Shown here piece after piece: positions 1 to 64,000 of a stretch of 64,000 nt of DNA (positions are counted from its first letter, which is position 1; every line of letters starts with the position of its first letter). This DNA is from an uncultured delta proteobacterium (GTDB lineage Bacteria; Desulfobacterota; Syntrophobacteria; BM002): NCBI GenBank assembly GCA_963712115.1, contig CAVQGX010000042.1:32001-96000 (forward strand). The letters are read 5' to 3'. The translations under genes were made by a program, and so were the position numbers. A model generated the notes under the pieces. That model saw nothing but the letters and a program-made list of their open reading frames with translations, did no database searches and was not told the origin of the DNA.

Positions 1-7
1 CCACCTA

Positions 8-2215
8 GTGTCGGCGGCTCATCCATACGGCACGACAAATCCCCCTACCCTGCACCCGCTGCTGGAACTCAACCCGCTGTGGGAGGCAGGTTCTCAATTG
101 GCGAGCCGCAGTGCCTCCAGCCGGGTTATCCATACCTTCGCGGACTCGAACGGTTTCATACCCTTCACCGAAGCCAATGAAGGCGAGCTCAAACCCTACC
201 TGGATCTGGCCGACGATGAGGCTACTGGGTTATACAACTACCTGGGTCCTGACGAAGACAAGCGGGTGACCAACCTTATCAGGTACATCCGCGGGCTTGA
301 TTCAGCTACAGACTTCGTAGACACAACTAACACCAGAAACCGCACCCTGGACGGCAAGGTGTGGAAGCTGGGCGACATAGTCCATTCCACCCCCACTCCG
401 GTGGGACGCCCGGCGGACAACTACGATATCATCTATGGAGATGACACCTATGCGGCTTATTACAGGCTCCACAAGAACAGGGAAATCGCAGTCTACACCG
501 GGGCCAACGACGGTATGCTCCATGCCTTCCTGGCGGGCGTTTTCGAGCCGGGAGCCAGCCTGACAGGCAATGGTGCCAAATTTACCGTGGACAACACCAA
601 ATACTCAGGCCTAGATGCGGGCGACGAGATCTGGGCCTACATCCCCCAGAATCTTCTTCCGCACCTCAAATGGCTGGCAGATCCAAATTACATTGAGGGC
701 ACCCACGTCTACTACGTGGACCTAAAGCCAAGGATCTTCGACGTCAGGCTGTACGAGGGTGCTGACGTCGGTGGCCCTCTCAATACTTTGTGGACAACGA
801 CTATGACCGCCGAACAAAGGGCCGAAAGACCCAATGGTTGGTGCACCCTCCTTGTGGGCGGTATGCGTTTTGGTGGGGGCAGCATCACCGTATCTGGTGA
901 TTGGGACTATGCCGGTCCTAATGGGAACACTAATAGGACTTTTAGCAGCACTTACTTCGCCATAGACATCACCGACCCCAAGGAACCCGTGTTCCTGTGG
1001 GAGAAAACCTACACCGGGTTGGGGTTTACCACCTCCTTTCCTGCTGTATTCAAGGTGGACGACAAGCAAATTATCGGCACAGAGCCCAACGAATCAGTGC
1101 AGGTGGACGGCCGGCACTGGTACCTTTTCTTTGGCTCCGGGCCCACCACCTATGAGGGCACCAGCACTCAGAACGGCAGGATCTTTCTGGTGGATCTGGC
1201 CACCGGAGATCCGGCACGGGTCTTTACCGAGTCCACTCACCCAACAAAAGGCACCACGGCCTCGCTGCCTCCTGCCGGTTTCATGGGCTCGCCGGTTACT
1301 GTCGATCTCAGCGTGGACTATTCGGTCAATGTGGCCTACATCGGTGAGAGCGATGATGACGGCGGAGCCTTATATCGACTCCAGGTTCCCGCCGCTCTCG
1401 ACTATGTCAACGACCAACCTGTTTTACTTTATACGGTCACCCCTAGTACCTGGGTCCTGAGCCAAATGCTAAAAACTGAACATCCAGTCACTGCTGCCCC
1501 TGCAGCGGCGGTGGGCACGGATGATTCTGGCAGCAGTCTCTGGATTTACTTCGGCACCGGACGCTACCTGTCCAATGGGGACAAGACTAACACCGATCCG
1601 CAATACCTTGTTGGCCTGAAAGATCCTTACTACAATGGACTGCTCTTGGATGCTCAGCGGGACGCTATCCTTGACTTGGAACCCCTCGCTGTCGCTCCTG
1701 TTGATAGCGACAGTAACAATCTCTTTTTCGATACCACGGGGGTGAGGATTTATACGGACGGCTCTACTTCAATAGCCGGTACTACTTTTGGCGATCTGAA
1801 AATAGAGCAGTCCTATGATGAGCGCTATGCGTGCGGCTGGTACAAGGAACTGGAGAGCGGCGAGCGGATCATTAACAAGCCTTCGGTTCTGGGCGGCATT
1901 CTCTTGGCGCCTTCCTTCGTGCCGAATCAAGACGTCTGTGGTTTCGGTGGCAGCAGCTATCTCCATGCCCTCTACTTTGAAACCGGTACCGCCTTTTACA
2001 AGAGCGTGGTGGGGCTGGATGATGCAGACCCAGGCAGAGTTCTGGACAGGATCAATCTGGGTTTGGGTATTTCTTCAAGTCTTGGTATCCATGTAGGCCG
2101 TGAGGGCGGCGCCAGGGGCTTCATCCAGCAATCCACCGGCACCATTGCTCAAATTAACCTGAACCCGGCTTTTAGTATCAAGAGCGGCTTCGTGAACTGG
2201 CGCGAAGTCAGATAA
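8..2215 (+). CDS. pilY1: Type IV pilus adhesin PilY1/PilC, C-terminal beta-propeller part (5' end outside window)
   Basis: Motifs WKLGDIVHSTP, YTGANDGMLHAF, EIWAYIP, YYVD, YFGTGRY, GWYKEL and terminal VNWRE are typical of PilY1 C-terminal domains; frame open at window start. Confidence 0.88.
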   Translation: MSAAHPYGTTNPPTLHPLLELNPLWEAGSQLASRSASSRVIHTFADSNGFIPFTEANEGELKPYLDLADDEATGLYNYLGPDEDKRVTNLIRYIRGLDSATDFVDTTNTRNRTLDGKVWKLGDIVHSTPTPVGRPADNYDIIYGDDTYAAYYRLHKNREIAVYTGANDGMLHAFLAGVFEPGASLTGNGAKFTVDNTKYSGLDAGDEIWAYIPQNLLPHLKWLADPNYIEGTHVYYVDLKPRIFDVRLYEGADVGGPLNTLWTTTMTAEQRAERPNGWCTLLVGGMRFGGGSITVSGDWDYAGPNGNTNRTFSSTYFAIDITDPKEPVFLWEKTYTGLGFTTSFPAVFKVDDKQIIGTEPNESVQVDGRHWYLFFGSGPTTYEGTSTQNGRIFLVDLATGDPARVFTESTHPTKGTTASLPPAGFMGSPVTVDLSVDYSVNVAYIGESDDDGGALYRLQVPAALDYVNDQPVLLYTVTPSTWVLSQMLKTEHPVTAAPAAAVGTDDSGSSLWIYFGTGRYLSNGDKTNTDPQYLVGLKDPYYNGLLLDAQRDAILDLEPLAVAPVDSDSNNLFFDTTGVRIYTDGSTSIAGTTFGDLKIEQSYDERYACGWYKELESGERIINKPSVLGGILLAPSFVPNQDVCGFGGSSYLHALYFETGTAFYKSVVGLDDADPGRVLDRINLGLGISSSLGIHVGREGGARGFIQQSTGTIAQINLNPAFSIKSGFVNWREVR

Positions 2216-2227
2216 GGGGGAGATTTC

Positions 2228-2605
2228 ATGTCAACACGTAAGATCTGCTTAGTTCTCGCTCTGAGTCTGCTGCTCGCAGCAGGTCAGGTGATGATTGGCT
2301 TGGCTGGGCAAGACAACCCTGGCAAACAGGCAAAGTTGGTTTCCACCGAGACCCTGCGGATAATGGACAAAGGGGTTGACTGTATCTACGTCGGCGAGCA
2401 ACCCCTGTACGTATTACCGGAAATTACCAAAATAACCAACAAATATGGCACCACTACTAGCCTGGACAGGCTGCGCATCCCCTGCCTGGCCGAGGTTACC
2501 TACACCAGGTGGATGAAGGGGGTAGACAAGCTGCCGGTGGTGGTTGAGTTGAAAGTAAAAAGAGAGTACCGCAATGCCACCGCCACCAGTTCCAGGGAAA
2601 TGTAA
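2228..2605 (+). CDS. Small exported hypothetical protein, probably co-transcribed with pilY1
   Basis: GGGGAG RBS, N-terminal signal peptide, 12 nt after pilY1 stop. Confidence 0.7.
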   Translation: MSTRKICLVLALSLLLAAGQVMIGLAGQDNPGKQAKLVSTETLRIMDKGVDCIYVGEQPLYVLPEITKITNKYGTTTSLDRLRIPCLAEVTYTRWMKGVDKLPVVVELKVKREYRNATATSSREM

Positions 2606-2700
2606 AGTAAGCCAGAAAGGAGGATGTCAAAAAAAGTAAGTAAAGGATGCATCCAACAAAGATGCCATCTTATCCAGAGATCTAAAGGGGGAGGGGCGCC

Positions 2701-4728
2701 ATGAAAATGAAATTTTACCAGAGGATATTGATCCTACCGGTCCTAGTACTGCTGTGGAGCGCACTGGTTCCGTGTCTTGCCAGCGGTCAAGATTCCTTTG
2801 TCATCTCTGAAACCAGATTGACCAACAGTGAGGCTGAGTCAGCAGGGGACGAATTCGGCTACGGGGTGGCCATTGATGGTAGCACGCTAGTGGTCGGGGC
2901 TCCTTGGGCCGATGACGGGGCGAGCAATTCAGGTTCCGCCCACCTGTTCAGGCATACCGATGGTAATAACTTCCCGCAGACCAAACTCACTGAGAGTGAT
3001 GACCCTCAGACAGATGACCGTTTCGGCAATTCCGTGGATATCAGTGGTGACGCTCTAGTCATTGGAGCTTATTTAGACGATATTAATGCAAGAAATGCGG
3101 GCTCGGCCTTTGTATGGACTATTAACGAGCAAATTCGGCTAACTGGTGACTCCGAAGCAGGAAACGAATTCGGCTATGCAGTGGCCATAAGTGGCGATGT
3201 GGTGGTGGTCGGAGCCCATAAAGACGATGATAAGGGCCGTTATTCAGGCTCCGTCTATGTTTTCAGAAATAATGGATCCACCTGGATTCAAGAGGCTAAA
3301 CTCTTGGCCGGCGATGCTCTGGGAGGAGAAAAATTCGGCTCCTCCGTAGCCATTGACGGTGATACCATTGTAGTTGGGGCTATTTATGGTGGCGAGGGAG
3401 ATTCAAAATCAGGCTCTGTCTATGTGTTTAAGTACAACGGTTCTGACTGGGAAGAAGAGGCTGAACTTTTTGTAGAGCCCCGGGGGGATAGTGATAAGTT
3501 CGGCTATTCAGTGGCTATCGAGGGTGACACCATTATCGTTGGGGCACCCTATCACAGTTACGGGGAGGACGTTTCGGGCGCAGCTTATGTGTTTCGTCAT
3601 AGTGACGCAACCTGGATAGAAGAAGCCAAGCTCACCGATTCTGGTCTTTCCGAAGATGCCCGTTTTGGCAACAGCGTAGCCCTAAGCGGAAACACTGTGG
3701 TGGTTGGAGCTTATAAAGCTGACGCTTTAGACGTGGACAACAATCTCCTGCTAGATGTCGGCTCGGTCTATGTGTTTAGGTTTGACGGGTCTGGTTGGCC
3801 GGAAAAGGCCATACTAACCCCCTCTGATGCTGCGGCAGGAGATGAGTTCGGCTATGGAGTGGCCATAAGCGGCGACATTGTGGTGGTGGGGGCCCATAAA
3901 GATGACGGTTTGGACGTGGACGACAATGTCATGCTAGATGCAGGCTCTGCCTATATTTTCACCCTAGTTCCTGAGAATCATCCTCCTGTGGCCGATGCCG
4001 GGGAGAACCTGGAGGTCGAAGAAGGTTCTCCGGTCACTTTGGACGGATCTGACAGTTATGACCTCGATGGTGATGACCTGAGATACTCATGGACGCAGAC
4101 TGATGGGCCAGATGTTGACCTCGGCACTGCAAATGAAGCAACGCTAACCTTCACGGCACCTCCCTGGTCGGCCGGAAATGAGCACCTCACATTTCAGCTT
4201 GAGGTCAAAGATGATAGTGAAGCTGCTAGCACCGATGAGGTTAAGATCACCGTCTTGCAAAGCACAAACAGTATTACGGAGATCAACTCTGTTTTAGGTT
4301 CTGAGCATGGCCCATGGGGTATTGACAAGGACATATACACCTTCCATGGCACAGAAGGGAAGCAGGTGACTGTCACCCTCAAGGCTAAATCGGCTGGGAA
4401 GAACAATCACGGCGACCGCGCAACTCTGAAACTGAAGGATAATATAAGGGGTGTCAGTTTTTACAGGATAGACTCCGGTAGACTGCCAAACCAAATATCT
4501 GCGACCTTGCCTGCAACTGGTGAATACCAAGTCATTGTCGCTGGACAACCCAGGTTTTTCAGAGGCAAAAGGTTCTTGGGCGAATATACTATTACCCTGG
4601 AAGGCAATTCGGCAAGTCTGGAGAAAGGTGCAGGTTCTTCTGCTGCTCATAATAAGCCGGGGTGCTCTACCAAACCCGACAAGCAGCACCCTATCTGGAG
4701 CTGGATTTTAAGTCGTTTCAAACACTGA
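2701..4728 (+). CDS. Secreted FG-GAP repeat (integrin-alpha-like propeller) protein with PKD-like and PPC-like C-terminal domains
   Basis: Signal peptide; seven FGxxVAIxGDxxVVGA repeats; NHPPVADAG...LDGSDSYD PKD-type segment; DIYTFHGTEGKQVTVTL PPC-like segment. Confidence 0.85.
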   Translation: MKMKFYQRILILPVLVLLWSALVPCLASGQDSFVISETRLTNSEAESAGDEFGYGVAIDGSTLVVGAPWADDGASNSGSAHLFRHTDGNNFPQTKLTESDDPQTDDRFGNSVDISGDALVIGAYLDDINARNAGSAFVWTINEQIRLTGDSEAGNEFGYAVAISGDVVVVGAHKDDDKGRYSGSVYVFRNNGSTWIQEAKLLAGDALGGEKFGSSVAIDGDTIVVGAIYGGEGDSKSGSVYVFKYNGSDWEEEAELFVEPRGDSDKFGYSVAIEGDTIIVGAPYHSYGEDVSGAAYVFRHSDATWIEEAKLTDSGLSEDARFGNSVALSGNTVVVGAYKADALDVDNNLLLDVGSVYVFRFDGSGWPEKAILTPSDAAAGDEFGYGVAISGDIVVVGAHKDDGLDVDDNVMLDAGSAYIFTLVPENHPPVADAGENLEVEEGSPVTLDGSDSYDLDGDDLRYSWTQTDGPDVDLGTANEATLTFTAPPWSAGNEHLTFQLEVKDDSEAASTDEVKITVLQSTNSITEINSVLGSEHGPWGIDKDIYTFHGTEGKQVTVTLKAKSAGKNNHGDRATLKLKDNIRGVSFYRIDSGRLPNQISATLPATGEYQVIVAGQPRFFRGKRFLGEYTITLEGNSASLEKGAGSSAAHNKPGCSTKPDKQHPIWSWILSRFKH

Positions 4729-4771
4729 GCAAAGGGTTATCACTGCCAAACTATAATTATAAGGTGGCACG

Positions 4772-4801
4772 AGGCAGAGTCGGTAGCGACTCTGCCTTTT
4801 T
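4772..4801 (+). terminator. Intrinsic terminator
   Basis: AGGCAGAGTCG-GTAG-CGACTCTGCCT perfect 11-bp stem followed by T run, just after the FG-GAP gene. Confidence 0.8.
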
Positions 4802-5132
4802 ATTGCTTGCTTCGATTCGCTTTTATTGGTAGAGTGCCTCCAAATTATTGAGAGCTCTGAATCTGTTAAATTTTTAATATCAATAGAAAATATTCTAAAA
4901 AAAGTTGTGTTCCAGGGGCAGGATTGCTATAGTAGCAAAAATTCCATACCTACCTGGTAAAACTGTAGCTTTTTCGCAACACTAATAGGTTAAATTCTGC
5001 TCAAGGCAGGGTTAATGCTACCATGAAGTGGCGCCGATTTGGACTGATTCTTTTCCAATTTTTGTTTATATTTCAAGTGGTTGACATCATTAGTACAATT
5101 TATCTGGCTATTCTAGCAAAATCCCCTCACCA

Positions 5133-5149
5133 TAGGCATGCTTATTGCT
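5133..5149 (+). promoter_or_regulatory. Sigma-54 (-24/-12) promoter of lpxC
   Basis: taGGCATGCTTATTGCt: GG 5135-5136, 10 nt, GC 5147-5148; 35 nt before lpxC ATG. Confidence 0.65.
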
Positions 5150-5183
5150 CTAAAGTTACCTCCATTCTTCAGGAGACCAGTTA

Positions 5184-6113
5184 ATGCCCCTGCACCAGCG
5201 TACTGTTCAAGGCGAAATCGGCTGTACTGGAATCGGCCTGCACACGGGGAAAAAAGTCGCCATAACCATCAAGCCACTGCCGCCCAACAGCGGCATACGC
5301 TTCTGCCGCAGTGATCTTGTGGACTCCCCTTATATTACCGCCCGTCTCGAGAATGTGGTGGACACCAGGCTGGCAACTACTATTGGCCGCAACGGGCATA
5401 TTGTTTCCACGGTTGAACACCTCATGTCTGCCTTTGCTGGCATGGGAATCGACAATGCCCTGGTTGAATTGGACGGCCCGGAAATCCCCATCATGGACGG
5501 CAGCGCCGGGCCTTTTATGTATCTCTTAAGAAACGTTGGGATCAGACTGCAAGATGAGGTTAAGAAGTTTTTCTTAATCAAAAAACCTTTCAGCCTCAAG
5601 AGTGGAGATAAGAATATCAGCGTGTATCCATGCCGCGAATTAAAGATTACCTATATTATTGACTTCGATCACCCCTTACTTTCAGAGCAGACTTACGTTT
5701 TGCGCTTCTCTGGTCCTACCTTTATGAAAGAGATCAGCCGAGCTCGCACTTTTGGTTTCCTCAAAGATGTTGAGACCTTGAAAAACAACGGTTTCGCCCA
5801 AGGGGGCTCGTTGAATAACGCCATTGTCTTGGACGATTTTCGGGTTCTCAACTCGGACGGCCTTCGTTACAGAGACGAGTTTGTCCGCCACAAAATACTT
5901 GACCTCATCGGCGACCTTCACCTTTTGGGTATGCCCATTATTGGACACTTCGTCATTAATAAATCTGGACACACCCTTAATCACATCTTTCTCACAGAGC
6001 TTCGCAAGAGGAAAAAATGTTGGAAAACGGCCAAATTTCTTGATGAACATGCCCGCGAGGACCGAAAGATTTTGGTTCCCACTTTCGACTTTCCTCAGCC
6101 CGCCACAGTCTGA
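5184..6113 (+). CDS. lpxC: UDP-3-O-acyl-N-acetylglucosamine deacetylase
   Basis: GIGLHTG, STVEHLMSA, EIPIMDGSA, ARTFGF, RHKILDLIGD motifs. Confidence 0.97.
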   Translation: MPLHQRTVQGEIGCTGIGLHTGKKVAITIKPLPPNSGIRFCRSDLVDSPYITARLENVVDTRLATTIGRNGHIVSTVEHLMSAFAGMGIDNALVELDGPEIPIMDGSAGPFMYLLRNVGIRLQDEVKKFFLIKKPFSLKSGDKNISVYPCRELKITYIIDFDHPLLSEQTYVLRFSGPTFMKEISRARTFGFLKDVETLKNNGFAQGGSLNNAIVLDDFRVLNSDGLRYRDEFVRHKILDLIGDLHLLGMPIIGHFVINKSGHTLNHIFLTELRKRKKCWKTAKFLDEHAREDRKILVPTFDFPQPATV

Positions 6114-6367
6114 ACTACTCTCCTCCGAACCCTCTTGCAATTTAGGCCTCTTTCAGATAACATCCCAAGTTAATTAATTGAAAATCTTGCGATTGTTAAA
6201 ACAAACGAGGAGTCTTTCCACAAATTTCCCGTGGTGGCTTGACCTAATTCCGCAAAGCGGAAACAGATGTGGGCAAGATATAATGGTTGAGGCTACAATT
6301 CGGGATAGGGACGCTCCCCTTGGGCCAATTCAAACCTCTTTGTCTGTGGGCACAGAGGCATCTAATC

Positions 6368-6946
6368 ATGTCCGTACTCCGGCGCCATTCACATATCTTT
6401 TTGCTATTTCTACTTCTCTGCCTCCTATGGTCGTCCCCTTCCCCACTCCGGGCCGCCGAGGCCACCCTATCCGATATAATAGTCACCAATACCCAGGAGG
6501 ACCTTCTTGTATTTTTTGATATTCAGGGCTGCTTTACCCGGGAGATGGAGGAGGCAATAGTCAACGGCATTCCTACTACGTTTACCATTATTATCAGGCT
6601 TTATAAAACCCGCACGCTTTGGTTTGACGGCTCTATCTCTTCCTTAAGGTTGGAACACACTATAAAGTATGACAGCCTGAAAAACGAATTTCGCGTAACC
6701 CGTTCGGAAGACAACAACAACGAACTAGTATTTAAGGAGTTCGAAGCGGCCAAAAAGGTCATGGCGGGAATTAGTAACATAGAGGTCGTACCACTGAAGG
6801 AGCTTCAAAGGAATAGTAAATATCAGCTCCGGGTGAAAGCAGAATTGGAAAAAGTCCGTCTGCCTCTTTATCTCCACTACGTCCTTTTTTTCGTAACCCT
6901 GTGGGACTTTGAAACGGACTGGTACACGGTTGACTTCACTTACTAA
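6368..6946 (+). CDS. DUF4390-like exported protein (start moved to ATG 6368)
   Basis: Signal peptide, EAIVNGIP and WDFETDW motifs, typical position upstream of ntrY/ntrX. Confidence 0.75.
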   Translation: MSVLRRHSHIFLLFLLLCLLWSSPSPLRAAEATLSDIIVTNTQEDLLVFFDIQGCFTREMEEAIVNGIPTTFTIIIRLYKTRTLWFDGSISSLRLEHTIKYDSLKNEFRVTRSEDNNNELVFKEFEAAKKVMAGISNIEVVPLKELQRNSKYQLRVKAELEKVRLPLYLHYVLFFVTLWDFETDWYTVDFTY

Positions 6947-7056
6947 GAGAAGCATTTATAATCTTTTTATCAGTTAACCACTCAGCCACAGGCCAAGGGG
7001 GTTGTGAAGCAATTGCTACCCCATTGGCCGAATAATGCTAGCAGCAACAAAGAGCC

Positions 7057-9321
7057 ATGTTATCGCCAAAAAGACCTGATCGCACCGCGGAACAAAGGCG
7101 GAGGAGACGAGAAAGAATCATTATTATCGTCGCCCTGCCCCTCATACTTCTCCTTACCTACCTTGAGAGCCACTTTCTTCAGGTTGGCAGCAAGCTCCCC
7201 ATGGGCAGTAACATCGTTATTTTCGCCCTAATGAACATCAATGTGATCCTGTTGCTGTTCCTTCTCTATTTGATCGCCCGCAATGTGGTTAAGCTCATAT
7301 TTGAGCGGAAGCAGAACATTTTCGGACATCGACTGCGCACAAAGCTGGTGATCACCTTTATCACCCTTTCCTTGATACCAACCATCGTTCTCTTTGGATT
7401 GGCCACCCAGTTCATCTCCACCAGTATGGAATACTGGTACAATATACAAGTGGAGCAGTCGCTAAAAAAATCGCTACAAGTGGCCCAATCTCTCTATCAG
7501 AAAGCCATTGATTCCGGCTTCATCGTTAGCGCCCAGTTAAGTGAACTGATCTCCCGACACGACATGCTCAACAGAGACAAGAGCAAACAACTAACGGAAC
7601 TTACGCAGGAAGCCCGTCGTGCCCATGATCTCCATCACATTGCCGTTTACTTACCCAGTCTGCAGCTCATGGCAAGTGACACTAAAGATAAATCTCCTCC
7701 TATTATCCTCGACGAGTCCATGGGCAAAGTAATAAGGCAGACGTTTGAAGAACGTCAATCCCTGAATCACATCAACTCAACATCTGCTGGTGATCTGGTC
7801 TGGACTGTGAGTCCCATTCTCGCTTCAGGGGACTCAAAAAAGATAATGGGCATTCTGGTTATCGGAAGATTACTTCCTAAAGATCTTCTTACTGACATGG
7901 CTGAAATCACTACCGGCTTTGAGAATTACCAACAGATGAAAATGTTGAAGAAACCAGTGAAGATGAGCAATCTCATTACCCTTTCTATTGTCACTCTATT
8001 GATTCTCCTCTTCGCCTCCTGGTTCGGCTTTTACCTTGCCAAGAGCATTACTGTGCCTATTCAAGAGCTGGCTGAAGGCACCAGGCGTATTGCCCATGGG
8101 GACCTGGACGTTCATGTTGACCAGGATTCTGATGACGAGATTGGCACCCTGGTCAACTCTTTCAACCGGATGACCCTAGACCTCCAAGCTAGCAAGGCAG
8201 CCCTGGAAAAGAGCAACTTGGAACTGAAACTCACCAGTGAGGAAATAGAGAGAAGGCGGAGGTACATGGAAATAGTCCTGCGCAACGTTGCCGCAGGCGT
8301 GGTCTCGGTAGATGCGGAGGGCCACATCCGGACCATCAATAAATCTTCGGAATCCATATTTAGTCTCAAGGCCGAAGACGTGCTGAATCACCACTACTCT
8401 GAGGTACTGCAAGCAAACCACATGGAGATCGCCAGCAAATTCATTGAAATGCATCAAATTACCAAACAACGCACCTTGCAAAGGCAAGTCCGATCCTTGG
8501 TGGGTAACCGGCTAATGACCCTACTGGTCACGGTCTCTATCTTGCAAGACGAGGAAGGACAATATCTGGGCATTGTGGTGGTCTTTGATGACCTTACCGA
8601 ATTGGAAAAGGCACAGAGAATGGCTGCCTGGCGGGAGGTGGCAAGACGGATCGCTCATGAGATAAAAAACCCCTTGACTCCTATTCAGCTCTCAGCTCAA
8701 AGGTTGAGACGCAAGTACCTCCAGCGCTTTACCGAAGACGGTAAGGTGTTTGACGAATGCACCCGCACCATCATCAATCAGGTGGATGAACTCAAGCTCT
8801 TGGTCAACGAGTTCTCTAACTTCGCTAGGATGCCAACCGCTAATCCCTCGCCCAATGATCTAGCAGAAATCGTCCAGGAAACCCTATCGCTTTTTAGCGA
8901 AAGCCATCCGTCAACCAATTTTATATTCGAACAGCAAGATCCACTTCCTTTGCTGGACCTGGATCGGGAGCAGATGAAAAGGGTTATGATCAACCTTTTA
9001 GACAATGCGGTGGCGGCCGTGGATGAACACGGCGAAATCCGGGTTAATCTCTCTTTCGACGAGATTCTCAAGATTGTACGTCTTGAGGTCTCCGACAACG
9101 GACCTGGCATTCCGGCTGAGCACAAAATAGGCATGTTTGAACCATATTTTTCAACCAAAGAGAAGGGAAGTGGACTTGGCCTTGCTATAGTCAGTAATAT
9201 CATTGCGGATCATCAAGGTTTCATCCGCGTTCGCGACAATCAACCGCAGGGAACCACCATCGTTATCGAACTGCCGGGGGGCAGCCGCACCTCTGCCGAG
9301 TCCGTTACCGAACTAACCTGA
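7057..9321 (+). CDS. ntrY: NtrY-like membrane sensor histidine kinase (HAMP, PAS, HisKA, HATPase)
   Basis: AWREVARRIAHEIKNPLTPIQLSAQRL H-box; NLLDNA, DNGPGI, GSGLGL boxes. Confidence 0.9.
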   Translation: MLSPKRPDRTAEQRRRRRERIIIIVALPLILLLTYLESHFLQVGSKLPMGSNIVIFALMNINVILLLFLLYLIARNVVKLIFERKQNIFGHRLRTKLVITFITLSLIPTIVLFGLATQFISTSMEYWYNIQVEQSLKKSLQVAQSLYQKAIDSGFIVSAQLSELISRHDMLNRDKSKQLTELTQEARRAHDLHHIAVYLPSLQLMASDTKDKSPPIILDESMGKVIRQTFEERQSLNHINSTSAGDLVWTVSPILASGDSKKIMGILVIGRLLPKDLLTDMAEITTGFENYQQMKMLKKPVKMSNLITLSIVTLLILLFASWFGFYLAKSITVPIQELAEGTRRIAHGDLDVHVDQDSDDEIGTLVNSFNRMTLDLQASKAALEKSNLELKLTSEEIERRRRYMEIVLRNVAAGVVSVDAEGHIRTINKSSESIFSLKAEDVLNHHYSEVLQANHMEIASKFIEMHQITKQRTLQRQVRSLVGNRLMTLLVTVSILQDEEGQYLGIVVVFDDLTELEKAQRMAAWREVARRIAHEIKNPLTPIQLSAQRLRRKYLQRFTEDGKVFDECTRTIINQVDELKLLVNEFSNFARMPTANPSPNDLAEIVQETLSLFSESHPSTNFIFEQQDPLPLLDLDREQMKRVMINLLDNAVAAVDEHGEIRVNLSFDEILKIVRLEVSDNGPGIPAEHKIGMFEPYFSTKEKGSGLGLAIVSNIIADHQGFIRVRDNQPQGTTIVIELPGGSRTSAESVTELT

Positions 9322-9345
9322 TGTTAGCGCCCCTTGAATGCAGGA

Positions 9346-9441
9346 GATACTGGATGCTGGGTGCTGGATACTAGATATTAGATGAACATATGAGTTCTGT
9401 AATAAAAATCTAGCATCCAGGATCTAGTATCAAGAATCTAG
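9346..9441. repeat. Inverted pair of heptamer tandem arms (GATRCTG / CTAGYAT) between ntrY and ntrX
   Basis: gatactg gatgctg ggtgctg gatacta gatatta ... aatctag catccag gatctag tatcaag aatctag. Confidence 0.85.
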
Positions 9442-9458
9442 TGAAGAGTCGTTTAACT

Positions 9459-10829
9459 ATGACCAGGACCATAATGATAGTAGATGATGAGCCGAGCATC
9501 CGCACATCCTTGGAGGGTGTATTGGAAGACGAGGGTTTCAAGGTTGTCTGCGCAAGCGATGGTCACGAAGCCTTGAAGACCATGGAAGAGGATATGCCGG
9601 ACCTGGTTCTACTGGATATCTGGATGCCCGGGATTGATGGGATTGAGACTCTGAAACGGATGCGGGAACTCCACCCTGCCCTCCAGGTTATTATGATCTC
9701 TGGCCACGGGACCATAGAGACGGCTGTAAATGCCACCAAGCTGGGGGCTTTCGATTTTATTGAAAAACCCCTTTCTTTGGAGAAAACCTTAGTCACCATT
9801 CAGAATGCTCTTAATTTTCGTCGGCTTCGAGATGAAAATATTATCCTGCGCCAAAAGGCGAGAGGGAAGCACAAGATCACCGGGGAAAGTGCAGTTATAA
9901 AACAACTTCGAGAAACAATTGAGCGCGTGGCTCCAACTCAGGCCACAGTCCTAATCACCGGCGAGAACGGAACCGGCAAGGAACTGGTAGCTCGCGCCAT
10001 CCATCATTTCAGCCCCAGAAATACTCGTCCTTTGGTTGAGGTTAACTGTGCTGCCATCCCTGAAGAACTTATCGAGAGCGAGCTATTTGGGCACGAGAAG
10101 GGCGCATTCACCGGAGCCAATGAACGGCGCCGCGGACGCTTTGACCTTGCAAATAACGGCACCCTCTTTTTGGATGAAATCGGTGACATGAGCCTGAAAA
10201 CCCAGGCTAAAATTTTACGGATTCTGGAGGAGCAGCGCTTCGAAAGAGTGGGCGGCAACAAAATTATCCAGGTTGACGTCCGTATTATTGCGGCCACCAA
10301 CAAAGATTTGAAGCGGGAGATCGACGAAGGCTGGTTCAGGGAGGATCTTTACTATCGATTGAACGTAATTCCTGTCTTCGTTCCGCCGCTGAGGGAACGA
10401 AAAGAAGACATCCCGCTATTGGTGGAAGATTTCGTGGTAGAATTCGCCCAGGAGGGCAAGTCGACCAGAAAGACTTTTGCCGAAGAAGTTATCCCTGTGT
10501 TGCAGAATTATCCCTGGCCAGGCAATGTGAGAGAACTCAAAAATTTCGTCGAGCGCTTGGCAATATTAGTCCCCGAGGAGGTTATCGAGCTTAGCCATAT
10601 ACCAGCCTCTTTCCACCAGTGCTTTGAAGAGGTCAGCCCAAGTACCGCTATGGAGCAAGCCAACTTCAAAACAGCCAAAGTTCAGTTCGAAAAAGACTAC
10701 TTGCGCAGGAAACTGGAGGAACACGATTGGAACATCTCAAAGACCGCAGGTGCCATCGGCATCGAGAGGAGCCATTTACACCGTAAACTCAAAGCCTACG
10801 GCGTTTCATCAGAGAAATCCAAGGAATAA
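9459..10829 (+). CDS. ntrX: NtrX-like sigma-54-dependent response regulator
   Basis: Receiver domain (LLDIWMP), GENGTGKE, ESELFGHEKGAFTGA, C-terminal HTH; ATG 9459 preferred over GTG 9441. Confidence 0.92.
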   Translation: MTRTIMIVDDEPSIRTSLEGVLEDEGFKVVCASDGHEALKTMEEDMPDLVLLDIWMPGIDGIETLKRMRELHPALQVIMISGHGTIETAVNATKLGAFDFIEKPLSLEKTLVTIQNALNFRRLRDENIILRQKARGKHKITGESAVIKQLRETIERVAPTQATVLITGENGTGKELVARAIHHFSPRNTRPLVEVNCAAIPEELIESELFGHEKGAFTGANERRRGRFDLANNGTLFLDEIGDMSLKTQAKILRILEEQRFERVGGNKIIQVDVRIIAATNKDLKREIDEGWFREDLYYRLNVIPVFVPPLRERKEDIPLLVEDFVVEFAQEGKSTRKTFAEEVIPVLQNYPWPGNVRELKNFVERLAILVPEEVIELSHIPASFHQCFEEVSPSTAMEQANFKTAKVQFEKDYLRRKLEEHDWNISKTAGAIGIERSHLHRKLKAYGVSSEKSKE

Positions 10830-10843
10830 AGCCACCAAAAGTT

Positions 10844-11007
10844 AAATCCTAATATCTAATTTCTAAATCCTAAACAATTTCCAAATGCGCCAAATTCAAA
10901 TGAGAAAAACGAATTGACCCATTAATATGCATACGTCATTGGTTTTGAACATTTGGAAATTTGGATTTCGTATTTGTTTCGTGCTTCGAGCTTAGGATTT
11001 GGGATTT
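10844..11007. repeat. Family-A ~165-bp element with ~65-bp inverted AAATYCK-type heptamer arms (copy 1)
   Basis: aaatcctaatatctaatttctaaatcctaaacaatttccaaat... / ...tttgaacatttggaaatttggatttcgtatttgtttcgtgcttcgagcttaggatttgggattt; related copies at 12567, 26577, 46792, 51499. Confidence 0.85.
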
Positions 11008-11026
11008 TGATTCTTTAGAATCAGCC

Positions 11027-12394
11027 TTACCGAAACCTCTTCTTCTCCTCCTCGATAACATCCACGAGCTCGTACATGATTTCCGGCAGCTTCATGCTGA
11101 CCCTGTCCCAGGAAACGGTCTGGGGCGTTTCGTAGAGTTGATCCCTCAGCTTTAGTCCGGCTTGGTCAATGGCGCGAGCAAGGCCACTTTTCATGAAAGG
11201 TTCAAACTCTTCATTGGCTGTGACGAAGCTCAAAAAACGGTCACTCAAACGGTAGGGTGTAATCAGCAGATCGCCAGCAAAGAGAATAGCATCCTTGAAG
11301 ACTGTGCGCACTGCATTCTCTTCTTCATTGCGATCGTATCGAAGCCCTGCAAAGGCAGCGTTGTCTGCGTACATCTTGATCAGGTGATCGGCCACATCCA
11401 AATAAGTAATGGTGAGGTCCCGGATGAAGTGATCGGAAATCTCCAATCCTTCTTCAATGACCAAAGCGCTCAGAAGGGTAGTGACGATGTCAACCCCCAT
11501 CTTGTGGATTCCACGACTACCATCCTCCTCCGATATTGGCTGGTGTTTGTGATCATAGGCGCCACCGAGGACCTCCACCTGGGCAATGGTGTTGGCCTTG
11601 CGGTAAACCTCGATAAGGGTAAAGATTTCTACTCCCCAGTTGGTAGCGAAGTGCATTCTGCGCAGCAAGCTGTTTTCGAAGGCAACCTCGCCCGACAGTT
11701 GATAGTGGAAATTTAAGAGAAAATCCACAATCCTGAGGACCCTGTCCTCTTGCGTATCGGTGAACTTGCGCTTGAGTGCAATAAGAAGAGGGTCTAGGAG
11801 TAACCTCTTGGCCCGACCATAAAGTTGGTCCTCCTTAAGCCGCGCATAATATGCCTTTGAAAACTGATAGTTTAAGACCACTACAGGAAAAAAAAGCCGG
11901 TCGATCATCTTCCGCTCAAAGGTCCTGATATCAGCATCAACCACACCAATGCACTCGGCGCCCAAAGCCAGAGCTATACCGAAAGAGAGGAACATGTTCC
12001 TCCCCTTGCCCGGCTCTTCCAGTCGGAAACCCGCCTCTGAGAGTTTTTTGTAGATTGAAGCGAACCCTGCCCCGTTGTTGTGTTGAATGAGAAAGTTATT
12101 CAATCCCTTGGATTTCAGGATATCAGCCAGTTCGAGTGCTTCTTCGTCGCTGGCACTATCCAGGCCAAAAATAATATGAGAGAGATACTCCACTGCTGTC
12201 AGCTGTTCGACAATGTTGCCGAACACCGGGCGGTTTTCTTCCTCGGTGAATTCAGTTGCCAGGAGAGGCACTACGAGCACGGCCTTTTTCCACTTGGAGT
12301 GGAAGAGAAGCTTTTCATCCATCTCATCCGGCTGGGAACCTAGGAGATGAAAGGTGGTGATTTTCGTGTGCTTTTGGGCAAAAAAAGACATCAA
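11027..12394 (-). CDS. gpgS: Glucosyl-3-phosphoglycerate synthase-like glycosyltransferase
   Basis: PGKGRN, VDADI, YQLSGE, NWGVEI, YDHKHQ motifs of the GpgS/MpgS family. Confidence 0.72.
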   Translation of the reverse strand: MMSFFAQKHTKITTFHLLGSQPDEMDEKLLFHSKWKKAVLVVPLLATEFTEEENRPVFGNIVEQLTAVEYLSHIIFGLDSASDEEALELADILKSKGLNNFLIQHNNGAGFASIYKKLSEAGFRLEEPGKGRNMFLSFGIALALGAECIGVVDADIRTFERKMIDRLFFPVVVLNYQFSKAYYARLKEDQLYGRAKRLLLDPLLIALKRKFTDTQEDRVLRIVDFLLNFHYQLSGEVAFENSLLRRMHFATNWGVEIFTLIEVYRKANTIAQVEVLGGAYDHKHQPISEEDGSRGIHKMGVDIVTTLLSALVIEEGLEISDHFIRDLTITYLDVADHLIKMYADNAAFAGLRYDRNEEENAVRTVFKDAILFAGDLLITPYRLSDRFLSFVTANEEFEPFMKSGLARAIDQAGLKLRDQLYETPQTVSWDRVSMKLPEIMYELVDVIEEEKKRFR

Positions 12395-12494
12395 TCTTCC
12401 CTCTGGATAAGAACTTTATGGAGAACCTCTGGGGACATGCTTTTATTAGATAACCTTACTAAATTAATTGCCGACATACAAGGGAATAGGCGTA

Positions 12495-12964
12495 ATTGGG
12501 AATTCAGGAATTAAAGAATTGAGGGATTGAGGGATTTAAGATTTTAGATCGCAGATTGAAGCATGGAAATTACAAATCACAACACCCAAATAACAAATGG
12601 TTCGACAAGCTCACCACCCTGAGCCAAGTCGAAGGGCAAATAACAATGACCGAAATTCAAAATCCCAAACCTTCACATCATCTTAAAAAAAGAAAATTCC
12701 AAATATGTTTGGGTCATTGATCACTTGCCCTGTGGAATGCCACCTGTTGGCGGCCCTCCTCCAGAGGATTCCACAGGGTGAAAATTTGAGATTTATTTGT
12801 AATTTGGTGCTTGGGATTTGGGATTTTGGCTCGAGGATTTCGGATTGCGGATTTGAGATCACACATCCCACATCTCACATCTCAAATTTTAGGCATTTTA
12901 GTTCATTTTAGTTCACTTTAGACATTTAGAGCTCTCTATGCCCTCTGCTCTATGCTCTATGCTA
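12495..12964. repeat. Compound repeat block: 8-mer, several 7-mer and 9-mer tracts, one family-A-like element, two inserted hairpins
   Basis: ggaattca/ggaattaa/gggattga; aaatcacaa...tgggatttt; cacatcc/cacatct; tttaggcat/tttagttca x4; ctatgct x4 running into the stop codon at 12962. Confidence 0.85.
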
Positions 12965-14224
12965 AATTTCGATACCAAAAAAATTGGCAATTAGGAAAGC
13001 CAGTCGCTTCCGCAGAACTTCGTAAGAATAGTGACGGGTTGCCACCAAATAGTTATGGTTAACCATCCTCTCACGTCTTTCTGGGGACTCCAGGACCTCC
13101 CGCACCTGTTTGACCACGCGCTCTGTTATGAACCCGTCCATAACGATCAGATCAAACTCTTGTGGTTCAATATCCCTGATGAAAACCTCATAGCGATTAA
13201 TTAGCAGGGGTTTTCGAAAATAGACCGCCTCTAGGAAGGCGTTGCCGAATCCCTCATAAAGACTGGTGTAGGTGACAAAATCTGCGTGTGGATAGACATC
13301 CCAGAGAGTATAAACCTTCTCCCCCTTTTCATTAAGGCCACGCGTTTCGCCTATATGGCAAGAAACCAGCCTGAGGTCCACATTGTGGTCACGGGCATGT
13401 TCTTCCACAAAATGGGCATAGTCATAACCTTCGTCACCAGCTTGGTGAGAGATGACAAGTTTATATTTGGCATCCCCTAGTTGACTCACCAACTCGATGG
13501 CGTGTTCGATGCCTTTTCTCTGAACTATCCTGGTGGGTTGCAGAATGAGGACGTCACCTTCCTCTAGACCGATCTCTTGACGAAAATTCTTGCTATATTC
13601 AACATCTACCTGTGGTTGATTCTCGAAATCCAGCACATTTGGAATGACTGTGGCTGAGATTCCGGTACGCAATGCTAATTCTTCTTGGGCTAAGGTGCTG
13701 ATCACAACATGCTGGATACTTGGAAGTTTGGGCGGAAACGCCATCTGCAGATAATCTTGCACTGCGTTCAACGAAAACCGAACCCTTTCCCAAAAAAAAT
13801 CATGGTGATGGGCAATGGTGGGAATGCCGGTCTCTGCAATCAGCTCGGTAACCGCCAATCCCAGAGGGATATGCATGGGGATACTCAGGACATTCTGGGG
13901 AATAATTATATCGATGTTGAACTTCTCGATGAACTCGTAAAGCCTACCCTTTAGATAATTTCTCATGGCATGGATGTGACCGCTGATTTCCGAAGTCCTG
14001 TATTTCACCCCAAGTACGTGCTCATTGATCCACCTTACTTCCTCGTGGTCAAAAAAGGCCTCAACCACCAGCATGCTCGCCTTGGGATCCCGGTCTAGCT
14101 CTCCAGCAAACCAGTAGGAGACATGTTGCCTATCCCAAAGAAGCTGAGCCCATTTGGCAGCCTCTAGGGAAACGCCGTCTCTTCCAGCAAACCTGGTTGA
14201 GATGAAACCAATCTTTTTGCCCAT
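12962..14224 (-). CDS. GT4-family glycosyltransferase (mannosylglucosylglycerate synthase-like), paralog 1
   Basis: GFISTRFAGRDGVSLE, AHHHDFFWER, QPTRIVQRKGIEHA, SLYEGFGNAFLEA. Confidence 0.8.
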   Translation of the reverse strand: MGKKIGFISTRFAGRDGVSLEAAKWAQLLWDRQHVSYWFAGELDRDPKASMLVVEAFFDHEEVRWINEHVLGVKYRTSEISGHIHAMRNYLKGRLYEFIEKFNIDIIIPQNVLSIPMHIPLGLAVTELIAETGIPTIAHHHDFFWERVRFSLNAVQDYLQMAFPPKLPSIQHVVISTLAQEELALRTGISATVIPNVLDFENQPQVDVEYSKNFRQEIGLEEGDVLILQPTRIVQRKGIEHAIELVSQLGDAKYKLVISHQAGDEGYDYAHFVEEHARDHNVDLRLVSCHIGETRGLNEKGEKVYTLWDVYPHADFVTYTSLYEGFGNAFLEAVYFRKPLLINRYEVFIRDIEPQEFDLIVMDGFITERVVKQVREVLESPERRERMVNHNYLVATRHYSYEVLRKRLAFLIANFFGIEI

Positions 14225-14234
14225 ATCAGCCGTT

Positions 14235-15086
14235 TCACCTTCCGCATGCCTTTAGCAATGTTTCATAGTTAGTAACCATCGGCCCTTTGCCAATTGTCCC
14301 ACCCAAGCGCACGCTTTGAGCATTACCCCAGAATAGTAAGGCCTGCAAACCATGTGCCTTTGCTGGCAAAATATCATTCTCACAGTCGTTTCCAACAACC
14401 AGAACTTCTTCAGGTCTTAGGCCTAAATAGAGAGCCCTTGTCCTGATAAGTCGAAAAAAGTAAGGGGAAGGCTTAGAAAAGCCCAGGTGAAAGGAGAGAA
14501 AAGTCAGCTCTGCATTGAAGTACTCCTCAGGTTTGATGTTTAAAACCTTTCCCAGAATGGGCAGAGTGTAAAACTGCGAATTGGACGCAAGGCCCAGTTT
14601 TATGCCGCTTCTTTTCAGCTTCAACAGGGCTTCCGCCGCTCCGGAAAAGGGTCGAACCGGATTTGCCATCAATTCACGGTAGGCCGCTAGCATGCGCGGT
14701 TGGCTAACGGAGGGATCCCCGCCTGCCCTGGCAATCATCTCAGTCCAAATGAGATCTACCTGAACCTCCGCTGGGGCAATGCCCATTTTTTCCTGTTCTT
14801 TGTGTTCTGAGCGGATGGCCTCGAAGAACCACTTGTGCCATTTGATCCCAATTGCCTCGGAAAAGCCGAAACGTTTGGCAGTCGCTATGAAGCTTTCCTC
14901 CCCTGAAGCAAGTCTCGCCTGTTCATTGAGATCCCCGACTTGAGGACAGACTAAAGTACCGTAAACGTCGAAAAGGATGGCTTTAGGATTCGGCTCTAAG
15001 GTGGGAACCACCCCTTTTGGTCTGGTGGGGGCGGGAACATCTACCTGGAACTCCTGCAAAATAGAAAGCCAGTTAGCCATTACCAT
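14235..15086 (-). CDS. HAD-superfamily hydrolase (probable sugar-phosphate phosphatase)
   Basis: FDVYGTL motif I, SN motif II, KP motif III, VGNDxxND motif IV. Confidence 0.85.
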   Translation of the reverse strand: MVMANWLSILQEFQVDVPAPTRPKGVVPTLEPNPKAILFDVYGTLVCPQVGDLNEQARLASGEESFIATAKRFGFSEAIGIKWHKWFFEAIRSEHKEQEKMGIAPAEVQVDLIWTEMIARAGGDPSVSQPRMLAAYRELMANPVRPFSGAAEALLKLKRSGIKLGLASNSQFYTLPILGKVLNIKPEEYFNAELTFLSFHLGFSKPSPYFFRLIRTRALYLGLRPEEVLVVGNDCENDILPAKAHGLQALLFWGNAQSVRLGGTIGKGPMVTNYETLLKACGR

Positions 15087-16678
15087 CCTCCTATTAACGG
15101 CCGATGAAATCGAGGGCGAAAATAAAGATCCAGCAGCCGGTCGCTCACATTTGCAATTTTCTTCTCTTGGTTTTCCCGATCAAAAATCCCTTCGAATGTT
15201 GCTGTGAGTTTTGCGGCATGGGACTCCAGACCGAAATGCTCCTCCACTCGCTGAGAAAAATCAGGGGGGAACCCTGCCGGTTCAATTGCTTTCGAGTTCA
15301 ACAGCTTCAACTCCCCCAGCAAATCTCCTCTCTGGAGACGACCGGCGAGACGGATCTGCTGGCTTAGTTCGAGAAAACCGAAATCTACAGCGGTCTTTGA
15401 AAAAATTGCCTCTACTTCCTCACTAAATCTGTCGACTGTTGAATGGTTCAGCCCCAACAATCTCCCCTGTTCTTGAGCGAATCTCTGACCCTTGCTGATC
15501 ATCTCCTTTCTCGTTTGTCCGTCTATGGGCACCAGGAACTCGTCATATAATGATGTTGCCGGGAAACCGACATCGACAAAATCAGAGGTTACATCATTAA
15601 GATTTCTTCCCACCAGAGGCCTACCTCGATTGGCCCCCTCGAGAAAGGTGAATCCGAATCCCTCCAGAAGTGAAGTGCTGACCACAACATCGGAGGCCAG
15701 AAGAAGATCGTCAAAACTAAAGGCACTTCCTACGAGTTCATGCCCAAATCCTACAACCGCGGCGTGTTTCTCTTTTCTGAACAGGTCTTTTACTGCTTCG
15801 GCGTAGGGACGTTCCGGCTCAGAGTTAGCATCCAGAGTGATGAGCAGTTGAGGAGAATCCTCTGCCATGGCAGCCAAGAGCAAAGCTTCCACTACGTTCT
15901 TTCTGCGAATGAGCCGAATGGGGAGAGTCCACCACGGTCGTCCGTATTCAAATTGATAGCCCTTTTCCCGGGCATAGATTTGCAAGTCCTTACCTATCGA
16001 TTCTTTGCTTTTTCTTTTTTCAGTGCGAACAAGGGGTACTGCGTTGGGTAGGACAAATATTCTCTCCCTGGGTATCCCCGCTTGGGCCAGTCTCTTGGAG
16101 TCTGCCTTGTTCAGCACTCCATAGCTTACATTCTGGGAAAGAGGGTAGAAATCTTCCAGACCTCCATGGCCCCAACATTTTCGCAAATGTTTCAGGTTCC
16201 AGAACCGGCCGCATTCTGCAAAGTCATGAATGTGGTAAAGAAATTGGTGCGCAACTCCCCTGTCAACCGCCTGCTGAGCCGCTTTCATTAGTGCGGCAGT
16301 CACCAGGGCATTTTTGCCCAGGGTGGGATTGTGGGCCCAAAACAGAGAGTCCCCTCTAACTTGTAGAAGAAACCAACTTGCTAAGCGGGAGGCCTCCTGC
16401 CAAAATGAATCTCTATCCGGCCAAACCCTTTCGCTATAGTCTAGCCTGGAATCCACTTCAACCTGAACCTCTAGGCCCCGCTGGTCCAGGAATGTCCGAA
16501 ATTCATCGATACCGGTTGTTCTCCCCGTGAGGACTTTGACCGACCGTTGAGAAAGCCAGCCTGACTGGCCCAGGGCAACCAGACTGTTCTTGAGGGAAGA
16601 GCAAACTCCTCCGGGTAGAAGATGATAGTGGACAATCACCAGACTGTCGGGGCGCGACATAGTCTCATTTCCTCCCAT
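15080..16678 (-). CDS. GT-B (GT4-like) glycosyltransferase
   Basis: HYHLLPGGV, AHNPTLGKN, HIHDFAE, RLIRRKN, STSLLEGFG; true start may be ATG 16660. Confidence 0.75.
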   Translation of the reverse strand: MGGNETMSRPDSLVIVHYHLLPGGVCSSLKNSLVALGQSGWLSQRSVKVLTGRTTGIDEFRTFLDQRGLEVQVEVDSRLDYSERVWPDRDSFWQEASRLASWFLLQVRGDSLFWAHNPTLGKNALVTAALMKAAQQAVDRGVAHQFLYHIHDFAECGRFWNLKHLRKCWGHGGLEDFYPLSQNVSYGVLNKADSKRLAQAGIPRERIFVLPNAVPLVRTEKRKSKESIGKDLQIYAREKGYQFEYGRPWWTLPIRLIRRKNVVEALLLAAMAEDSPQLLITLDANSEPERPYAEAVKDLFRKEKHAAVVGFGHELVGSAFSFDDLLLASDVVVSTSLLEGFGFTFLEGANRGRPLVGRNLNDVTSDFVDVGFPATSLYDEFLVPIDGQTRKEMISKGQRFAQEQGRLLGLNHSTVDRFSEEVEAIFSKTAVDFGFLELSQQIRLAGRLQRGDLLGELKLLNSKAIEPAGFPPDFSQRVEEHFGLESHAAKLTATFEGIFDRENQEKKIANVSDRLLDLYFRPRFHRPLIGGW

Positions 16679-16695
16679 CAGTTACCTTATAATAA

Positions 16696-16708
16696 TATCA
16701 AGTGGTTG
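16696..16708. promoter_or_regulatory. IHF-like site in divergent promoter region
   Basis: TATCAAGTGGTTG matches WATCAANNNNTTR exactly. Confidence 0.4.
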
Positions 16709-16787
16709 GCAATAAGGGACCACAATAACGCACTAGCTCTTTGGCATTAGAGAATCTCCATTTCCTGGCAGTAGCAGCAGACTTAGG

Positions 16788-16875
16788 TTGGAGTGATGGA
16801 GTATTGGAGTGTTGCAAATATTTTTCGAGAATCAGAGTGCATTAATCCCATTACTCCAGTACTCCACTACTCCAT
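16788..16875. repeat. Inverted pair of octamer arms (TGGAGTRT / AYACTCCA)
   Basis: ttggagtgatggagtattggagtgttg ... ccattactccagtactccactactcca. Confidence 0.85.
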
Positions 16876-16884
16876 TTTCTTTGG

Positions 16885-16900
16885 TGGCATAAATCTTGTA
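16885..16900 (+). promoter_or_regulatory. Possible sigma-54 promoter for GT4 paralog 2
   Basis: TGGCATAAATCTTGTA: good -24 box, but -12 box is TTGT instead of TTGC. Confidence 0.35.
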
Positions 16901-16981
16901 CATCTGCCTTACATATGATATAGGCTTCCGGCAAGGTTCTAGCTCGGATATCTGACGAATTACTGTCGCGAGACCACGAAG

Positions 16982-18244
16982 ATGGCAAAAAATATAGGCT
17001 TCGTATCAACTCGTTTTTCCGGAACAGATGGTGTTTCTCTAGAGTCTGCCAAATGGGCTGAGGTTCTACAGGCCAACGGGCACCAGTGTTATTGGTTTGC
17101 CGGAGAGATTGACAGGGATCCAGCAAAAAGTCTGTTGGTGGAGGAAGCTCATTTTGAACACGAGTCGGTCAAATGGGTTCAGGAAAAGGCGTTCGGCCGG
17201 AAAGGCCGGAAGGGAGTGGTCACAGACATGCTCCATGCGCTCCGCAGCCTCCTAAAAGTGAGACTCTATGAGTTCATCGAGAAGTTTCAGCTTGACCTGC
17301 TCATAGCCCAAAATTCACTGACAATTCCAATGCATATTGCCTTGGGGCTGGCAATCACTGAGGTAGCTGCAGAAACGGAAATTCCTATAATCGCTCACCA
17401 CCACGACTTTTACTGGGAAAGGGTCCGTTTCTCGGTTACCAGTGTTCACGATTACTTGCAGATGGCCTTCCCCCCAAACCTTCCCAATATTCAACATGCA
17501 GTGATAAACTCTGCCGCTCAGGAGGAGCTCGCTCTCCGCACTGGGGTTGCGTCTATTGTTATCCCCAATGTGCTGGATTTCGAGAATCCACCTCAGGTTG
17601 ATCATGAGTACACCGCTGACTTCCGTCGGGAAATTGGTTTGGAGGAGGGTGACATCATGGTCCTCCAGCCAACTCGTATCGTCCAGCGCAAGGGGATTGA
17701 GCACGCCATAGAACTGGTTAAAATGCTTCGGGAATCAAAATACAAACTGATCATCTCCCACGAGGCTGGAGACGAGGGGTATGATTACGCCGAATGGCTA
17801 AGAGATCATGCTCAGGATCACGGAGTCGATCTCAGGTTGATCGCAACCCGTGTGGGGGACAGACGGTCCGTCAATGATCACGGTGAGAGGCAATACACCC
17901 TTTGGGATGTCTATCCCCATGCTGATTTTATTACCTACCCCAGTCTGTATGAAGGATTTGGCAATGCCTTTCTGGAGGCCATTTACTTTCGCAAGCCCCT
18001 CCTGGTGAACCGTTACGGGGTTTTTGTCCGCGATATTGAGCCGCAAGCCTTTGACGTGGTGGTAATGGATGGATTTCTGACGAAAAAAGTGGTGCAAGCG
18101 GTTCGCGAGATTATTGAAAATCCAAAACGGTTAAAGCAAATGGTCGATCACAACTATGAAGTTGCCACCAGGCACTATTCTTACGCAGTACTGCGCAAAA
18201 GACTAAATTTCCTCATGGGAAACTTCTTCGGCATCGAGATGTAA
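16982..18244 (+). CDS. GT4-family glycosyltransferase, paralog 2
   Basis: Same length (420 aa) and colinear motifs as 12962-14224. Confidence 0.8.
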   Translation: MAKNIGFVSTRFSGTDGVSLESAKWAEVLQANGHQCYWFAGEIDRDPAKSLLVEEAHFEHESVKWVQEKAFGRKGRKGVVTDMLHALRSLLKVRLYEFIEKFQLDLLIAQNSLTIPMHIALGLAITEVAAETEIPIIAHHHDFYWERVRFSVTSVHDYLQMAFPPNLPNIQHAVINSAAQEELALRTGVASIVIPNVLDFENPPQVDHEYTADFRREIGLEEGDIMVLQPTRIVQRKGIEHAIELVKMLRESKYKLIISHEAGDEGYDYAEWLRDHAQDHGVDLRLIATRVGDRRSVNDHGERQYTLWDVYPHADFITYPSLYEGFGNAFLEAIYFRKPLLVNRYGVFVRDIEPQAFDVVVMDGFLTKKVVQAVREIIENPKRLKQMVDHNYEVATRHYSYAVLRKRLNFLMGNFFGIEM

Positions 18245-18387
18245 TCCTTTATTCGATTTAAATATATGTAGCCCTCTCCGTGAATCTACAAAGTCCCTCT
18301 ATACTTCATATTGGTTGTTCCAACCGGTGAGCTCTGTGTATAATTAAAAGAAGAACTAGCCCGGATAAATGATAAGGAGGCCCTGCC

Positions 18388-19335
18388 ATGAGCAGAAGAT
18401 TTCTCTTTGGCGTAGACGATTCCGAAAACACCCTTCAGGCTCTCAAAAATTTTGCTGAACTTTTCCTGGAAAGTGATGTTATTTTGCACCTATTTCACGC
18501 CGTGCCTGAAAGTTCCCTCCTATATCCCGGAGAACTTTCTACTCTAGGTGGTGAGGTGTCGGAATGGGAAAAGGTGCAGGAGCGGCAAGCCCAGCGAGTT
18601 TTAGACAAGGCGGTCGAATTACTGGTGGAAATGGGCTATAAGCGCTCTCGACTCGAATCTGAGCGCATGTTGAAAAGCGTAGACACTGCACAGAATATTT
18701 TGGCTGCCTGCGAAAGCAACGAATTTGCCGCCATCGTCCTTGCCAGAAAGGGTCGCTCTGCTGTAAAGAGATTCCTCTTGGGAAGCACCACCACGAAGAT
18801 CTGCCAGTATTCAGAGGCGCAGCCTGTTTGGGTAATCGGCACTCCTCAACTGAAACCACCCAACATCTTGGCTGCTCTGGACGATTCCGATTGCGCTGAA
18901 CGCGTCTTTGATCACCTGGCTCAGTACCTTGCCCCATTTCCCGGAGCGCGGATAACTTTGTTCCATGTGATGCCAGCAAAACCGCCGGAGTTCTGGGACG
19001 ACGGCCACATTCTGGACGAGGAGGAACGGACCGAACGTGACGCTCTGGTGGCAAAGTGGCGGTCATCTCATGAGGAACGAATGGCAGAAATTTTTGCCAA
19101 AGCCAAGGAAGTTTTTACCAACGCCGGAATGAATGAAAAGCAAGTTGCCAACCAGATGCCGACTCGAATGCGCGGCATCGCTCGCGATATCATTGCTGAG
19201 GCCAGTCGGGGTAACTACAATATCTTAGCCTTTGGCCGAAGAGGTCTGTCTGCAATCAGTGATTTTAACCTGGGGAGCAGGGCAGCAAAGATGCTGCAAA
19301 GCGCCCGTGACTGCTCCCTTATCTTGGTAAATTAA
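18388..19335 (+). CDS. Tandem universal stress protein (two USP domains)
   Basis: FLFGVDDS...FLLGSTT and ILAALDDS...FNLGSRA; AGGAGG RBS. Confidence 0.88.
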   Translation: MSRRFLFGVDDSENTLQALKNFAELFLESDVILHLFHAVPESSLLYPGELSTLGGEVSEWEKVQERQAQRVLDKAVELLVEMGYKRSRLESERMLKSVDTAQNILAACESNEFAAIVLARKGRSAVKRFLLGSTTTKICQYSEAQPVWVIGTPQLKPPNILAALDDSDCAERVFDHLAQYLAPFPGARITLFHVMPAKPPEFWDDGHILDEEERTERDALVAKWRSSHEERMAEIFAKAKEVFTNAGMNEKQVANQMPTRMRGIARDIIAEASRGNYNILAFGRRGLSAISDFNLGSRAAKMLQSARDCSLILVN

Positions 19336-19345
19336 CCAGTTATTT

Positions 19346-19544
19346 GTCCGTGGTCCGTAGTCCGTTGCACCTCACTGCGTTCGCCGTAAAGCGAAGAGCG
19401 CCAAGCGCATAGGGTTAAAGCGAGAAAGGGCCAAGGCGAGATAGGAAAGAGAACGACTTTTCTTGCTTTTCCCGCTTTTCTCGCCCATACACGCTCTGCG
19501 CTATGCGAGTTTAAGCAACGGACTACAGACGACGGACCACGGAC
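19346..19544. repeat. Nested inverted heptamer arms (outer GTCCGTN/NACGGAC, inner GCGCATA/TATGCGC)
   Basis: gtccgtg gtccgta gtccgtt ... gcaacggactacagacgacggaccacggac, enclosing gcgccaagcgcatag ... cgctctgcgctatgcg. Confidence 0.85.
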
Positions 19545-19554
19545 ATCCCCAAAC

Positions 19555-19580
19555 AAAAAAGGGCGAGAATGAACTCGCCC
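19555..19580 (-). terminator. Intrinsic terminator of the nuo operon
   Basis: GGGCGAG-6nt-CTCGCCC stem with A6 on + strand (U6 on -). Confidence 0.75.
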
Positions 19581-19611
19581 CATACCTTTGCCTGATTTTT
19601 GAGGTGCGCGA

Positions 19612-20355
19612 TTATTCCTCGCTTTCTTTCTTTGTTTCCTCTTCCTCCACTTCCTTTGCCAGCCCCTCACAAACTCCAGCCGGGCATACCTTCTGGTCTA
19701 CGTGTTTCTCGAACTCAGAGCGGAAATGCTTGAGGATGGTAACTACAGGATCACTGGTCGTCCTGGCAAAGTCGCAGTAGGGGGCATCCTGCATGGCCCT
19801 GCAAACCAGATCAAGCCTTTGGAGATCCTCCGGCTCACCCTTTCCTCCAATGATGCGCTCCAGGATTTCACGTAGCTCTAGCGAACCAACCCGGCAGGGT
19901 ACGCATTTACCACAGGAGACACCCTCCTCAAATTGTAGAAAGTACTGGGCGACCTTAACCATGCAGAAGCTATCGTCAATGGTGGCGATGAACCCGGATC
20001 GGTCGTATAAAATTCTCCCGGAGGTAGCTTTCAAGGGATCAATGTGCAGGAGATCAAAAAGGATGTGGCCTTGGGCCAAGGTGCCACTTACCACTTCTCT
20101 GGCCTTCTTTCCATCAACCTGCTCATAGAAAAAGCCCCTTTGGGGAAAGCCCACCAGAGCCCCGTAAGGACAGTCACCGTTGCAGCCAACCTTCATAGTA
20201 CCAACGGTCAATCCCAGATTGATGGCGGCGATCTCTTCTTCCAGCACCCTGCGAACCTCTTCACAGTCACACGTACAGGTGTCAGAGGGTGCGCAGATTG
20301 TTATACAGGCTCGCTGTTCATTGGCTTGGCAAAAGTTTGGGACTTGAGGTTCCAT
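19612..20355 (-). CDS. Thioredoxin-like [2Fe-2S] domain fused to NuoF/HydB C-terminal [4Fe-4S] domain; FMN/NADH-binding core absent
   Basis: ITIC...VGCNGDCPYGALV..FYEQV, then FCMVKVAQYFLQF..SCGKCVPCRVG...C..HVDQKVCPAGVC; only 247 aa, no GRGGAGF or NADEGDPG motifs. Confidence 0.85.
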   Translation of the reverse strand: MEPQVPNFCQANEQRACITICAPSDTCTCDCEEVRRVLEEEIAAINLGLTVGTMKVGCNGDCPYGALVGFPQRGFFYEQVDGKKAREVVSGTLAQGHILFDLLHIDPLKATSGRILYDRSGFIATIDDSFCMVKVAQYFLQFEEGVSCGKCVPCRVGSLELREILERIIGGKGEPEDLQRLDLVCRAMQDAPYCDFARTTSDPVVTILKHFRSEFEKHVDQKVCPAGVCEGLAKEVEEEETKKESEE

Positions 20356-20370
20356 TCTACTTCGCTCTAG

Positions 20371-20414
20371 TTAATTTTAGGCATTTTAGACACTTTAGGC
20401 ACTTTAGCTCACTT
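20371..20414. repeat. Four-unit nonamer tract (TTTAGRCAY) inside the nuo operon
   Basis: tttaggcat tttagacac tttaggcac tttagctca; same module near 12886, 37574 (inverted) and 62682. Confidence 0.85.
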
Positions 20415-20420
20415 ACCCAT

Positions 20421-21842
20421 CTACATCAACATTCTGGCCGCTGCTCTGGCCACCTCAAGCAAATGATGGGGAAAAACTCCAAACACCACCATCAAGGCTA
20501 CCAGCGCTCCGGTGAGTACCTTTGTCGGTATGGAAACTGGAAGCCGGGGCTGCTCCACATCAGGCTCCATGAGATATGCTGCTTTCACCACCATGATGTA
20601 GTAGTAAAGAGAAATGGTGGCATTGACCATAGCGATAATAACCAGGGTGATATAGCCCTTCTCCATAGCTGCGGCGAATACCAAGAATTTTCCGGTAAAT
20701 CCTATTGTAGGCGGAATCCCTGCCAGCCCGAAAACAGCCAGCATCAGGGCCATGGCCAATATGGGCGAGCGGCGATGCAGCCCTGCCAGTTGAGCAATCT
20801 TCAGATCACTGCCGTCCTGGGCAACTTTAACAACCACCAGGAAACAGCAAAGATTCATCACCAGATAGGCCAGGGCATAGAATATGGCACTGGCATAACC
20901 AGTTTGGCTCATACTGAGAATTCCGATGAGCACATAGCCTGCATGGGAAATACTTGAATAGGCCAAAAGACGCTTCATGTCCTTTTGCACAATGGCAACC
21001 AGATTCCCCAGGGTCATGGAGGCAATGGAAAGGGTTACCAGCACATCCACCAGATATTTACTGTTGCCACCGACAAGAGACACCATTCTCATGATAATGG
21101 CAACAGCCGCCACTTTAGAGGCGGAGGCAATGTAGGCGGTTACCTGGTTGGCAGCTCCCTGGTAAACATCAGGAGCCCAGAAATGGAAGGGAAAGACGGC
21201 CAACTTGAAAAAGAAACCACACAGGACAAGAAGTAGGCCCACGATTGCAGCCGGATTACTGATAACATTGGGGAGGACATTGATAATGTCTACCACGTAG
21301 GTAGTATGGGTTACCCCGAAGATAAAAGAGAGGCCAAAGAGCATAACTGCTGAAGAGGTAGCCCCCACCATGAGATATTTGATGCCGGCCTCCACATCGA
21401 TTCCGTGTCCCCGGCGCAAAGGCACCAGAATGTAAAGTGAATAACTGGAGAGCTCCAAGGCGACATAGATGGTCAAAAGCTCCACACTGCTCACCAGCAT
21501 CATCATCGCCAAGGTGCAGGTGGTGAGGAATAGATAAAACTCGGGGTGGTGTCGCTCCTCTATGCCGTTAAGCTCTGTGCAGAGGCAGATAACCAAGAAG
21601 AAGCCCATGGCCAGCATCACTTTGAAAACCTGGGAAAAAAGGTCGACCCGATAGGCCTCGAAAAATAGGGTTCCCTCCAGTTTTACCGAAGCCAGAGCTA
21701 CAACAACCCCTACTGAAGCCAAGAGAAGTGCCGCGAAGTAGTCACGCCTGGGATTGGGGCGGGCAACCATTGCCAAGCCAAAGAAGACGACACCCATCAA
21801 CAAACAGTAAAGCTCAGGAATAAATAGAATCCACAATTTCAT
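20421..21842 (-). CDS. nuoN: Complex I subunit N
   Basis: [40 protein letters not shown]. Confidence 0.95.
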
Positions 21843-23320
21843 TACGGCAACCCGTTAATAAAGGGAATTGAAGCGACCTGTATCACATCAAGCATTACTG
21901 ATGGGAAAAGGCCGAAAAAGACAATTACCGCAACCAGGATCATCCTGGGAATACCCAGGCCGAATGTGACATCGGGCAGGTGGTCGAATTCCTCTCTTTT
22001 CTCACCATAAAAGGTTCGCTGTACCACCCGCAACATGAACAGGGCACTAACCACCAGGCCACAGATGGCCAGAGCACCCCGAATCGGGTAAGTCTTAAAA
22101 GCAGCGATAAAGACAAGTAGTTCCGCCCAGAAGCTGGCCAGACAGGGCACGCCGATTCCTGCCAGCGCGGCTACAATGAAATAACCCGAGGCAATGGGCA
22201 TTGTTCTGCTCATACCGCCCAGCTCCGGAATCATCTTGGTGTGGGTCTTATCGTAGATATAGCCCACGGCGGAAAACAAGAGTGCAGTCATGACCCCGTG
22301 GGCGAACATCTGAAACACCGCACCATTCAGGCCATCTACCGTGACCGTGGCCAATCCCAGACCAACGATACCCATATGAGACACACTGGAGTAGCCAATG
22401 ACGTACTTGAGGTCCGTCTGGGCCAGCCCCACGAAAGCACCGTAGACGATGCCGCAGGTGGCCAGCACCGCCATGAGTTGGGCCCAGTACTGCCAGCCCT
22501 CGGGGCAGAGGAATATGGCCACGCGCAAAACCCCAAAAGCCCCCAGCTTCATAAGCACGCCGGCGTGAATCATGCTCACTGCAGTGGGCGCGGCCACGTG
22601 TCCCACCGGAGACCAGGTGTGGAAGGGCCACACACCCGCCAAGATGCCGAAACCGAGATAGAGTAGGATGAAGGCAAATTTCTGTTGGAATGGAGTAAAA
22701 GTGCCCGGTTGCATAAGAGCGACTACATCGAAGGTGTTGAGACCCGAATTCACGAAGAGATAAAGGATGCCGGGCAGAATCAGAGCACTTCCCGCCAACA
22801 GATAAAGGGTAAGCTTCATGGCGCCGTATTCTTTGCGGGTGCTGCCCCAGATGGCAATGAGCGGATACATGGGGAAGAGAGAGACATCATACCAGACAAA
22901 AATGAAAAAGAGATCCATGCTCATAAAAACGCCGAAGACCCCGGCAACCAGCAGGAAGGTGAAAGCGAAAAACTCCTTAACCCGGGTCTCCAGCTCCCAC
23001 ATGGTGAGAACTCCGGTAAAGAGCACAATGCCTGTAAGCATCAACATGGGAAGGCTGAAGCCGTCAACCGCATTGAAATAATAGATGCCCAGTGATTTGA
23101 CCCACAGGACTTTCTCGACAAATTGGAGACCTCCCTGGGTCTTGTCATAGGCGAAAAAGAGGTAGATGGAGAGCACCATGGTAATCCCGGAGGAGACCAG
23201 GCTAACCCACTTGATCAGCATCTTACGCTCATCTGGAATAAAAAGGATCACCAGCAGGCCCACCACACAACTCAAGAGGATGGCGGTAAGATAGGGAAAA
23301 TTGGCAAACTCCATACTCAT
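21842..23320 (-). CDS. nuoM: Complex I subunit M
   Basis: [29 protein letters not shown]. Confidence 0.95.
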
Positions 23321-23332
23321 GTGCCCTTAACC

Positions 23333-25246
23333 TTAGAAGAAGAAGTAAAGTGCCACCAGGGCCAGCACAGCAAACATCACCATTAAATTGTACTGGAGCA
23401 TTCCCGACTGCAGGAAGGAAAGCGCCCAGCCACTGCCAACTGTGGCCCTGCAAATTCCGTCGATGCCGCCGTCGATCACCCGGCGGTCGTTTCTGGTAAA
23501 CAGGTTAGAGACAATTCCGTAGATGAAATAATCGAGAAAGCGTCGATAGAAATGGTCAATGTACCAGCGGTTAGCAAAAAGAGCGCTGATTGGCTCTACC
23601 TTTTCGATAAAACCCACCTGGGAGGCCCCTTTGCGGCCAAACTCGAGCCAGGCCAGACCCACACCTGACAAGGCCAAGCCCACTGCTACATAAAGCAACC
23701 AGGCGTGGTGACCACCGTGAGCCTCACTACCACCGTGATGGCCAACCAGGAAATTCTCTAGAGGAGTCTGGAAGAAACCGAGCACCAGGGTGACAGAAGC
23801 AAGGATGATAAGAGGCCAAGCCATCACCCAGTAAATACCAGCATGATGATGGCCACCATCGTGTCCATGACCATGGCCGCCATGCTCCCCGTGGTGGGCT
23901 TTTTCGATCTTGTTTGGAAAGAGAATAGCAAAAATTAGTCGGAAGGAATAATAGGCGGTCAGAAAAGCACCCAACAACCCTGCCCACAGCCAGACGGGAT
24001 TGTGGAGTCCGGCCAAGCCGCCCATGATCGCCTCTTTGCTGAAAAAGCCGGAAAGCGGCGGCAGGCCAGACAAGGCTGCCGCGGCCAAGGTAATACACAC
24101 CATTGGTACTTTAAGGCCACGCCCCCCCTTTTTACCCATTTCGAAAAAATCGTTGGTTTCAAACTCGTGGATAAAAACTCCCGAGCAGAGAAAGAGCAAG
24201 GCCTTGAACCCGGCATGGGTGGTCAGATGAAAAATCCCGGCGAAATAACTGCCCGCTGCCAGTCCCATGACCATGAAACCGAGCTGGCTGATGGTGGAGT
24301 AGGCCCAGACCTGTTTGATGTCCCTGGTCACCATGGCCATGGTGGAGGCCAGTAGCATTGTAATGGTGCCGATGGCCAGGAATGTGGTCATGGCGGCGTC
24401 CGAATTGCTGAAAAAGGGGAAAATCCGGGCGAACATGTAAACCCCTGCCGCCACCATGGTGGCCGAGTGAAGCAGGGCACTAACAGGGGTGGGACCTTCC
24501 ATAGCATCGGGCAACCAGGTGAGCAAGGGGAACTGGGCGCTCTTGCCGGCAACGCCACCGAAAATCAATATAGCGCAAAGGGTTATCAAGGCTGGTGACA
24601 TACGCGCGGTCACATCAACGGAGTTCATATCCAGGATATTAAGGTTGCCGAAATTAAACAACACCAGAAGCAGTCCAAGGAAAAAGGCAATATCCCCGAA
24701 ACGGGTCATAACAAATGCCTTTTTACCCGCCTCTGAGGCGCTGAACTTTTCATAGTAAAAGCCGATGAGCAGATAGGAGGCCAGTCCCACCAACTCCCAG
24801 AAAACGTAAAATTGCAGCATGGTGGGCGCTATGCTCATGGTCATCATGGCCCAAGCGAAAAGGGACTGGAAGGCATAGTAGCGGGCAAACCCCGGATCTC
24901 CTGCCATGTAGCCTAAAGAGTAGACCTGAACTAAGAATGAGATAACCGCAACAATGGTGAGCATCAAAAGACTGAGTTGGTCCAGCAGAAATCCGAATGG
25001 AATGTAAATATCCCCTGAGATCATCCACTTGGCGGTGTACTGTATGGGTTTTTCCAAGTGCCAATGACTGCCGAGAAGGAAAAGTGCGCAAGAGAGGGAG
25101 ACACTCACAGCTGCAATGGACAGAGCGGCCGACAGTTTCGGATATGGCCGGGTGAAGATCATGATCAAGGCAAAAGTGACGAAAGGCAGCAGTGCTGCCA
25201 GTGCGGCAGCCATCAGAGTTGGATCTTGGAACCAGGAAGAGGTCAT
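23333..25246 (-). CDS. nuoL: Complex I subunit L
   Basis: GKSAQFPLLTWLPDAMEGPTPVSALLHSATMV, AYSTISQLG. Confidence 0.96.
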   Translation of the reverse strand: MTSSWFQDPTLMAAALAALLPFVTFALIMIFTRPYPKLSAALSIAAVSVSLSCALFLLGSHWHLEKPIQYTAKWMISGDIYIPFGFLLDQLSLLMLTIVAVISFLVQVYSLGYMAGDPGFARYYAFQSLFAWAMMTMSIAPTMLQFYVFWELVGLASYLLIGFYYEKFSASEAGKKAFVMTRFGDIAFFLGLLLVLFNFGNLNILDMNSVDVTARMSPALITLCAILIFGGVAGKSAQFPLLTWLPDAMEGPTPVSALLHSATMVAAGVYMFARIFPFFSNSDAAMTTFLAIGTITMLLASTMAMVTRDIKQVWAYSTISQLGFMVMGLAAGSYFAGIFHLTTHAGFKALLFLCSGVFIHEFETNDFFEMGKKGGRGLKVPMVCITLAAAALSGLPPLSGFFSKEAIMGGLAGLHNPVWLWAGLLGAFLTAYYSFRLIFAILFPNKIEKAHHGEHGGHGHGHDGGHHHAGIYWVMAWPLIILASVTLVLGFFQTPLENFLVGHHGGSEAHGGHHAWLLYVAVGLALSGVGLAWLEFGRKGASQVGFIEKVEPISALFANRWYIDHFYRRFLDYFIYGIVSNLFTRNDRRVIDGGIDGICRATVGSGWALSFLQSGMLQYNLMVMFAVLALVALYFFF

Positions 25247-25248
25247 GG

Positions 25249-25557
25249 TTAGCCTCGTAGTTCTTGGGCCCGCTCGATGTTAATGGAGCGGAGCCTGCGG
25301 AATAAAGCCACTATGATACTAAGGGCAATGGCCGCCTCAGCTGCTGCAATGCCCATAATGAATAAAGTATATATCTGACCGACAATCGGATCAGGTGCCA
25401 AAAATCGGTTGAATGCCATGAAATTTATGCTGGCGGCGTTAAGCATGAGTTCGATGGCGATGAGCATACCGATGAGGGAACGGCGCTGGAATACACCGAA
25501 AATCCCGAGACTGAACAGCAAAGCCGCTATAAAAAGATAGGAATAGAGACTGTTCAC
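25249..25557 (-). CDS. nuoK: Complex I subunit K
   Basis: IELMLNAA, AAAEAAIAL. Confidence 0.95.
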   Translation of the reverse strand: MNSLYSYLFIAALLFSLGIFGVFQRRSLIGMLIAIELMLNAASINFMAFNRFLAPDPIVGQIYTLFIMGIAAAEAAIALSIIVALFRRLRSINIERAQELRG

Positions 25558-26090
25558 GACGGCCTCCTGCGGGCATAACCGGAAATTACAATGGCGCCGA
25601 GGATTGCCACTAACAGCACCAAAGAGATTGCTTCAAAAACCAGGTCGTACCGGGTAAGTAGATAATGACCCAGGGTAGTCACCGACCAATCACTGCTGCG
25701 ACTCGCGGCCGGCTGCCAGGGGGTGCGGCTTACAATCCCAGCCAACATAATGAAAACCGCCGCACCTACTGCCGCAGCTAACCCCACCTTGGGCAAACGC
25801 CGTTTGGGGACACTCAGGTGAAGGGGTCTGGACAGCATGATCGCGAAGATAATGGAGATACAAATTGCTCCCACGTAAATGAGCAGCTGCATGAGCGCAA
25901 TGAATGGGCTTCCCAGGTAAACGAAAAGGCCGGCCACCCCGGTGAGGCAGACAATGAGGCCCAAGATATTGTAGAGTATGTTCCGCGGGAATACCGCTAT
26001 AAGGGCTCCGGCAAAAGTAAGTGCAACTACGGCGGCAAAGCCTGCCTGAGCTAGAAGCTGTGGTTGGATAAGGCTCTGAACCGAGTTCAT
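25554..26090 (-). CDS. nuoJ: Complex I subunit J (start ATG 26090, ATGA overlap with nuoI stop)
   Basis: QLLIYVGAI, FEAISLVLLVAILGAIV. Confidence 0.93.
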   Translation of the reverse strand: MNSVQSLIQPQLLAQAGFAAVVALTFAGALIAVFPRNILYNILGLIVCLTGVAGLFVYLGSPFIALMQLLIYVGAICISIIFAIMLSRPLHLSVPKRRLPKVGLAAAVGAAVFIMLAGIVSRTPWQPAASRSSDWSVTTLGHYLLTRYDLVFEAISLVLLVAILGAIVISGYARRRPS

Positions 26091-26524
26091 GCCGACTCCT
26101 CCAACCGCTGAAGGAGGTCCACCACCCCGCCCCAACGGCTATAATGTGCTAAATCGTATTCGTCTGAAAATTTCAGAGTCTGGGTGGGACAGTTGGCCAC
26201 ACACAGACCACAGAGACTGCAATGAGAAAAATCGATAAAATATAGGCTGGCTCGTTTTTCGCTGTGGGTATGAGTCTTTTCGCCCTGAACCTTGATCACA
26301 TTGGTAGGGCAGAATCGCATGCAAGTACCACAGGCAACGCAATTATGGGTGCCGGTTTCTGGGAAGCTCTTAAACTCAATATGCCCTCGGTAGGCGGGGC
26401 TCATATCCAGATATTTCCGGGGGTATTGGACCGTAACCACAGGCCGATAGATACGCCGGATAGTAACCGACATCCCTGCGATCAGGCTCCAGCCACCCAG
26501 CAAAATGTCTTTGATCATACCCAT
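26087..26524 (-). CDS. nuoI: Complex I subunit I (2x[4Fe-4S])
   Basis: VTVQYP, CVACGTCMRFCP, CSLCGLCVANCP. Confidence 0.93.
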   Translation of the reverse strand: MGMIKDILLGGWSLIAGMSVTIRRIYRPVVTVQYPRKYLDMSPAYRGHIEFKSFPETGTHNCVACGTCMRFCPTNVIKVQGEKTHTHSEKRASLYFIDFSHCSLCGLCVANCPTQTLKFSDEYDLAHYSRWGGVVDLLQRLEESA

Positions 26525-26576
26525 AAGAGATTTAGCTCCGCTCAGTTCTACATTTCAAACGCGCCGTTGCGTTATT

Positions 26577-26734
26577 AAATCCGAATATCGAATTTCGAAA
26601 TCCCAAACAAATTCAAATTTCAAAATCCAAATGACCAAAACTTTAGTCGAGTCTCTTGGGCTATTTTCCTTTTGAACATTGGAAAATTAGGATTTTGAAT
26701 TTGTTTAGTGCTTCGTGCTTCGGATTTAGAATTT
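26577..26734. repeat. Family-A inverted heptamer-arm element between nuoH and nuoI
   Basis: Right arm 26670-26734 matches the reverse complement of 46792-46856 at 60/65 nt (hand count). Confidence 0.9.
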
Positions 26735-26797
26735 CAGACGACCTACTGCCAGATCGCAACGCTTCTAGTTAACTGAAAACTCTTGCTATGTTGCAAG

Positions 26798-27802
26798 CTA
26801 ACGCAATAATTTTATGATCCCGGCATAGACGATCAGATGAAGCAGTGCCGCCGGAATCATGATCTTCCAACAGAAGTTCATGAGCTGATCGAATCGCAGC
26901 CGTGGGAAAGTCCAACGTACCCAGATTACAACAAAGATCAGCACATACGTCTTGGCCAAAAACCAAATCAGACCAGGCACCGGCAGAAACCCGAGAAAAG
27001 GCAAGGGTTTCCAGCCACCAAAGAACAGAGTGGTTGCCACCGCCGCCACAATAAGCATATTGGAATACTCAGCCAAGAAAAACAGGGCGAAACGCATTCC
27101 ACCGTATTCCGTGTGAAACCCTGCCACCAGTTCTGATTCCGCCTCGGGGATGTCGAAAGGCGCCCGGTTAGTCTCAGCCGTGGCGCAAATAAGATAAATC
27201 AGTGCGGCCACCGGCATCCAAAAAACGTTCCACACGGTAGACTGTGACTCCACGATCTTAGACATTTGCAAGCTGTTAGACCAGAGGAGAGCGCTAAGGA
27301 CTGTAAGCAGCAAGGGAATTTCGTAAGCAATATTCTGGGCTACAGACCTGACGGCACCAAGCAAAGAATACTTGTTATTGGAAGCCCAACCACCTACGAG
27401 AATTGCCAGCACGTTAAAGGTGGAGAAGGCGAAGATTACGAGCAGCCCAACGTTTAAATCCCGGATCTGTAACTTTTCACTGAAAGGAATGACCACAAAG
27501 CTGACCAGCACCGGCAGGAATATAGCGACGGGCGCCAGCATGAAAAGTTTCTTGTCCACATGGCGCGGGGTGATGAGTTCCTTACTCATCAGTTTGACAC
27601 CGTCAACAATAGTCTGAAGAATACCAAAGGGCCCAACCTCTTTAGGACCTATGCGAAGTTGGATGTGAGCAGCGACCTTCCTTTCCAGCCAGACCAGGAA
27701 CAAAGCGTTGACCTGCACCAGCGCCAGGACACCTACCAACCCCACAATAATCACGGTCAAATCGGGACCGAGATAGTTTACCAGTTTTTGCCAGGCGGCC
27801 AT
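26798..27802 (-). CDS. nuoH: Complex I subunit H
   Basis: [48 protein letters not shown]. Confidence 0.97.
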
Positions 27803-27821
27803 GCTTTTCTCCGCTTATATG

Positions 27822-28940
27822 CTAACGATCTACTTCAGGAACAACGATGTCAATGCTTCCCAGGATGGAGATAGTATCCGCTACCAGGGTTCCGGGGAGT
27901 ACATCTGTAAGGACTTGCAGGTTACCATAAGACGGGACCCGGGCTTTGAGTCGGTAGGGATAAGAGGTTCCGTCGCTCACTATGTAATAGCCCAGGGCAC
28001 CCCGGGCAGATTCGACTGCGAAGTAATAGTCTCCTTTAGGGGGTCTCACCTTGTGGGGCACCGCTGCCCTAAAAGGTCCCTCCGGCAACCTGTCCAGAGC
28101 CTGCTCGATAATGCGCAAGCTCTGCTCCATCTCCTGCAACCTGACCATATAGCGATCCAAGGCATCCCCAGTAGTGCCGGTGGGGATCTCGAAGTCAAAC
28201 TCGGAATAAACCGAATAGGGCTCTGCCCTCCGGATATCGTAAGCTACCCCGGCAGCTCTCAGGATTGGTCCGGTGCAGCCGAAGCGCAGGGCCAATTCAC
28301 GGTTGATCACCCCCACATCCTTGGCTCGATGAATAAAGATCACATTCTTGGTGACCAGGTTATGATAATCATCCCAGCGGCTCCGCAGACGGTCGATGAA
28401 TTTCCGTGTCGCCTCGATGAACTCGTCATCCACATCCTTGGCCACTCCGCCAAAACGGCAGTAGCTGTAGGTCAAACGGGAGCCGCTAACCCGGTCCAAA
28501 ATATCCAGGATGTTCTCCCGATCATCAAAAGAGTAAAGGAAGGGAGTGAAGCCGCCCAAATCCATGATATAGGTGCCGAACCACAGGAGGTGGCTGGAAA
28601 TGCGGTTCAGCTCGGCACAGATAACTCTGATGTATTCTGCCCGTGGTGGCGGCTCAATTCCCGCCATCTTTTCCACCGCAGCAACATAGCCATGGTTGTA
28701 AATCAGGCCTGCAAGGTAATCCATGCGGGAAGAGTTGGGGAGAAATTGCTCGTAGAGGTGGCTCTCCGCCATCTTCTCGTGGCCGCGGTGGCCGTAGCCG
28801 ATGATAGGGTCCGCCTCAACAATGTACTCGCCATCCAGTTTGAGGAAGAGCCTTAGGACCCCGTGAGTACTGGGATGCTGCGGCCCCATATTTAGATAAA
28901 AGGTCTGCTCGGTTATGGGCTCGAGGAACTCATTCGCCAT
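27822..28940 (-). CDS. nuoD: Complex I subunit D
   Basis: NMGPQHPSTHGVLRL, GYGHRGHEK, DIVVPEVDR; no NiFe-binding CxxC pairs. Confidence 0.96.
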   Translation of the reverse strand: MANEFLEPITEQTFYLNMGPQHPSTHGVLRLFLKLDGEYIVEADPIIGYGHRGHEKMAESHLYEQFLPNSSRMDYLAGLIYNHGYVAAVEKMAGIEPPPRAEYIRVICAELNRISSHLLWFGTYIMDLGGFTPFLYSFDDRENILDILDRVSGSRLTYSYCRFGGVAKDVDDEFIEATRKFIDRLRSRWDDYHNLVTKNVIFIHRAKDVGVINRELALRFGCTGPILRAAGVAYDIRRAEPYSVYSEFDFEIPTGTTGDALDRYMVRLQEMEQSLRIIEQALDRLPEGPFRAAVPHKVRPPKGDYYFAVESARGALGYYIVSDGTSYPYRLKARVPSYGNLQVLTDVLPGTLVADTISILGSIDIVVPEVDR

Positions 28941-29403
28941 AGATCTCTTCCGTGCTCCTAAAAGCGTGGACTTTGCCGTAGTCTTTCAAAAGTGGATGGA
29001 AGTCAGCATCCTCCGGCAGCAAAATGCGGCGCAGATCCGGGTGATTGTCGAAGCGAATGCCGTACAGATCGAAGACTTCCCGCTCGTACCAGAGAGCCGC
29101 ATCATAAACGGTGCTGATGGTAGGAACCGATTCATTTCGTACCAGTTGCACTCTTACCAACGCTCTGGCCACACTGGAAAAGGAGTTAAACTGGTAGAGA
29201 ATTTGGACCCCCTCGGTGAAGTCCGCCGCGGTGATGGATTCCAGGAAGCAATCGGCCTCGCGGGCTGCTTGGGCCAAAGCCTCCACCTCCTTGCCCTTGG
29301 CTTCGATCTCCAAGGAAAAACCGTCTTTCTCGTAGTCCCGCGACCGAATGTGCGCCGGATCAACGACCTTTGACAATTCTTCTTTTAAATCTTCTAAGGA
29401 CAT
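28930..29403 (-). CDS. nuoC: Complex I subunit C
   Basis: [31 protein letters not shown]. Confidence 0.94.
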
Positions 29404-29884
29404 TACGTTTTTCGCCTTTGGTTATTAAGTCCTCTAAGGCCAGAAATCCCTGAATTAACCCCTCGGGTCGAGGTGGACAGCCGGGCACATAAACATCCAC
29501 AGGAACAATGAGATCAGCGCCTGGCACTATGGCATACTGACCATCGTATTCGAAAGGACCTCCTGAGATGGCGCAGTTGCCCATGGCAATACACCATTTC
29601 GGCGCGGGCATCTGCTCCCAAAGGGTAACTATAGTGGGGGCCATCTTCTTGGCAATGGTCCCCGCTACGATCATTAAGTCCGACTGCCGGGGTGAGGGGC
29701 GGAACACCCCTGCTCCGAAACGGTCCAGGTCGAAGCGACTGGCTCCGGCTGCCATCATTTCGATGGCGCAGCAGGCTAGACCGAAGGTCATAGGCCAAAG
29801 GGAATTGGCCCTACACAGGTTGAGTATCTCTTCTACAACCGCAAATTGCACCCGGGGGCCAGGGGCTAACTCCTTCTCTGCCAA
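29360..29884 (-). CDS. nuoB: Complex I subunit B
   Basis: [36 protein letters not shown]; TTG start. Confidence 0.96.
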
Positions 29885-30246
29885 GTGAAAACTCCTTTAC
29901 GCCAGGCGTAGACAATGGCCAAGGACAGAATACCAATAAAGATAACAATCTCAATGAAATCGCGAATTACATATCCTTTGTCGTAGGCCAAAGCTACCGG
30001 AAAGAGGTAGAGAACGTCCACGTCGAAGGCAAGAAAGATCAAGGCATAAATATAATAAGCAACACTGAATTGTATCCAAGCACTACCAATGGCGGGCATG
30101 CCGCTTTCGTAAGTCTCCGCCCGCTTGACCCCGACGCTTCTGCCGCCAATCAACCACGAGATGATGATCGGCGTTATGGCGAAGATAATACCTACCAGCA
30201 AAAAAACTCCCACGTAGAGGAAGTCGTGCAAGACCTGAGCTGTCAT
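29866..30246 (-). CDS. nuoA: Complex I subunit A
   Basis: [24 protein letters not shown]. Confidence 0.94.
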
Positions 30247-30371
30247 ACCTTACTCTCGTTTGTCTAGGGCCACCCGCGGGGGAACAGCCTCAAGCGTCAC
30301 CCATATTGTTCTTTGAACGGCATGCGAGGCGGGATTAGGTTACTTGGTGCTATTTGGCACAAACGACGTGA

Positions 30372-30400
30372 TTTGTAACAGAAATCCCTACGAGCGTCAA
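30372..30400 (-). promoter_or_regulatory. Candidate sigma-70 promoter of the nuo operon
   Basis: Minus strand TTGACG-17nt-TACAAA with TG extension. Confidence 0.45.
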
Positions 30401-30510
30401 GGATAAAAGATAAATTTTCTGACTTGCTGGGAGATTTGCCTAATTTCCTTTGCTAGTGGCTCTTGAGAGAAACTCCTTGCTTCCTTTTCCGGTGATTCCC
30501 CCTCCCTAAT

Positions 30511-30606
30511 ATTTAAGATTGAAGATTGCAGAATTCTAATTTTTAAATCTGTATTTTATTACCATAAATCCTAAATCCGAGATCCTAAATCCGAAATCCG
30601 AAATCG
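30511..30606. repeat. Inverted heptamer arms (AGATTKN / AAATCCK)
   Basis: atttaag attgaag attgcag ... aaatcct aaatccg agatcct aaatccg aaatccg aaatcg. Confidence 0.8.
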
Positions 30607-30721
30607 ACCGAGTTTCCCCTTGTACAACAGTCTGAAAAAGGTTATACTCCGTCGCCGGAGAAAGGGATATTATTCACAAAATCAGTGAAATCGATTCTCT
30701 TCTCCTTTGGCTAGTTTTTGC

Positions 30722-30749
30722 TTGACTGTAAATCCGACCTGCCTATAAT
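30722..30749 (+). promoter_or_regulatory. Sigma-70 promoter
   Basis: TTGACT-16nt-TATAAT, 47 nt before ATG 30797. Confidence 0.6.
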
Positions 30750-30796
30750 GACCAGCGTTTTCAGCCTAAACATATCAGTGGACAAGGAGCATTAAG

Positions 30797-30997
30797 ATGG
30801 CCGCTCATGCAGCTGATCAAAGGACTAAATCCGATGATCCTTTCAGGATGTACGCCTCCCCAGTAGGCGCTACTTTTTTGCAGAAGGCGAACAAAATCTT
30901 TGAAGACTTTCCTGTCTCCAAATACATACTTTTCTCCTTGATATTTGCCATTGAAGTAGCCATCGTCTTCGCTTTCGCCATCTATCTTACCCGTTAG
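30797..30997 (+). CDS. 66-aa single-pass membrane protein of unknown function
   Basis: AAGGAG RBS, upstream promoter, C-terminal hydrophobic helix YILFSLIFAIEVAIVFAFAIYL. Confidence 0.65.
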   Translation: MAAHAADQRTKSDDPFRMYASPVGATFLQKANKIFEDFPVSKYILFSLIFAIEVAIVFAFAIYLTR

Positions 30998-31255
30998 AGC
31001 CCTGATGCGAAGAGTATGAGCCATAATCCCGGCGGGGGAGGGATTAATACATTTTTCCTTGCAGTAAGTCCTAAAATTCACGAAGTTAATGACTGTTTTA
31101 AAAATGTGTGTTATATGATCAGTCTTGTTTTCCCTTCCTGTGGCCAACCTGGCCAGCAAAAACCGGATGGAAATATCGCAGAAAGTCTAGTGGTAATGGT
31201 TCGCCACAGGTGCAAAGATTGTCTTTTGACCAGAACCATATAAAAGAGGGATTTC

Positions 31256-34200
31256 ATGAAGGAGAAGATTCGACTAACCATCAACGGGCAGGAATTTGAG
31301 GCCGAAGCGGGCAACACCATTTTGCAGGTGGCCAGGCAAAAAGACATCCATATTCCAACACTTTGCTTCAACGAGGTTCTTAGACCTATCGAGAGCTGTC
31401 GACTCTGCGTCGTTCGAGTGGAGGGAGAGGAACACCTTCAGGCCTCCTGCAGCACCGAAATCCAAGAAGGCATGGTGATTACTACCGATTCTGATGAAAT
31501 TCATCAAATCCGTAAGCTCATGCTCGAACTCCTCCTCAAGGAACACTACGGTGACTGTGTGGCCCCTTGCCAGCTAACCTGTCCGGCCGGAATAGATATT
31601 CAGGGCTACATTGCCCTCATTGCCCAGGGACAGTACATCGAGGCTTTAAAGCTTATTCGAGAGCGTCTCCCCATGCCCCTTACCATAGGTCGGGTCTGCC
31701 CTCACTTCTGCGAGTACAAGTGCAATCGGAACCTGGTGGAAGAACCCATCAATATCAACCACCTCAAGCGGTTTGTCGCCGACTATGAGATGCACTCAGG
31801 TAAACGTAACCCGCCGCCTCTGTCAGAACTCTCCGGCCGTAAAGTGGCCATCATAGGCGGTGGACCTGCCGGCCTTTCGGCAGCCTATTATCTCCGTAGG
31901 CTGGGGCACGGCAGCACCATCTTTGACGCCATGCCTCATCTCGGCGGCATGCTCCGCTACGGCATTCCTGAATACCGTTTACCCAAAAAAATCCTCGACT
32001 GGGAAATTGACGGAATTCTCGAGTTGGGCAACATAGAGGTCAAATTGGGAGTCAAATGGGGAGAAGACTTCAGCATAGAATCCCTCAGGCAGGAAGGGTA
32101 CGACGCCTTCTTTCTTGCCATCGGCGCTTGGGATACACGAAAATTAGGCGTAGTGGGAGAAGACCTCCAAGGTGTCTGGTCTGGGGTGGACTTCCTTGTT
32201 GATCTTGCTCTCGGCAAGCCGATTCAGATTGGCAAGAACCTTGCCATAATCGGCGGTGGGAACGTTGCCATCGATGCAGCCCGCAACAGCGTGCGCATGG
32301 GCGCAGATACTGTAACCATTATTTACCGGCGTTCGCGGGAAGAGATGCCCGCCAGTCCCGAAGAAATTCATGGTGCTGAAGAAGAGGGAGTCCAGTTCCA
32401 CTTCTTGGCTGCGCCGGTCCGGCTCTTTGGCAGTAACGGCAAGGTTGACAAACTTGAGTATATCAAAATGGAACTCGGCGAGCCGGACGCCAGCGGCAGG
32501 CGTCGACCCGTACCCGTCGAGGGCTCAGAGACCCTAATTCCAGTGGATATGGTGATTGCAGCCATTGGGCAATTCCCTGATCTTTCTCCGGTGGAATCCG
32601 ACAAAGGAGTTGAAGGAATTCCTACCACTCGCTGGAATACATTCGGCGCTGATTCTGACAGCTTGTATACCGGTTTAGAGGGCGTATTCACCGGGGGCGA
32701 TGTCTATCGCGGCCCTGAGACCGTGGTTGGAGCCTTGGCTGATGGCCGCAAGGCGGCAATGGCCATACACCTTTATTTGCGCGAGAAAGAAGTGCATGGC
32801 CCGCCCAGGCCCTTCAATATCTTAAAGGGTGATCTTGAAAATATCGAGAAGGAACAGTTTACCACCAGGGTTACTTCAGCCCCTCGCGAACTCATGCCTG
32901 AACTGGAGCCGAGTGTACGGATCAAAAACTATGAGCAAATCGAGTTGGGTCTTCCCGAGGAGGGCGCGCGCAGGGAGGCGGAGCGCTGTCTCTCCTGTGG
33001 CTGCATGGATGCCTTTGACTGCAGACTGCGGAAATTTGCCTTTGATTTCGGCGTGGAAACCACTACCAGGGTCCGGCCACAAATATCCCTCCATGAGGTA
33101 TCGCGTCGCGACGTGCACCAATTCATCACCTTGGACCCCAACAAGTGCATACGCTGTAAGCAGTGCCATGAGGCCTGTACTTTCTTTCAATGCTCAGATG
33201 CCATCGACTTCGAGGACACTCCCAGTTTAAACTCCAATTGCGTTTTTTGTGGTCTTTGTGTTGATTTGTGTCCCACCGGGGCGTTAGAGGAGCGTATAAG
33301 CGGCAAACCCGGTCCATTTCACTTCAAGCAAAAGGAGACTATTTGTCCTCACTGCGGCTGTGGCTGCAACCTTCTGCTAAACGTAAAGAGCGACAAGCTG
33401 TTCACTGTGACCACTCGAAATACCGCCCCACCCAGCTATGGTTACACCTGCCGTCAGGGTCGCTTTGATAGCTTTGATTATCTCTCCAAGGGCAAACGGC
33501 TCCAGACCCCGCTGCTCAAGAAAGGCGGTAAATTAGTTGAGGCCAGCTGGGAGGAGGCCCTGGAGCGAGTAGTCTCTGAGTTTAAACGACTAAAGGAGGA
33601 GCACGGCCCCGTTGGGCTGGCTGCCATAGGTTCCCCGCGAGCCACTAATGAGGCCAATTACCTGCTTCAAAAGATTTTTCGCAACCAGTTGGAGTGTAAC
33701 AATTTGGATTACCCGGGAGGCCAGTCTCATCGGGCCACTTTGTCAACCCTTTCGCAGGCTCTGGGCAAGTCCGCCATGACCAATTCGTTGAGCGAAATTG
33801 AAAAGGCGGAGGTTATCTTCGCTCTGGGCAATGCAATCGAAGAAAACAATCCTGTAGTGGCCACTGCCATACGGCGAGCCAGCCGCACCCACGCTCGCCG
33901 TCTCATAACTCTAAGCTCCTCAGAAGTGGCTCTGGGTAAGTTTGCCGAACCTGCCCTGGTTGTTCCCAAGGAATACATGGCTGATTTCCTTCAAAGCCTG
34001 GTCAAACTTATGCTTGAACTTAAGCTCTACGATAAAGATTTCGTAGCTGCTCATACCAAGGGAATAGGGGATCTGGAAAAGTCCCTGGCATCTTTCGATC
34101 ATCTAGATACGTTAGCCAAACTTAAGATGCTACCGAGCACTTTCGAAGAGCTGGCCCGAACCCTTGCAAATACTTCTTCCCTTGCCATAGTCTACTCAGA

Positions 34201-34969
34201 AGATTTTACGGCTCATGCCAAGGGAACCAAGAAGGTCGAGGCCATAGCCAATCTAGCCATGCTCACCGCTCGGCTTGGTCAGCTGCAAAGTGGCATCTAT
34301 CCTCTATATCGCCACATCAATGCTCAGGGTGCCATGGACATGGGCATGACACCATCTTACTACCCAGGCCATGTCAGCATCTCAGACCTAGCGGTTAACC
34401 ATAGATTCATTAAGGTCTGGGGAGGTCAGCTGCCTGCCACCGCCGGATTAGATTACAGGGAGATAATTGAAGCGGCCCAGCAGAAAAAAGTTAAGGGACT
34501 TTATCTAATGGGAGAAAACCCGCTGGCCACTCAGCCTGAGAGGGAGAAAATCCAGGAGGCTTTAAAGCAGGTTGAATTTCTCGTGGTGCAGGATATGTTA
34601 CTTACCCAGTGTGGGGAACTGGCAGATGTGATCTTACCTTCTACAGCTTCTACAGAACAGGAGGGGACTTTTACCAATACCGAACGGAGAGCTCAAAAAC
34701 TCTCGCCAGCTTTGCCTGCTCCGGGCGGTGCCCTTCCAGATTGGCGCATTCTGGCAGATCTACTGGCAAAGCTGGATTCCGGAGCCACATATAAGGACGC
34801 CGAATCTATCTATGAGGAAATAATGTCAGTTGTCCCCTTCTACCAGGGACTCACTTACGAGCTCTTGCAAGAAGGCGGCTTGCAGTGGCCCTACACCAGG
34901 GAAAACTCGAGTGGTATGCTTAGATTGGAGGATCTTAAAAAGCCACTAGAGTTTGTAGTTAGCGGCTGA
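31256..34969 (+). CDS. Fused oxidoreductase: NuoG/SfrA-like Fe-S chain with inserted GltD/SfrB-like FAD-NADPH domain and ligand-less molybdopterin-fold C-terminus
   Basis: IPTLC..CRLC..C [2Fe-2S]; APCQLTCP, GRVCPHFCEYKC, IGGGPAGL, GGGNVAIDAAR, YRRS; CIRCKQC and CVFCGLC; CPHCGCGC; EGTFTNTERR. Confidence 0.9.
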   Translation: MKEKIRLTINGQEFEAEAGNTILQVARQKDIHIPTLCFNEVLRPIESCRLCVVRVEGEEHLQASCSTEIQEGMVITTDSDEIHQIRKLMLELLLKEHYGDCVAPCQLTCPAGIDIQGYIALIAQGQYIEALKLIRERLPMPLTIGRVCPHFCEYKCNRNLVEEPININHLKRFVADYEMHSGKRNPPPLSELSGRKVAIIGGGPAGLSAAYYLRRLGHGSTIFDAMPHLGGMLRYGIPEYRLPKKILDWEIDGILELGNIEVKLGVKWGEDFSIESLRQEGYDAFFLAIGAWDTRKLGVVGEDLQGVWSGVDFLVDLALGKPIQIGKNLAIIGGGNVAIDAARNSVRMGADTVTIIYRRSREEMPASPEEIHGAEEEGVQFHFLAAPVRLFGSNGKVDKLEYIKMELGEPDASGRRRPVPVEGSETLIPVDMVIAAIGQFPDLSPVESDKGVEGIPTTRWNTFGADSDSLYTGLEGVFTGGDVYRGPETVVGALADGRKAAMAIHLYLREKEVHGPPRPFNILKGDLENIEKEQFTTRVTSAPRELMPELEPSVRIKNYEQIELGLPEEGARREAERCLSCGCMDAFDCRLRKFAFDFGVETTTRVRPQISLHEVSRRDVHQFITLDPNKCIRCKQCHEACTFFQCSDAIDFEDTPSLNSNCVFCGLCVDLCPTGALEERISGKPGPFHFKQKETICPHCGCGCNLLLNVKSDKLFTVTTRNTAPPSYGYTCRQGRFDSFDYLSKGKRLQTPLLKKGGKLVEASWEEALERVVSEFKRLKEEHGPVGLAAIGSPRATNEANYLLQKIFRNQLECNNLDYPGGQSHRATLSTLSQALGKSAMTNSLSEIEKAEVIFALGNAIEENNPVVATAIRRASRTHARRLITLSSSEVALGKFAEPALVVPKEYMADFLQSLVKLMLELKLYDKDFVAAHTKGIGDLEKSLASFDHLDTLAKLKMLPSTFEELARTLANTSSLAIVYSEDFTAHAKGTKKVEAIANLAMLTARLGQLQSGIYPLYRHINAQGAMDMGMTPSYYPGHVSISDLAVNHRFIKVWGGQLPATAGLDYREIIEAAQQKKVKGLYLMGENPLATQPEREKIQEALKQVEFLVVQDMLLTQCGELADVILPSTASTEQEGTFTNTERRAQKLSPALPAPGGALPDWRILADLLAKLDSGATYKDAESIYEEIMSVVPFYQGLTYELLQEGGLQWPYTRENSSGMLRLEDLKKPLEFVVSG

Positions 34970-35017
34970 TAACTACTTATGCACAGATACGGACAACCGA
35001 CCACTGACAATTTTCTA

Positions 35018-35046
35018 TTGAAAATTGTTACAGATTCCGATATATT
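35018..35046 (+). promoter_or_regulatory. Sigma-70 promoter of the leu leader
   Basis: TTGAAA-17nt-TATATT. Confidence 0.6.
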
Positions 35047-35078
35047 TACCTTGATTTTAACAGCTCAACGAGGAAAGC

Positions 35079-35183
35079 ATGAACAGAATCCGGCAGTGGG
35101 AAGGTCTTCTTAGCCTGGAGCTTTTGCTCCTGCTGGGCCTTTTGTGCCTTTGCAGCCCGCCCATTGCCTTTGACGGTTGCTGA
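35079..35183 (+). CDS. Leucine-rich attenuator leader peptide (34 aa)
   Basis: MNRIRQWEGLLSLELLLLLGLLCLCSPPIAFDGC*, 11 Leu; GAGG RBS; upstream of leuA. Confidence 0.85.
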   Translation: MNRIRQWEGLLSLELLLLLGLLCLCSPPIAFDGC

Positions 35184-35205
35184 CCACCTGCTCGTCGAAA
35201 GTTAC

Positions 35206-35241
35206 AAAGGCCATGGGCGAATCGCCCATGGCCTTTTTTTT
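35206..35241 (+). terminator. Attenuator terminator with competing antiterminator
   Basis: GGCCATGGGCG-AAT-CGCCCATGGCC then T8; 35158-35172 is complementary to 35205-35219 at 14/15 nt. Confidence 0.9.
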
Positions 35242-35372
35242 ATGGAGTGTTGGAGTACTGGAGTATTGGGACAGCTCAATTGCGGATTTTGGAATGCGGA
35301 TTGCGGAAGTTTAGTTCAGTGTTTGATTTGGTTCTTGTTGTTTTCAATCCGAAATCCGAAATCTGAAATCTG
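35242..35372. repeat. Octamer tract plus inverted heptamer arms between attenuator and leuA
   Basis: tggagtgt tggagtac tggagtat; attgcgg attttgg aatgcgg attgcgg ... caatccg aaatccg aaatctg aaatctg. Confidence 0.85.
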
Positions 35373-35467
35373 AGAGGTGGTGGTGGACATGGGGCTGGCT
35401 CTTATATCTAGTGAGACGGCTGACGAATCGGACCTTCCTCTAAACCCTTATATTTTCGGAGGCAATC

Positions 35468-36982
35468 ATGTCAACAAGGAAGATAAAAATCTTCGATACT
35501 ACCCTGAGAGATGGCGAGCAGGTGCCTGGTGCCAAACTCAATGCCAAGCAAAAACTGGAAATCGCTCTCCAATTGGAAAGGCTCGGGGTAGACGTAATCG
35601 AGGCCGGTTTCCCCTGCTCATCACCTGGGGATGCACAGGCGGTCAAAAATGTGGCCCAACAAGTTAAGAAGTCTACCATCGCTGGCCTCGCTAGAGCCGT
35701 CCAGCAGGATATAGATATCTGTTGGGAATCTGTGCGCCAGGCTGAGAGCCCGCGGATACACGTATTCCTTGGTTCCTCGGACATCCATGTCCAGAAAAAA
35801 CTCCGTATGGACCGGGAAAAAGCTATGAACCTTGCGGTGGAATCTGTCAAATATGCCAAAAGCTTTTGCTCGGACGTCGAGTATTCCACGGAAGATGCCT
35901 CTCGCACCGACTTTGAATATCTTTGCCGGGTGATCGAAGCAGTTATCAAAGTAGGCGCCACCACTATAAACGTCCCCGACACAGTAGGCTATGCCACCCC
36001 TCATGAATTCGGCGATCTAATCATTAGGCTGCGAGAGAGTGTGCCTGCTCTGGACAAAGTTACTTTGAGTGTTCATTGCCACAATGATCTTGGCTTGGCC
36101 GTGGCCAACTCTTTAACTGCCATCCTCAACGGAGCCCAACAGGTGGAGTGCACCATCAATGGCATTGGCGAACGGGCCGGCAATGCTTCCCTGGAAGAGA
36201 TAGTGATGACTTTGCGCACCAGGCCTACAATTTTCCAGGCTCACACTGATATAAATACCAAAGAGATCTATCGAACAAGCAGGATGGTAAGCAGGCTTAT
36301 GAACATCCCGGTTCAACCCAATAAGGCCATTGTAGGATCCAATGCCTTCGCTCATTCATCTGGTATCCACCAGGATGGTATCCTTAAGGATCGACGGACC
36401 TATGAGATCATGAAACCGGAAGATGTGGGCATCAAAGAACACACCATGGTGCTAACTGCTCGCTCCGGACGCGCCGCCGTACGTCATAAATTAAAGGAAC
36501 TCGGTTTTGACTTAGAAAAAGAGACGTTCGAAAGGGTATTCCAGCGCTTTATTAATGTGGCAGATCGAAAAAAGGAAATTACTGCCAAGGACCTCAGCAG
36601 CATTGTAGAGGTTGAAATCTCCAAGGTACCAGAAACCTATATCTTCCTCGGCATGCAGATTATGAGCGGAAACCAGACGACGCCGCTTTCATCCGTGCGG
36701 CTCAAAAAAGGAGATGACCTCCTCACAGACGCAGCAATAGGGAACGGGCCGGTGGATGCTACCTATCGCTGTATTGAACGTCTGGTTGGACATCAGGGGA
36801 AACTGCTGGATTACGACCTCAAGGCAATCACCACTGGGAAAGATGCCTTGGGTGAAGCAGTGGTTCGCGTGGAGATAGAAGGAAGAGTCTACTCCGGCCT
36901 AGGCACCAGCCCGGACGTTATCGAGGCCAGTGCCCGTGCTTACTTGAATGCCTTCAATCGGTTTTTTGCAAATAATGTTTAA
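35468..36982 (+). CDS. leuA: 2-isopropylmalate synthase
   Basis: [37 protein letters not shown]-terminal regulatory domain GNGPVDA. Confidence 0.95.
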
Positions 36983-36998
36983 GTGGAATTTCGGCTGA

Positions 36999-37019
36999 GG
37001 GCGGGGGTAAACCCCGCCC
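36999..37019. repeat. GC-rich REP-like hairpin between convergent genes
   Basis: GGGCGGGG-GTAAA-CCCCGCCC. Confidence 0.55.
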
Positions 37020-37037
37020 ACATTTTCGCACCTACCC

Positions 37038-37553
37038 CTAGCCTTTCTCAAGTCCACCACTCTCAGCCACCTGCTCCACTAAGGCTTGAAATAGAACGAT
37101 CATATCCTTGTTTGCTTTGCGCAGCCTTTTGGATAGCTCTTTTCCTATGGCCCTCGTCACCAGAAGGCCTAGCCGTGGGTCTTCCTCTCCCAACCGGTTA
37201 AAATCTTCACGATTGATCACCAGAAACTCGCAATCAGTCTCGGCGGTCACTGAGGCGGATCGCACTTCTCTATCCATTAGGGCTAATTCTCCAAAAAAAG
37301 CATCCTCTTGGTCCGTTAAAGTTATAATTGTATAAAGTTCCTGGTCGAGAGTTCGTTTCTGAACTTTCACTGCCCCCTGATAAAGAATATAGAGTTCACT
37401 ACCCTCAATGCCTTCACTGATTAACTCGTCTCCGGCCTTACACTGCTGCCAGGTGAAGATACTCGCCAGCTTGGCAAGTCTCTCCTCATCACCTTCGAGG
37501 GTATGGAACAGTTTAACCTTTTTCAGTTTTTCAATTACATCCTGTTCAGCCAT
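37038..37553 (-). CDS. Stand-alone cyclic-nucleotide-binding domain protein
   Basis: LYILYQGAV, FFGELAL, RSASVTA. Confidence 0.9.
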   Translation of the reverse strand: MAEQDVIEKLKKVKLFHTLEGDEERLAKLASIFTWQQCKAGDELISEGIEGSELYILYQGAVKVQKRTLDQELYTIITLTDQEDAFFGELALMDREVRSASVTAETDCEFLVINREDFNRLGEEDPRLGLLVTRAIGKELSKRLRKANKDMIVLFQALVEQVAESGGLEKG

Positions 37554-37573
37554 TCTTCTATCCCATTTATCTT

Positions 37574-37746
37574 AAATGTCTAAAGTGTCTAAAGTGAGCT
37601 AAAATGCCTAAAATTAAGGTAATTGGTAATGGGTTATAGGTTATGGGTCGTTAAAATCGTTCAAGTCGTTCAAATCGTTGAAGCCATAGAAACCGCTGAG
37701 CTTCTGCAAATTCGCAATTCGAAATTACTTCCCTATGCTCTATGCC
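37574..37746. repeat. Stacked 9-mer/7-mer/9-mer composite (inverted relative of 62609-62720) plus further heptamer tracts
   Basis: aaatgtcta aagtgtcta aagtgagcta aaatgccta; ggtaatt ggtaatg ggttata ggttatg; gtcgttaaa atcgttcaa gtcgttcaa atcgttgaa. Confidence 0.9.
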
Positions 37747-37783
37747 TCACCGAATCCGTTATTACCAGAGTGGTTCGTACGCA

Positions 37784-39001
37784 TCAGCCTTGAATCAAGA
37801 TGGCCCGGGAATAGGACTTGATTCGATAATCCGGGCCGGGGTTGAACACCGGCAGATTTCCGCGCAATTCTTTCACTTCCTGGAGATTTGCTATCAACCT
37901 TGAGATATCCGGAGTCTTCTGAGCCTCATGTAAGGCTTCCCGTTTGCGCTGAAAAATATTCCCGGTATTCTCCAGTAGACCTATGAGAATACCACTTTCT
38001 CCTTCCATGAAATAACTGCTGAGATTGGCGAAAGAGTCCCCTATGAAACGATCCGGGAAATTCTTTGTAATCAGCCAGCCTCCCCCCACGTTGAGAAGGT
38101 CTTGTACTATGTGGGCAATACCTGAAGCTGCCGTAGCATTGGCCAGAAGAATTCTGTTATGTTCGCGGCTCAATACTATTTCATCGCAATGAACATTTTC
38201 TAAGTATCGCTTGAATTTGGAATCAATAAGCTCGACACAAGTATAGATATCCCTTGATATTGTCTTTATGGTCAAAACCGCCATCACAGTGCGAGCATCT
38301 ACTTCCTGGTCGGATGCCTGGTTACTTTTGTCTGCCAGCACCAGCACTCTGTCGGCCTTCTTGATATTGGCGCGTAGCAGCACGTTCTCATCCACGTAGT
38401 CACCCCGCACGAAGCGCACATTTTGCAGATTCGGATTCGAGCGTAGATTCTCCATTTTTGATTGCTCCACCGTGCTCACCACAACGATGTCCTCATCTGA
38501 GAGATGGGGGTTAATACAGAGAATGTCTTCCAGCACGGAGACCATCTCACTTTTCCAGCCGCAGATGACAAAATGTTTTTTGATTTTTTTTTGATCGGCC
38601 AAGCCGCTTCCCTCCTTGATCTTCCACGCCACCAGCCAGGATGCGATCCGGCCGGTGATCATTCCCAACAAGCCAATACCGAGTAGCATAACAAGGATGG
38701 CTACTAACCTTCCGCCAGTCGTCAATGGTACCTTGTCGCCATAGCCCACGGTGGCTGCGGTGACCAGGGTCCACCACACGGCGTCCCACATGTTGACAAA
38801 ACCCTGGTTGGCACCGTATTCAAAAAACAGTACTCCCAGGGAACTCATCAAAAAGACGAGCAAAACTGCCGCAATAACCGGATAAGTGCGACTCCTTGTC
38901 ACCCGCTTCATTAGAACAGCCAGCCGGTTCTTTTTGCGGAATGTTGCTCGATTCCGATCTCCCATAGATCGATTCATCTTCGTCCAGGTATCTCCGCACA
39001 T
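37784..39001 (-). CDS. Two-TM potassium channel with RCK (TrkA-N) domain
   Basis: WWTLVTAATVGYGD selectivity filter, HFVICGW RCK start; true start possibly ATG 38911. Confidence 0.9.
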   Translation of the reverse strand: MCGDTWTKMNRSMGDRNRATFRKKNRLAVLMKRVTRSRTYPVIAAVLLVFLMSSLGVLFFEYGANQGFVNMWDAVWWTLVTAATVGYGDKVPLTTGGRLVAILVMLLGIGLLGMITGRIASWLVAWKIKEGSGLADQKKIKKHFVICGWKSEMVSVLEDILCINPHLSDEDIVVVSTVEQSKMENLRSNPNLQNVRFVRGDYVDENVLLRANIKKADRVLVLADKSNQASDQEVDARTVMAVLTIKTISRDIYTCVELIDSKFKRYLENVHCDEIVLSREHNRILLANATAASGIAHIVQDLLNVGGGWLITKNFPDRFIGDSFANLSSYFMEGESGILIGLLENTGNIFQRKREALHEAQKTPDISRLIANLQEVKELRGNLPVFNPGPDYRIKSYSRAILIQG

Positions 39002-39027
39002 GCAATCATTAGCATCGAAAGATTAAA

Positions 39028-39143
39028 TCATAAAGCACACCAAGAGCACAAAGAAAAACAATCATATCTTCATATTTACAAATATCATTATCTACTTTGA
39101 TTTCCTTTGTGATCTCTCTGTGATCTCTGTGATCTCTGTGGTT
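39028..39143. repeat. Inverted nonamer arms (CACAAAGAG / CTCTGTGAT)
   Basis: cataaagca caccaagag cacaaagaa ... ctttgtgat ct ctctgtgat ctctgtgat ctctgtggtt. Confidence 0.75.
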
Positions 39144-39273
39144 GAAACCCACCCACACGAGGGCTTCGAAGTTAGGTTACTCTACACTCGAATTCAAGAG
39201 TGATCAAGGGCAAAATCTATTGCGAAAATGGTAGGTTAGAATAGCTTAGCAGGCTTGATCTCAAATCTCAGAT

Positions 39274-39348
39274 ACCTGGTCCTCTGGGACAGGTCAGATC
39301 GCAATGGCTTTACCGGTAAAAATGATGAGCGCTTTTGCAGTATTGGAG
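39274..39348. repeat. 75-bp dispersed repeat (family B), copy 1
   Basis: Ungapped 62/75 match (hand count) to the reverse complement of 42645-42719. Confidence 0.85.
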
Positions 39349-39362
39349 CAAGTATCATTTAT

Positions 39363-39452
39363 AATTTCAGATTGCTGATTGCAGATTGAGGCTGAATGCA
39401 TTCCTTGTCACTTGGTTCTGAGCTCTTAAATCTGAAATCTGCAATCTCAAAT
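39363..39452. repeat. Inverted heptamer arms (ATTKCAG / CTGMAAT)
   Basis: atttcag attgctg attgcag attgagg ... aaatctg aaatctg caatctc aaatg. Confidence 0.8.
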
Positions 39453-39520
39453 GCAAAATCTAAAGCCATCAGTTCTCCAGATCAGCCCTAAACTCGCAGT
39501 AAAATATAGCAACATTTCTC

Positions 39521-39549
39521 TTGGCAAAGGGACCGACTCGTGATAGATT
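39521..39549 (+). promoter_or_regulatory. Sigma-70 promoter of the candidate ncRNA
   Basis: TTGGCA-17nt-TAGATT with TG extension. Confidence 0.55.
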
Positions 39550-39553
39550 AAAA

Positions 39554-39734
39554 GTGGTCCCAACGAGCGGGAACCATCACGGTTGGCCTTAGGAAGACTA
39601 TTTTGCTGGGCCTACCGGACGGACCTAGTAACCCTGCCAGGTGGCGCAAATTCCGGTAGTCATAGTGATGCCGGGGGGAGAACGGTGGTTCGGGAATAAC
39701 CAGATGGAATAACGTTTGTTGGGGCCATTTTTTT
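39554..39734 (+). ncRNA. Structured non-coding RNA (~176 nt), family unassigned
   Basis: 5' GUGGUCCCAACGAGCG pairs with 3' CGUUUGUUGGGGCCAU (16 bp, four G-U); inner helices GAACCAUC/GGUGGUUC and CUACCGGA/UCCGGUAG; U run after; no ORF. Confidence 0.7.
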
Positions 39735-39770
39735 GGTGGGAGATAATCAGCCCCAATTAACCTCTGGGCC

Positions 39771-39959
39771 CTAAGAAGACTCCTTCGCTCCTTCGAGAAT
39801 GCTCTTTACCCTTTTATACTCTTGACGGGTTCTATTTAATTCTAGCTGAAGTTCGTCTCTCCTCTCACCCAGTGGTTCCGAATCGTACGCCTGCTCCAAT
39901 TCCTCCAAACGGTTCTTCAGTTCATAGAGGTTTCGAGCTATCTCTCGGATGTATACCAC
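39771..39959 (-). CDS. Small coiled-coil hypothetical protein
   Basis: Heptad-like charged helix; follows the TPR lipoprotein gene. Confidence 0.65.
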   Translation of the reverse strand: MVYIREIARNLYELKNRLEELEQAYDSEPLGERRDELQLELNRTRQEYKRVKSILEGAKESS

Positions 39960-39989
39960 GCCGCCCCCACTCTAATGCCCTGCCCTCGT

Positions 39990-41321
39990 TTACTTAGCTT
40001 CAAAGCGAACTAGGTCACCTCTTCGAACTTTCAGCTCAGGATTGCAGAGCAGCAGTTGGCCCAGGTACAATTGCTCATCAACTTCAATAATTCTGCCCCG
40101 CGCAAGATCAGTTTCCTTAAACTCCTCTATCCTTGCACCCTTCTGGGAGCGCTCGACCTCCGTTCGATAGATAGTAAACCTCTGACCTGCCGGGTAGCCG
40201 CCCCTTCGACTCCCGGTCATGTAAATGGTTCCGTCCCCACCTACTCCCAAAACTATAGTTGGCAGATCCTTTCGTTTCAAATTCGGGGCAAAACTGCTCT
40301 GCAGATCATCACCGTAGTAACGGTAAGTGGGATCGCGCGGCCGGCAGCGATAGGCCCTCTCATAAGCAGCTACAGCCTCCAACAATCGTCCATTCCTTTC
40401 GTAGGCAACCCCCAGGTTTCCATTTACAGTGCATTCATCTGGGGCTTCTTCCAGCGCCTTCAGAAACAACTCCTCTGCCTTCAGCCAATCATCCTCTGCT
40501 GCTGCCTGAATTCCCCGTCGCACCCATTTAGCAGCCACAGGTTTCATTGCAAGGTGGGGGGCTTTAATTAGCCGCTGGACTCTATGTTCCTCAGGCTTCA
40601 GCCGAGCAACCACCTCATTGACTATGGAGATCACCAGTCTCTCAATTTCGGCTTCTGTTTCCGCCTGGGGACCAGTAAACCTGATTCTTTCAGACTTTCT
40701 ACTTATTTCTCGCTCCCAAAGAATACTGCCATTCTGGGTTTCGACAAGCCGCATTCGCGAAGCCAGGGAAGAGACCAGCTTGGTAACTGAGACCGCCACT
40801 GTGTCTGGATCTTGGCGGGACAAGATTCGATAGTAATATGTATCTTTTATTGACCCTTCTTCCAAAATTCCTAACCATTCATATTCGGCAGGGTCACTGG
40901 GACCGAATTCTGGCGTGGATAGCATAGGTTGAGAAGCTCTCGAGGTTTGCACCGAGAACTGGCTAATCTCCCCCAGGATGAAAGCATCCACCTGGTTCTT
41001 TTGCCCAAGTTGCCTGATTGAGCCAGCTGTAGGCTCGAAATCCTCGGGTGGTCTAACTAGCCGTGCCGCAAATGGTCCTAGCCCCAGTACGCCGCTGTCT
41101 AGTGCCTTCGCTATATCTGCAGCCATTTTGCGACCTACATCCGAGGCTGGACTGCTGAAAGGTATAACCCCAATAGTCTTGATGCTTTGTACCTCTGCCT
41201 CGGGAGGTTTTTCCAGTTCTATGGTCACCAGCCTGGTCGTTATTGGTGGGCCGCAGCCACCCAAAATAATGGCCGCCACTATAAACCACTTCATCCATCC
41301 TTTACGACCGATTCGATTCAT
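39990..41321 (-). CDS. TPR-containing lipoprotein with CsgG-like N-terminal domain
   Basis: ILGGC lipobox (start probably ATG 41294), IGVIPF, VDAFILGEI, TPR NLGVAYERNG...AYERA. Confidence 0.7.
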   Translation of the reverse strand: MNRIGRKGWMKWFIVAAIILGGCGPPITTRLVTIELEKPPEAEVQSIKTIGVIPFSSPASDVGRKMAADIAKALDSGVLGLGPFAARLVRPPEDFEPTAGSIRQLGQKNQVDAFILGEISQFSVQTSRASQPMLSTPEFGPSDPAEYEWLGILEEGSIKDTYYYRILSRQDPDTVAVSVTKLVSSLASRMRLVETQNGSILWEREISRKSERIRFTGPQAETEAEIERLVISIVNEVVARLKPEEHRVQRLIKAPHLAMKPVAAKWVRRGIQAAAEDDWLKAEELFLKALEEAPDECTVNGNLGVAYERNGRLLEAVAAYERAYRCRPRDPTYRYYGDDLQSSFAPNLKRKDLPTIVLGVGGDGTIYMTGSRRGGYPAGQRFTIYRTEVERSQKGARIEEFKETDLARGRIIEVDEQLYLGQLLLCNPELKVRRGDLVRFEAK

Positions 41322-41569
41322 CAGCGAATCTCCTGGCTCTATGTGCCTGGGGTCTGCCTTGAAACGACACCAGGTTAGCCCATAGGAAACTTTGATGTCA
41401 AGTTGACCCGCCTTCTCCTGTTCAGAACCTCAACATGCTGTTACTCAAAACCTATCTTCATCAGTTCCGCAAGTCTTAGGGAAATCACTAAGTAGACAAA
41501 GAGTTCAATGTCCTTGGGGAAATCCCCTTTGGGCAACAACCCCTCAACTGATGGCAACCGCCGATTTCC

Positions 41570-41845
41570 CTACTTCCGACTCGTTCTTTTCAACAGTTTA
41601 ATAGCTAATTCAGTATCAACAACCGGAATCAACTCCGCCACCCCAAGATCACTCCAATCGTAGAAAGTAGCAGCTACGTGGGCGGCGTCGTCTGCCTCAA
41701 AGAGGCAAAAAACTCGGTGACCTGAAACATCGAACCACTCTCCTTTGATTTTTACGCCCTTCGGGCTTCGAGGATTTTCCATCCTGCGCTCAATCACCCG
41801 ATCTCTATCCTGAGGGTCATAGGTAAAAACGGCCATAAACAACAT
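41570..41845 (-). CDS. DUF3303-like small protein (start moved to ATG 41845)
   Basis: AAGGAGG RBS; MLFMAVFTY...GEWFDVSGHRVFCLFEA...IPVVD. Confidence 0.7.
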   Translation of the reverse strand: MLFMAVFTYDPQDRDRVIERRMENPRSPKGVKIKGEWFDVSGHRVFCLFEADDAAHVAATFYDWSDLGVAELIPVVDTELAIKLLKRTSRK

Positions 41846-41895
41846 GTAGGTACCTCCTTCCTCGGCTAAGGGCATGGAGCATAGAGCCCTACTTC

Positions 41896-42465
41896 TCACT
41901 CTACTACCAGCCTCCGACCCAACTCATAAGCTTGCTGCAATACTTCCTTTTGTTTCCTCACCTCACCCTTAGCATCTACTCCCCGCACCAAGAGTTCATC
42001 CTTGTAAGTTACATCGATGGCATCGAAAAAATATTTGATCGTCAGTCTCACCCCATCAAAAAGCTTTTTTCCCCGGGTAGCTGCTACCGAGATAAATGCT
42101 CCCTGGCGATCGGGAACGGGGGAGACCGGCAACTTCAAAATATACTTTTTTGCCCATAAAGACTGACATCTGTCAATCATTGCTTTGGTCCAGGCCGAGA
42201 CACTGTAAAAAAATATGGGTGAAGCTATGATGATTCTCTGGGCTTGCTCGATTTTCGGGAAAAGATCCTGCATATCGTCTTTAATTGCACATACTCCATC
42301 CTTAGCACATTTATAGATCTCCAAGCACGGTGTGATTTTAAGATCTCGCAATACGACTTTCTCACAGGAGCCGCCCTGGTCGCTCGCACCCCGCAGCGCC
42401 TCATCTAAAAGAATTTCAGTATTTCCACCTCTCCTCGGACTACCGAGGATACTAAGTACTTTCAT
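41896..42465 (-). CDS. Flavodoxin-fold iron-sulfur flavoprotein / NADPH-dependent FMN reductase family
   Basis: GSPRRGGNT, PCLEIYKC..DGVC, ASPIFF, KAMIDR. Confidence 0.88.
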   Translation of the reverse strand: MKVLSILGSPRRGGNTEILLDEALRGASDQGGSCEKVVLRDLKITPCLEIYKCAKDGVCAIKDDMQDLFPKIEQAQRIIIASPIFFYSVSAWTKAMIDRCQSLWAKKYILKLPVSPVPDRQGAFISVAATRGKKLFDGVRLTIKYFFDAIDVTYKDELLVRGVDAKGEVRKQKEVLQQAYELGRRLVVE

Positions 42466-42644
42466 GCTCCTCTCCCCGCCGCACCACGATTATTTCCGCT
42501 ATTCTCGCCACCTGGAGGAATTCCACCCTACTTGAGGCCGACCTTATCTTAAGGTTTCAGGTGTCAGGTTTCAGAAATGATATACCCGAACACTGAAACC
42601 TTAGTCATTGTGATTTGTTATTTGGAATTTCAGTCACTTCAACA

Positions 42645-42719
42645 CTCCAATACTCCAAAAGCGCTCTTCATCTGTATCTGCAAAGCTATTGAAACTTGAC
42701 CTGGCCCAGAGGACCAGGT
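42645..42719. repeat. 75-bp dispersed repeat (family B), copy 2, preceded by heptamer arms at 42553-42630
   Basis: See 39274-39348; adjacent ggtttca ggtgtca ggtttca ... cccgaacactgaaacc. Confidence 0.85.
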
Positions 42720-42951
42720 TTTCTATGATTAAACAAATTAGACAACAAAAATCCTCTTTCTGGCAAAGACCTTGCAAGCATACTTAGGGAATTCTCAACA
42801 AGACAAAATGTCACCTCTACTGTCGAGCGACCATGTTACACCAAAATAACCCACGGGAAAAGTACAAGAGCTTTGTTGGCTTTCGGAAGTCTGCTATAAT
42901 TGCTTGCCTGTCACTTGTATGCTCTTGTGCTTTGCTTTGAGATGAGCACTT

Positions 42952-44052
42952 ATGGCTTTACTTAGAGTCACTCTGATCGCCGAGAAAGTCTCCGACTGTG
43001 CCATTTATGCAAAGGGCGACCAAATCACTATAGACTACCCGGAAATTGTCCTGGAAGAAACCGACAAAATCTGCATCTCGGCCCTAAATCAGTGCCAGCC
43101 ATACATCCTGCCGCTGTCTCGAGGAGTAGCTTTCGCCACCCTGGGTATTGGTGAAGAGCTTGGCAGCTTGCGTTGCTGCTGCAATATGGGTAGTGTCATT
43201 TTCAATGTCATCAAAAGACGCTCTCGTGCATCCATCACCCCGGAAACACTGAAGCGTCTGGCAGACCTGAAACTTGACCTGTCAAAGCTTCAATCCATGC
43301 CTATATTTGAGCCCCTTCCAGAAGCTTCTCTGGAAAAGATCATTCCCCTTCTTCAACTTCAACAGATCAACACAGGAACCGACATCATTCAGCAGGGTGA
43401 CGTGGGTGAGTTTCTTTATGTAATTACCAAGGGGGAGGTGTTGGTGTTGCGTCAGGGTGGGCAGGTTCGGGAAGAAGTGATTGCCAATCTGCCGGAAGGA
43501 GAGTGTTTCGGTGAAATGTCACTGATTTCTGGTGAACCCATCTCAGCTACCATCAGAGCGAAAACCCCGGTTACCTTGCTTCAGATAAGCAAGAAAAACT
43601 TTGATCAGCTTGTCCGGGATAATCCTTCACTGAGCATCTATTTCACAAAACTACTTACCCAGCGATTGCAGAGGACCAGTACGAGGATGGCGGAAACTCT
43701 GGACAAAGGCATGCTTGGAAGTATTGAGACCTTCAGTATTCCTGAACTCGTCCAAACCCTCGCACTCAACGGTAGAACCGGCGTATTAGTGATCTCCAGC
43801 AAGAGAGGTGAGGCTGAAATTTCCTTCGAGAGAGGTTTCATTTACCAGGTAACACTTGGAGATTTTCTCGGAGAACAAGCCTTTTACCAGCTACTTGCCT
43901 GGCAGGAGGGGCAGTTCCAGTTTCAGTCTGCCGAGACTCTTTCCATTAAACGACAGGTGCAAAAAGACACCATGCATCTGCTGATGGAAGGCTTGCGCCG
44001 CCTGGACGAGGACAGATCTGGCCTCTTGCAGCCAAAACACTCTGCTGACTGA
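42952..44052 (+). CDS. Cys-rich N-terminal domain + cNMP-binding domain + DUF4388/PatA-N domain protein
   Basis: CAIYAKGD...KIC...CCC; FGEMSLI..SATIRA; GSIETFSIPELVQTL...TGVL...WQEGQFQF. Confidence 0.8.
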   Translation: MALLRVTLIAEKVSDCAIYAKGDQITIDYPEIVLEETDKICISALNQCQPYILPLSRGVAFATLGIGEELGSLRCCCNMGSVIFNVIKRRSRASITPETLKRLADLKLDLSKLQSMPIFEPLPEASLEKIIPLLQLQQINTGTDIIQQGDVGEFLYVITKGEVLVLRQGGQVREEVIANLPEGECFGEMSLISGEPISATIRAKTPVTLLQISKKNFDQLVRDNPSLSIYFTKLLTQRLQRTSTRMAETLDKGMLGSIETFSIPELVQTLALNGRTGVLVISSKRGEAEISFERGFIYQVTLGDFLGEQAFYQLLAWQEGQFQFQSAETLSIKRQVQKDTMHLLMEGLRRLDEDRSGLLQPKHSAD

Positions 44053-44055
44053 AAC

Positions 44056-45135
44056 CTACAAATACTGCTCCATACCGCGCTGTTTCATTAGATCAAGAAC
44101 CTTGCCAATATCCTGGGCTCTATTCACAGGACAGACCAGTAGGGCGTCTTCAGTATCCACCACAATCAGGTCATCCACCCCAAGAAGGACGCAAAGTTTC
44201 TCCTGACAGAAGACAACATTGCCTTGGGATTCCATGGCCACAATTTCACCCTGGTTGACATTTCCCTGATCATCTTTGGGCCAGATTTGTGCCATGGAGG
44301 CCCATGTCCCCAAGTCGTTCCAGCCAAAATCAGCAGGTATCATCAGGACATTACCAGCCTTTTCCATCACACCACAGTCTATGGAAATGGACTCCAGATC
44401 GGGATAGATGTGGTTGATCTCCTGTTCCAGACCATCTGCATCCAAAAAAGGCTTTAGTTTATGGAGATCTGTGTAGAGGCCAGGTAAATACTTTTTCATT
44501 TGCGCCAAAATAGCTTCAGGCTGCCAAACAAACATGCCACTGTTCCAGAAAAAATTACCCTTTTCCAAATAATGTTTGGCCCGTTCAACGTCAGGTTTCT
44601 CATGAAAGGAAGTAACTCTATAGAATTTGTGCTCTTGCACCTTATCCAGCTGTTCCCCCGCCTCAATATAGCCGTAGCCGGTCTCAGGTGATGCGGGGCG
44701 AATACCCAAAGTAACCAGGGCTGGCTGTTTTCGAGCCATTGCTACCGCTGCCCTTAAAGTGGACAGAAACAGGTCCTCATCAGCAATCAGGTGGTCCGCT
44801 GGCAGTACTACCATTATTGCACTTGGGTCACGATGTTGCACCAGAAGAGCAGCTAAACCTATACATGCGGCTGTGTTTCGTCCAACTGGTTCCAGGAAGA
44901 TATTTTCAGCCGGAAGCTCAGCCAGTTGAATGCGCAACTCCTCTCCGTGATCTTCACCAGCCACCACTAGAATATTTTCCACCGGGAGCAAACTACCGAT
45001 CCGCGCTATGGTCTGTTGCAACATTGAACGTCGTCCCACAATATTGAGAAGTTGCTTGGGTTTCTTCTCTCTGCTCCTAGGCCAGAATCTGGTACCCTTG
45101 CCTCCAGCCATGATTACCGCGTACATCGCCTTCAC
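44056..45135 (-). CDS. manC: Mannose-1-phosphate guanylyltransferase
   Basis: IMAGGKGTRFWP..KPKQ, EPVGRNTA, PADH, GYGYI, EKP, WNSGMF. Confidence 0.93.
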   Translation of the reverse strand: MKAMYAVIMAGGKGTRFWPRSREKKPKQLLNIVGRRSMLQQTIARIGSLLPVENILVVAGEDHGEELRIQLAELPAENIFLEPVGRNTAACIGLAALLVQHRDPSAIMVVLPADHLIADEDLFLSTLRAAVAMARKQPALVTLGIRPASPETGYGYIEAGEQLDKVQEHKFYRVTSFHEKPDVERAKHYLEKGNFFWNSGMFVWQPEAILAQMKKYLPGLYTDLHKLKPFLDADGLEQEINHIYPDLESISIDCGVMEKAGNVLMIPADFGWNDLGTWASMAQIWPKDDQGNVNQGEIVAMESQGNVVFCQEKLCVLLGVDDLIVVDTEDALLVCPVNRAQDIGKVLDLMKQRGMEQYL

Positions 45136-45332
45136 ACCTCCTTTTCGACTTGAGCTTTATCTTCAGCAAAGGGGTTGGACCAGTATACGGTCTCATTGGC
45201 TATTTGTCATTTGGCATTTCACATTTCTCATTACGCATTAAACCTAATCAGGTTTGCCCGTCTCGGTCAAACTCTGGCGAAGTCGGCATCCACCCGATGA
45301 TTGTCTGTTTAGCAACGGACTACGGACACCCC

Positions 45333-45364
45333 TAGCCCGGATGATTCATGAATTATCCGGGCTA
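45333..45364. repeat. 32-bp near-perfect palindrome
   Basis: TAGCCCGGATGATTCA|TGAATTATCCGGGCTA, one mismatch. Confidence 0.8.
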
Positions 45365-45483
45365 ACCATGAAAGAATTTTACAGAGAACTTCCAGGTATG
45401 TTAAATTAAGGTTTTCCTACAGTCTCAAAGCAACATTAGGGTATAGAATCCTGTTACTGAATGAGATCGGTGAGAAAGGACTG

Positions 45484-45714
45484 ATGGTTATGGAAACAGA
45501 TATCGATTACAAGAAAGTTGGAGAACGTCTCCAGAATTTTAGGGAAGTTCGTGGACTCACTCGAGCTGTGATCGCTCAAAGGCTGGGCATAAGTGAAAAA
45601 GCCCTTGAGGATATGGAAACAGGAAAAAAGAAGCTCTCTCCGGAAAACATCGAGGTCCTGAGAGAGACATTCTCGTTGGATCCTGCCTGGCTCCTTGGCG
45701 GCCAGAATCTATAA
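45484..45714 (+). CDS. XRE-family HTH protein
   Basis: VGERL..FR..RGLT...AQRLGIS....METG, DPAWLL. Confidence 0.85.
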   Translation: MVMETDIDYKKVGERLQNFREVRGLTRAVIAQRLGISEKALEDMETGKKKLSPENIEVLRETFSLDPAWLLGGQNL

Positions 45715-45846
45715 GAATTTTTTACTCACAAACGTTTGCCGGCTCTATATTGCTATTCTTAAGAGCAATTATACAGTCCTTCCATTTTTTCCGCGCCACG
45801 AATGGCCGGGCAAATTCCAATTAGGCACTATATTTAAGGCTAGCCA

Positions 45847-46749
45847 ATGATGCGAGCAGACAAAATATTGATTCTTTGCACCGCAGTGGTCGTCATTCTA
45901 ATTTGCTCATCCTGTCCTAAGACCGAGCAAGGAGTTCGGACAGAACTGATAGAACTGCAGACCACTGATGGAGTGAGACTGGAATCCGTCTTGCGTGAGC
46001 CTTACCCTGCCCGGGCCAAAGGCGGAGTGGTTATGGTTCATGGATATGGGGGAAATTTCTACTCCGGAATTATGGCCTTTCTTCCCGAGGCCCTATCTCG
46101 CCGTGGCTTCGCTACTTTGGCCCTTAACATGCGAGACCACGACTTGGGCCCCAAAAAAAATCTATTTGAAGAGAATCTGCCAGACATCGTGGCAGGTGTG
46201 GATGAAATGGCTCGACACGGCTATGAAGCTCTCTTCCTCTATGGCCACAGCATGGGAACCAACCGAGTCCTCTTTTATCTGGCAGAAACCCAAGACCCGA
46301 GGATTGCCGGAATAATTCTTACGGGGTCCCCAGGAAACCTTTTCCAATGGAATGTGAGAACCTTCGGCCTGGAAGCAGCGACTCAAGTTCTCCACCGGGC
46401 CCAGGAGCTCAAGGCCGAAGGCAAAGGTGATAACTGGATGCTCATTAACCTTGGCCCACTTGGCAAGACTCTCTACACAGCCAACCATGTGGTAAGTCTC
46501 AGGGGCCCACAAACCCTCTCCGACCCATTCATGAACATTGCCCGCCTTGCCAAACCGGTTCTTGCAGTCCACGGTCTGGCTGATCGCCTCGCGGATCCCC
46601 AGGTGGCAGATCAACTCAAGAACAACGCGGGAACCGGGAGTTCCGTGACGGTTAGGAAGATTGGAGGTGCAGACCACCGTTTCCTCAACCATGAAAAGGA
46701 ATTAGAGGAGATTATTGTTCAGTGGTTAGTTGAAAAAATCAGACAATAA
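45847..46749 (+). CDS. Alpha/beta-fold hydrolase, probably exported or lipoprotein
   Basis: VHGYGG, GHSMG nucleophile elbow, HGLAD, GADH. Confidence 0.85.
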   Translation: MMRADKILILCTAVVVILICSSCPKTEQGVRTELIELQTTDGVRLESVLREPYPARAKGGVVMVHGYGGNFYSGIMAFLPEALSRRGFATLALNMRDHDLGPKKNLFEENLPDIVAGVDEMARHGYEALFLYGHSMGTNRVLFYLAETQDPRIAGIILTGSPGNLFQWNVRTFGLEAATQVLHRAQELKAEGKGDNWMLINLGPLGKTLYTANHVVSLRGPQTLSDPFMNIARLAKPVLAVHGLADRLADPQVADQLKNNAGTGSSVTVRKIGGADHRFLNHEKELEEIIVQWLVEKIRQ

Positions 46750-46791
46750 AGTACCTCCATGGGAAGAACCGAGGACCAGAGCATAAGTGGA

Positions 46792-46990
46792 AAATTCGAA
46801 ATCCTAAGCACGAAGCACTAAACAAATTCAAAATCCTAATTCTTCAATGCTCAAAACAAAACCAGCCTTAAATACTTGTCTAAAATTTCGGTCATTTGAA
46901 ACCGGGGCCCCGCCCGAAGGGTGGGGACTCCGAAGGAGAATTTTGAAAATTTGAATTTGTTTCGGATTTCGATATTAGATATTCGGATTT
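46792..46990. repeat. Family-A element carrying a 37-bp GC-rich insertion
   Basis: Inverted relative of 26577-26734; insert 46901-46937 flanked by GAA. Confidence 0.88.
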
Positions 46991-47037
46991 AAAACATGGA
47001 GTAATAAGAGCGCTCTTATCGAACTAGGAGATGCGCC

Positions 47038-48411
47038 ATGAAAAAGAGATTAATAGTAATAGGTGGTGGTGCTGGGGGACCCAGTGCTGCCGCCAAAGCT
47101 AAGCGGGTTAACCCAGATCTGGAGGTGACCATACTGGAGGGTGGGGAGCACGTCTCTTTTTCTGCCTGACCAACACCTTATTACATCGGCGATGTAATCA
47201 GGGATGAGGCTAAGCTGATTGCCCGAACACCCGAAGCCTTTGCCAAGTCTGGCATTGAGGTAAAGCTCCATACTAAGGTGGTCACCATACGACCAGAGCA
47301 AAAGCTGGTAGAAATCGCCACCGGTGAAACACTTCCTTTCGACTATCTCATGGTGGCCACTGGTGCAACCCCCCGCTTGCCCTCCGTTCCCGGGCTTGAT
47401 CTTGACGGGATCTTTTGTTTAAGGAACGTTGCTGACGCTATTCGCATAAAAAGCTTCATTCGGCAAAGGAATGCCAGACGAGCGGTGATAGTGGGGGCTG
47501 GCTTAATATCCCTCGAGGTGTGCGAAGCCTTTAGGCGACTTGGACTCGAGACCACAGTTGTTTATCGAAAAGATCTTCCCATGAGGAGACTAGGCGAAGA
47601 CTTCGCTGAGCAGATACTCATTGAACTCGAATCCAATGGCACAAACTTCATGGGTGGCACAGAGTTGGAGAGTTTTGAGCCAACAGACTCCGGAACCATC
47701 ATCGTTCACACTAGTAATGGCGCTTTAGAGTCCGATCTTGTGTTAATTGGCATCGGTGTTGTTCCAGAGGTTTCTCTTGCCTCAGAGGCTGGCATCGAAC
47801 TAGGTCCAACCGGTGCCATTGCGACAAATGAGTATATGCAAACCAACTTCCCCTTTATCTATGCGGCTGGAGATTGTTGCGAGTGCTTTCATCGCATTAG
47901 CCGCAAACCGGTGTATGCTCCCCTTGGAGATATTGCCAACAAACAAGGTCGCATTGCCGGTACTAACATCGGTGGCCAGAACGTTTTGTTTCCCGGAATC
48001 GTGGGATCCATTTGCTTCAAGGTGTTTAATCTGGAAGTTGCCAGCACTGGCCTGACCTTGGAAGAAGCCGAGAAAGCGGGATTTAAAGCAGATTCTTCTA
48101 CTATTCAAGGTGTCTCTAAGGCACACAGCTATCCCGATAGCCGTGAACTCAAAATCCGCTTAGTTGCCGACACTGAAACCGGCCAATTTCTCGGAGCTCA
48201 GTCTGTGGGTGGTGACGGGGTGGTCTCCAGGATCAACGCCTTGGCAGTTGCCTTGACCGGCGGATTGTCCATAGAAGAACTGGCTTATGTTGATCTGGCC
48301 TACGCCCCACCCTTCTCGGGCGCCTGGGATCCCATCCACATAGCAGCACAAAAACTCTGTAAAGTGACGAATACCAAGGAATTGTTGTCATTTGGTAGAT
48401 TTAAGATCTGA
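47038..48411 (+). CDS. Selenocysteine-containing CoA-disulfide reductase / NADH oxidase family flavoprotein (457 aa, Sec44)
   Basis: AGGAG RBS; [14 protein letters not shown]...VSFSA-TGA(47167-47169)-PTPYYIG is in frame with ORF 47278; ATG motif, [22 protein letters not shown]. Confidence 0.88.
47180..47198 (+). promoter_or_regulatory. Bacterial SECIS-like hairpin
   Basis: ATTACATC-GGC-GATGTAAT, 8-bp perfect stem starting 11 nt after the TGA, loop begins with G. Confidence 0.75.
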
Positions 48412-48582
48412 GATTGAGACAACTTGAGATTAAAATGAAATCCTAGTCATTGTGGTTTATCATTGCAATCTACAATCCAAAATAGCCATTACTCCCCTAC
48501 CCCAGAGTTTGCCGGGAGAAGGATTGTGACTTATAATTCCTTCAGTGACGAGTGGTCGTCTGGCAAAGAATGAGGTGCCCTC

Positions 48583-49137
48583 TTGAAAGTACTCCTCCAC
48601 ATGTGCTGTGCACCATGTTCCATTTACCCTCTCGAGATCTTGCAGGGTGAAGGAGCACGCGTCTTTGGCTTCTTCTATAACCCCAACATCCATCCCTACC
48701 AGGAATTCCGCCGCCGCCGGCAAGCCGTGGAGCAGTTGGCAGAAAGTCTCGGGTTGGAAATGATCTACCGGGACGAATATGACGTTGTGAGTTTTTTGCG
48801 CCAGGTGGTATTTCGGGAGTCTCAGCGTTGTCCCATTTGCTATGACTTGCGTCTCGATGCGGCTGCGCAGTTGGCAAAAAAAAGCCACCTGGACGGCTTT
48901 ACCAGTACCCTCCTCTACAGTAAGCGTCAAAACCACGAATTAATTTGTCAGTTAGGCGAAGAGATCGGTCGCCGACGGGGGATACCCTTCATCTGCCGAG
49001 ATTTCCGCCAGGGTTGGGAAGAGGGTATAGAAAAATCAAAAGAAATGAATCTATACAGGCAGGAATACTGCGGCTGCATTTATAGCGAGGAGGAAAGATA
49101 TTTAGGAGTCCGTCGTGAGAAATCGCATGGCGCATAG
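48583..49137 (+). CDS. queH: Epoxyqueuosine reductase QueH
   Basis: LLHMCCAPCS, FYNPNIHP..EF..R, RCPICY, YRQEYCGC. Confidence 0.92.
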   Translation: MKVLLHMCCAPCSIYPLEILQGEGARVFGFFYNPNIHPYQEFRRRRQAVEQLAESLGLEMIYRDEYDVVSFLRQVVFRESQRCPICYDLRLDAAAQLAKKSHLDGFTSTLLYSKRQNHELICQLGEEIGRRRGIPFICRDFRQGWEEGIEKSKEMNLYRQEYCGCIYSEEERYLGVRREKSHGA

Positions 49138-49205
49138 CGCAAAGGGCAGAGCGTATTATGGAGATGGTAACTCCACGCTATGCGCTCTGCGCTTGGCGCT
49201 ATGCG
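49124..49205. repeat. Inverted heptamer arms (CGCATAG / CTATGCG) overlapping the queH stop
   Basis: cgcatgg cgcaTAG cgcaaag ggcagag ... cgctatg cgctctg cgcttgg cgctatg. Confidence 0.88.
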
Positions 49206-49219
49206 GCGAACAAAGCGAG

Positions 49220-49507
49220 CTAGTCGTAGACAAACACCCGATGAATGGAAGGCGCCCGTAAAAGTCCGTCAATCTGATTTTGCATCTCTTGCCGTTCTTT
49301 ATCCAATTCCCATCTCTTCCAGTCATTCAAAGTGTTCCAAGTACTGATCACCAAGTACTCAGTGGGATCATCTATGGAACGCAACGTCTCCCCGGATATA
49401 TAGCCTTTGGCAAACATGGCCTTACCCCTAAGCTTCATTAGGAGGTTATTTAAACTCGGCTGATTTTCCGGGATAATTTTCCTCTCTATTAAAACTCGAA
49501 TGGCCAT
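49220..49507 (-). CDS. Antibiotic biosynthesis monooxygenase (ABM) domain protein
   Basis: GYISGETL, YLVISTW....W..W. Confidence 0.85.
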   Translation of the reverse strand: MAIRVLIERKIIPENQPSLNNLLMKLRGKAMFAKGYISGETLRSIDDPTEYLVISTWNTLNDWKRWELDKERQEMQNQIDGLLRAPSIHRVFVYD

Positions 49508-49520
49508 TGCCCTCCTCCAC

Positions 49521-49946
49521 CTATTGAGTTTCTACTGACAGTTTCCTGCCATCCAAAACATCTCTAAGGCTCAAAGAGGATAGCTCTTCCATTAGCCGCT
49601 CACTCATGCGAATCCAGATGTCCCGGGTGAGACATTGACTCTCTCGTTCACAGGCCTTGGGATCTTCCACGCAGTCAACGAGGGTCATACCTCCTTCGAG
49701 GGTCTCTATAATCTGCCCAACGCTGATTTTTTCAGGTTTCCTGGCCAGGGTGTATCCTCCCCGAGCTCCGCGAACACTGCGAATAAAACCAGCAGCCTTA
49801 AGCGGAATAATCAATTGTTCCAAGTACTTAACCGAAAGGTCCTGTCGCTTGGCAATTTCTCTCAGAGGAGTTGGACCTTCATCATGGTGAGCCGCCAAGT
49901 CCAACATCATTCTAGTACCGTATCTACCTCTAGTTGATATCTTCAT
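49521..49946 (-). CDS. Rrf2-family (IscR-like) regulator with three Cys
   Basis: ISTRGRYG, YLEQL, SVRGARGGY, C-x6-C-x5-C. Confidence 0.92.
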   Translation of the reverse strand: MKISTRGRYGTRMMLDLAAHHDEGPTPLREIAKRQDLSVKYLEQLIIPLKAAGFIRSVRGARGGYTLARKPEKISVGQIIETLEGGMTLVDCVEDPKACERESQCLTRDIWIRMSERLMEELSSLSLRDVLDGRKLSVETQ

Positions 49947-50090
49947 GCACTCCTCCTATGTAAAATCGATGCGATTATAGCAACGCAGCCCTTTTATGTC
50001 CAGAACCTTCCTAAGTCCATCCGATTGCTTCATTAGTCACTCTCTGTCATAATGTTACTCCGCCACTAAACGAACGATGAAGATTACTAG

Positions 50091-50831
50091 ATGACAGAAA
50101 AGCAATCATCTCAAAAAATCAAAGCTTACGTTCGCGAACTATATGCGAAACTTGCAGCACACGGCAGTGCCAACATCAGTTCTGCGCCTATAGCCTGCGG
50201 AGAAGAACTGGCCCACGCTCTCGGATACGACACCTCATTCTTGCCAATTCCCAAAAAAGCTTGGAGATTATTTGCCGGTTGCGGGAACCCTCTTGAAGAG
50301 ATCAGGCTCGGGCTGCACTGGACAGTTTTGGATTTAGGCTGTGGTGTTGGTATTGATAGCCAGATGGCTGCCCTTTCTATGAAGCCACCTGGTAGGGTGA
50401 TCGGCATGGACATCACTAGAGAACTGCTCCATCATGCCAGAGAGTATTCAAGTTCGCACCCTGTTTGTCACTGGCTGACAGGTGATGGGGAGCAGCTTCC
50501 CTTGCGATCAGAGTGTATCGACTTGGTCACGGCCAACGGGTCTTTTAATCTGATGCCCCATAAAGAACAAGCCCTGACAGAGATACATCGAGTGCTTAAG
50601 CCTGGAGGTTATCTCTCTCTGGCAGACCTCATTGCCGTGGATGAGATGGAGCCAATTGTTGAAGGATTCGAGGAAGCCTGGAGCTGGTGCGTAGCCGGGG
50701 CACTCACTGCCGGCGAATACGACTTTTTAATGCGGTCCACTGGATTTTCCTGGTGGGAGCTAAAAGAAAAGAGTAACTATGGTCCTCTGGCCGCCGCCCA
50801 CCTCCTCGCCCGGAAGGGCGTAAGAGACTAG
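50091..50831 (+). CDS. ArsM-like class I SAM methyltransferase
   Basis: AGCGNP, VLDLGCGVGID, RVLKPGG, WSWCVAGAL. Confidence 0.8.
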   Translation: MTEKQSSQKIKAYVRELYAKLAAHGSANISSAPIACGEELAHALGYDTSFLPIPKKAWRLFAGCGNPLEEIRLGLHWTVLDLGCGVGIDSQMAALSMKPPGRVIGMDITRELLHHAREYSSSHPVCHWLTGDGEQLPLRSECIDLVTANGSFNLMPHKEQALTEIHRVLKPGGYLSLADLIAVDEMEPIVEGFEEAWSWCVAGALTAGEYDFLMRSTGFSWWELKEKSNYGPLAAAHLLARKGVRD

Positions 50832-50903
50832 GAACTAGGGACTAGACACTAAGCACTTTTTAAAATTATTTGGTGCCTAGTGCCTAGTTCTTAGTGTCTA
50901 GTG
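50826..50903. repeat. Inverted heptamer arms (CACTAGG / CCTAGTG) containing both convergent stop codons
   Basis: gacTAGg aactagg gactaga cactaag ... gcctagt gcctagt tcttagt gtCTAgt. Confidence 0.88.
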
Positions 50904-51422
50904 TAATGAGTGCTTTGCGTCCTTCTTGGTTTTCTTTCTAGCAGCTGTCCCTACTTTCTCCAAAATATCGCTGGTGGAGACTCCAACCTCTAGGGGGATC
51001 CTTGACACCTTGCCCCCAGCTTCCTTAACCTCTGAAGCACCTACGATTTTTTCTTCCGGCCAATCGCCTCCCTTGACCAGAACATCCGGTTTGAGCAGCT
51101 TGATCAAAACTAGGGGATCAAGTTCATCGAAGATTGTTACCCAATCGACACAACCCAGTGCCGCCACTACCTCTGCTCTCTGCTCCTCCGGAATAATCGG
51201 GCGGTCTGGTCCTTTGATCTGCCGCACCGAGCTGTCACTGTTGACCGCCACCACCAAACAGTCACCCTGCTTGCGAGCCTCTTGCAGGTAGCGCACGTGT
51301 CCAACATGAAGAAGGTCGAAACAGCCATTGGTAAAGACCACTATTTTTCCTGACTGCCGGAGTGAGTCCACCTTTGCCTTTATAGTATTTCGATCAAGAA
51401 TCTTTTCCGCCGCATCTAACAT
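50898..51422 (-). CDS. rfaE2: D-glycero-beta-D-manno-heptose 1-phosphate adenylyltransferase
   Basis: FTNGCFDLLHVGH, NSDSSV..KG..RP, KGGDW, STS. Confidence 0.93.
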   Translation of the reverse strand: MLDAAEKILDRNTIKAKVDSLRQSGKIVVFTNGCFDLLHVGHVRYLQEARKQGDCLVVAVNSDSSVRQIKGPDRPIIPEEQRAEVVAALGCVDWVTIFDELDPLVLIKLLKPDVLVKGGDWPEEKIVGASEVKEAGGKVSRIPLEVGVSTSDILEKVGTAARKKTKKDAKHSLH

Positions 51423-51498
51423 TACATCTCCATGTTATTGTGCAGGTTGCAGAGGGAAAATCATTTTCGTTGTCTGTCCACAGAAAAAGCCTGTGATC

Positions 51499-51662
51499 AA
51501 ATCCTAAATTCTAAATCCGAAGCACGAAACAAATCCCAAATTCCAATTCTCCAATATCAAAAACATATCTACTCTTTTCAAGAAGAATTGCCCGGCGTTT
51601 TGTTCATTTGGATTTTGGAAATTTGAATTTGTTTAGGATTTCGATATTCGAATTTCGGATTT
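51499..51662. repeat. Family-A inverted heptamer-arm element
   Basis: aaatcctaaattctaaatccgaagcacgaaacaaatcccaaat... / ...tttgaatttgtttaggatttcgatattcgaatttcggattt. Confidence 0.88.
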
Positions 51663-51741
51663 TGCTTGCGTATGTCGCTAAGCAGTGGTCCGGGCACGGA
51701 AATGTTCAGCTTTAACTCCCAAAGCCTCTGCCCTGTCATTA

Positions 51742-52578
51742 CTACGCTACGGTTCGTGCAACAGTCAGGACTACTACCTCCCTGGCCCTTCCAGCCTTTT
51801 TTAATACCCGCACACACTGATTCACCGTTTCTCCTGTGGTCAGCACATCATCCAGAAGGAGGATACCTTTACCCTTAATCTTTTCTGTAACCTTTAGACT
51901 GAAGGCTCCTTTGACGTTCGCTGCCCTTTGGTTGCGGCTTAAACCGATTTGCGGGTCAGTCCAGCGAGTCCGCTTTAAACTGGAATAATCTACGGGTATT
52001 TTCAAAAGAGAACCTAACCGTCTCGCCAGCAAAGATGCCTGGTTAAATCCCCTCTGGCGCAGACGTTTGTAATGGAGAGGAACGGGAACAATCTTATCTA
52101 TCCTGTGCAGCCCGGTTAACTCCTTTCCCGGACCAATCAACATTCTGGCTAAAGGCCTCACCAGAAAAGTCTGCCCCCCATACTTGAAGCGATGGATGAC
52201 CTCTCTGATAAGTCCCTGGTAGAATCCTGTTGCTCGAGCCCGGTCAAAGAGGTGAACGGACCCGAGACAGTCACCACAGAGGTGGCTGGTCGCTGTTTTT
52301 GCGCCGAAAGGAATTCCACAGAGGGGACAATAGGGTTCTGAAATGAGATCCAGAGCAATGAAACAATCCGGGCAAAACGGTTCTGACTTTTCAGCATAGA
52401 AGGCTCGAGAGCAACCCGCACACATTGGTGGATAGAGGAGAAGAATTATCTCTTGTGCTAGTCTGGCGGTGAGAGCTGGTACCCGCCGGGCCCAGCTTTG
52501 CATATGGGCAGTGGCTCTGCGGAGATTTGGTTTGTTTGCCTGCATTTTTACTAGCGAGCGGCAATTCCAACCAGGCAC
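51742..52578 (-). CDS. comF: ComF family protein (double Zn ribbon + PRTase); true start probably 52543 or later
   Basis: YPPMCAGC, CPLCG, VPVPLH..RLRQRGFNQ, LLDDVLTTGET. Confidence 0.9.
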   Translation of the reverse strand: MPGWNCRSLVKMQANKPNLRRATAHMQSWARRVPALTARLAQEIILLLYPPMCAGCSRAFYAEKSEPFCPDCFIALDLISEPYCPLCGIPFGAKTATSHLCGDCLGSVHLFDRARATGFYQGLIREVIHRFKYGGQTFLVRPLARMLIGPGKELTGLHRIDKIVPVPLHYKRLRQRGFNQASLLARRLGSLLKIPVDYSSLKRTRWTDPQIGLSRNQRAANVKGAFSLKVTEKIKGKGILLLDDVLTTGETVNQCVRVLKKAGRAREVVVLTVARTVA

Positions 52579-52705
52579 TAGGCACTAAGCACTAGGCACT
52601 GAAGGGAATTGATCCATTTAACTTGTTCCTCTGGGTAGTTCATAGTGCATACTGCCTAGTGCCTAGTGCGCAGAGCGCTATGCGCTATGCGATTTGCGCT
52701 CTGCG
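52573..52705. repeat. CACTAGG inverted arms plus CTATGCG tract between icd and comF
   Basis: aggcact aggcact aagcact aggcact ... tgcctag tgcctag; cgctatg cgctatg cgatttg cgctctg. Confidence 0.85.
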
Positions 52706-52707
52706 TT

Positions 52708-53946
52708 TTACATATGTTCCACTATTGCGGCGCCGAACTCGGAGCATTTGACCTCTTTAGCCCCTTCCATCTGCCTGGCCAGGTCGTAGGTCACAATTCC
52801 GTCTAATATGGTCGATTCCAGGGCGGTGCGAATTAGATCACCCACCTCTTTCCACCCTAAAAAATCAAACATCATAGCACCGGAAAGAATAAGGGAACTC
52901 GGGTTTACCTTGTCCTGGCCAGCATATTTTGGGGCCGTCCCGTGCGTGGCTTCAAAAACTGCGGCTTGGTCACCAATGTTGGCTCCGGGGGCCATTCCTA
53001 GACCTCCTACTTGAGCTGCCAGGGCATCGGAAAGATAGTCACCATTCAAGTTTGGCATTGCCAACACGCCATACTCGTCGGGCCTCAGTAGTGCCTGCTG
53101 GAACATCATGTCCGCGATGCGATCCTTAATGACCACCTTGTCCGTTGGCTCCTGTCCCCCATGTTTTTCGTAAATTTCAGCTTCCGAGACGGTCTGACCT
53201 GGGAATTCCGCTGCTGCCAACTCGTAACCCCATTGGCGGAAGGCACCTTCGGTGTACTTCATGATGTTCCCCTTGTGCACCAGTGTGACGCTCCGGTAAC
53301 CTTGATCGAGGGCATGCCGAATGGCTCGTCTAACCAGCCTCTGACTTGCATAGCGACTCATGGGCTTGATTCCAATAGCAGATTCCGGCCGGATCTCCTT
53401 ATTCAGGTGTTCTCTGATGTAACTAACCAGACGGTTGGCCTCGGGTGAACCGGCTGGCCACTCAATCCCTGCATAAACGTCTTCCGTGTTTTCTCGGAAG
53501 ACCACCATGTCCACCTTTTCCGGGAAACGAACGGGCGCAGGAACACCCTTGTAGTAACGGACCGGTCGCACACAGGCATAGAGGTCGAGGACCTGCCTGA
53601 GTGTAACATTCAAGCTCCGTATGCCACCGCCTACTGGAGTGGTGAGGGGTCCTTTTATTCCCACAATATTATCGCGCAGCAACTGCAAAGTCTCTTCCGG
53701 CAACCACTGGCCGGTCTCGGCGAAAGCGATTTCACCAGCCAGTCCCTCCTGCCACTGAATCCGTCTTTGACCCCCATATGCCTTTGCTACTCCAGAGTCA
53801 AACACCTTGACGGCGGCCCGCGAAATATCAGGGCCGATTCCGTCACCTTCAATGAAAATCAGCTGGGGATTCTCAGGAACGGTTAAGGTTCCGTCATCGT
53901 TGAGAGTTATTTTTTCACCCTTTTGAGATGAAGTCTCTGTAGTCAT
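52708..53946 (-). CDS. icd: NADP-dependent isocitrate dehydrogenase
   Basis: [50 protein letters not shown]. Confidence 0.97.
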
Positions 53947-54109
53947 GATTTAGCCCTCACTAATTAGGTCATTTGGCCACTAACGTGGCCGTCATTATGC
54001 TCGACTGTCATTTATAGTATCTCATCATATTGCTTTATAATGGAAACTAAGCCCGAATGACTTAATGACATAGCAGCGTAGTGACCCAATGACTGAAGCA
54101 GCCCATGCG

Positions 54110-55015
54110 CTATGCCAGATCTTTCCTTCTTAAAAGAATCGCTCGCCACTCTTCCATTGTCCAGCTATCTACCTCTTTAAAATAATGAGCCTCGAAGCAT
54201 TTGACAACCTCTTCCATCTGTTCGTTCAATATACCCGAAAGCACCAACCACCCCTCGGGTGAAACGCAGCGGGACAGGCTGGCTGCCATTTGCGTTATGA
54301 CTGGCGCAGTTAGGTTGGCGATGACCAAATCGTATCTATCGCCCAATCGATGGAGAGGAATACTACTTACCGACATAATCCCCTCTACCCCATTTCTGAG
54401 CAGGTTCTCCTCCGCCACCTTGAGGGCTTCGGGATCAAGGTCCAGGCCCAAAACTCGTCTAGCCCCTAAACGTGCAGCAGCAATCCCTAAAATACCGCTC
54501 CCTGTGCCAACATCCAAGACAGAAGTGACTGAGTCCATTTTTTCCCTGGAGGACTCACTTAGAATTAGCTCTAGTATTTCAAGGCAAAGAGCCGTGCTGG
54601 GATGTTTGCCGGTTCCAAAGGCTCGTCCAGGATCGATCTCTATCAACACCTGCCCAGGTTTTGGCTCATATGGTTCCCAGGTGGGCTTGATTACAATGTT
54701 TTTGCCGATAATCAATGGTTTGAAGAATGACTTCCAGGTCTCAGACCAATCTTCACCTGGCAGATCTTTTTGCGCCACCCTTAGTTCCGGCAGGTTCGGA
54801 TACAACTGCTGTAGATCTCGGTAATAATGGGTTAACTGCTGGAGGCAGACCTGCGCTTCCTGACCCTCGTAGCAGTAAGCCGTGACCCATTCTCCTTCGA
54901 GTTGAACACCCCGCTTCGTTTGTTCCACCAGAAAGTTGGCTACTACCTCTTGCACGGCCGCTGGGCACCAAACAGACAGGCTAACCCATTTCCTTTCGCA
55001 TTTCTCATTTCGCAT
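54110..55015 (-). CDS. prmA: Ribosomal protein L11 methyltransferase
   Basis: EDWSETWK, IDPGRAFGTG.HPST, VLDVGTGSGIL, LSGI. Confidence 0.93.
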   Translation of the reverse strand: MRNEKCERKWVSLSVWCPAAVQEVVANFLVEQTKRGVQLEGEWVTAYCYEGQEAQVCLQQLTHYYRDLQQLYPNLPELRVAQKDLPGEDWSETWKSFFKPLIIGKNIVIKPTWEPYEPKPGQVLIEIDPGRAFGTGKHPSTALCLEILELILSESSREKMDSVTSVLDVGTGSGILGIAAARLGARRVLGLDLDPEALKVAEENLLRNGVEGIMSVSSIPLHRLGDRYDLVIANLTAPVITQMAASLSRCVSPEGWLVLSGILNEQMEEVVKCFEAHYFKEVDSWTMEEWRAILLRRKDLA

Positions 55016-55160
55016 TTTTCATTTTACATTTATCATTTATCATCTGACGTTTCACCTTTCTCATTTTCAACTGTATCAAATTGAAGGATGAGTCATAGCA
55101 CTCAATGTGCAATGATAAATGAGCAATAAGAGATGAGAGACGAGAGATGAGAAATGAAAT
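54987..55160. repeat. Inverted heptamer arms (CATTTYN / NRAAATG) overlapping the prmA start
   Basis: catttct catttcg cattttt catttta catttat catttat ... aaatgag caataag agatgag agacgag agatgag aaatga. Confidence 0.85.
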
Positions 55161-55176
55161 GGGCTATGCGATCTGA

Positions 55177-57253
55177 TTAACCAACCGTCCTGGTTTTGGC
55201 CCTTTCCGCCGACAGCATCCTTATTTTTTGAATGCCCACCACTGCAGCATAAATGGCAATACCAAGGGGGTAGAAATAATACTTCATGGTTTGATCCACA
55301 TTGAAGAAGGTGGCAACGCCCCCCGGGTGAAAGAGTATAAACCATGCTGTTAGAAAGAAAGGAATGTCATACAACTTGTTTTTGGTCAAACACCACCCTT
55401 GGGCAAAACATTCAAATGAGGACATGCCGATCAGGGCCATAACAAATATGAGGATGGCCTGAGGCCAGTTGTTGATGTTGTGGAGGATCAGCTCCGGATT
55501 GAAGACGAACATGAAGGCAATACAAGAAGTTCGGATGTCGTACAAAAATCCTTGAATACCGGTGGCAATCGGGTCAGAATCCGCTATGGCCGCAGCAGCA
55601 TAAGCAGCCAGACCCACCGGTGGGGTATCGTCAGCCAGGATGCCGAAATAGAAACAAAACAGGTGAGCGGCCATAAGAGGAATGACAAAGTCAAAAAGAG
55701 AACCAACATTGACGATGATCGGAGCAGTCAATGATGCCATGACGATATATGTCGCCGTGGTGGGAAGGCCCATGCCAATTATGAGACTGGCAATGGCGGT
55801 GATCAGCAGCAAGAGAAAGATGTTCCCCTGGGAGAGAACCTCTACCACATAAGCTATCATACCCCCTAGCCCCATATTGACCACACCGACTATGATTCCG
55901 GCGGAGGCACATGCCAAGGCCACGGACATCATGTTTTTCGAGCCTTGAATCAAACCATTCACGATAATTCGAACACTCTCTGCTATGCCTGATCCAACCC
56001 CCTTCTTGTCACTGATCGCCTTTCGTATTTCCTGGTAGAAAATGACCACAAACAAGAGCAGTATTGATCTAAAAGCAGCAAGTTCCGGAGAGTGCCTGAG
56101 ATACACCAGTTCCCAGAGCAGGACACCTAGTGGGATCAAATAATGGACGCCTGTTTTCAGTGTGCCAATAAAGCTTGGAATATCTTCAGGGGGAAGTCCT
56201 TCAATGCCCAGTTTGGATGCTTCCAGGTGTGCTATGCAAAAAAGCCCGAAATAAGAAGCGAAAGCAGGAATGGCCGCCGCCTTTACCACCTCTATGTAGG
56301 GCACGTTTACATACTCGGCGATGATAAAGGCCGCCGCCCCCATTATGGGAGGCATCAACTGCCCGTCGGTGCTGGCGGCCACCTCCACCGCAGCCGCTTT
56401 CTTTGCCGGGTAACCGATCTTCTTCATCAAGGGGATGGTAAAAGGCCCGGTGGTAACAATATTAGCAATGCTGGAGCCGGAAACGAGTCCAGTGGCACCG
56501 CTGGCCACAATGGCGGCCTTTGCCGCTCCCCCCTTGAATCTACCAAGAAAGGAGAGAGCAAGGTTGGTGAAAAATCTTCCTGCGCCCGCCTTGTCCAGTA
56601 AAGCACCCAAAAGGACAAAAAGATAGACGATTGCCGAGGACACCCCGAGAGGAATACCGTATATTCCTTCCGTAGAAAGGGTGATGTTGCTCAGGTATTT
56701 GCTCAGTGAAACCCCTTTGAATGCCAGAATTGCCGGCATGTGTGGGCCGAGGAAGGCATAGAGGGTAAAGCCCACGGCAATGACAGACAGAGCCGGCCCG
56801 ATAATTCTCCGGGTGGCTTCAAGGAGCAGTATGACCAGGATGCTTCCGGAAATCAGGTCAAGGGTAGTGGGCGATCCGGCCCGCATGGCGATCGCTTCGT
56901 AGAAAATGGCCAGGTAAAGGGCCGTAAAAGAGCCTAAAAGGGCAAATACATAGTCCGCCATAGGTATGCGGTCTGGTAACCGAAAGATAGCCGAGGTATT
57001 TTTTCCGCTTTTTCAAGGCTGGCATGAGAAGAAAGAGTAGCGACATGGCAAAAGCAAGATGGATAGCCCTTTCTTGAGTGCTGTCAATTACCAGCACGCT
57101 TGGAAGTGCCAGTTGATAGAGAGCCCAGGCAATGGCTATTATTGAAACGAGTATATTTTCAACTGGCCGCAAAGTGCGAACATCACCCGTTTCTTCCTTC
57201 AGCAGCTCCTCTGCAGTTTTCAGTCCCTTTTTTATCCCGAGTTTTTGCAGCAT
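55177..57253 (-). pseudogene. TRAP fused (4TM/12TM) permease paralog split by one +1 frameshift near 56974 (pseudogene or sequencing error)
   Basis: Minus strand CTT TCG GTT ACC [A] GAC CGC ATA CCT; removing one base gives LSVTDRIP, matching paralog LSATDKIP. Confidence 0.8.
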
Positions 57254-57370
57254 CGCCAAACCTTTTGCCGGTTTTAAAGTCTTCGATGGGCCTTGCGACA
57301 ATAATTTCGCAGGAGTATTTTAAGGATCCCCAATCCATCCATATCGCCTGGATTGGGACTTTGCGGCATG

Positions 57371-57826
57371 CTATCTTCTTCGGTAAGAAGCGACGGTCAC
57401 CGGTGAATGCCGGAACATCTTCTCAGCCACCGAACCCACTAACAGATGTTCAATATTGCTCCGCCCTTTGGCTCCCATGACCACCATATCGACTTTTTCT
57501 TCTTTGGTAATTCTTAGAAGCTCTTCAAAGGGATGGCCCACCTTGAAGATGGTTTTTGTTTTCTCTTTGGGAAACCCGGAATCAGCTATCATTTTTTCGA
57601 GCTCTGCCTGTCGCGCTTCTTTGACACCTTTCACGTAATCCTCGGCACTTATTGAGTACCCCATGGATTGAATGGAAGCAATAGCTTGTACATCTTTAAT
57701 GTTAATGATGTTGGCCACAACAAGTTCCGCCTGCAATTGCGTGGCCAGCCGAGTGGCGTAAGCAAATGTTCCGGAACAGTACTCTGAAAAGCAGATGGCA
57801 ACCAGTATTTTGTTCACTTCCAGCAT
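57371..57826 (-). CDS. Universal stress protein
   Basis: KILVAICFS, GHPFEEL, DMVVMGAKG, VGSVAEK; GGAGG RBS. Confidence 0.9.
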   Translation of the reverse strand: MLEVNKILVAICFSEYCSGTFAYATRLATQLQAELVVANIINIKDVQAIASIQSMGYSISAEDYVKGVKEARQAELEKMIADSGFPKEKTKTIFKVGHPFEELLRITKEEKVDMVVMGAKGRSNIEHLLVGSVAEKMFRHSPVTVASYRRR

Positions 57827-57841
57827 GATCTCTCCTCCACT

Positions 57842-58379
57842 TCACTTCCCCTCTTGTAAATCTCTGACTGGGCAGAGCCCGATATGCTTTAAAGTGCCGC
57901 ATCAGGTCAGTATAGGCATATCCCCGGTTAAAGTTAAAAAGTTTAGAGCTTATTGTTCTTACTTTTATTTGTCTATCCTGCAATTTGTAGTCTATGGTCA
58001 TGGGCTCTGATGCCCACACCCAACCGCAACTAAGCCTGATTTCAGGGACTATCTTGACATTTTGGCCACAATCAGTCTCATATCCTTGGTAGTCTTTGTC
58101 ACGGACGTACAGTGTTTGTAGTTCTTCGATGGTGGGCAGCCGCCAGTTGTCGTAGCGAGCGGGTATAAGGTAGGGAAAAGTCCACTTACAATATTTCTCT
58201 GCATCCCGCCAATCTATGTCTCCCTGATTGTCATCTTTGGCCCACATGACTCCCAACTGGTGGTCCGTCACCGTTCCGTCACCGTTATCGGTAAATCGCT
58301 CACCAGCTGAAGCAGAAGAAACGATAACTGCCAGAAAAACTATAAACAAACCGAAGCACGAAGCTCGAAGCCTTAACAT
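57842..58379 (-). CDS. DUF1566 (Lcl C-terminal) exported protein with probable +1 frameshift near 57870
   Basis: RFTDNGDGTVTD..LGVMW, WRLPTIEEL; removing one base gives RALPVRDLQEGK* ending at 57842 instead of a 125-nt overlap with the USP gene. Confidence 0.75.
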
Positions 58380-58448
58380 CTTTCCTCTCCTTGAGAACCA
58401 TCAACACCGCTTGTCAGTTCTTATCAGATTGCGGCTGGATGGAAACAA

Positions 58449-58635
58449 AACCACAGAGAATACAAAGAGCACAAAGAAAATACCGCAAAACGTTTGGTAA
58501 ACAGTAAATGGTGAACAGCAAACGGATCTATTATGCACCTGCTCACCCTTCGCTGTTTTGTTTTTACTGTCTTTTCGCTATGCGCTATGCTCTATGCGCT
58601 TCGCCTCAATTGTGTTCTTCGTGTACTTCGTGGTT
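58449..58635. repeat. Nested inverted arms: outer nonamer, inner heptamer, plus solo CTATGCG tract
   Basis: aaccacagagaatacaaagagcacaaag / ttgtgttcttcgtgtacttcgtggtt; ggtaaacagtaaatggtgaacag / ctgctcacc...tttactg. Confidence 0.85.
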
Positions 58636-58673
58636 AATCACCCCCTCTGGCAAACACCCCTTTAAACCTCGCA

Positions 58674-60746
58674 TTATGCCGCGGCTGAAACGGCAACTTG
58701 TGGCCTCCTCGGCCTTTGCATCAGGTAGATCAAGCCGTAAAGAGCAAGGCCGATCAGGTACATCCAGTAACGCTGGTCGTGCGCAACACCGAGATATCTT
58801 GCAATAGCATCAGGTCTCATCAGAACGAATGTCACCAATAAGAGCAGCGGCAACTCGTAAAACCTGTTCTTCGCCACAAACCACCCCTGCGTTGCCGAGG
58901 CAAAAGCAAAGTTACCCATACATGCCATGGCAAATATTAGCAAACCAGCCGGCCAGCTGTTGATATTGTGCAGGATGAGGTCACTATTGAAAATAAACAT
59001 GAATGGCAAAATGGCCGTGCGAATATCGTACATGAATCCCTGGATCCCCGTAGCAATGGGATCCGATTTGGCAATGGCCGCAGCAGCGTAGGCAGCCAGA
59101 CCAACCGGCGGAGTGTCATCGGCCAGAATACCGAAATAAAAACAGAACAGATGGGCCGACATTAAGGGCACGATGAAGTCATATAGAGCGCCGATCTCAA
59201 CGATGGCCGGTGCCGTAAGTGAGGCCATGACAATGTAGGTGGCGGTGGTGGGCAGACCCATGCCGATAACAAGGCTGGCAAGCGCAGTAATGATTAGTAA
59301 CAAGTAGATATTGCCTCCGGAGAGGGTATCGATAATCTGGGTGATAAGACCTCCCAAACCCATGGCCACCACCCCAACGATGATCCCGGCGGAGGCTGTG
59401 GCCAGGGCCACAGAAACCATATTCCTGCCACCCGCTGCCAGGGCAGAGAATATCTCGACTACACTTTGCTTGAAGGCCGCACCGATGGGCTCTTTGTTGA
59501 GGTAGGCTTTAACCGGATTCTGCAACAGCATTACCGCAGCCATGACCCAGATACCATGAAATGCCGCCAGTTCGGGCGAGTGACGCACCACTACCAATTC
59601 ATAGAGCAACAGTAAGATTGGAATGAGGTAGTGAGCGCCGCCGATCAGGGTTTTAAAGAATTTTGGCAATTCTGCCCGGGGGATGCCCCGCAAACCCAGT
59701 TTGGAGGCTTCGATGTGAGTGATGTAAAAAAGAGCTGCGTAAGAGGCAAAGGCCGGTATGGCCGCCGCTTTGATCACCGCAATGTAAGGCACATTGACGT
59801 ACTCGGCAATGATAAAAGCCGCCGCCCCCATAATGGGAGGGGCGAGCTGGCCGTCGGTGCTGGCCGCCACCTCAATCGCAGCCGCCTTGGTTGCCGGATA
59901 GCCAACCTTCTTCATTAGGGGGATGGTGAAGGTCCCGGTAGTAACTATGTTGGCAATACTCGAGCCTGAGACCAGACCGGTCAACCCACTTCCCACGATG
60001 GCAGCCTTGGCCGGTCCGCCCTTGAAGCCGCCCAGCAGACTCAAGGCAAGTTGAATGAAATACCTCCCTGCCCCTGCCTTGTCCAGCATGGCCCCGAAGA
60101 GAACGAAGAGAAAAACAATGGTAGCCGACACATCCAGGGGGATGCCGTAGATGCCTTCAGTGGACATGGTCATCTGGCCTATGAACCGGTCCATGGAAAC
60201 ACCCTTGAAAGCAATGATGTCAGGCATATGGGGCCCCAAAAAGGAGTAGGCGCAAAAGGCAATAGCAATAGCGGGAAGGGCTGGACCAATAACCCGGCGG
60301 GCTGCCTCCAGGAGCAGGGCTGTCAAGGCCAGTCCCACAACAACGTCGCGGCTGATGGGGGATCCGATGCGTTCCATGATCCCACCGAAATCAAGCACAA
60401 TATATATGGCAGAGAAGGCAGCGATAAGGGCGACAATGTAGTCGAAGACAGGGATTTTGTCAGTGGCAGAGAGGAATTCCAGGCCAAACCTGGTCTTCTT
60501 TAGAAAGGGATAGTTCAAAAAGACGATGAGCAAGGCAAAACCCAGGTGAATGGCCCGGATATAAACGGTGTCGAGAATGAGCCAACTGGCGATGGACAAC
60601 TGGAAAAAGGACCAGACTACCGCAATGGTGGGAATGACGTACCTGGAGGGACCTTTGGGTAAGCGGCCTACTCCTTCCTCTTCCTCCGCCAGCTTTTTGG
60701 CCAGATCCAGACCTTCTTCCTTTTCATGCTTTTCCAAGTCAGTCAT
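58674..60746 (-). CDS. TRAP fused permease (TAXI type); start ATG 60746
   Basis: EGIYGIPL, GGPAKAA, SGSSIAN, EVAASTDGQLAPPIMGAAAF, GMGLPTT, DDTPPV. Confidence 0.93.
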   Translation of the reverse strand: MTDLEKHEKEEGLDLAKKLAEEEEGVGRLPKGPSRYVIPTIAVVWSFFQLSIASWLILDTVYIRAIHLGFALLIVFLNYPFLKKTRFGLEFLSATDKIPVFDYIVALIAAFSAIYIVLDFGGIMERIGSPISRDVVVGLALTALLLEAARRVIGPALPAIAIAFCAYSFLGPHMPDIIAFKGVSMDRFIGQMTMSTEGIYGIPLDVSATIVFLFVLFGAMLDKAGAGRYFIQLALSLLGGFKGGPAKAAIVGSGLTGLVSGSSIANIVTTGTFTIPLMKKVGYPATKAAAIEVAASTDGQLAPPIMGAAAFIIAEYVNVPYIAVIKAAAIPAFASYAALFYITHIEASKLGLRGIPRAELPKFFKTLIGGAHYLIPILLLLYELVVVRHSPELAAFHGIWVMAAVMLLQNPVKAYLNKEPIGAAFKQSVVEIFSALAAGGRNMVSVALATASAGIIVGVVAMGLGGLITQIIDTLSGGNIYLLLIITALASLVIGMGLPTTATYIVMASLTAPAIVEIGALYDFIVPLMSAHLFCFYFGILADDTPPVGLAAYAAAAIAKSDPIATGIQGFMYDIRTAILPFMFIFNSDLILHNINSWPAGLLIFAMACMGNFAFASATQGWFVAKNRFYELPLLLLVTFVLMRPDAIARYLGVAHDQRYWMYLIGLALYGLIYLMQRPRRPQVAVSAAA

Positions 60747-60829
60747 ATCATCACCTAGAGGTTGAAAGGTTGATTTAATTTTTAATAGCAACTTTCTAGA
60801 TGAATCAGGATATTACCTCCCTTTCGAAG

Positions 60830-60906
60830 TGATGGGATAATGGAATATTGGAATGTAGGGCTGAATGGTTTTAGCATTTTCCATCCTTCCAGTATTCCAA
60901 CATTCA
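60830..60906. repeat. Inverted octamer arms (TGGAATRT / AYATTCCA)
   Basis: tgggataa tggaatat tggaatgt ... ccatccttccagtattccaacattca. Confidence 0.8.
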
Positions 60907-60946
60907 TGACTTTAAAGCTGCCCCAAGGTGGGGTTTTTGGCCAGGG

Positions 60947-60977
60947 AAAAAGTCGGCGGCGGGATGTTCCCGCCGCC
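60947..60977 (-). terminator. Hairpin after the TAXI receptor gene (terminator or mRNA-stabilising stem)
   Basis: GGCGGCGGGA-TGT-TCCCGCCGCC with a short U run on the minus strand. Confidence 0.65.
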
Positions 60978-60996
60978 TGTTTGAATGCTTGCTGGT

Positions 60997-61977
60997 TTAC
61001 ATCAAACCTGCCTCTTTGTAATACTTCATGGCACCTGGATGTATGGGTGCCGACATACCTTCGAGCATGTTCTGCTTAGTGAGGTCCTCGTAAGCTGGAT
61101 GCAGCTTCTTGAATTCCTCGAAGTTGTCGAAGACCTCTTTGGTGACGGCATAGACTATCTTATCATCCACCTTAGCCGAGGTGACGAAGGTGGCCTTCAC
61201 TCCGAAGGTCTGCACATCTTCTTTGTTGGTGGCACCTTCATAGAGCTTGATGGGAATGACAGCTTTGGCATAGTAAGGATACTTTGCCAGGAGCTTTTCT
61301 ACGCCGACGATCGGCACGAAGTGGACCTTTCTCCTGCCTGCAGTTGCCTCCTTGATTGCACCGCTGGGATGACCTACTGTGTAGAAGAACGCATCGATGC
61401 GGCCGTCTTGCAGCAATCCGGGGGCCTCAGCTGCCTTGACTCCCTCCGCGGTTAGATCTGTCTCGTAGTTGATCCCTGCATTTTCCAGGGCATCGATGGA
61501 GTTCTGCCGCTGGCCGGAGCCGGGGTTGCCGATGTTTACCCGTTTGCCCTTGAGATCCGCAAGCGTATTGATACCTGCATCATCCGCAGCCACCAGCGTT
61601 ATTGATTCAGGATGTATGGTGAACACGGCACGGAGGTCCTTTTGGGGACCTTTTTCCGCCCATTCCTCCAAGCCGTTGTAAGCCTGGTATTGACGGTCGG
61701 ACTGAACCACGCCGAATTCCAGGTCACCGGCCATAATCGCATTGACGTTAAAGACTGACCCGCCAGTGGATTCCACTGTGCAGCGGATCCCGTAAACCTT
61801 TCTTTTCTGGTTGACGATCCTGGCAATGGCACCGCCTGTTGGATAGTAAACCCCTGTGATACCACCGGTTCCAATGGTGACGAAGGTGGTCTTGGCAACA
61901 ACCGGAGTTGGATTCACCATCATGCCAAGGGCCAAGCAAATGGCCGCAATTATAGTGATTAATCCAATTCTTTTCAT
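60997..61977 (-). CDS. TAXI-family TRAP solute-binding protein
   Basis: Signal peptide, IGTGGITGVYYPTGG, STGGSVFN, VQSD, IGNPGSG, PIHPGA..YY. Confidence 0.94.
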   Translation of the reverse strand: MKRIGLITIIAAICLALGMMVNPTPVVAKTTFVTIGTGGITGVYYPTGGAIARIVNQKRKVYGIRCTVESTGGSVFNVNAIMAGDLEFGVVQSDRQYQAYNGLEEWAEKGPQKDLRAVFTIHPESITLVAADDAGINTLADLKGKRVNIGNPGSGQRQNSIDALENAGINYETDLTAEGVKAAEAPGLLQDGRIDAFFYTVGHPSGAIKEATAGRRKVHFVPIVGVEKLLAKYPYYAKAVIPIKLYEGATNKEDVQTFGVKATFVTSAKVDDKIVYAVTKEVFDNFEEFKKLHPAYEDLTKQNMLEGMSAPIHPGAMKYYKEAGLM

Positions 61978-62464
61978 AGATTTTCTCCTATCTCTTTAAG
62001 GTTGGACGAACAAAACACGATTCGGCCCACGAATTAGCTCTCTCACCTCCTTCCAACATGGCCTTAATCACAAAGCAAATTAGTGATTGATATTCTTGGA
62101 TTGGAATGGTTTCAAAGAACCCCCATTGGGGGGAGGTAGCGTTAAACGCTGCTTTATCTTACCCGCCTCATAGATGATGGTCAAGTACAAAGGGGGGCAT
62201 GACACTCGCACCATCCCTGTGAACTTATTTGAATAGTTGATAATACCCGAGCTTGAGAGGTCAGGAAATCTTTCACTCCTCATCCTTTAGCTCATCTACT
62301 CGTAGGACAACTTAGACAAAATTGCGGTCAATTTCATCAATGGGGCAAACTTTTCTCTGTGCTCTTTACCCTCCTTGTGGTTTAATCTTGGCAAGCGGCT
62401 AGCAGCCAGATCTTGATCATAGCCATTCATGTAGGAGCAATCTCCGCTTGCTATAAAGGGTGGT

Positions 62465-62720
62465 GGATTTCAGATTATAGATTTGCGAAGGCATAGGGCA
62501 TAGAGCATAGAGTAAAGCGAGACGGGATCAGAGGTCAGAGATCAGATGTCTGAGGTCAGGGGTAAAGCTGATATCTGATCTCCGACTTCTGACCTCTGTG
62601 ATGGACAACTTCAACGACTTAAACGATTTGAACGGCTTGAACGATTTGAACGACCCATAATCTATAACCCATTACCTTAACTTTAGGCACTTTAGTTCAC
62701 TTTAGGCATTTTAGACATTT
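62465..62720. repeat. Compound block: GCATAGA tract, inverted AGGTCAG/CTGACCT arms, 9-mer/7-mer/9-mer composite
   Basis: gcatagg gcataga gcataga; agaggtc agagatc ... tctgatc tccgact tctgacc; ttgaacgat-type x5, cccataa-type x3, tttaggcac-type x4. Confidence 0.9.
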
Positions 62721-62773
62721 GAGGGCGGGCTTTATGCCCACCAGTAAAACAAAACTCAGTCTAGGGGTATCTT

Positions 62774-63511
62774 ATGGCCGACGTAGTGGGAATCATTCCC
62801 GCACGTTACGACTCTAAGCGACTTCCCGGCAAGCCGCTGGTCCTGATCCATGACCGACCGATGATTCAACACGTTTACCAGCGTGCCTCCGAGGCAACCA
62901 CCCTTCAGCAACTGGTTGTTGCCACAGATGACCCCCGCATCCAAAAAGCAGTTGCTCAATTTGGCGGGGAGGTCCTCATGACCTCCGGTGAACACCTTAG
63001 TGGTACTGATCGAGTGGCAGAGGCAGCTCGACAATTAATGCTCAAAGATGATGCCATCGTGGTGAACATTCAAGGTGACGAACCTCTACTCAGGGCTGAA
63101 ATGATTGATAGCCTGGTGCAGAACCTCCAAGAGAATGGTGATGTTCCCATGGCCACTCTTGCCTATCCGGACACAGACAAAAATGATCTTGCCGACCCAG
63201 GAGTTGTCAAGGTTGTCCTCGACGCAAAGGGGCGAGCCCTGTACTTTTCCCGTTCTCCCATTCCTGCTGTCCGGGATAAGTCTTCACCCCCACCCTATTA
63301 CAAGCACCTGGGCTTTTACGGCTACCGCAATGGCTTTCTGCAGGAGTTCACCAGGCTCTCTCCCGGAGTCTTGGAAAAACTGGAAAAACTCGAGCAACTT
63401 CGCGCCCTGGAACATGGCTTTTCCATTTCGGTGGTAATTACCCCTTTTGACTCCATCTCCGTAGACACCCCTGAAGATCTCGCCCGGGTCCGAAAAATCA
63501 TCGAACAATAG
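62774..63511 (+). CDS. kdsB: 3-deoxy-manno-octulosonate cytidylyltransferase
   Basis: IIPARY.SKRLPGKPL, SGTDR, VNIQGDEP, ALYFSR, EKLEQLRALE. Confidence 0.96.
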   Translation: MADVVGIIPARYDSKRLPGKPLVLIHDRPMIQHVYQRASEATTLQQLVVATDDPRIQKAVAQFGGEVLMTSGEHLSGTDRVAEAARQLMLKDDAIVVNIQGDEPLLRAEMIDSLVQNLQENGDVPMATLAYPDTDKNDLADPGVVKVVLDAKGRALYFSRSPIPAVRDKSSPPPYYKHLGFYGYRNGFLQEFTRLSPGVLEKLEKLEQLRALEHGFSISVVITPFDSISVDTPEDLARVRKIIEQ

Positions 63512-63703
63512 TACGGCGGGACAAATCCTAATCTTCAAGATTTTTTCAGTATAACTGTCTAAAAAAGTGGCAAATTTAGCCCAACTGAAAAGATTTTTTG
63601 TCCAGCTAAAATGCTTGCCATAGTTCACCAAAACGATTATGTTGTTGGATTCGTAGGATCCGTTAGTCAGGTGCTTTGTAATGTCATGAGGTGACTGGTC
63701 ACC

Positions 63704-64000
63704 ATGGTTAGTTTCAACCAACCTAGGGTTACTTTGGTTTTGGAAGACGGCAGGACCTTTCACGGAAGGGCTTTCGCCGGCGAGGGAGAAACCCTTGGTG
63801 AAGTGGTTTTCAACACCTCCATGACGGGTTATCAGGAAGTACTGAGTGATCCCTCCTACGAAGGACAAATAGTGGCCATGACCTATCCTCTCATTGGCAA
63901 CTACGGTGTCAATGATGAAGACATGGAATCAGCAGCAATTCAGGTTGAGGGCTTTATTGTCCGCGAGTATATGCCTTATCCCAGTAACTGGCGAAGCCAA
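63704..64000 (+). CDS. carA: Carbamoyl-phosphate synthase small subunit, 5' part (runs off window; not in ORF track)
   Basis: My translation: [21 protein letters not shown]...[37 protein letters not shown]. Confidence 0.95.

Follow-up and report, generated by a model that had tools for sequence, protein, structure and literature searches.

Degenerate 7-, 8- and 9-base arrays as genome-wide mosaic repeats, likely spread by copying, in the intergenic DNA of a sediment bacterium

The short-period tandem tracts in a 64,000-nucleotide stretch of DNA from an uncultured deltaproteobacterium (the window) probably belong to a genome-wide set of mosaic repeats made of degenerate 7-, 8- and 9-base arrays, about a third of them paired as inverted arms, which likely spread as whole modules by copying and whose transcripts would form long imperfect stems. 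The original prediction, made from the letters of the window, had described inverted tandem arms and read them as empty copies or scars of an uncharacterised mobile or RNA-processing element. Its observation was partly confirmed and its interpretation is partly supported.

Abundance, position and pairing of the arrays

Window arrays were located with TRF and by direct sequence reading, and an order-3 Markov copy of the genome served as control. The assembly holds 2069, 415 and 510 non-redundant arrays of period 7, 8 and 9, respectively, against 79, 92 and 116 rows in the Markov copy. For period 7 (2069 vs 79) this is about 26 times the control frequency, and the excess is genuine and far above chance. 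ORFs make up 80% of the genome DNA; 1784 of the 2069 period-7 arrays (86%) lie outside them, and arrays fill 8.2% of the intergenic bases. Their density per kb is 2.73 in co-directional spacers, 2.89 in convergent and 1.53 in divergent ones, and the start-proximal fifth of spacers is depleted (196 vs about 350), with 206 arrays lying within 10 nt of a stop codon and 65 within 10 nt of a start. All twelve unit families named in the prediction were found in their places in the window, by TRF and in the sequence, although the tracts occupy 22 spacers of a crude gene map rather than about 25. The gene calls, in the window and genome-wide, are crude ORF maps, and one presumed spacer proved partly coding. 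As predicted, the 53 window ORFs gave no NCBIfam match to a family of transposases, integrases or RTs.

In the window, where an inverted partner was defined by a match score of 10 or more at a distance of up to 200 nt, 25 of the 49 spacer arrays are paired (16 pairings across 15 spacers), and the 9-mer families TTTAGRCAY and TTGAACGAY, TCTCTGTGA, AATTGAGG and others are unpaired. Genome-wide, 227 neighbour pairs are inverted (the median loop is 31 nt), compared with 52.3 ± 6.6 when labels are shuffled, which places complementary-unit arrays close together about four times as often as expected; direct neighbour pairs number 25 vs 52.7. When 600 non-coding arrays were sampled, an inverted match was present in the array's own flanks for 34% and in the flanks of other arrays for 8%; roughly two thirds of all arrays lack an inverted partner. 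Pairing beyond the shuffled level is thus borne out, but the claim that most tracts are paired is not. Inverted pairs 200–2000 nt apart are not enriched (88 vs 75 ± 8 expected). The unit numbers of the two arms are uncorrelated (r = 0.08), and for this reason the assertion that partner arms have similar unit numbers is unsupported.

Modules, their copies and their turnover

With a full-length copy defined by at least 90% coverage and 80% identity, 121 of 217 hairpin modules have at least one other full-length copy, 89 have three or more and 53 have ten or more, numbers that are slightly inflated by some contigs being duplicated in the assembly. At many loci, full-length copies agree in their loop and in the sequence in which unit variants follow one another, so that the tracts are not simple microsatellites; this supports the dispersed-copy part of the predicted mobile-element reading. 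Loops are likewise shared within families: 59 of 405 same-family loop pairs lie above the 99th percentile of different-family pairs, compared with 6 of 786 different-family pairs. A window example is the 78-nt hairpin of the CAGAGGT/CTGACCT family at 62523–62600 (TCAGAGG × 5.1 at 62528), which has 33 other full-length copies, up to 98.6% identical; an alignment of 22 copies shows conservation over about 160 nt and none outside this block. Because dozens of near-identical copies exist, the tracts likely spread by copying rather than by slippage alone. No target-site duplication or sharp element end was seen, the boundaries being blurred by variable array length. A mobilising enzyme was not found either: the assembly, which is 94% complete, gave no RVT_1 match, and no such arrays flank any of the genome's four Y1 transposase genes.

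Modules also recur in fixed mosaics, in one of which a GCTGCCT array is followed by the CAGAGGT hairpin, GTCCAT and a 9-mer array. The hairpin at 62523–62600 forms a fixed mosaic with the 9-mer arrays to its right (TTGAACGAY × 5.2, then TTTAGRCAY × 3.8; 62608–62714, plus strand; strand is given where one was assigned), and a 345-nt block with these arrays and the hairpin is wholly absent in the genus genome G002. The same mosaic as at 62608–62714 recurs in the composite 9-mer module at 37570–37683 (GTCGTTCAA × 4.1 at 37647), which on the minus strand reads as a TTGAACGAC array, a CATTACC array and a TTTAGA-type array. A family with composite arms numbers at least 54 copies that are 100 nt long or longer. 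Two MITE-like elements with such arms lie in the window, one at 46792–46990 (AAATCCN and GAAGCAC units), whose ends coincide with breaks in metagenome contigs, and one at 51499–51662, with 9 full-length and 84 partial copies, which is absent at this site in G002, G016, G012 and G007. The tract at 10843–11011, a TAAATCC × 4.6 array with an inverted GGATTT tract 117 nt off, is a member of the AAATCCN composite-arm family, with 62 partial copies.

Orthologous spacers were compared among relatives, as the prediction had proposed. A module seen in one species may recur in a sister species with changed unit numbers, be replaced by another module, have an extra one nested in it or be missing altogether, and some modules persist across the genus. 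The hairpins ATTGCAG/TCTGAAA (39364–39452; 4 other full-length copies, 85–89% identical) and AGGTTTC/GAAACCT of the CAGGTTT family (42552–42601; 9 others, 92–96% identical) are multicopy. Two hairpins stand between convergent genes: CGCATAG/CGCTATG (49124–49205; CGCATAG × 4.3 at 49124), whose family also occupies this spacer in G002, G005 and G007 but has been replaced in G016, and ACTAGGN/GTGCCTA (50823–50903; ACTAGGA at 50827), which is shorter in G002 and of which a metagenome variant lacks 50818–50897, with 10 nt in their stead. In the nested element at 58462–58632, the outer CACAAAG/CTTCGTG arms are kept in G016, G012 and G005, and the inner GGTAAAC-type and CGCTATG arrays vary by species. 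The abundance of one family ranges from 5 to 412 per genome among 18 genus genomes, about 80-fold, and searches of 12 genomes that belong to the class but not to the bacterium's taxonomic family did not find it.

Three hairpins have no other full-length copy in the genome, and to assume copying for them is only an extrapolation. The GATRCTN hairpin at 9345–9442 (arms 9345–9376 and 9408–9442; GATGCTG × 3.4 at 9346 by TRF) occupies the ntrY-ntrX spacer, where GATRCTN arms are present in 10 of 12 genus genomes; one of the others has a spacer of 14 nt and one the right arm only. The CATTTYN × 10/AGAGATG hairpin at 54994–55157 (CATTTYN tract × 10.4 at 54994) is kept in G002, G016 and G007 and has a further insert in its loop in G012. 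The 8-mer hairpin TGGAATA/TATTCCA at 60832–60899 (ATGGAATA × 2.9 at 60832) is kept, with different unit numbers, in G016 and G012. A separate terminator-like stem lies at 60955–60977.

Other paired modules are the 8-mer hairpin TGGAGTRA/ACTCCA at 16789–16874 (TGGAGTGA × 2.9 at 16789), the GTCCGTN/ACGGACN arms at 19346–19544 (GTCCGTA × 2.9 at 19346), which enclose a 152-nt loop with a CTTTTCTCG array inside, and the AGGCACT/TAGTGCN hairpin followed by a GCGCTAT × 4.4 array at 52570–52705. Upstream of leuA, a TGGAGTAT × 3.4 array precedes an ATTGCGG/AATCCGA hairpin (35243–35370). This site and ntrY-ntrX agree with the predicted operon-internal positions, but the third, nuoH-nuoI, holds one weak array (× 2.1, 26708–26722); ATTGAAG × 3.1 and AAATCCG × 5.7 arrays lie upstream of the nuo operon (30511–30605). 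Unpaired arrays occur at 12494–12536 (AATTGAGG × 5.5) and 39115–39140 (TCTCTGTGA × 2.9), and four arrays are stacked at 12811–12963 (TTGGGAT × 7, ATCTCAC × 3.9, ATTTTAGTTC × 3.7 and CTCTATG × 4.3).

Cargo genes, slippage and protein binding

The empty hairpins might instead be cassettes emptied by loss of a TIGR02436 gene, or non-autonomous copies depending on that protein, which we regard as rather unlikely. The four-helix-bundle genes of TIGR02436, which the prediction had named, are indeed associated with the arrays in this genome: 8 of 14 are flanked on both sides, whereas the share among 1586 small ORFs is 8.4%, and in each of the eight cases the two arms are complementary to each other. 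For TIGR04256, also named in the prediction, there is no enrichment, with 1 of 5 genes between complementary arms. The arm families GCATAGN, CTGACCT, TTTAGACAY and GGTCATTA are common to cassettes and empty arrays; in the window, the GCATAGR × 3.1 array (62491–62512) has the units of the arms of a TIGR02436 cassette on contig C59, and the single 9-mer array TTTAGGCAC × 3.6 (20376–20407) those of two such cassettes elsewhere on its own contig. The CAGAGGT/CTGACCT family occurs in loaded and empty forms that have an outer flank in common: the cassette at C30:124390-124897, which encloses a TIGR02436 gene, has the same arms and the same outer flank as 6 empty hairpins. The site on C52 is loaded in G000 and G005, retains only the left arm in G012 and holds other families in 4 genomes. 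Against emptied cassettes, however, empty hairpins exceed loaded ones by more than 15 to 1, and 14 genes face 227 close pairs and 2994 arrays. In addition, 7 of the 8 cassettes have no empty counterpart under a strict test, and the protein at C20:78447, about 65% identical to that of the C30 cassette, has no flanking arrays. Among the 18 genus genomes, counts of one arm family, ACTAGGC, do not vary in step with the number of TIGR02436 genes (318 vs 1 in G002 and 6 vs 9 in G010). The predicted scars of lost cargo are not supported: tblastn gave no gene remnant in 11 long loops (best E = 1), and distant inverted pairs are not enriched.

Plain slippage microsatellites, which would arise in place with a preferred 7-nt register and acquire partners by local template switching, with no copying between loci, are improbable. 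Orthologous arrays do differ in unit number, one or two positions per unit vary, mostly by transitions, two in three arrays stand unpaired, and a widespread heptamer excess in bacteria has been attributed to polymerase slippage (Mrazek 2007, as cited in the available parts of PMC4679880 and PMC4692102). Slippage in place does not, however, account for an identical loop and unit-variant order at up to 33 unlinked loci, for the fixed mosaic order, for whole modules being present or absent at orthologous sites, or for the 2994 arrays drawing on only 773 units, the commonest of which are seen 144, 118 and 102 times.

There is an equally small chance that the arrays are paired double-stranded DNA sites for a nucleoid-associated or global regulator protein, with hairpin potential as a by-product. 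A proposal of this kind has been published for Geobacter metallireducens and its paired sites of class 2 and class 3 (PMC2700814, in the part available). The reading agrees with the absence of RNA-strand bias, with arms that are complementary at the level of the unit consensus only, as for independent rows of sites, and with the GATRCTN consensus, which is kept at one site across the genus at a coding-DNA identity of only about 75%. Yet 773 different units are too many for one or few regulators, families swap at one orthologous spacer between unchanged flanking genes, arrays avoid promoter-only spacers, and family abundance differs about 80-fold between sister species.

Known relatives and a possible RNA role

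The nearest published systems to these mosaics are the paired sites of G. metallireducens, the inverted arrays of Xanthomonas, STRR and the ORF-bearing intervening sequences of 23S rRNA. REP/BIME and REPIN elements of enterobacteria and Pseudomonas and BOX elements of Streptococcus are short palindromic extragenic modules with tens to hundreds of dispersed copies. They join into mosaics in which one order is preferred, and they are placed behind genes and within operons. The elements described here resemble them in these dispersed short modules, ordered mosaics and post-gene and intra-operon placement. A REP is one imperfect palindrome that contains a conserved tetranucleotide, and REPs are associated with a RAYT transposase, which they flank, whereas here each arm is a tandem array, many families are involved, and none of the four Y1 transposase genes is array-flanked. 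STRR (short tandemly repeated repetitive) heptamers were reportedly described in heterocystous cyanobacteria by Mazel and colleagues in 1990. Beggiatoaceae carry TAACTGA repeats (PMC4679880). From what is available on them, both are, like the window arrays, abundant intergenic heptamer arrays of 2–6 or more units, with families mixed per spacer and a patchy occurrence across phyla, but with other units and in other phyla. According to the same partial text, the TAACTGA repeats are direct, lie just upstream of start codons and include 1 inverted pair in 170 sets (PMC4679880), whereas our arrays avoid the start-proximal fifth of spacers.

The sites of G. metallireducens, a relative within the old Deltaproteobacteria, comprise class 2 (TCTCCGTS[Y] × 3, 21 pairs) and class 3 (MTYCTGA × 5; Aklujkar et al. 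2009, PMC2700814, available in part). They too are multicopy intergenic rows of short tandem hepta- or nonanucleotides in opposite-strand pairs at variable distance; compared by eye only, YCTGA recurs in the CTGAYCT hairpin of our genome and CGTCTCCGT in spacers of its relatives. The available part of that paper describes them as binding sites for unknown regulators and does not raise copying, presence or absence among species, or a four-helix-bundle link. In Xanthomonas, inverted GGGAATC arrays (Rehm et al. 2015, PMC4692102, available in part) are likewise intergenic heptamers of mostly about four degenerate units, with 70–75 cases of two nearby convergent arrays and stem-loop potential. They differ in forming a single G-rich family, studied for G-quadruplex formation, and the text available reports no many-family mosaic, conserved loops or cargo genes. 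The predicted label of an uncharacterised element holds only in part, as paired heptanucleotide sites have been published for these two bacteria.

The hairpins have a mean folding energy of −0.39 kcal/mol per nt, and the 119-nt ntrY-ntrX spacer folds at −44.8 kcal/mol. Of the hairpins in co-directional spacers, 77 fold better as the sense strand and 78 as the antisense strand. Complementarity between arms is 78% in the geometric register vs 79% one unit off, deviant arm positions are matched in 15% vs 18%, and none of 186 pairs passed a unit-order test at p ≤ 0.05, so that nothing points to selection for pairing in RNA. Nor do the modules resemble intrinsic terminators: terminator-like sites number 24 vs 20.7 in shuffles, few of them at arrays. 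Because there is neither strand bias nor compensatory change between arms, we only infer a role for the RNA.

The intervening sequence of the Coxiella burnetii 23S rRNA carries an S23p ORF (Warrier et al. 2016, PMC4990558, as far as available), and its terminal-inverted-repeat stem surrounds this four-helix-bundle ORF (S23p/PF05635/TIGR02436-type), with GACAGAT tandem heptamers, strain-variable in number, in the 5' arm. RNase III cuts the stem at the first tandem heptamer. It lies in helix 45 of the 23S rRNA gene and is single-copy, whereas the window elements lie between protein genes, are mostly empty and multicopy and have many unit families; RNase III may cut their stems as well. Modules would be inserted by copy-and-paste. 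Slippage of units and point mutations would later alter them, and other modules would land inside or beside them, with those insertions persisting that are distant from promoters and ribosome-binding sites. Since the Coxiella stem, also with tandem heptamers, is cut by RNase III, the imperfect stems of 25–35 bp in operon transcripts may act as RNase III substrates or exonuclease barriers. Small elements of 7–9-base units, many of them hairpins, crowd the intergenic DNA of this sediment dweller, and they are of a known class of bacterial repeat.

Tandem arrays and their inverted pairing

The source assembly (4.90 Mb, 70 contigs, 48.9% G+C) contains 3917 non-redundant arrays as called by TRF, including 2069, 415 and 510 with periods of 7, 8 and 9 nt, respectively, against 79, 92 and 116 rows in an order-3 Markov copy of the genome. 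The excess at period 7 confirms that the repeats are real, and the twelve unit families named in the original prediction were all located by TRF at their predicted places, and were also read in the sequence. On ORF and spacer maps made from crude gene calls, in which ORFs take up 80% of the DNA, 1784 of the 2069 period-7 arrays are mostly non-ORF; period-9 arrays differ, with 215 of 510 lying entirely within ORFs. Arrays occupy 80,867 of 986,009 intergenic bases (8.2%) and about 30% of all spacers in the genome carry at least one. The 2994 arrays of periods 7-9 are built from just 773 canonical units, with ACTAGGC, ACCTCTG and AAATCCG at the top and the commonest three occurring 144, 118 and 102 times.

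The 53 crude ORFs of the window, named with NCBIfam, include a sigma-54 NtrX-type regulator and kinase, the 14-subunit nuo operon, lpxC, kdsB, leuA, icd, TRAP transporters and glycosyltransferases, and, as had been predicted, no transposase, integrase or reverse transcriptase. The sequencing runs that contain this stretch are labelled marine sediment and estuary. A gene of the CoA-disulfide reductase/NADH-oxidase type at 47038-48411 (+) is complete only with readthrough of an in-frame TGA at 47167-47169 (…VSFSA-U-PTPYYIG…), which is kept in the orthologues of two sister species (G002 and G016) and probably encodes selenocysteine where the redox-active cysteine would be. The crude ORF map had split this gene, so that the true upstream spacer is 46750-47037.

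Inverted pairing was determined for arrays at most 200 nt apart, with units taken as related when they showed at most one mismatch in some rotation. Genome-wide, 227 neighbour pairs are inverted, compared with 52.3 ± 6.6 after label shuffling, and 25 are direct, compared with 52.7 ± 7.1; the loop of the close inverted pairs has a median length of 31 nt. The predicted pairing of arms is therefore real, but the claim that most arrays are paired is too strong, because only 25 of the 49 spacer arrays in the window are paired (16 pairings, spread over 15 of the window's 22 spacers with arrays), and 34% of 600 sampled non-coding arrays have an inverted match (score of at least 10) in their own 250-nt flanks, against 8% in the flanks of unrelated arrays. 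A TRF-called partner exists for only 446 of the 2994 arrays, and the 9-mer families are without an inverted partner in the window. Similar unit numbers in both arms, also proposed earlier, were not observed, the copy numbers being uncorrelated (r = 0.08).

The complementarity of the arms is 78% in geometric register and 79% when shifted by one unit, which indicates that each arm is a degenerate row of its own, independent of the other, and that the two consensus sequences are complementary. Where a position of the left arm deviates from that arm's consensus, the right arm matches the deviation in 15% of cases, compared with 18% in shifted registers, and no compensatory change between arms was seen in this register test, which was used in place of a unit-order shuffle test for mirrored arms with a null biased upward. 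Whole-spacer folding z-scores were too crude for use. Variation within units consists chiefly of transitions at one or two positions. The stems are nevertheless predicted to be strong, averaging −0.39 kcal/mol per nt, and the ntrY-ntrX spacer (9322-9440) reaches −44.8 kcal/mol. Of 157 hairpins located in co-directional spacers, 77 have the more stable fold on the sense strand and 78 on the antisense strand (Wilcoxon p = 0.87), so the transcript bears no G-U signature of selection.

Array density is 1.53 per kb in divergent spacers, 2.73 in co-directional and 2.89 in convergent ones. Within co-directional spacers the fifth nearest to the start codon is depleted (196 arrays, against about 350 per fifth), and 206 arrays lie within 10 nt of a stop codon compared with 65 for a start codon, about three-fold fewer. 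Terminator-like sites, with a GC-rich stem and a T run, number 24 between 44000 and 63900, close to the 20.7 found in shuffles, and the only one within an array in this interval is at 50872-50884. The arrays do not resemble intrinsic terminators. Metagenome and metatranscriptome contigs cover the window region and break at arrays in DNA and RNA runs alike; these contigs carry no information on RNA ends or expression, and stretches that they leave uncovered do not count as evidence.

Copies of hairpin modules

Our main result is that the arrays are likely parts of modules that are copied whole, and not local microsatellites. With a full-length copy defined by at least 90% coverage and at least 80% identity, 121 of 217 hairpin modules (two arms and a loop) have at least one other copy in the genome, 89 have at least three and 53 at least ten. 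Within the window, the 78-nt hairpin at 62523-62600 has 33 other copies (the best 98.6% identical), the hairpins at 42552-42601 and 39364-39452 have nine and four, and the composite element at 51499-51662 has nine full-length and 84 partial copies; for 9345-9442, 54994-55157 and 60832-60899 there are zero other full-length copies genome-wide. Identical orders of unit variants recur together with the loop at many unlinked loci, as in the element CAGAGGT-CAGAAGT-CGGAGAT-CAGAGAT / CTTTAACC / CTGACCT-CCGACAT-CTGATCT-CTGACCT, and a second example of shared order and loop is the CAGGTTT family with its A-rich loop. In a comparison of loops, 59 of 405 same-family pairs are above the 99th percentile of different-family pairs, against 6 of 786 of the latter. 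The full-length copies with shared loop and unit order bear out the earlier proposal that the repeats are copies of an element family.

Four pairs of contigs (C34/C35, C43/C70, C50/C57 and C48/C67) contain identical stretches, repeat modules with flanking sequence among them. The redundancy belongs to the assembly, matches the contamination figure of 5.99 and slightly inflates the copy counts. A dispersed GC-rich repeat, some 230 nt long and without relation to the heptamer arrays, was observed at G000:C18:9195-9422 in the source genome (2496-2723 of the extracted locus L134); it has 99 copies of at least 100 nt there and many in each genus genome searched (77-92% identical), with no match in Rfam.

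Mosaics and their turnover between sister species

Modules combine into mosaics of fixed order, and these change from one sister species to the next. Conservation extends to both flanks of the 78-nt hairpin, with GAGTTCT followed by a GCTGCCT heptamer array on one side, and GTCCAT followed by AATCGTTNA 9-mers on the other, and 22 aligned copies of this mosaic reveal conservation over about 160 nt and none beyond. Two copies of this kind are found in the window in opposite orientation (62523-62714 and 37570-37683). From 35 copies placed, those in co-directional gene pairs are oriented 17 along transcription and 6 against, a count that takes in some duplicated contigs. A second composite family, 165-200 nt long and present at 46792-46990 and 51499-51662, has arms of AAATCCN and GAAGCAC units and no fewer than 54 copies that reach 100 nt. 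A micro-ORF in the 9-mer array that follows the 78-nt hairpin, ATG-GAC-(TTN-AAC-GAY)n or M-D-(L/F-N-D)n, was rejected as a gene because at nine loci the frame enters unrelated sequence for 10-71 residues, with no common end.

For comparison within the genus we used the source genome and 17 other species genomes. Arms of GATRCTN units are present in the ntrY-ntrX spacer in 10 of 12 genus genomes, with varying unit numbers; one of the remaining spacers is 14 nt long and the other has the right arm only. The genes beside this spacer are just ~75% identical in the more distant genomes. Another 14 spacers of the window were each aligned with those of at most five relatives. The same family is retained at the orthologous spacers 49138, 55016 and 60792, the module is absent in four genomes at 51423, the entire 345-nt block upstream of kdsB is missing in G002, and spacer 53947 has a different family in each species. 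New modules are nested inside the loop of an older conserved hairpin at spacer 58380 and, in the sister species G012, at spacer 55016. A variant with 10 nt replacing 50818-50897 was found in metagenome contigs from one RNA run and one DNA run. Modules are thus present, absent or replaced at orthologous spacers of sister species, in agreement with the filled/empty polymorphism that had been proposed.

In addition, we observed longer palindromic inserts without tandem units inside heptamer hairpins, at two orthologues of a site on contig C52 (L153 in G012 and L154 in G007) and in the G012 orthologues of window spacers 53947 and 55016. Examples are the AACCGCAGAATATCGAA…TTCGATATTC…GCGGTT and GTCATTCTGAG…CTCAGAATGAC types, which suggest that the genus has a further class of small inverted-repeat elements.

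Matches to the ACTAGGC family (three units, at most three mismatches) range from 5 to 412 per genome across the 18 genus genomes, with 17 in the family's one other genus and none in the 12 searched class-mates outside the family. The control count, with the pattern read backwards, gave 80 forward and 70 reverse matches in G026, from another genus of the class; that genome therefore possesses an abundant heptamer family of its own, built on another unit. The exact 21-mer of three ACTAGGC units also occurs in MAGs labelled Gemmatimonadota, Phycisphaerae, Acidobacteriota, Bacteroidota and cyanobacteria. At Longimicrobiaceae loci, inverted (ACTAGGC)3 arms are separated by ~285-300 nt, where the ORF lists contain only GC-rich frames of about 100 residues.

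Four-helix-bundle genes and related systems

The genome contains 14 matches to TIGR02436, the four-helix-bundle (S23p-type) family, and five to TIGR04256, none of which is within the window. Arrays are found within 400 nt on both sides of 8 of the 14 TIGR02436 genes, compared with 8.4% of 1586 small ORFs (binomial tail of ~5e-6 by our own arithmetic). The predicted tie to this family is thus upheld, and enrichment of TIGR04256 is unsupported, with one of five genes flanked. In all eight cassettes (a TIGR02436 gene between arms) the two arms are complementary to each other, as judged automatically for five and by eye for three, and they belong to the same unit families as the empty arrays; the arms on contig C18, for example, consist of GCATGGA units. 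The cassette at C30:124390-124897 shares its arms and outer flank (CTCTGTGAT.GACGA) with the 78-nt hairpin family; by a strict test it has six empty counterparts, and each of the other seven at most one. The C52 site is loaded in the source genome and in G005, both with GGTCATTA arms, retains the left arm only in G012, and is occupied by other hairpin families in G007, G002 and G016. At G000:C30:119600-125000, three TIGR02436 genes alternate with ORFs of 179, 118, 200 and 411 aa, and nearly every junction is occupied by arrays of differing families.

The suggestion that empty arms are scars of lost cargo was not sustained: no four-helix-bundle gene remnants were found in long loops, and inverted pairs with 200-2000 nt between them show no enrichment (88, against 75 ± 8). 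A general cargo between distant arms was rejected on the same count; by distance, only the 400-500-nt bin is in excess, and this corresponds to the cassettes. ACTAGGC-family counts do not track TIGR02436 counts in the 18 genus genomes, as G002 has one gene and 318 matches, and G010 nine genes and six matches, which speaks against the gene as sole driver. On balance the evidence favours copied mosaic modules, a few of them carrying the gene.

A RAYT or reverse transcriptase was rejected as the mover, since RVT_1 has no match in the genome and none of the four Y1 transposase genes (matches to PF01797), considered for a REPIN/RAYT system, has 7-9-nt arrays of these families within 600 nt. MITEs are defined by terminal inverted repeats, a target-site duplication and a related autonomous transposon; the modules have inverted arms and many copies, with no target-site duplication visible at aligned filled/empty junctions and no parent transposon found. 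STRR sequences are defined by the STRR1-3 units and a heterocystous cyanobacterial host. The arrays have in common with these and other bacterial heptamer repeats that they are over-represented and mainly intergenic (2069 vs 79; 1784/2069), but the units differ (ACTAGGC, ACCTCTG, AAATCCG) and the host is no cyanobacterium, given its sigma-54 NtrX, 14-subunit Nuo complex, LpxC and KdsB. The class 2/3 paired sites of G. metallireducens, with 3-5 tandem hepta- or nonanucleotide units on opposite strands in multiple copies, have a counterpart in the 227 close inverted pairs, but only the cores YCTGA and CGTCTCCGT of their consensus TCTCCGTS[Y] / MTYCTGA resemble, by eye, the units found here. An inverted-repeat stem around an S23p/TIGR02436-type ORF, as in ORF-bearing 23S rRNA intervening sequences, is present for 8 of the 14 genes, none in the window; the intervening sequences sit in helix 25 or 45, whereas the window elements and the eight cassettes lie between protein-coding ORFs. 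Searching Rfam with cmscan (E ≤ 1) over the window found no family at its gathering score; the three hits, all to miRNA/sRNA models, are due to chance, and Gut-1 is not among them.

In the literature, the heptamer excess and the slippage idea go back to Mrazek 2007 (as cited in PMC4692102 and PMC4679880), GGGAATC arrays form 70-75 convergent pairs in Xanthomonas (PMC4692102), TAACTGA repeats are on record (PMC4679880), the paired tandem hepta-/nonanucleotide sites of G. metallireducens were interpreted as regulator sites (PMC2700814), and the Coxiella intervening sequence, which RNase III cuts, combines an S23p ORF with terminal inverted repeats and with tandem heptamers that vary between strains (PMC4990558). 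In a search of openly accessible literature, no paper linking heptamer arrays to the TIGR02436 gene family was found, and the papers listed as naming TIGR02436, PF05635 or TIGR04256 in full text do not, by title or abstract, deal with heptamer repeats.

This kind of repeat is already known but unexplained, and the genome's version is a rich variant. Over-representation of heptamers has been known since 2007 and paired heptamer sites are listed in single genome papers, the repeats still being classed as slippage products or guessed regulator sites. The question is shifted by whole-module copying, by mosaics in turnover and by arms around four-helix-bundle genes of the rRNA-intervening-sequence type, which raise the testable questions of what copies the modules and whether the stems process operon transcripts. 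At ~8% of intergenic DNA the arrays matter in practice too, since they bear on assembly (contig breaks), gene calling and the reading of operon structure in this lineage. It is conceivable, if rather improbable, that the heptamer-array hairpins are non-autonomous members of a widespread transposase-less mobile system, the complete form of which would carry an S23p/TIGR02436 gene whose protein recognises the periodic arms and enables copying. If true, such a system would explain the long-noted heptamer excess in bacterial genomes, and would also account for how ORF-bearing rRNA intervening sequences arose and for what a large family of orphan proteins does.
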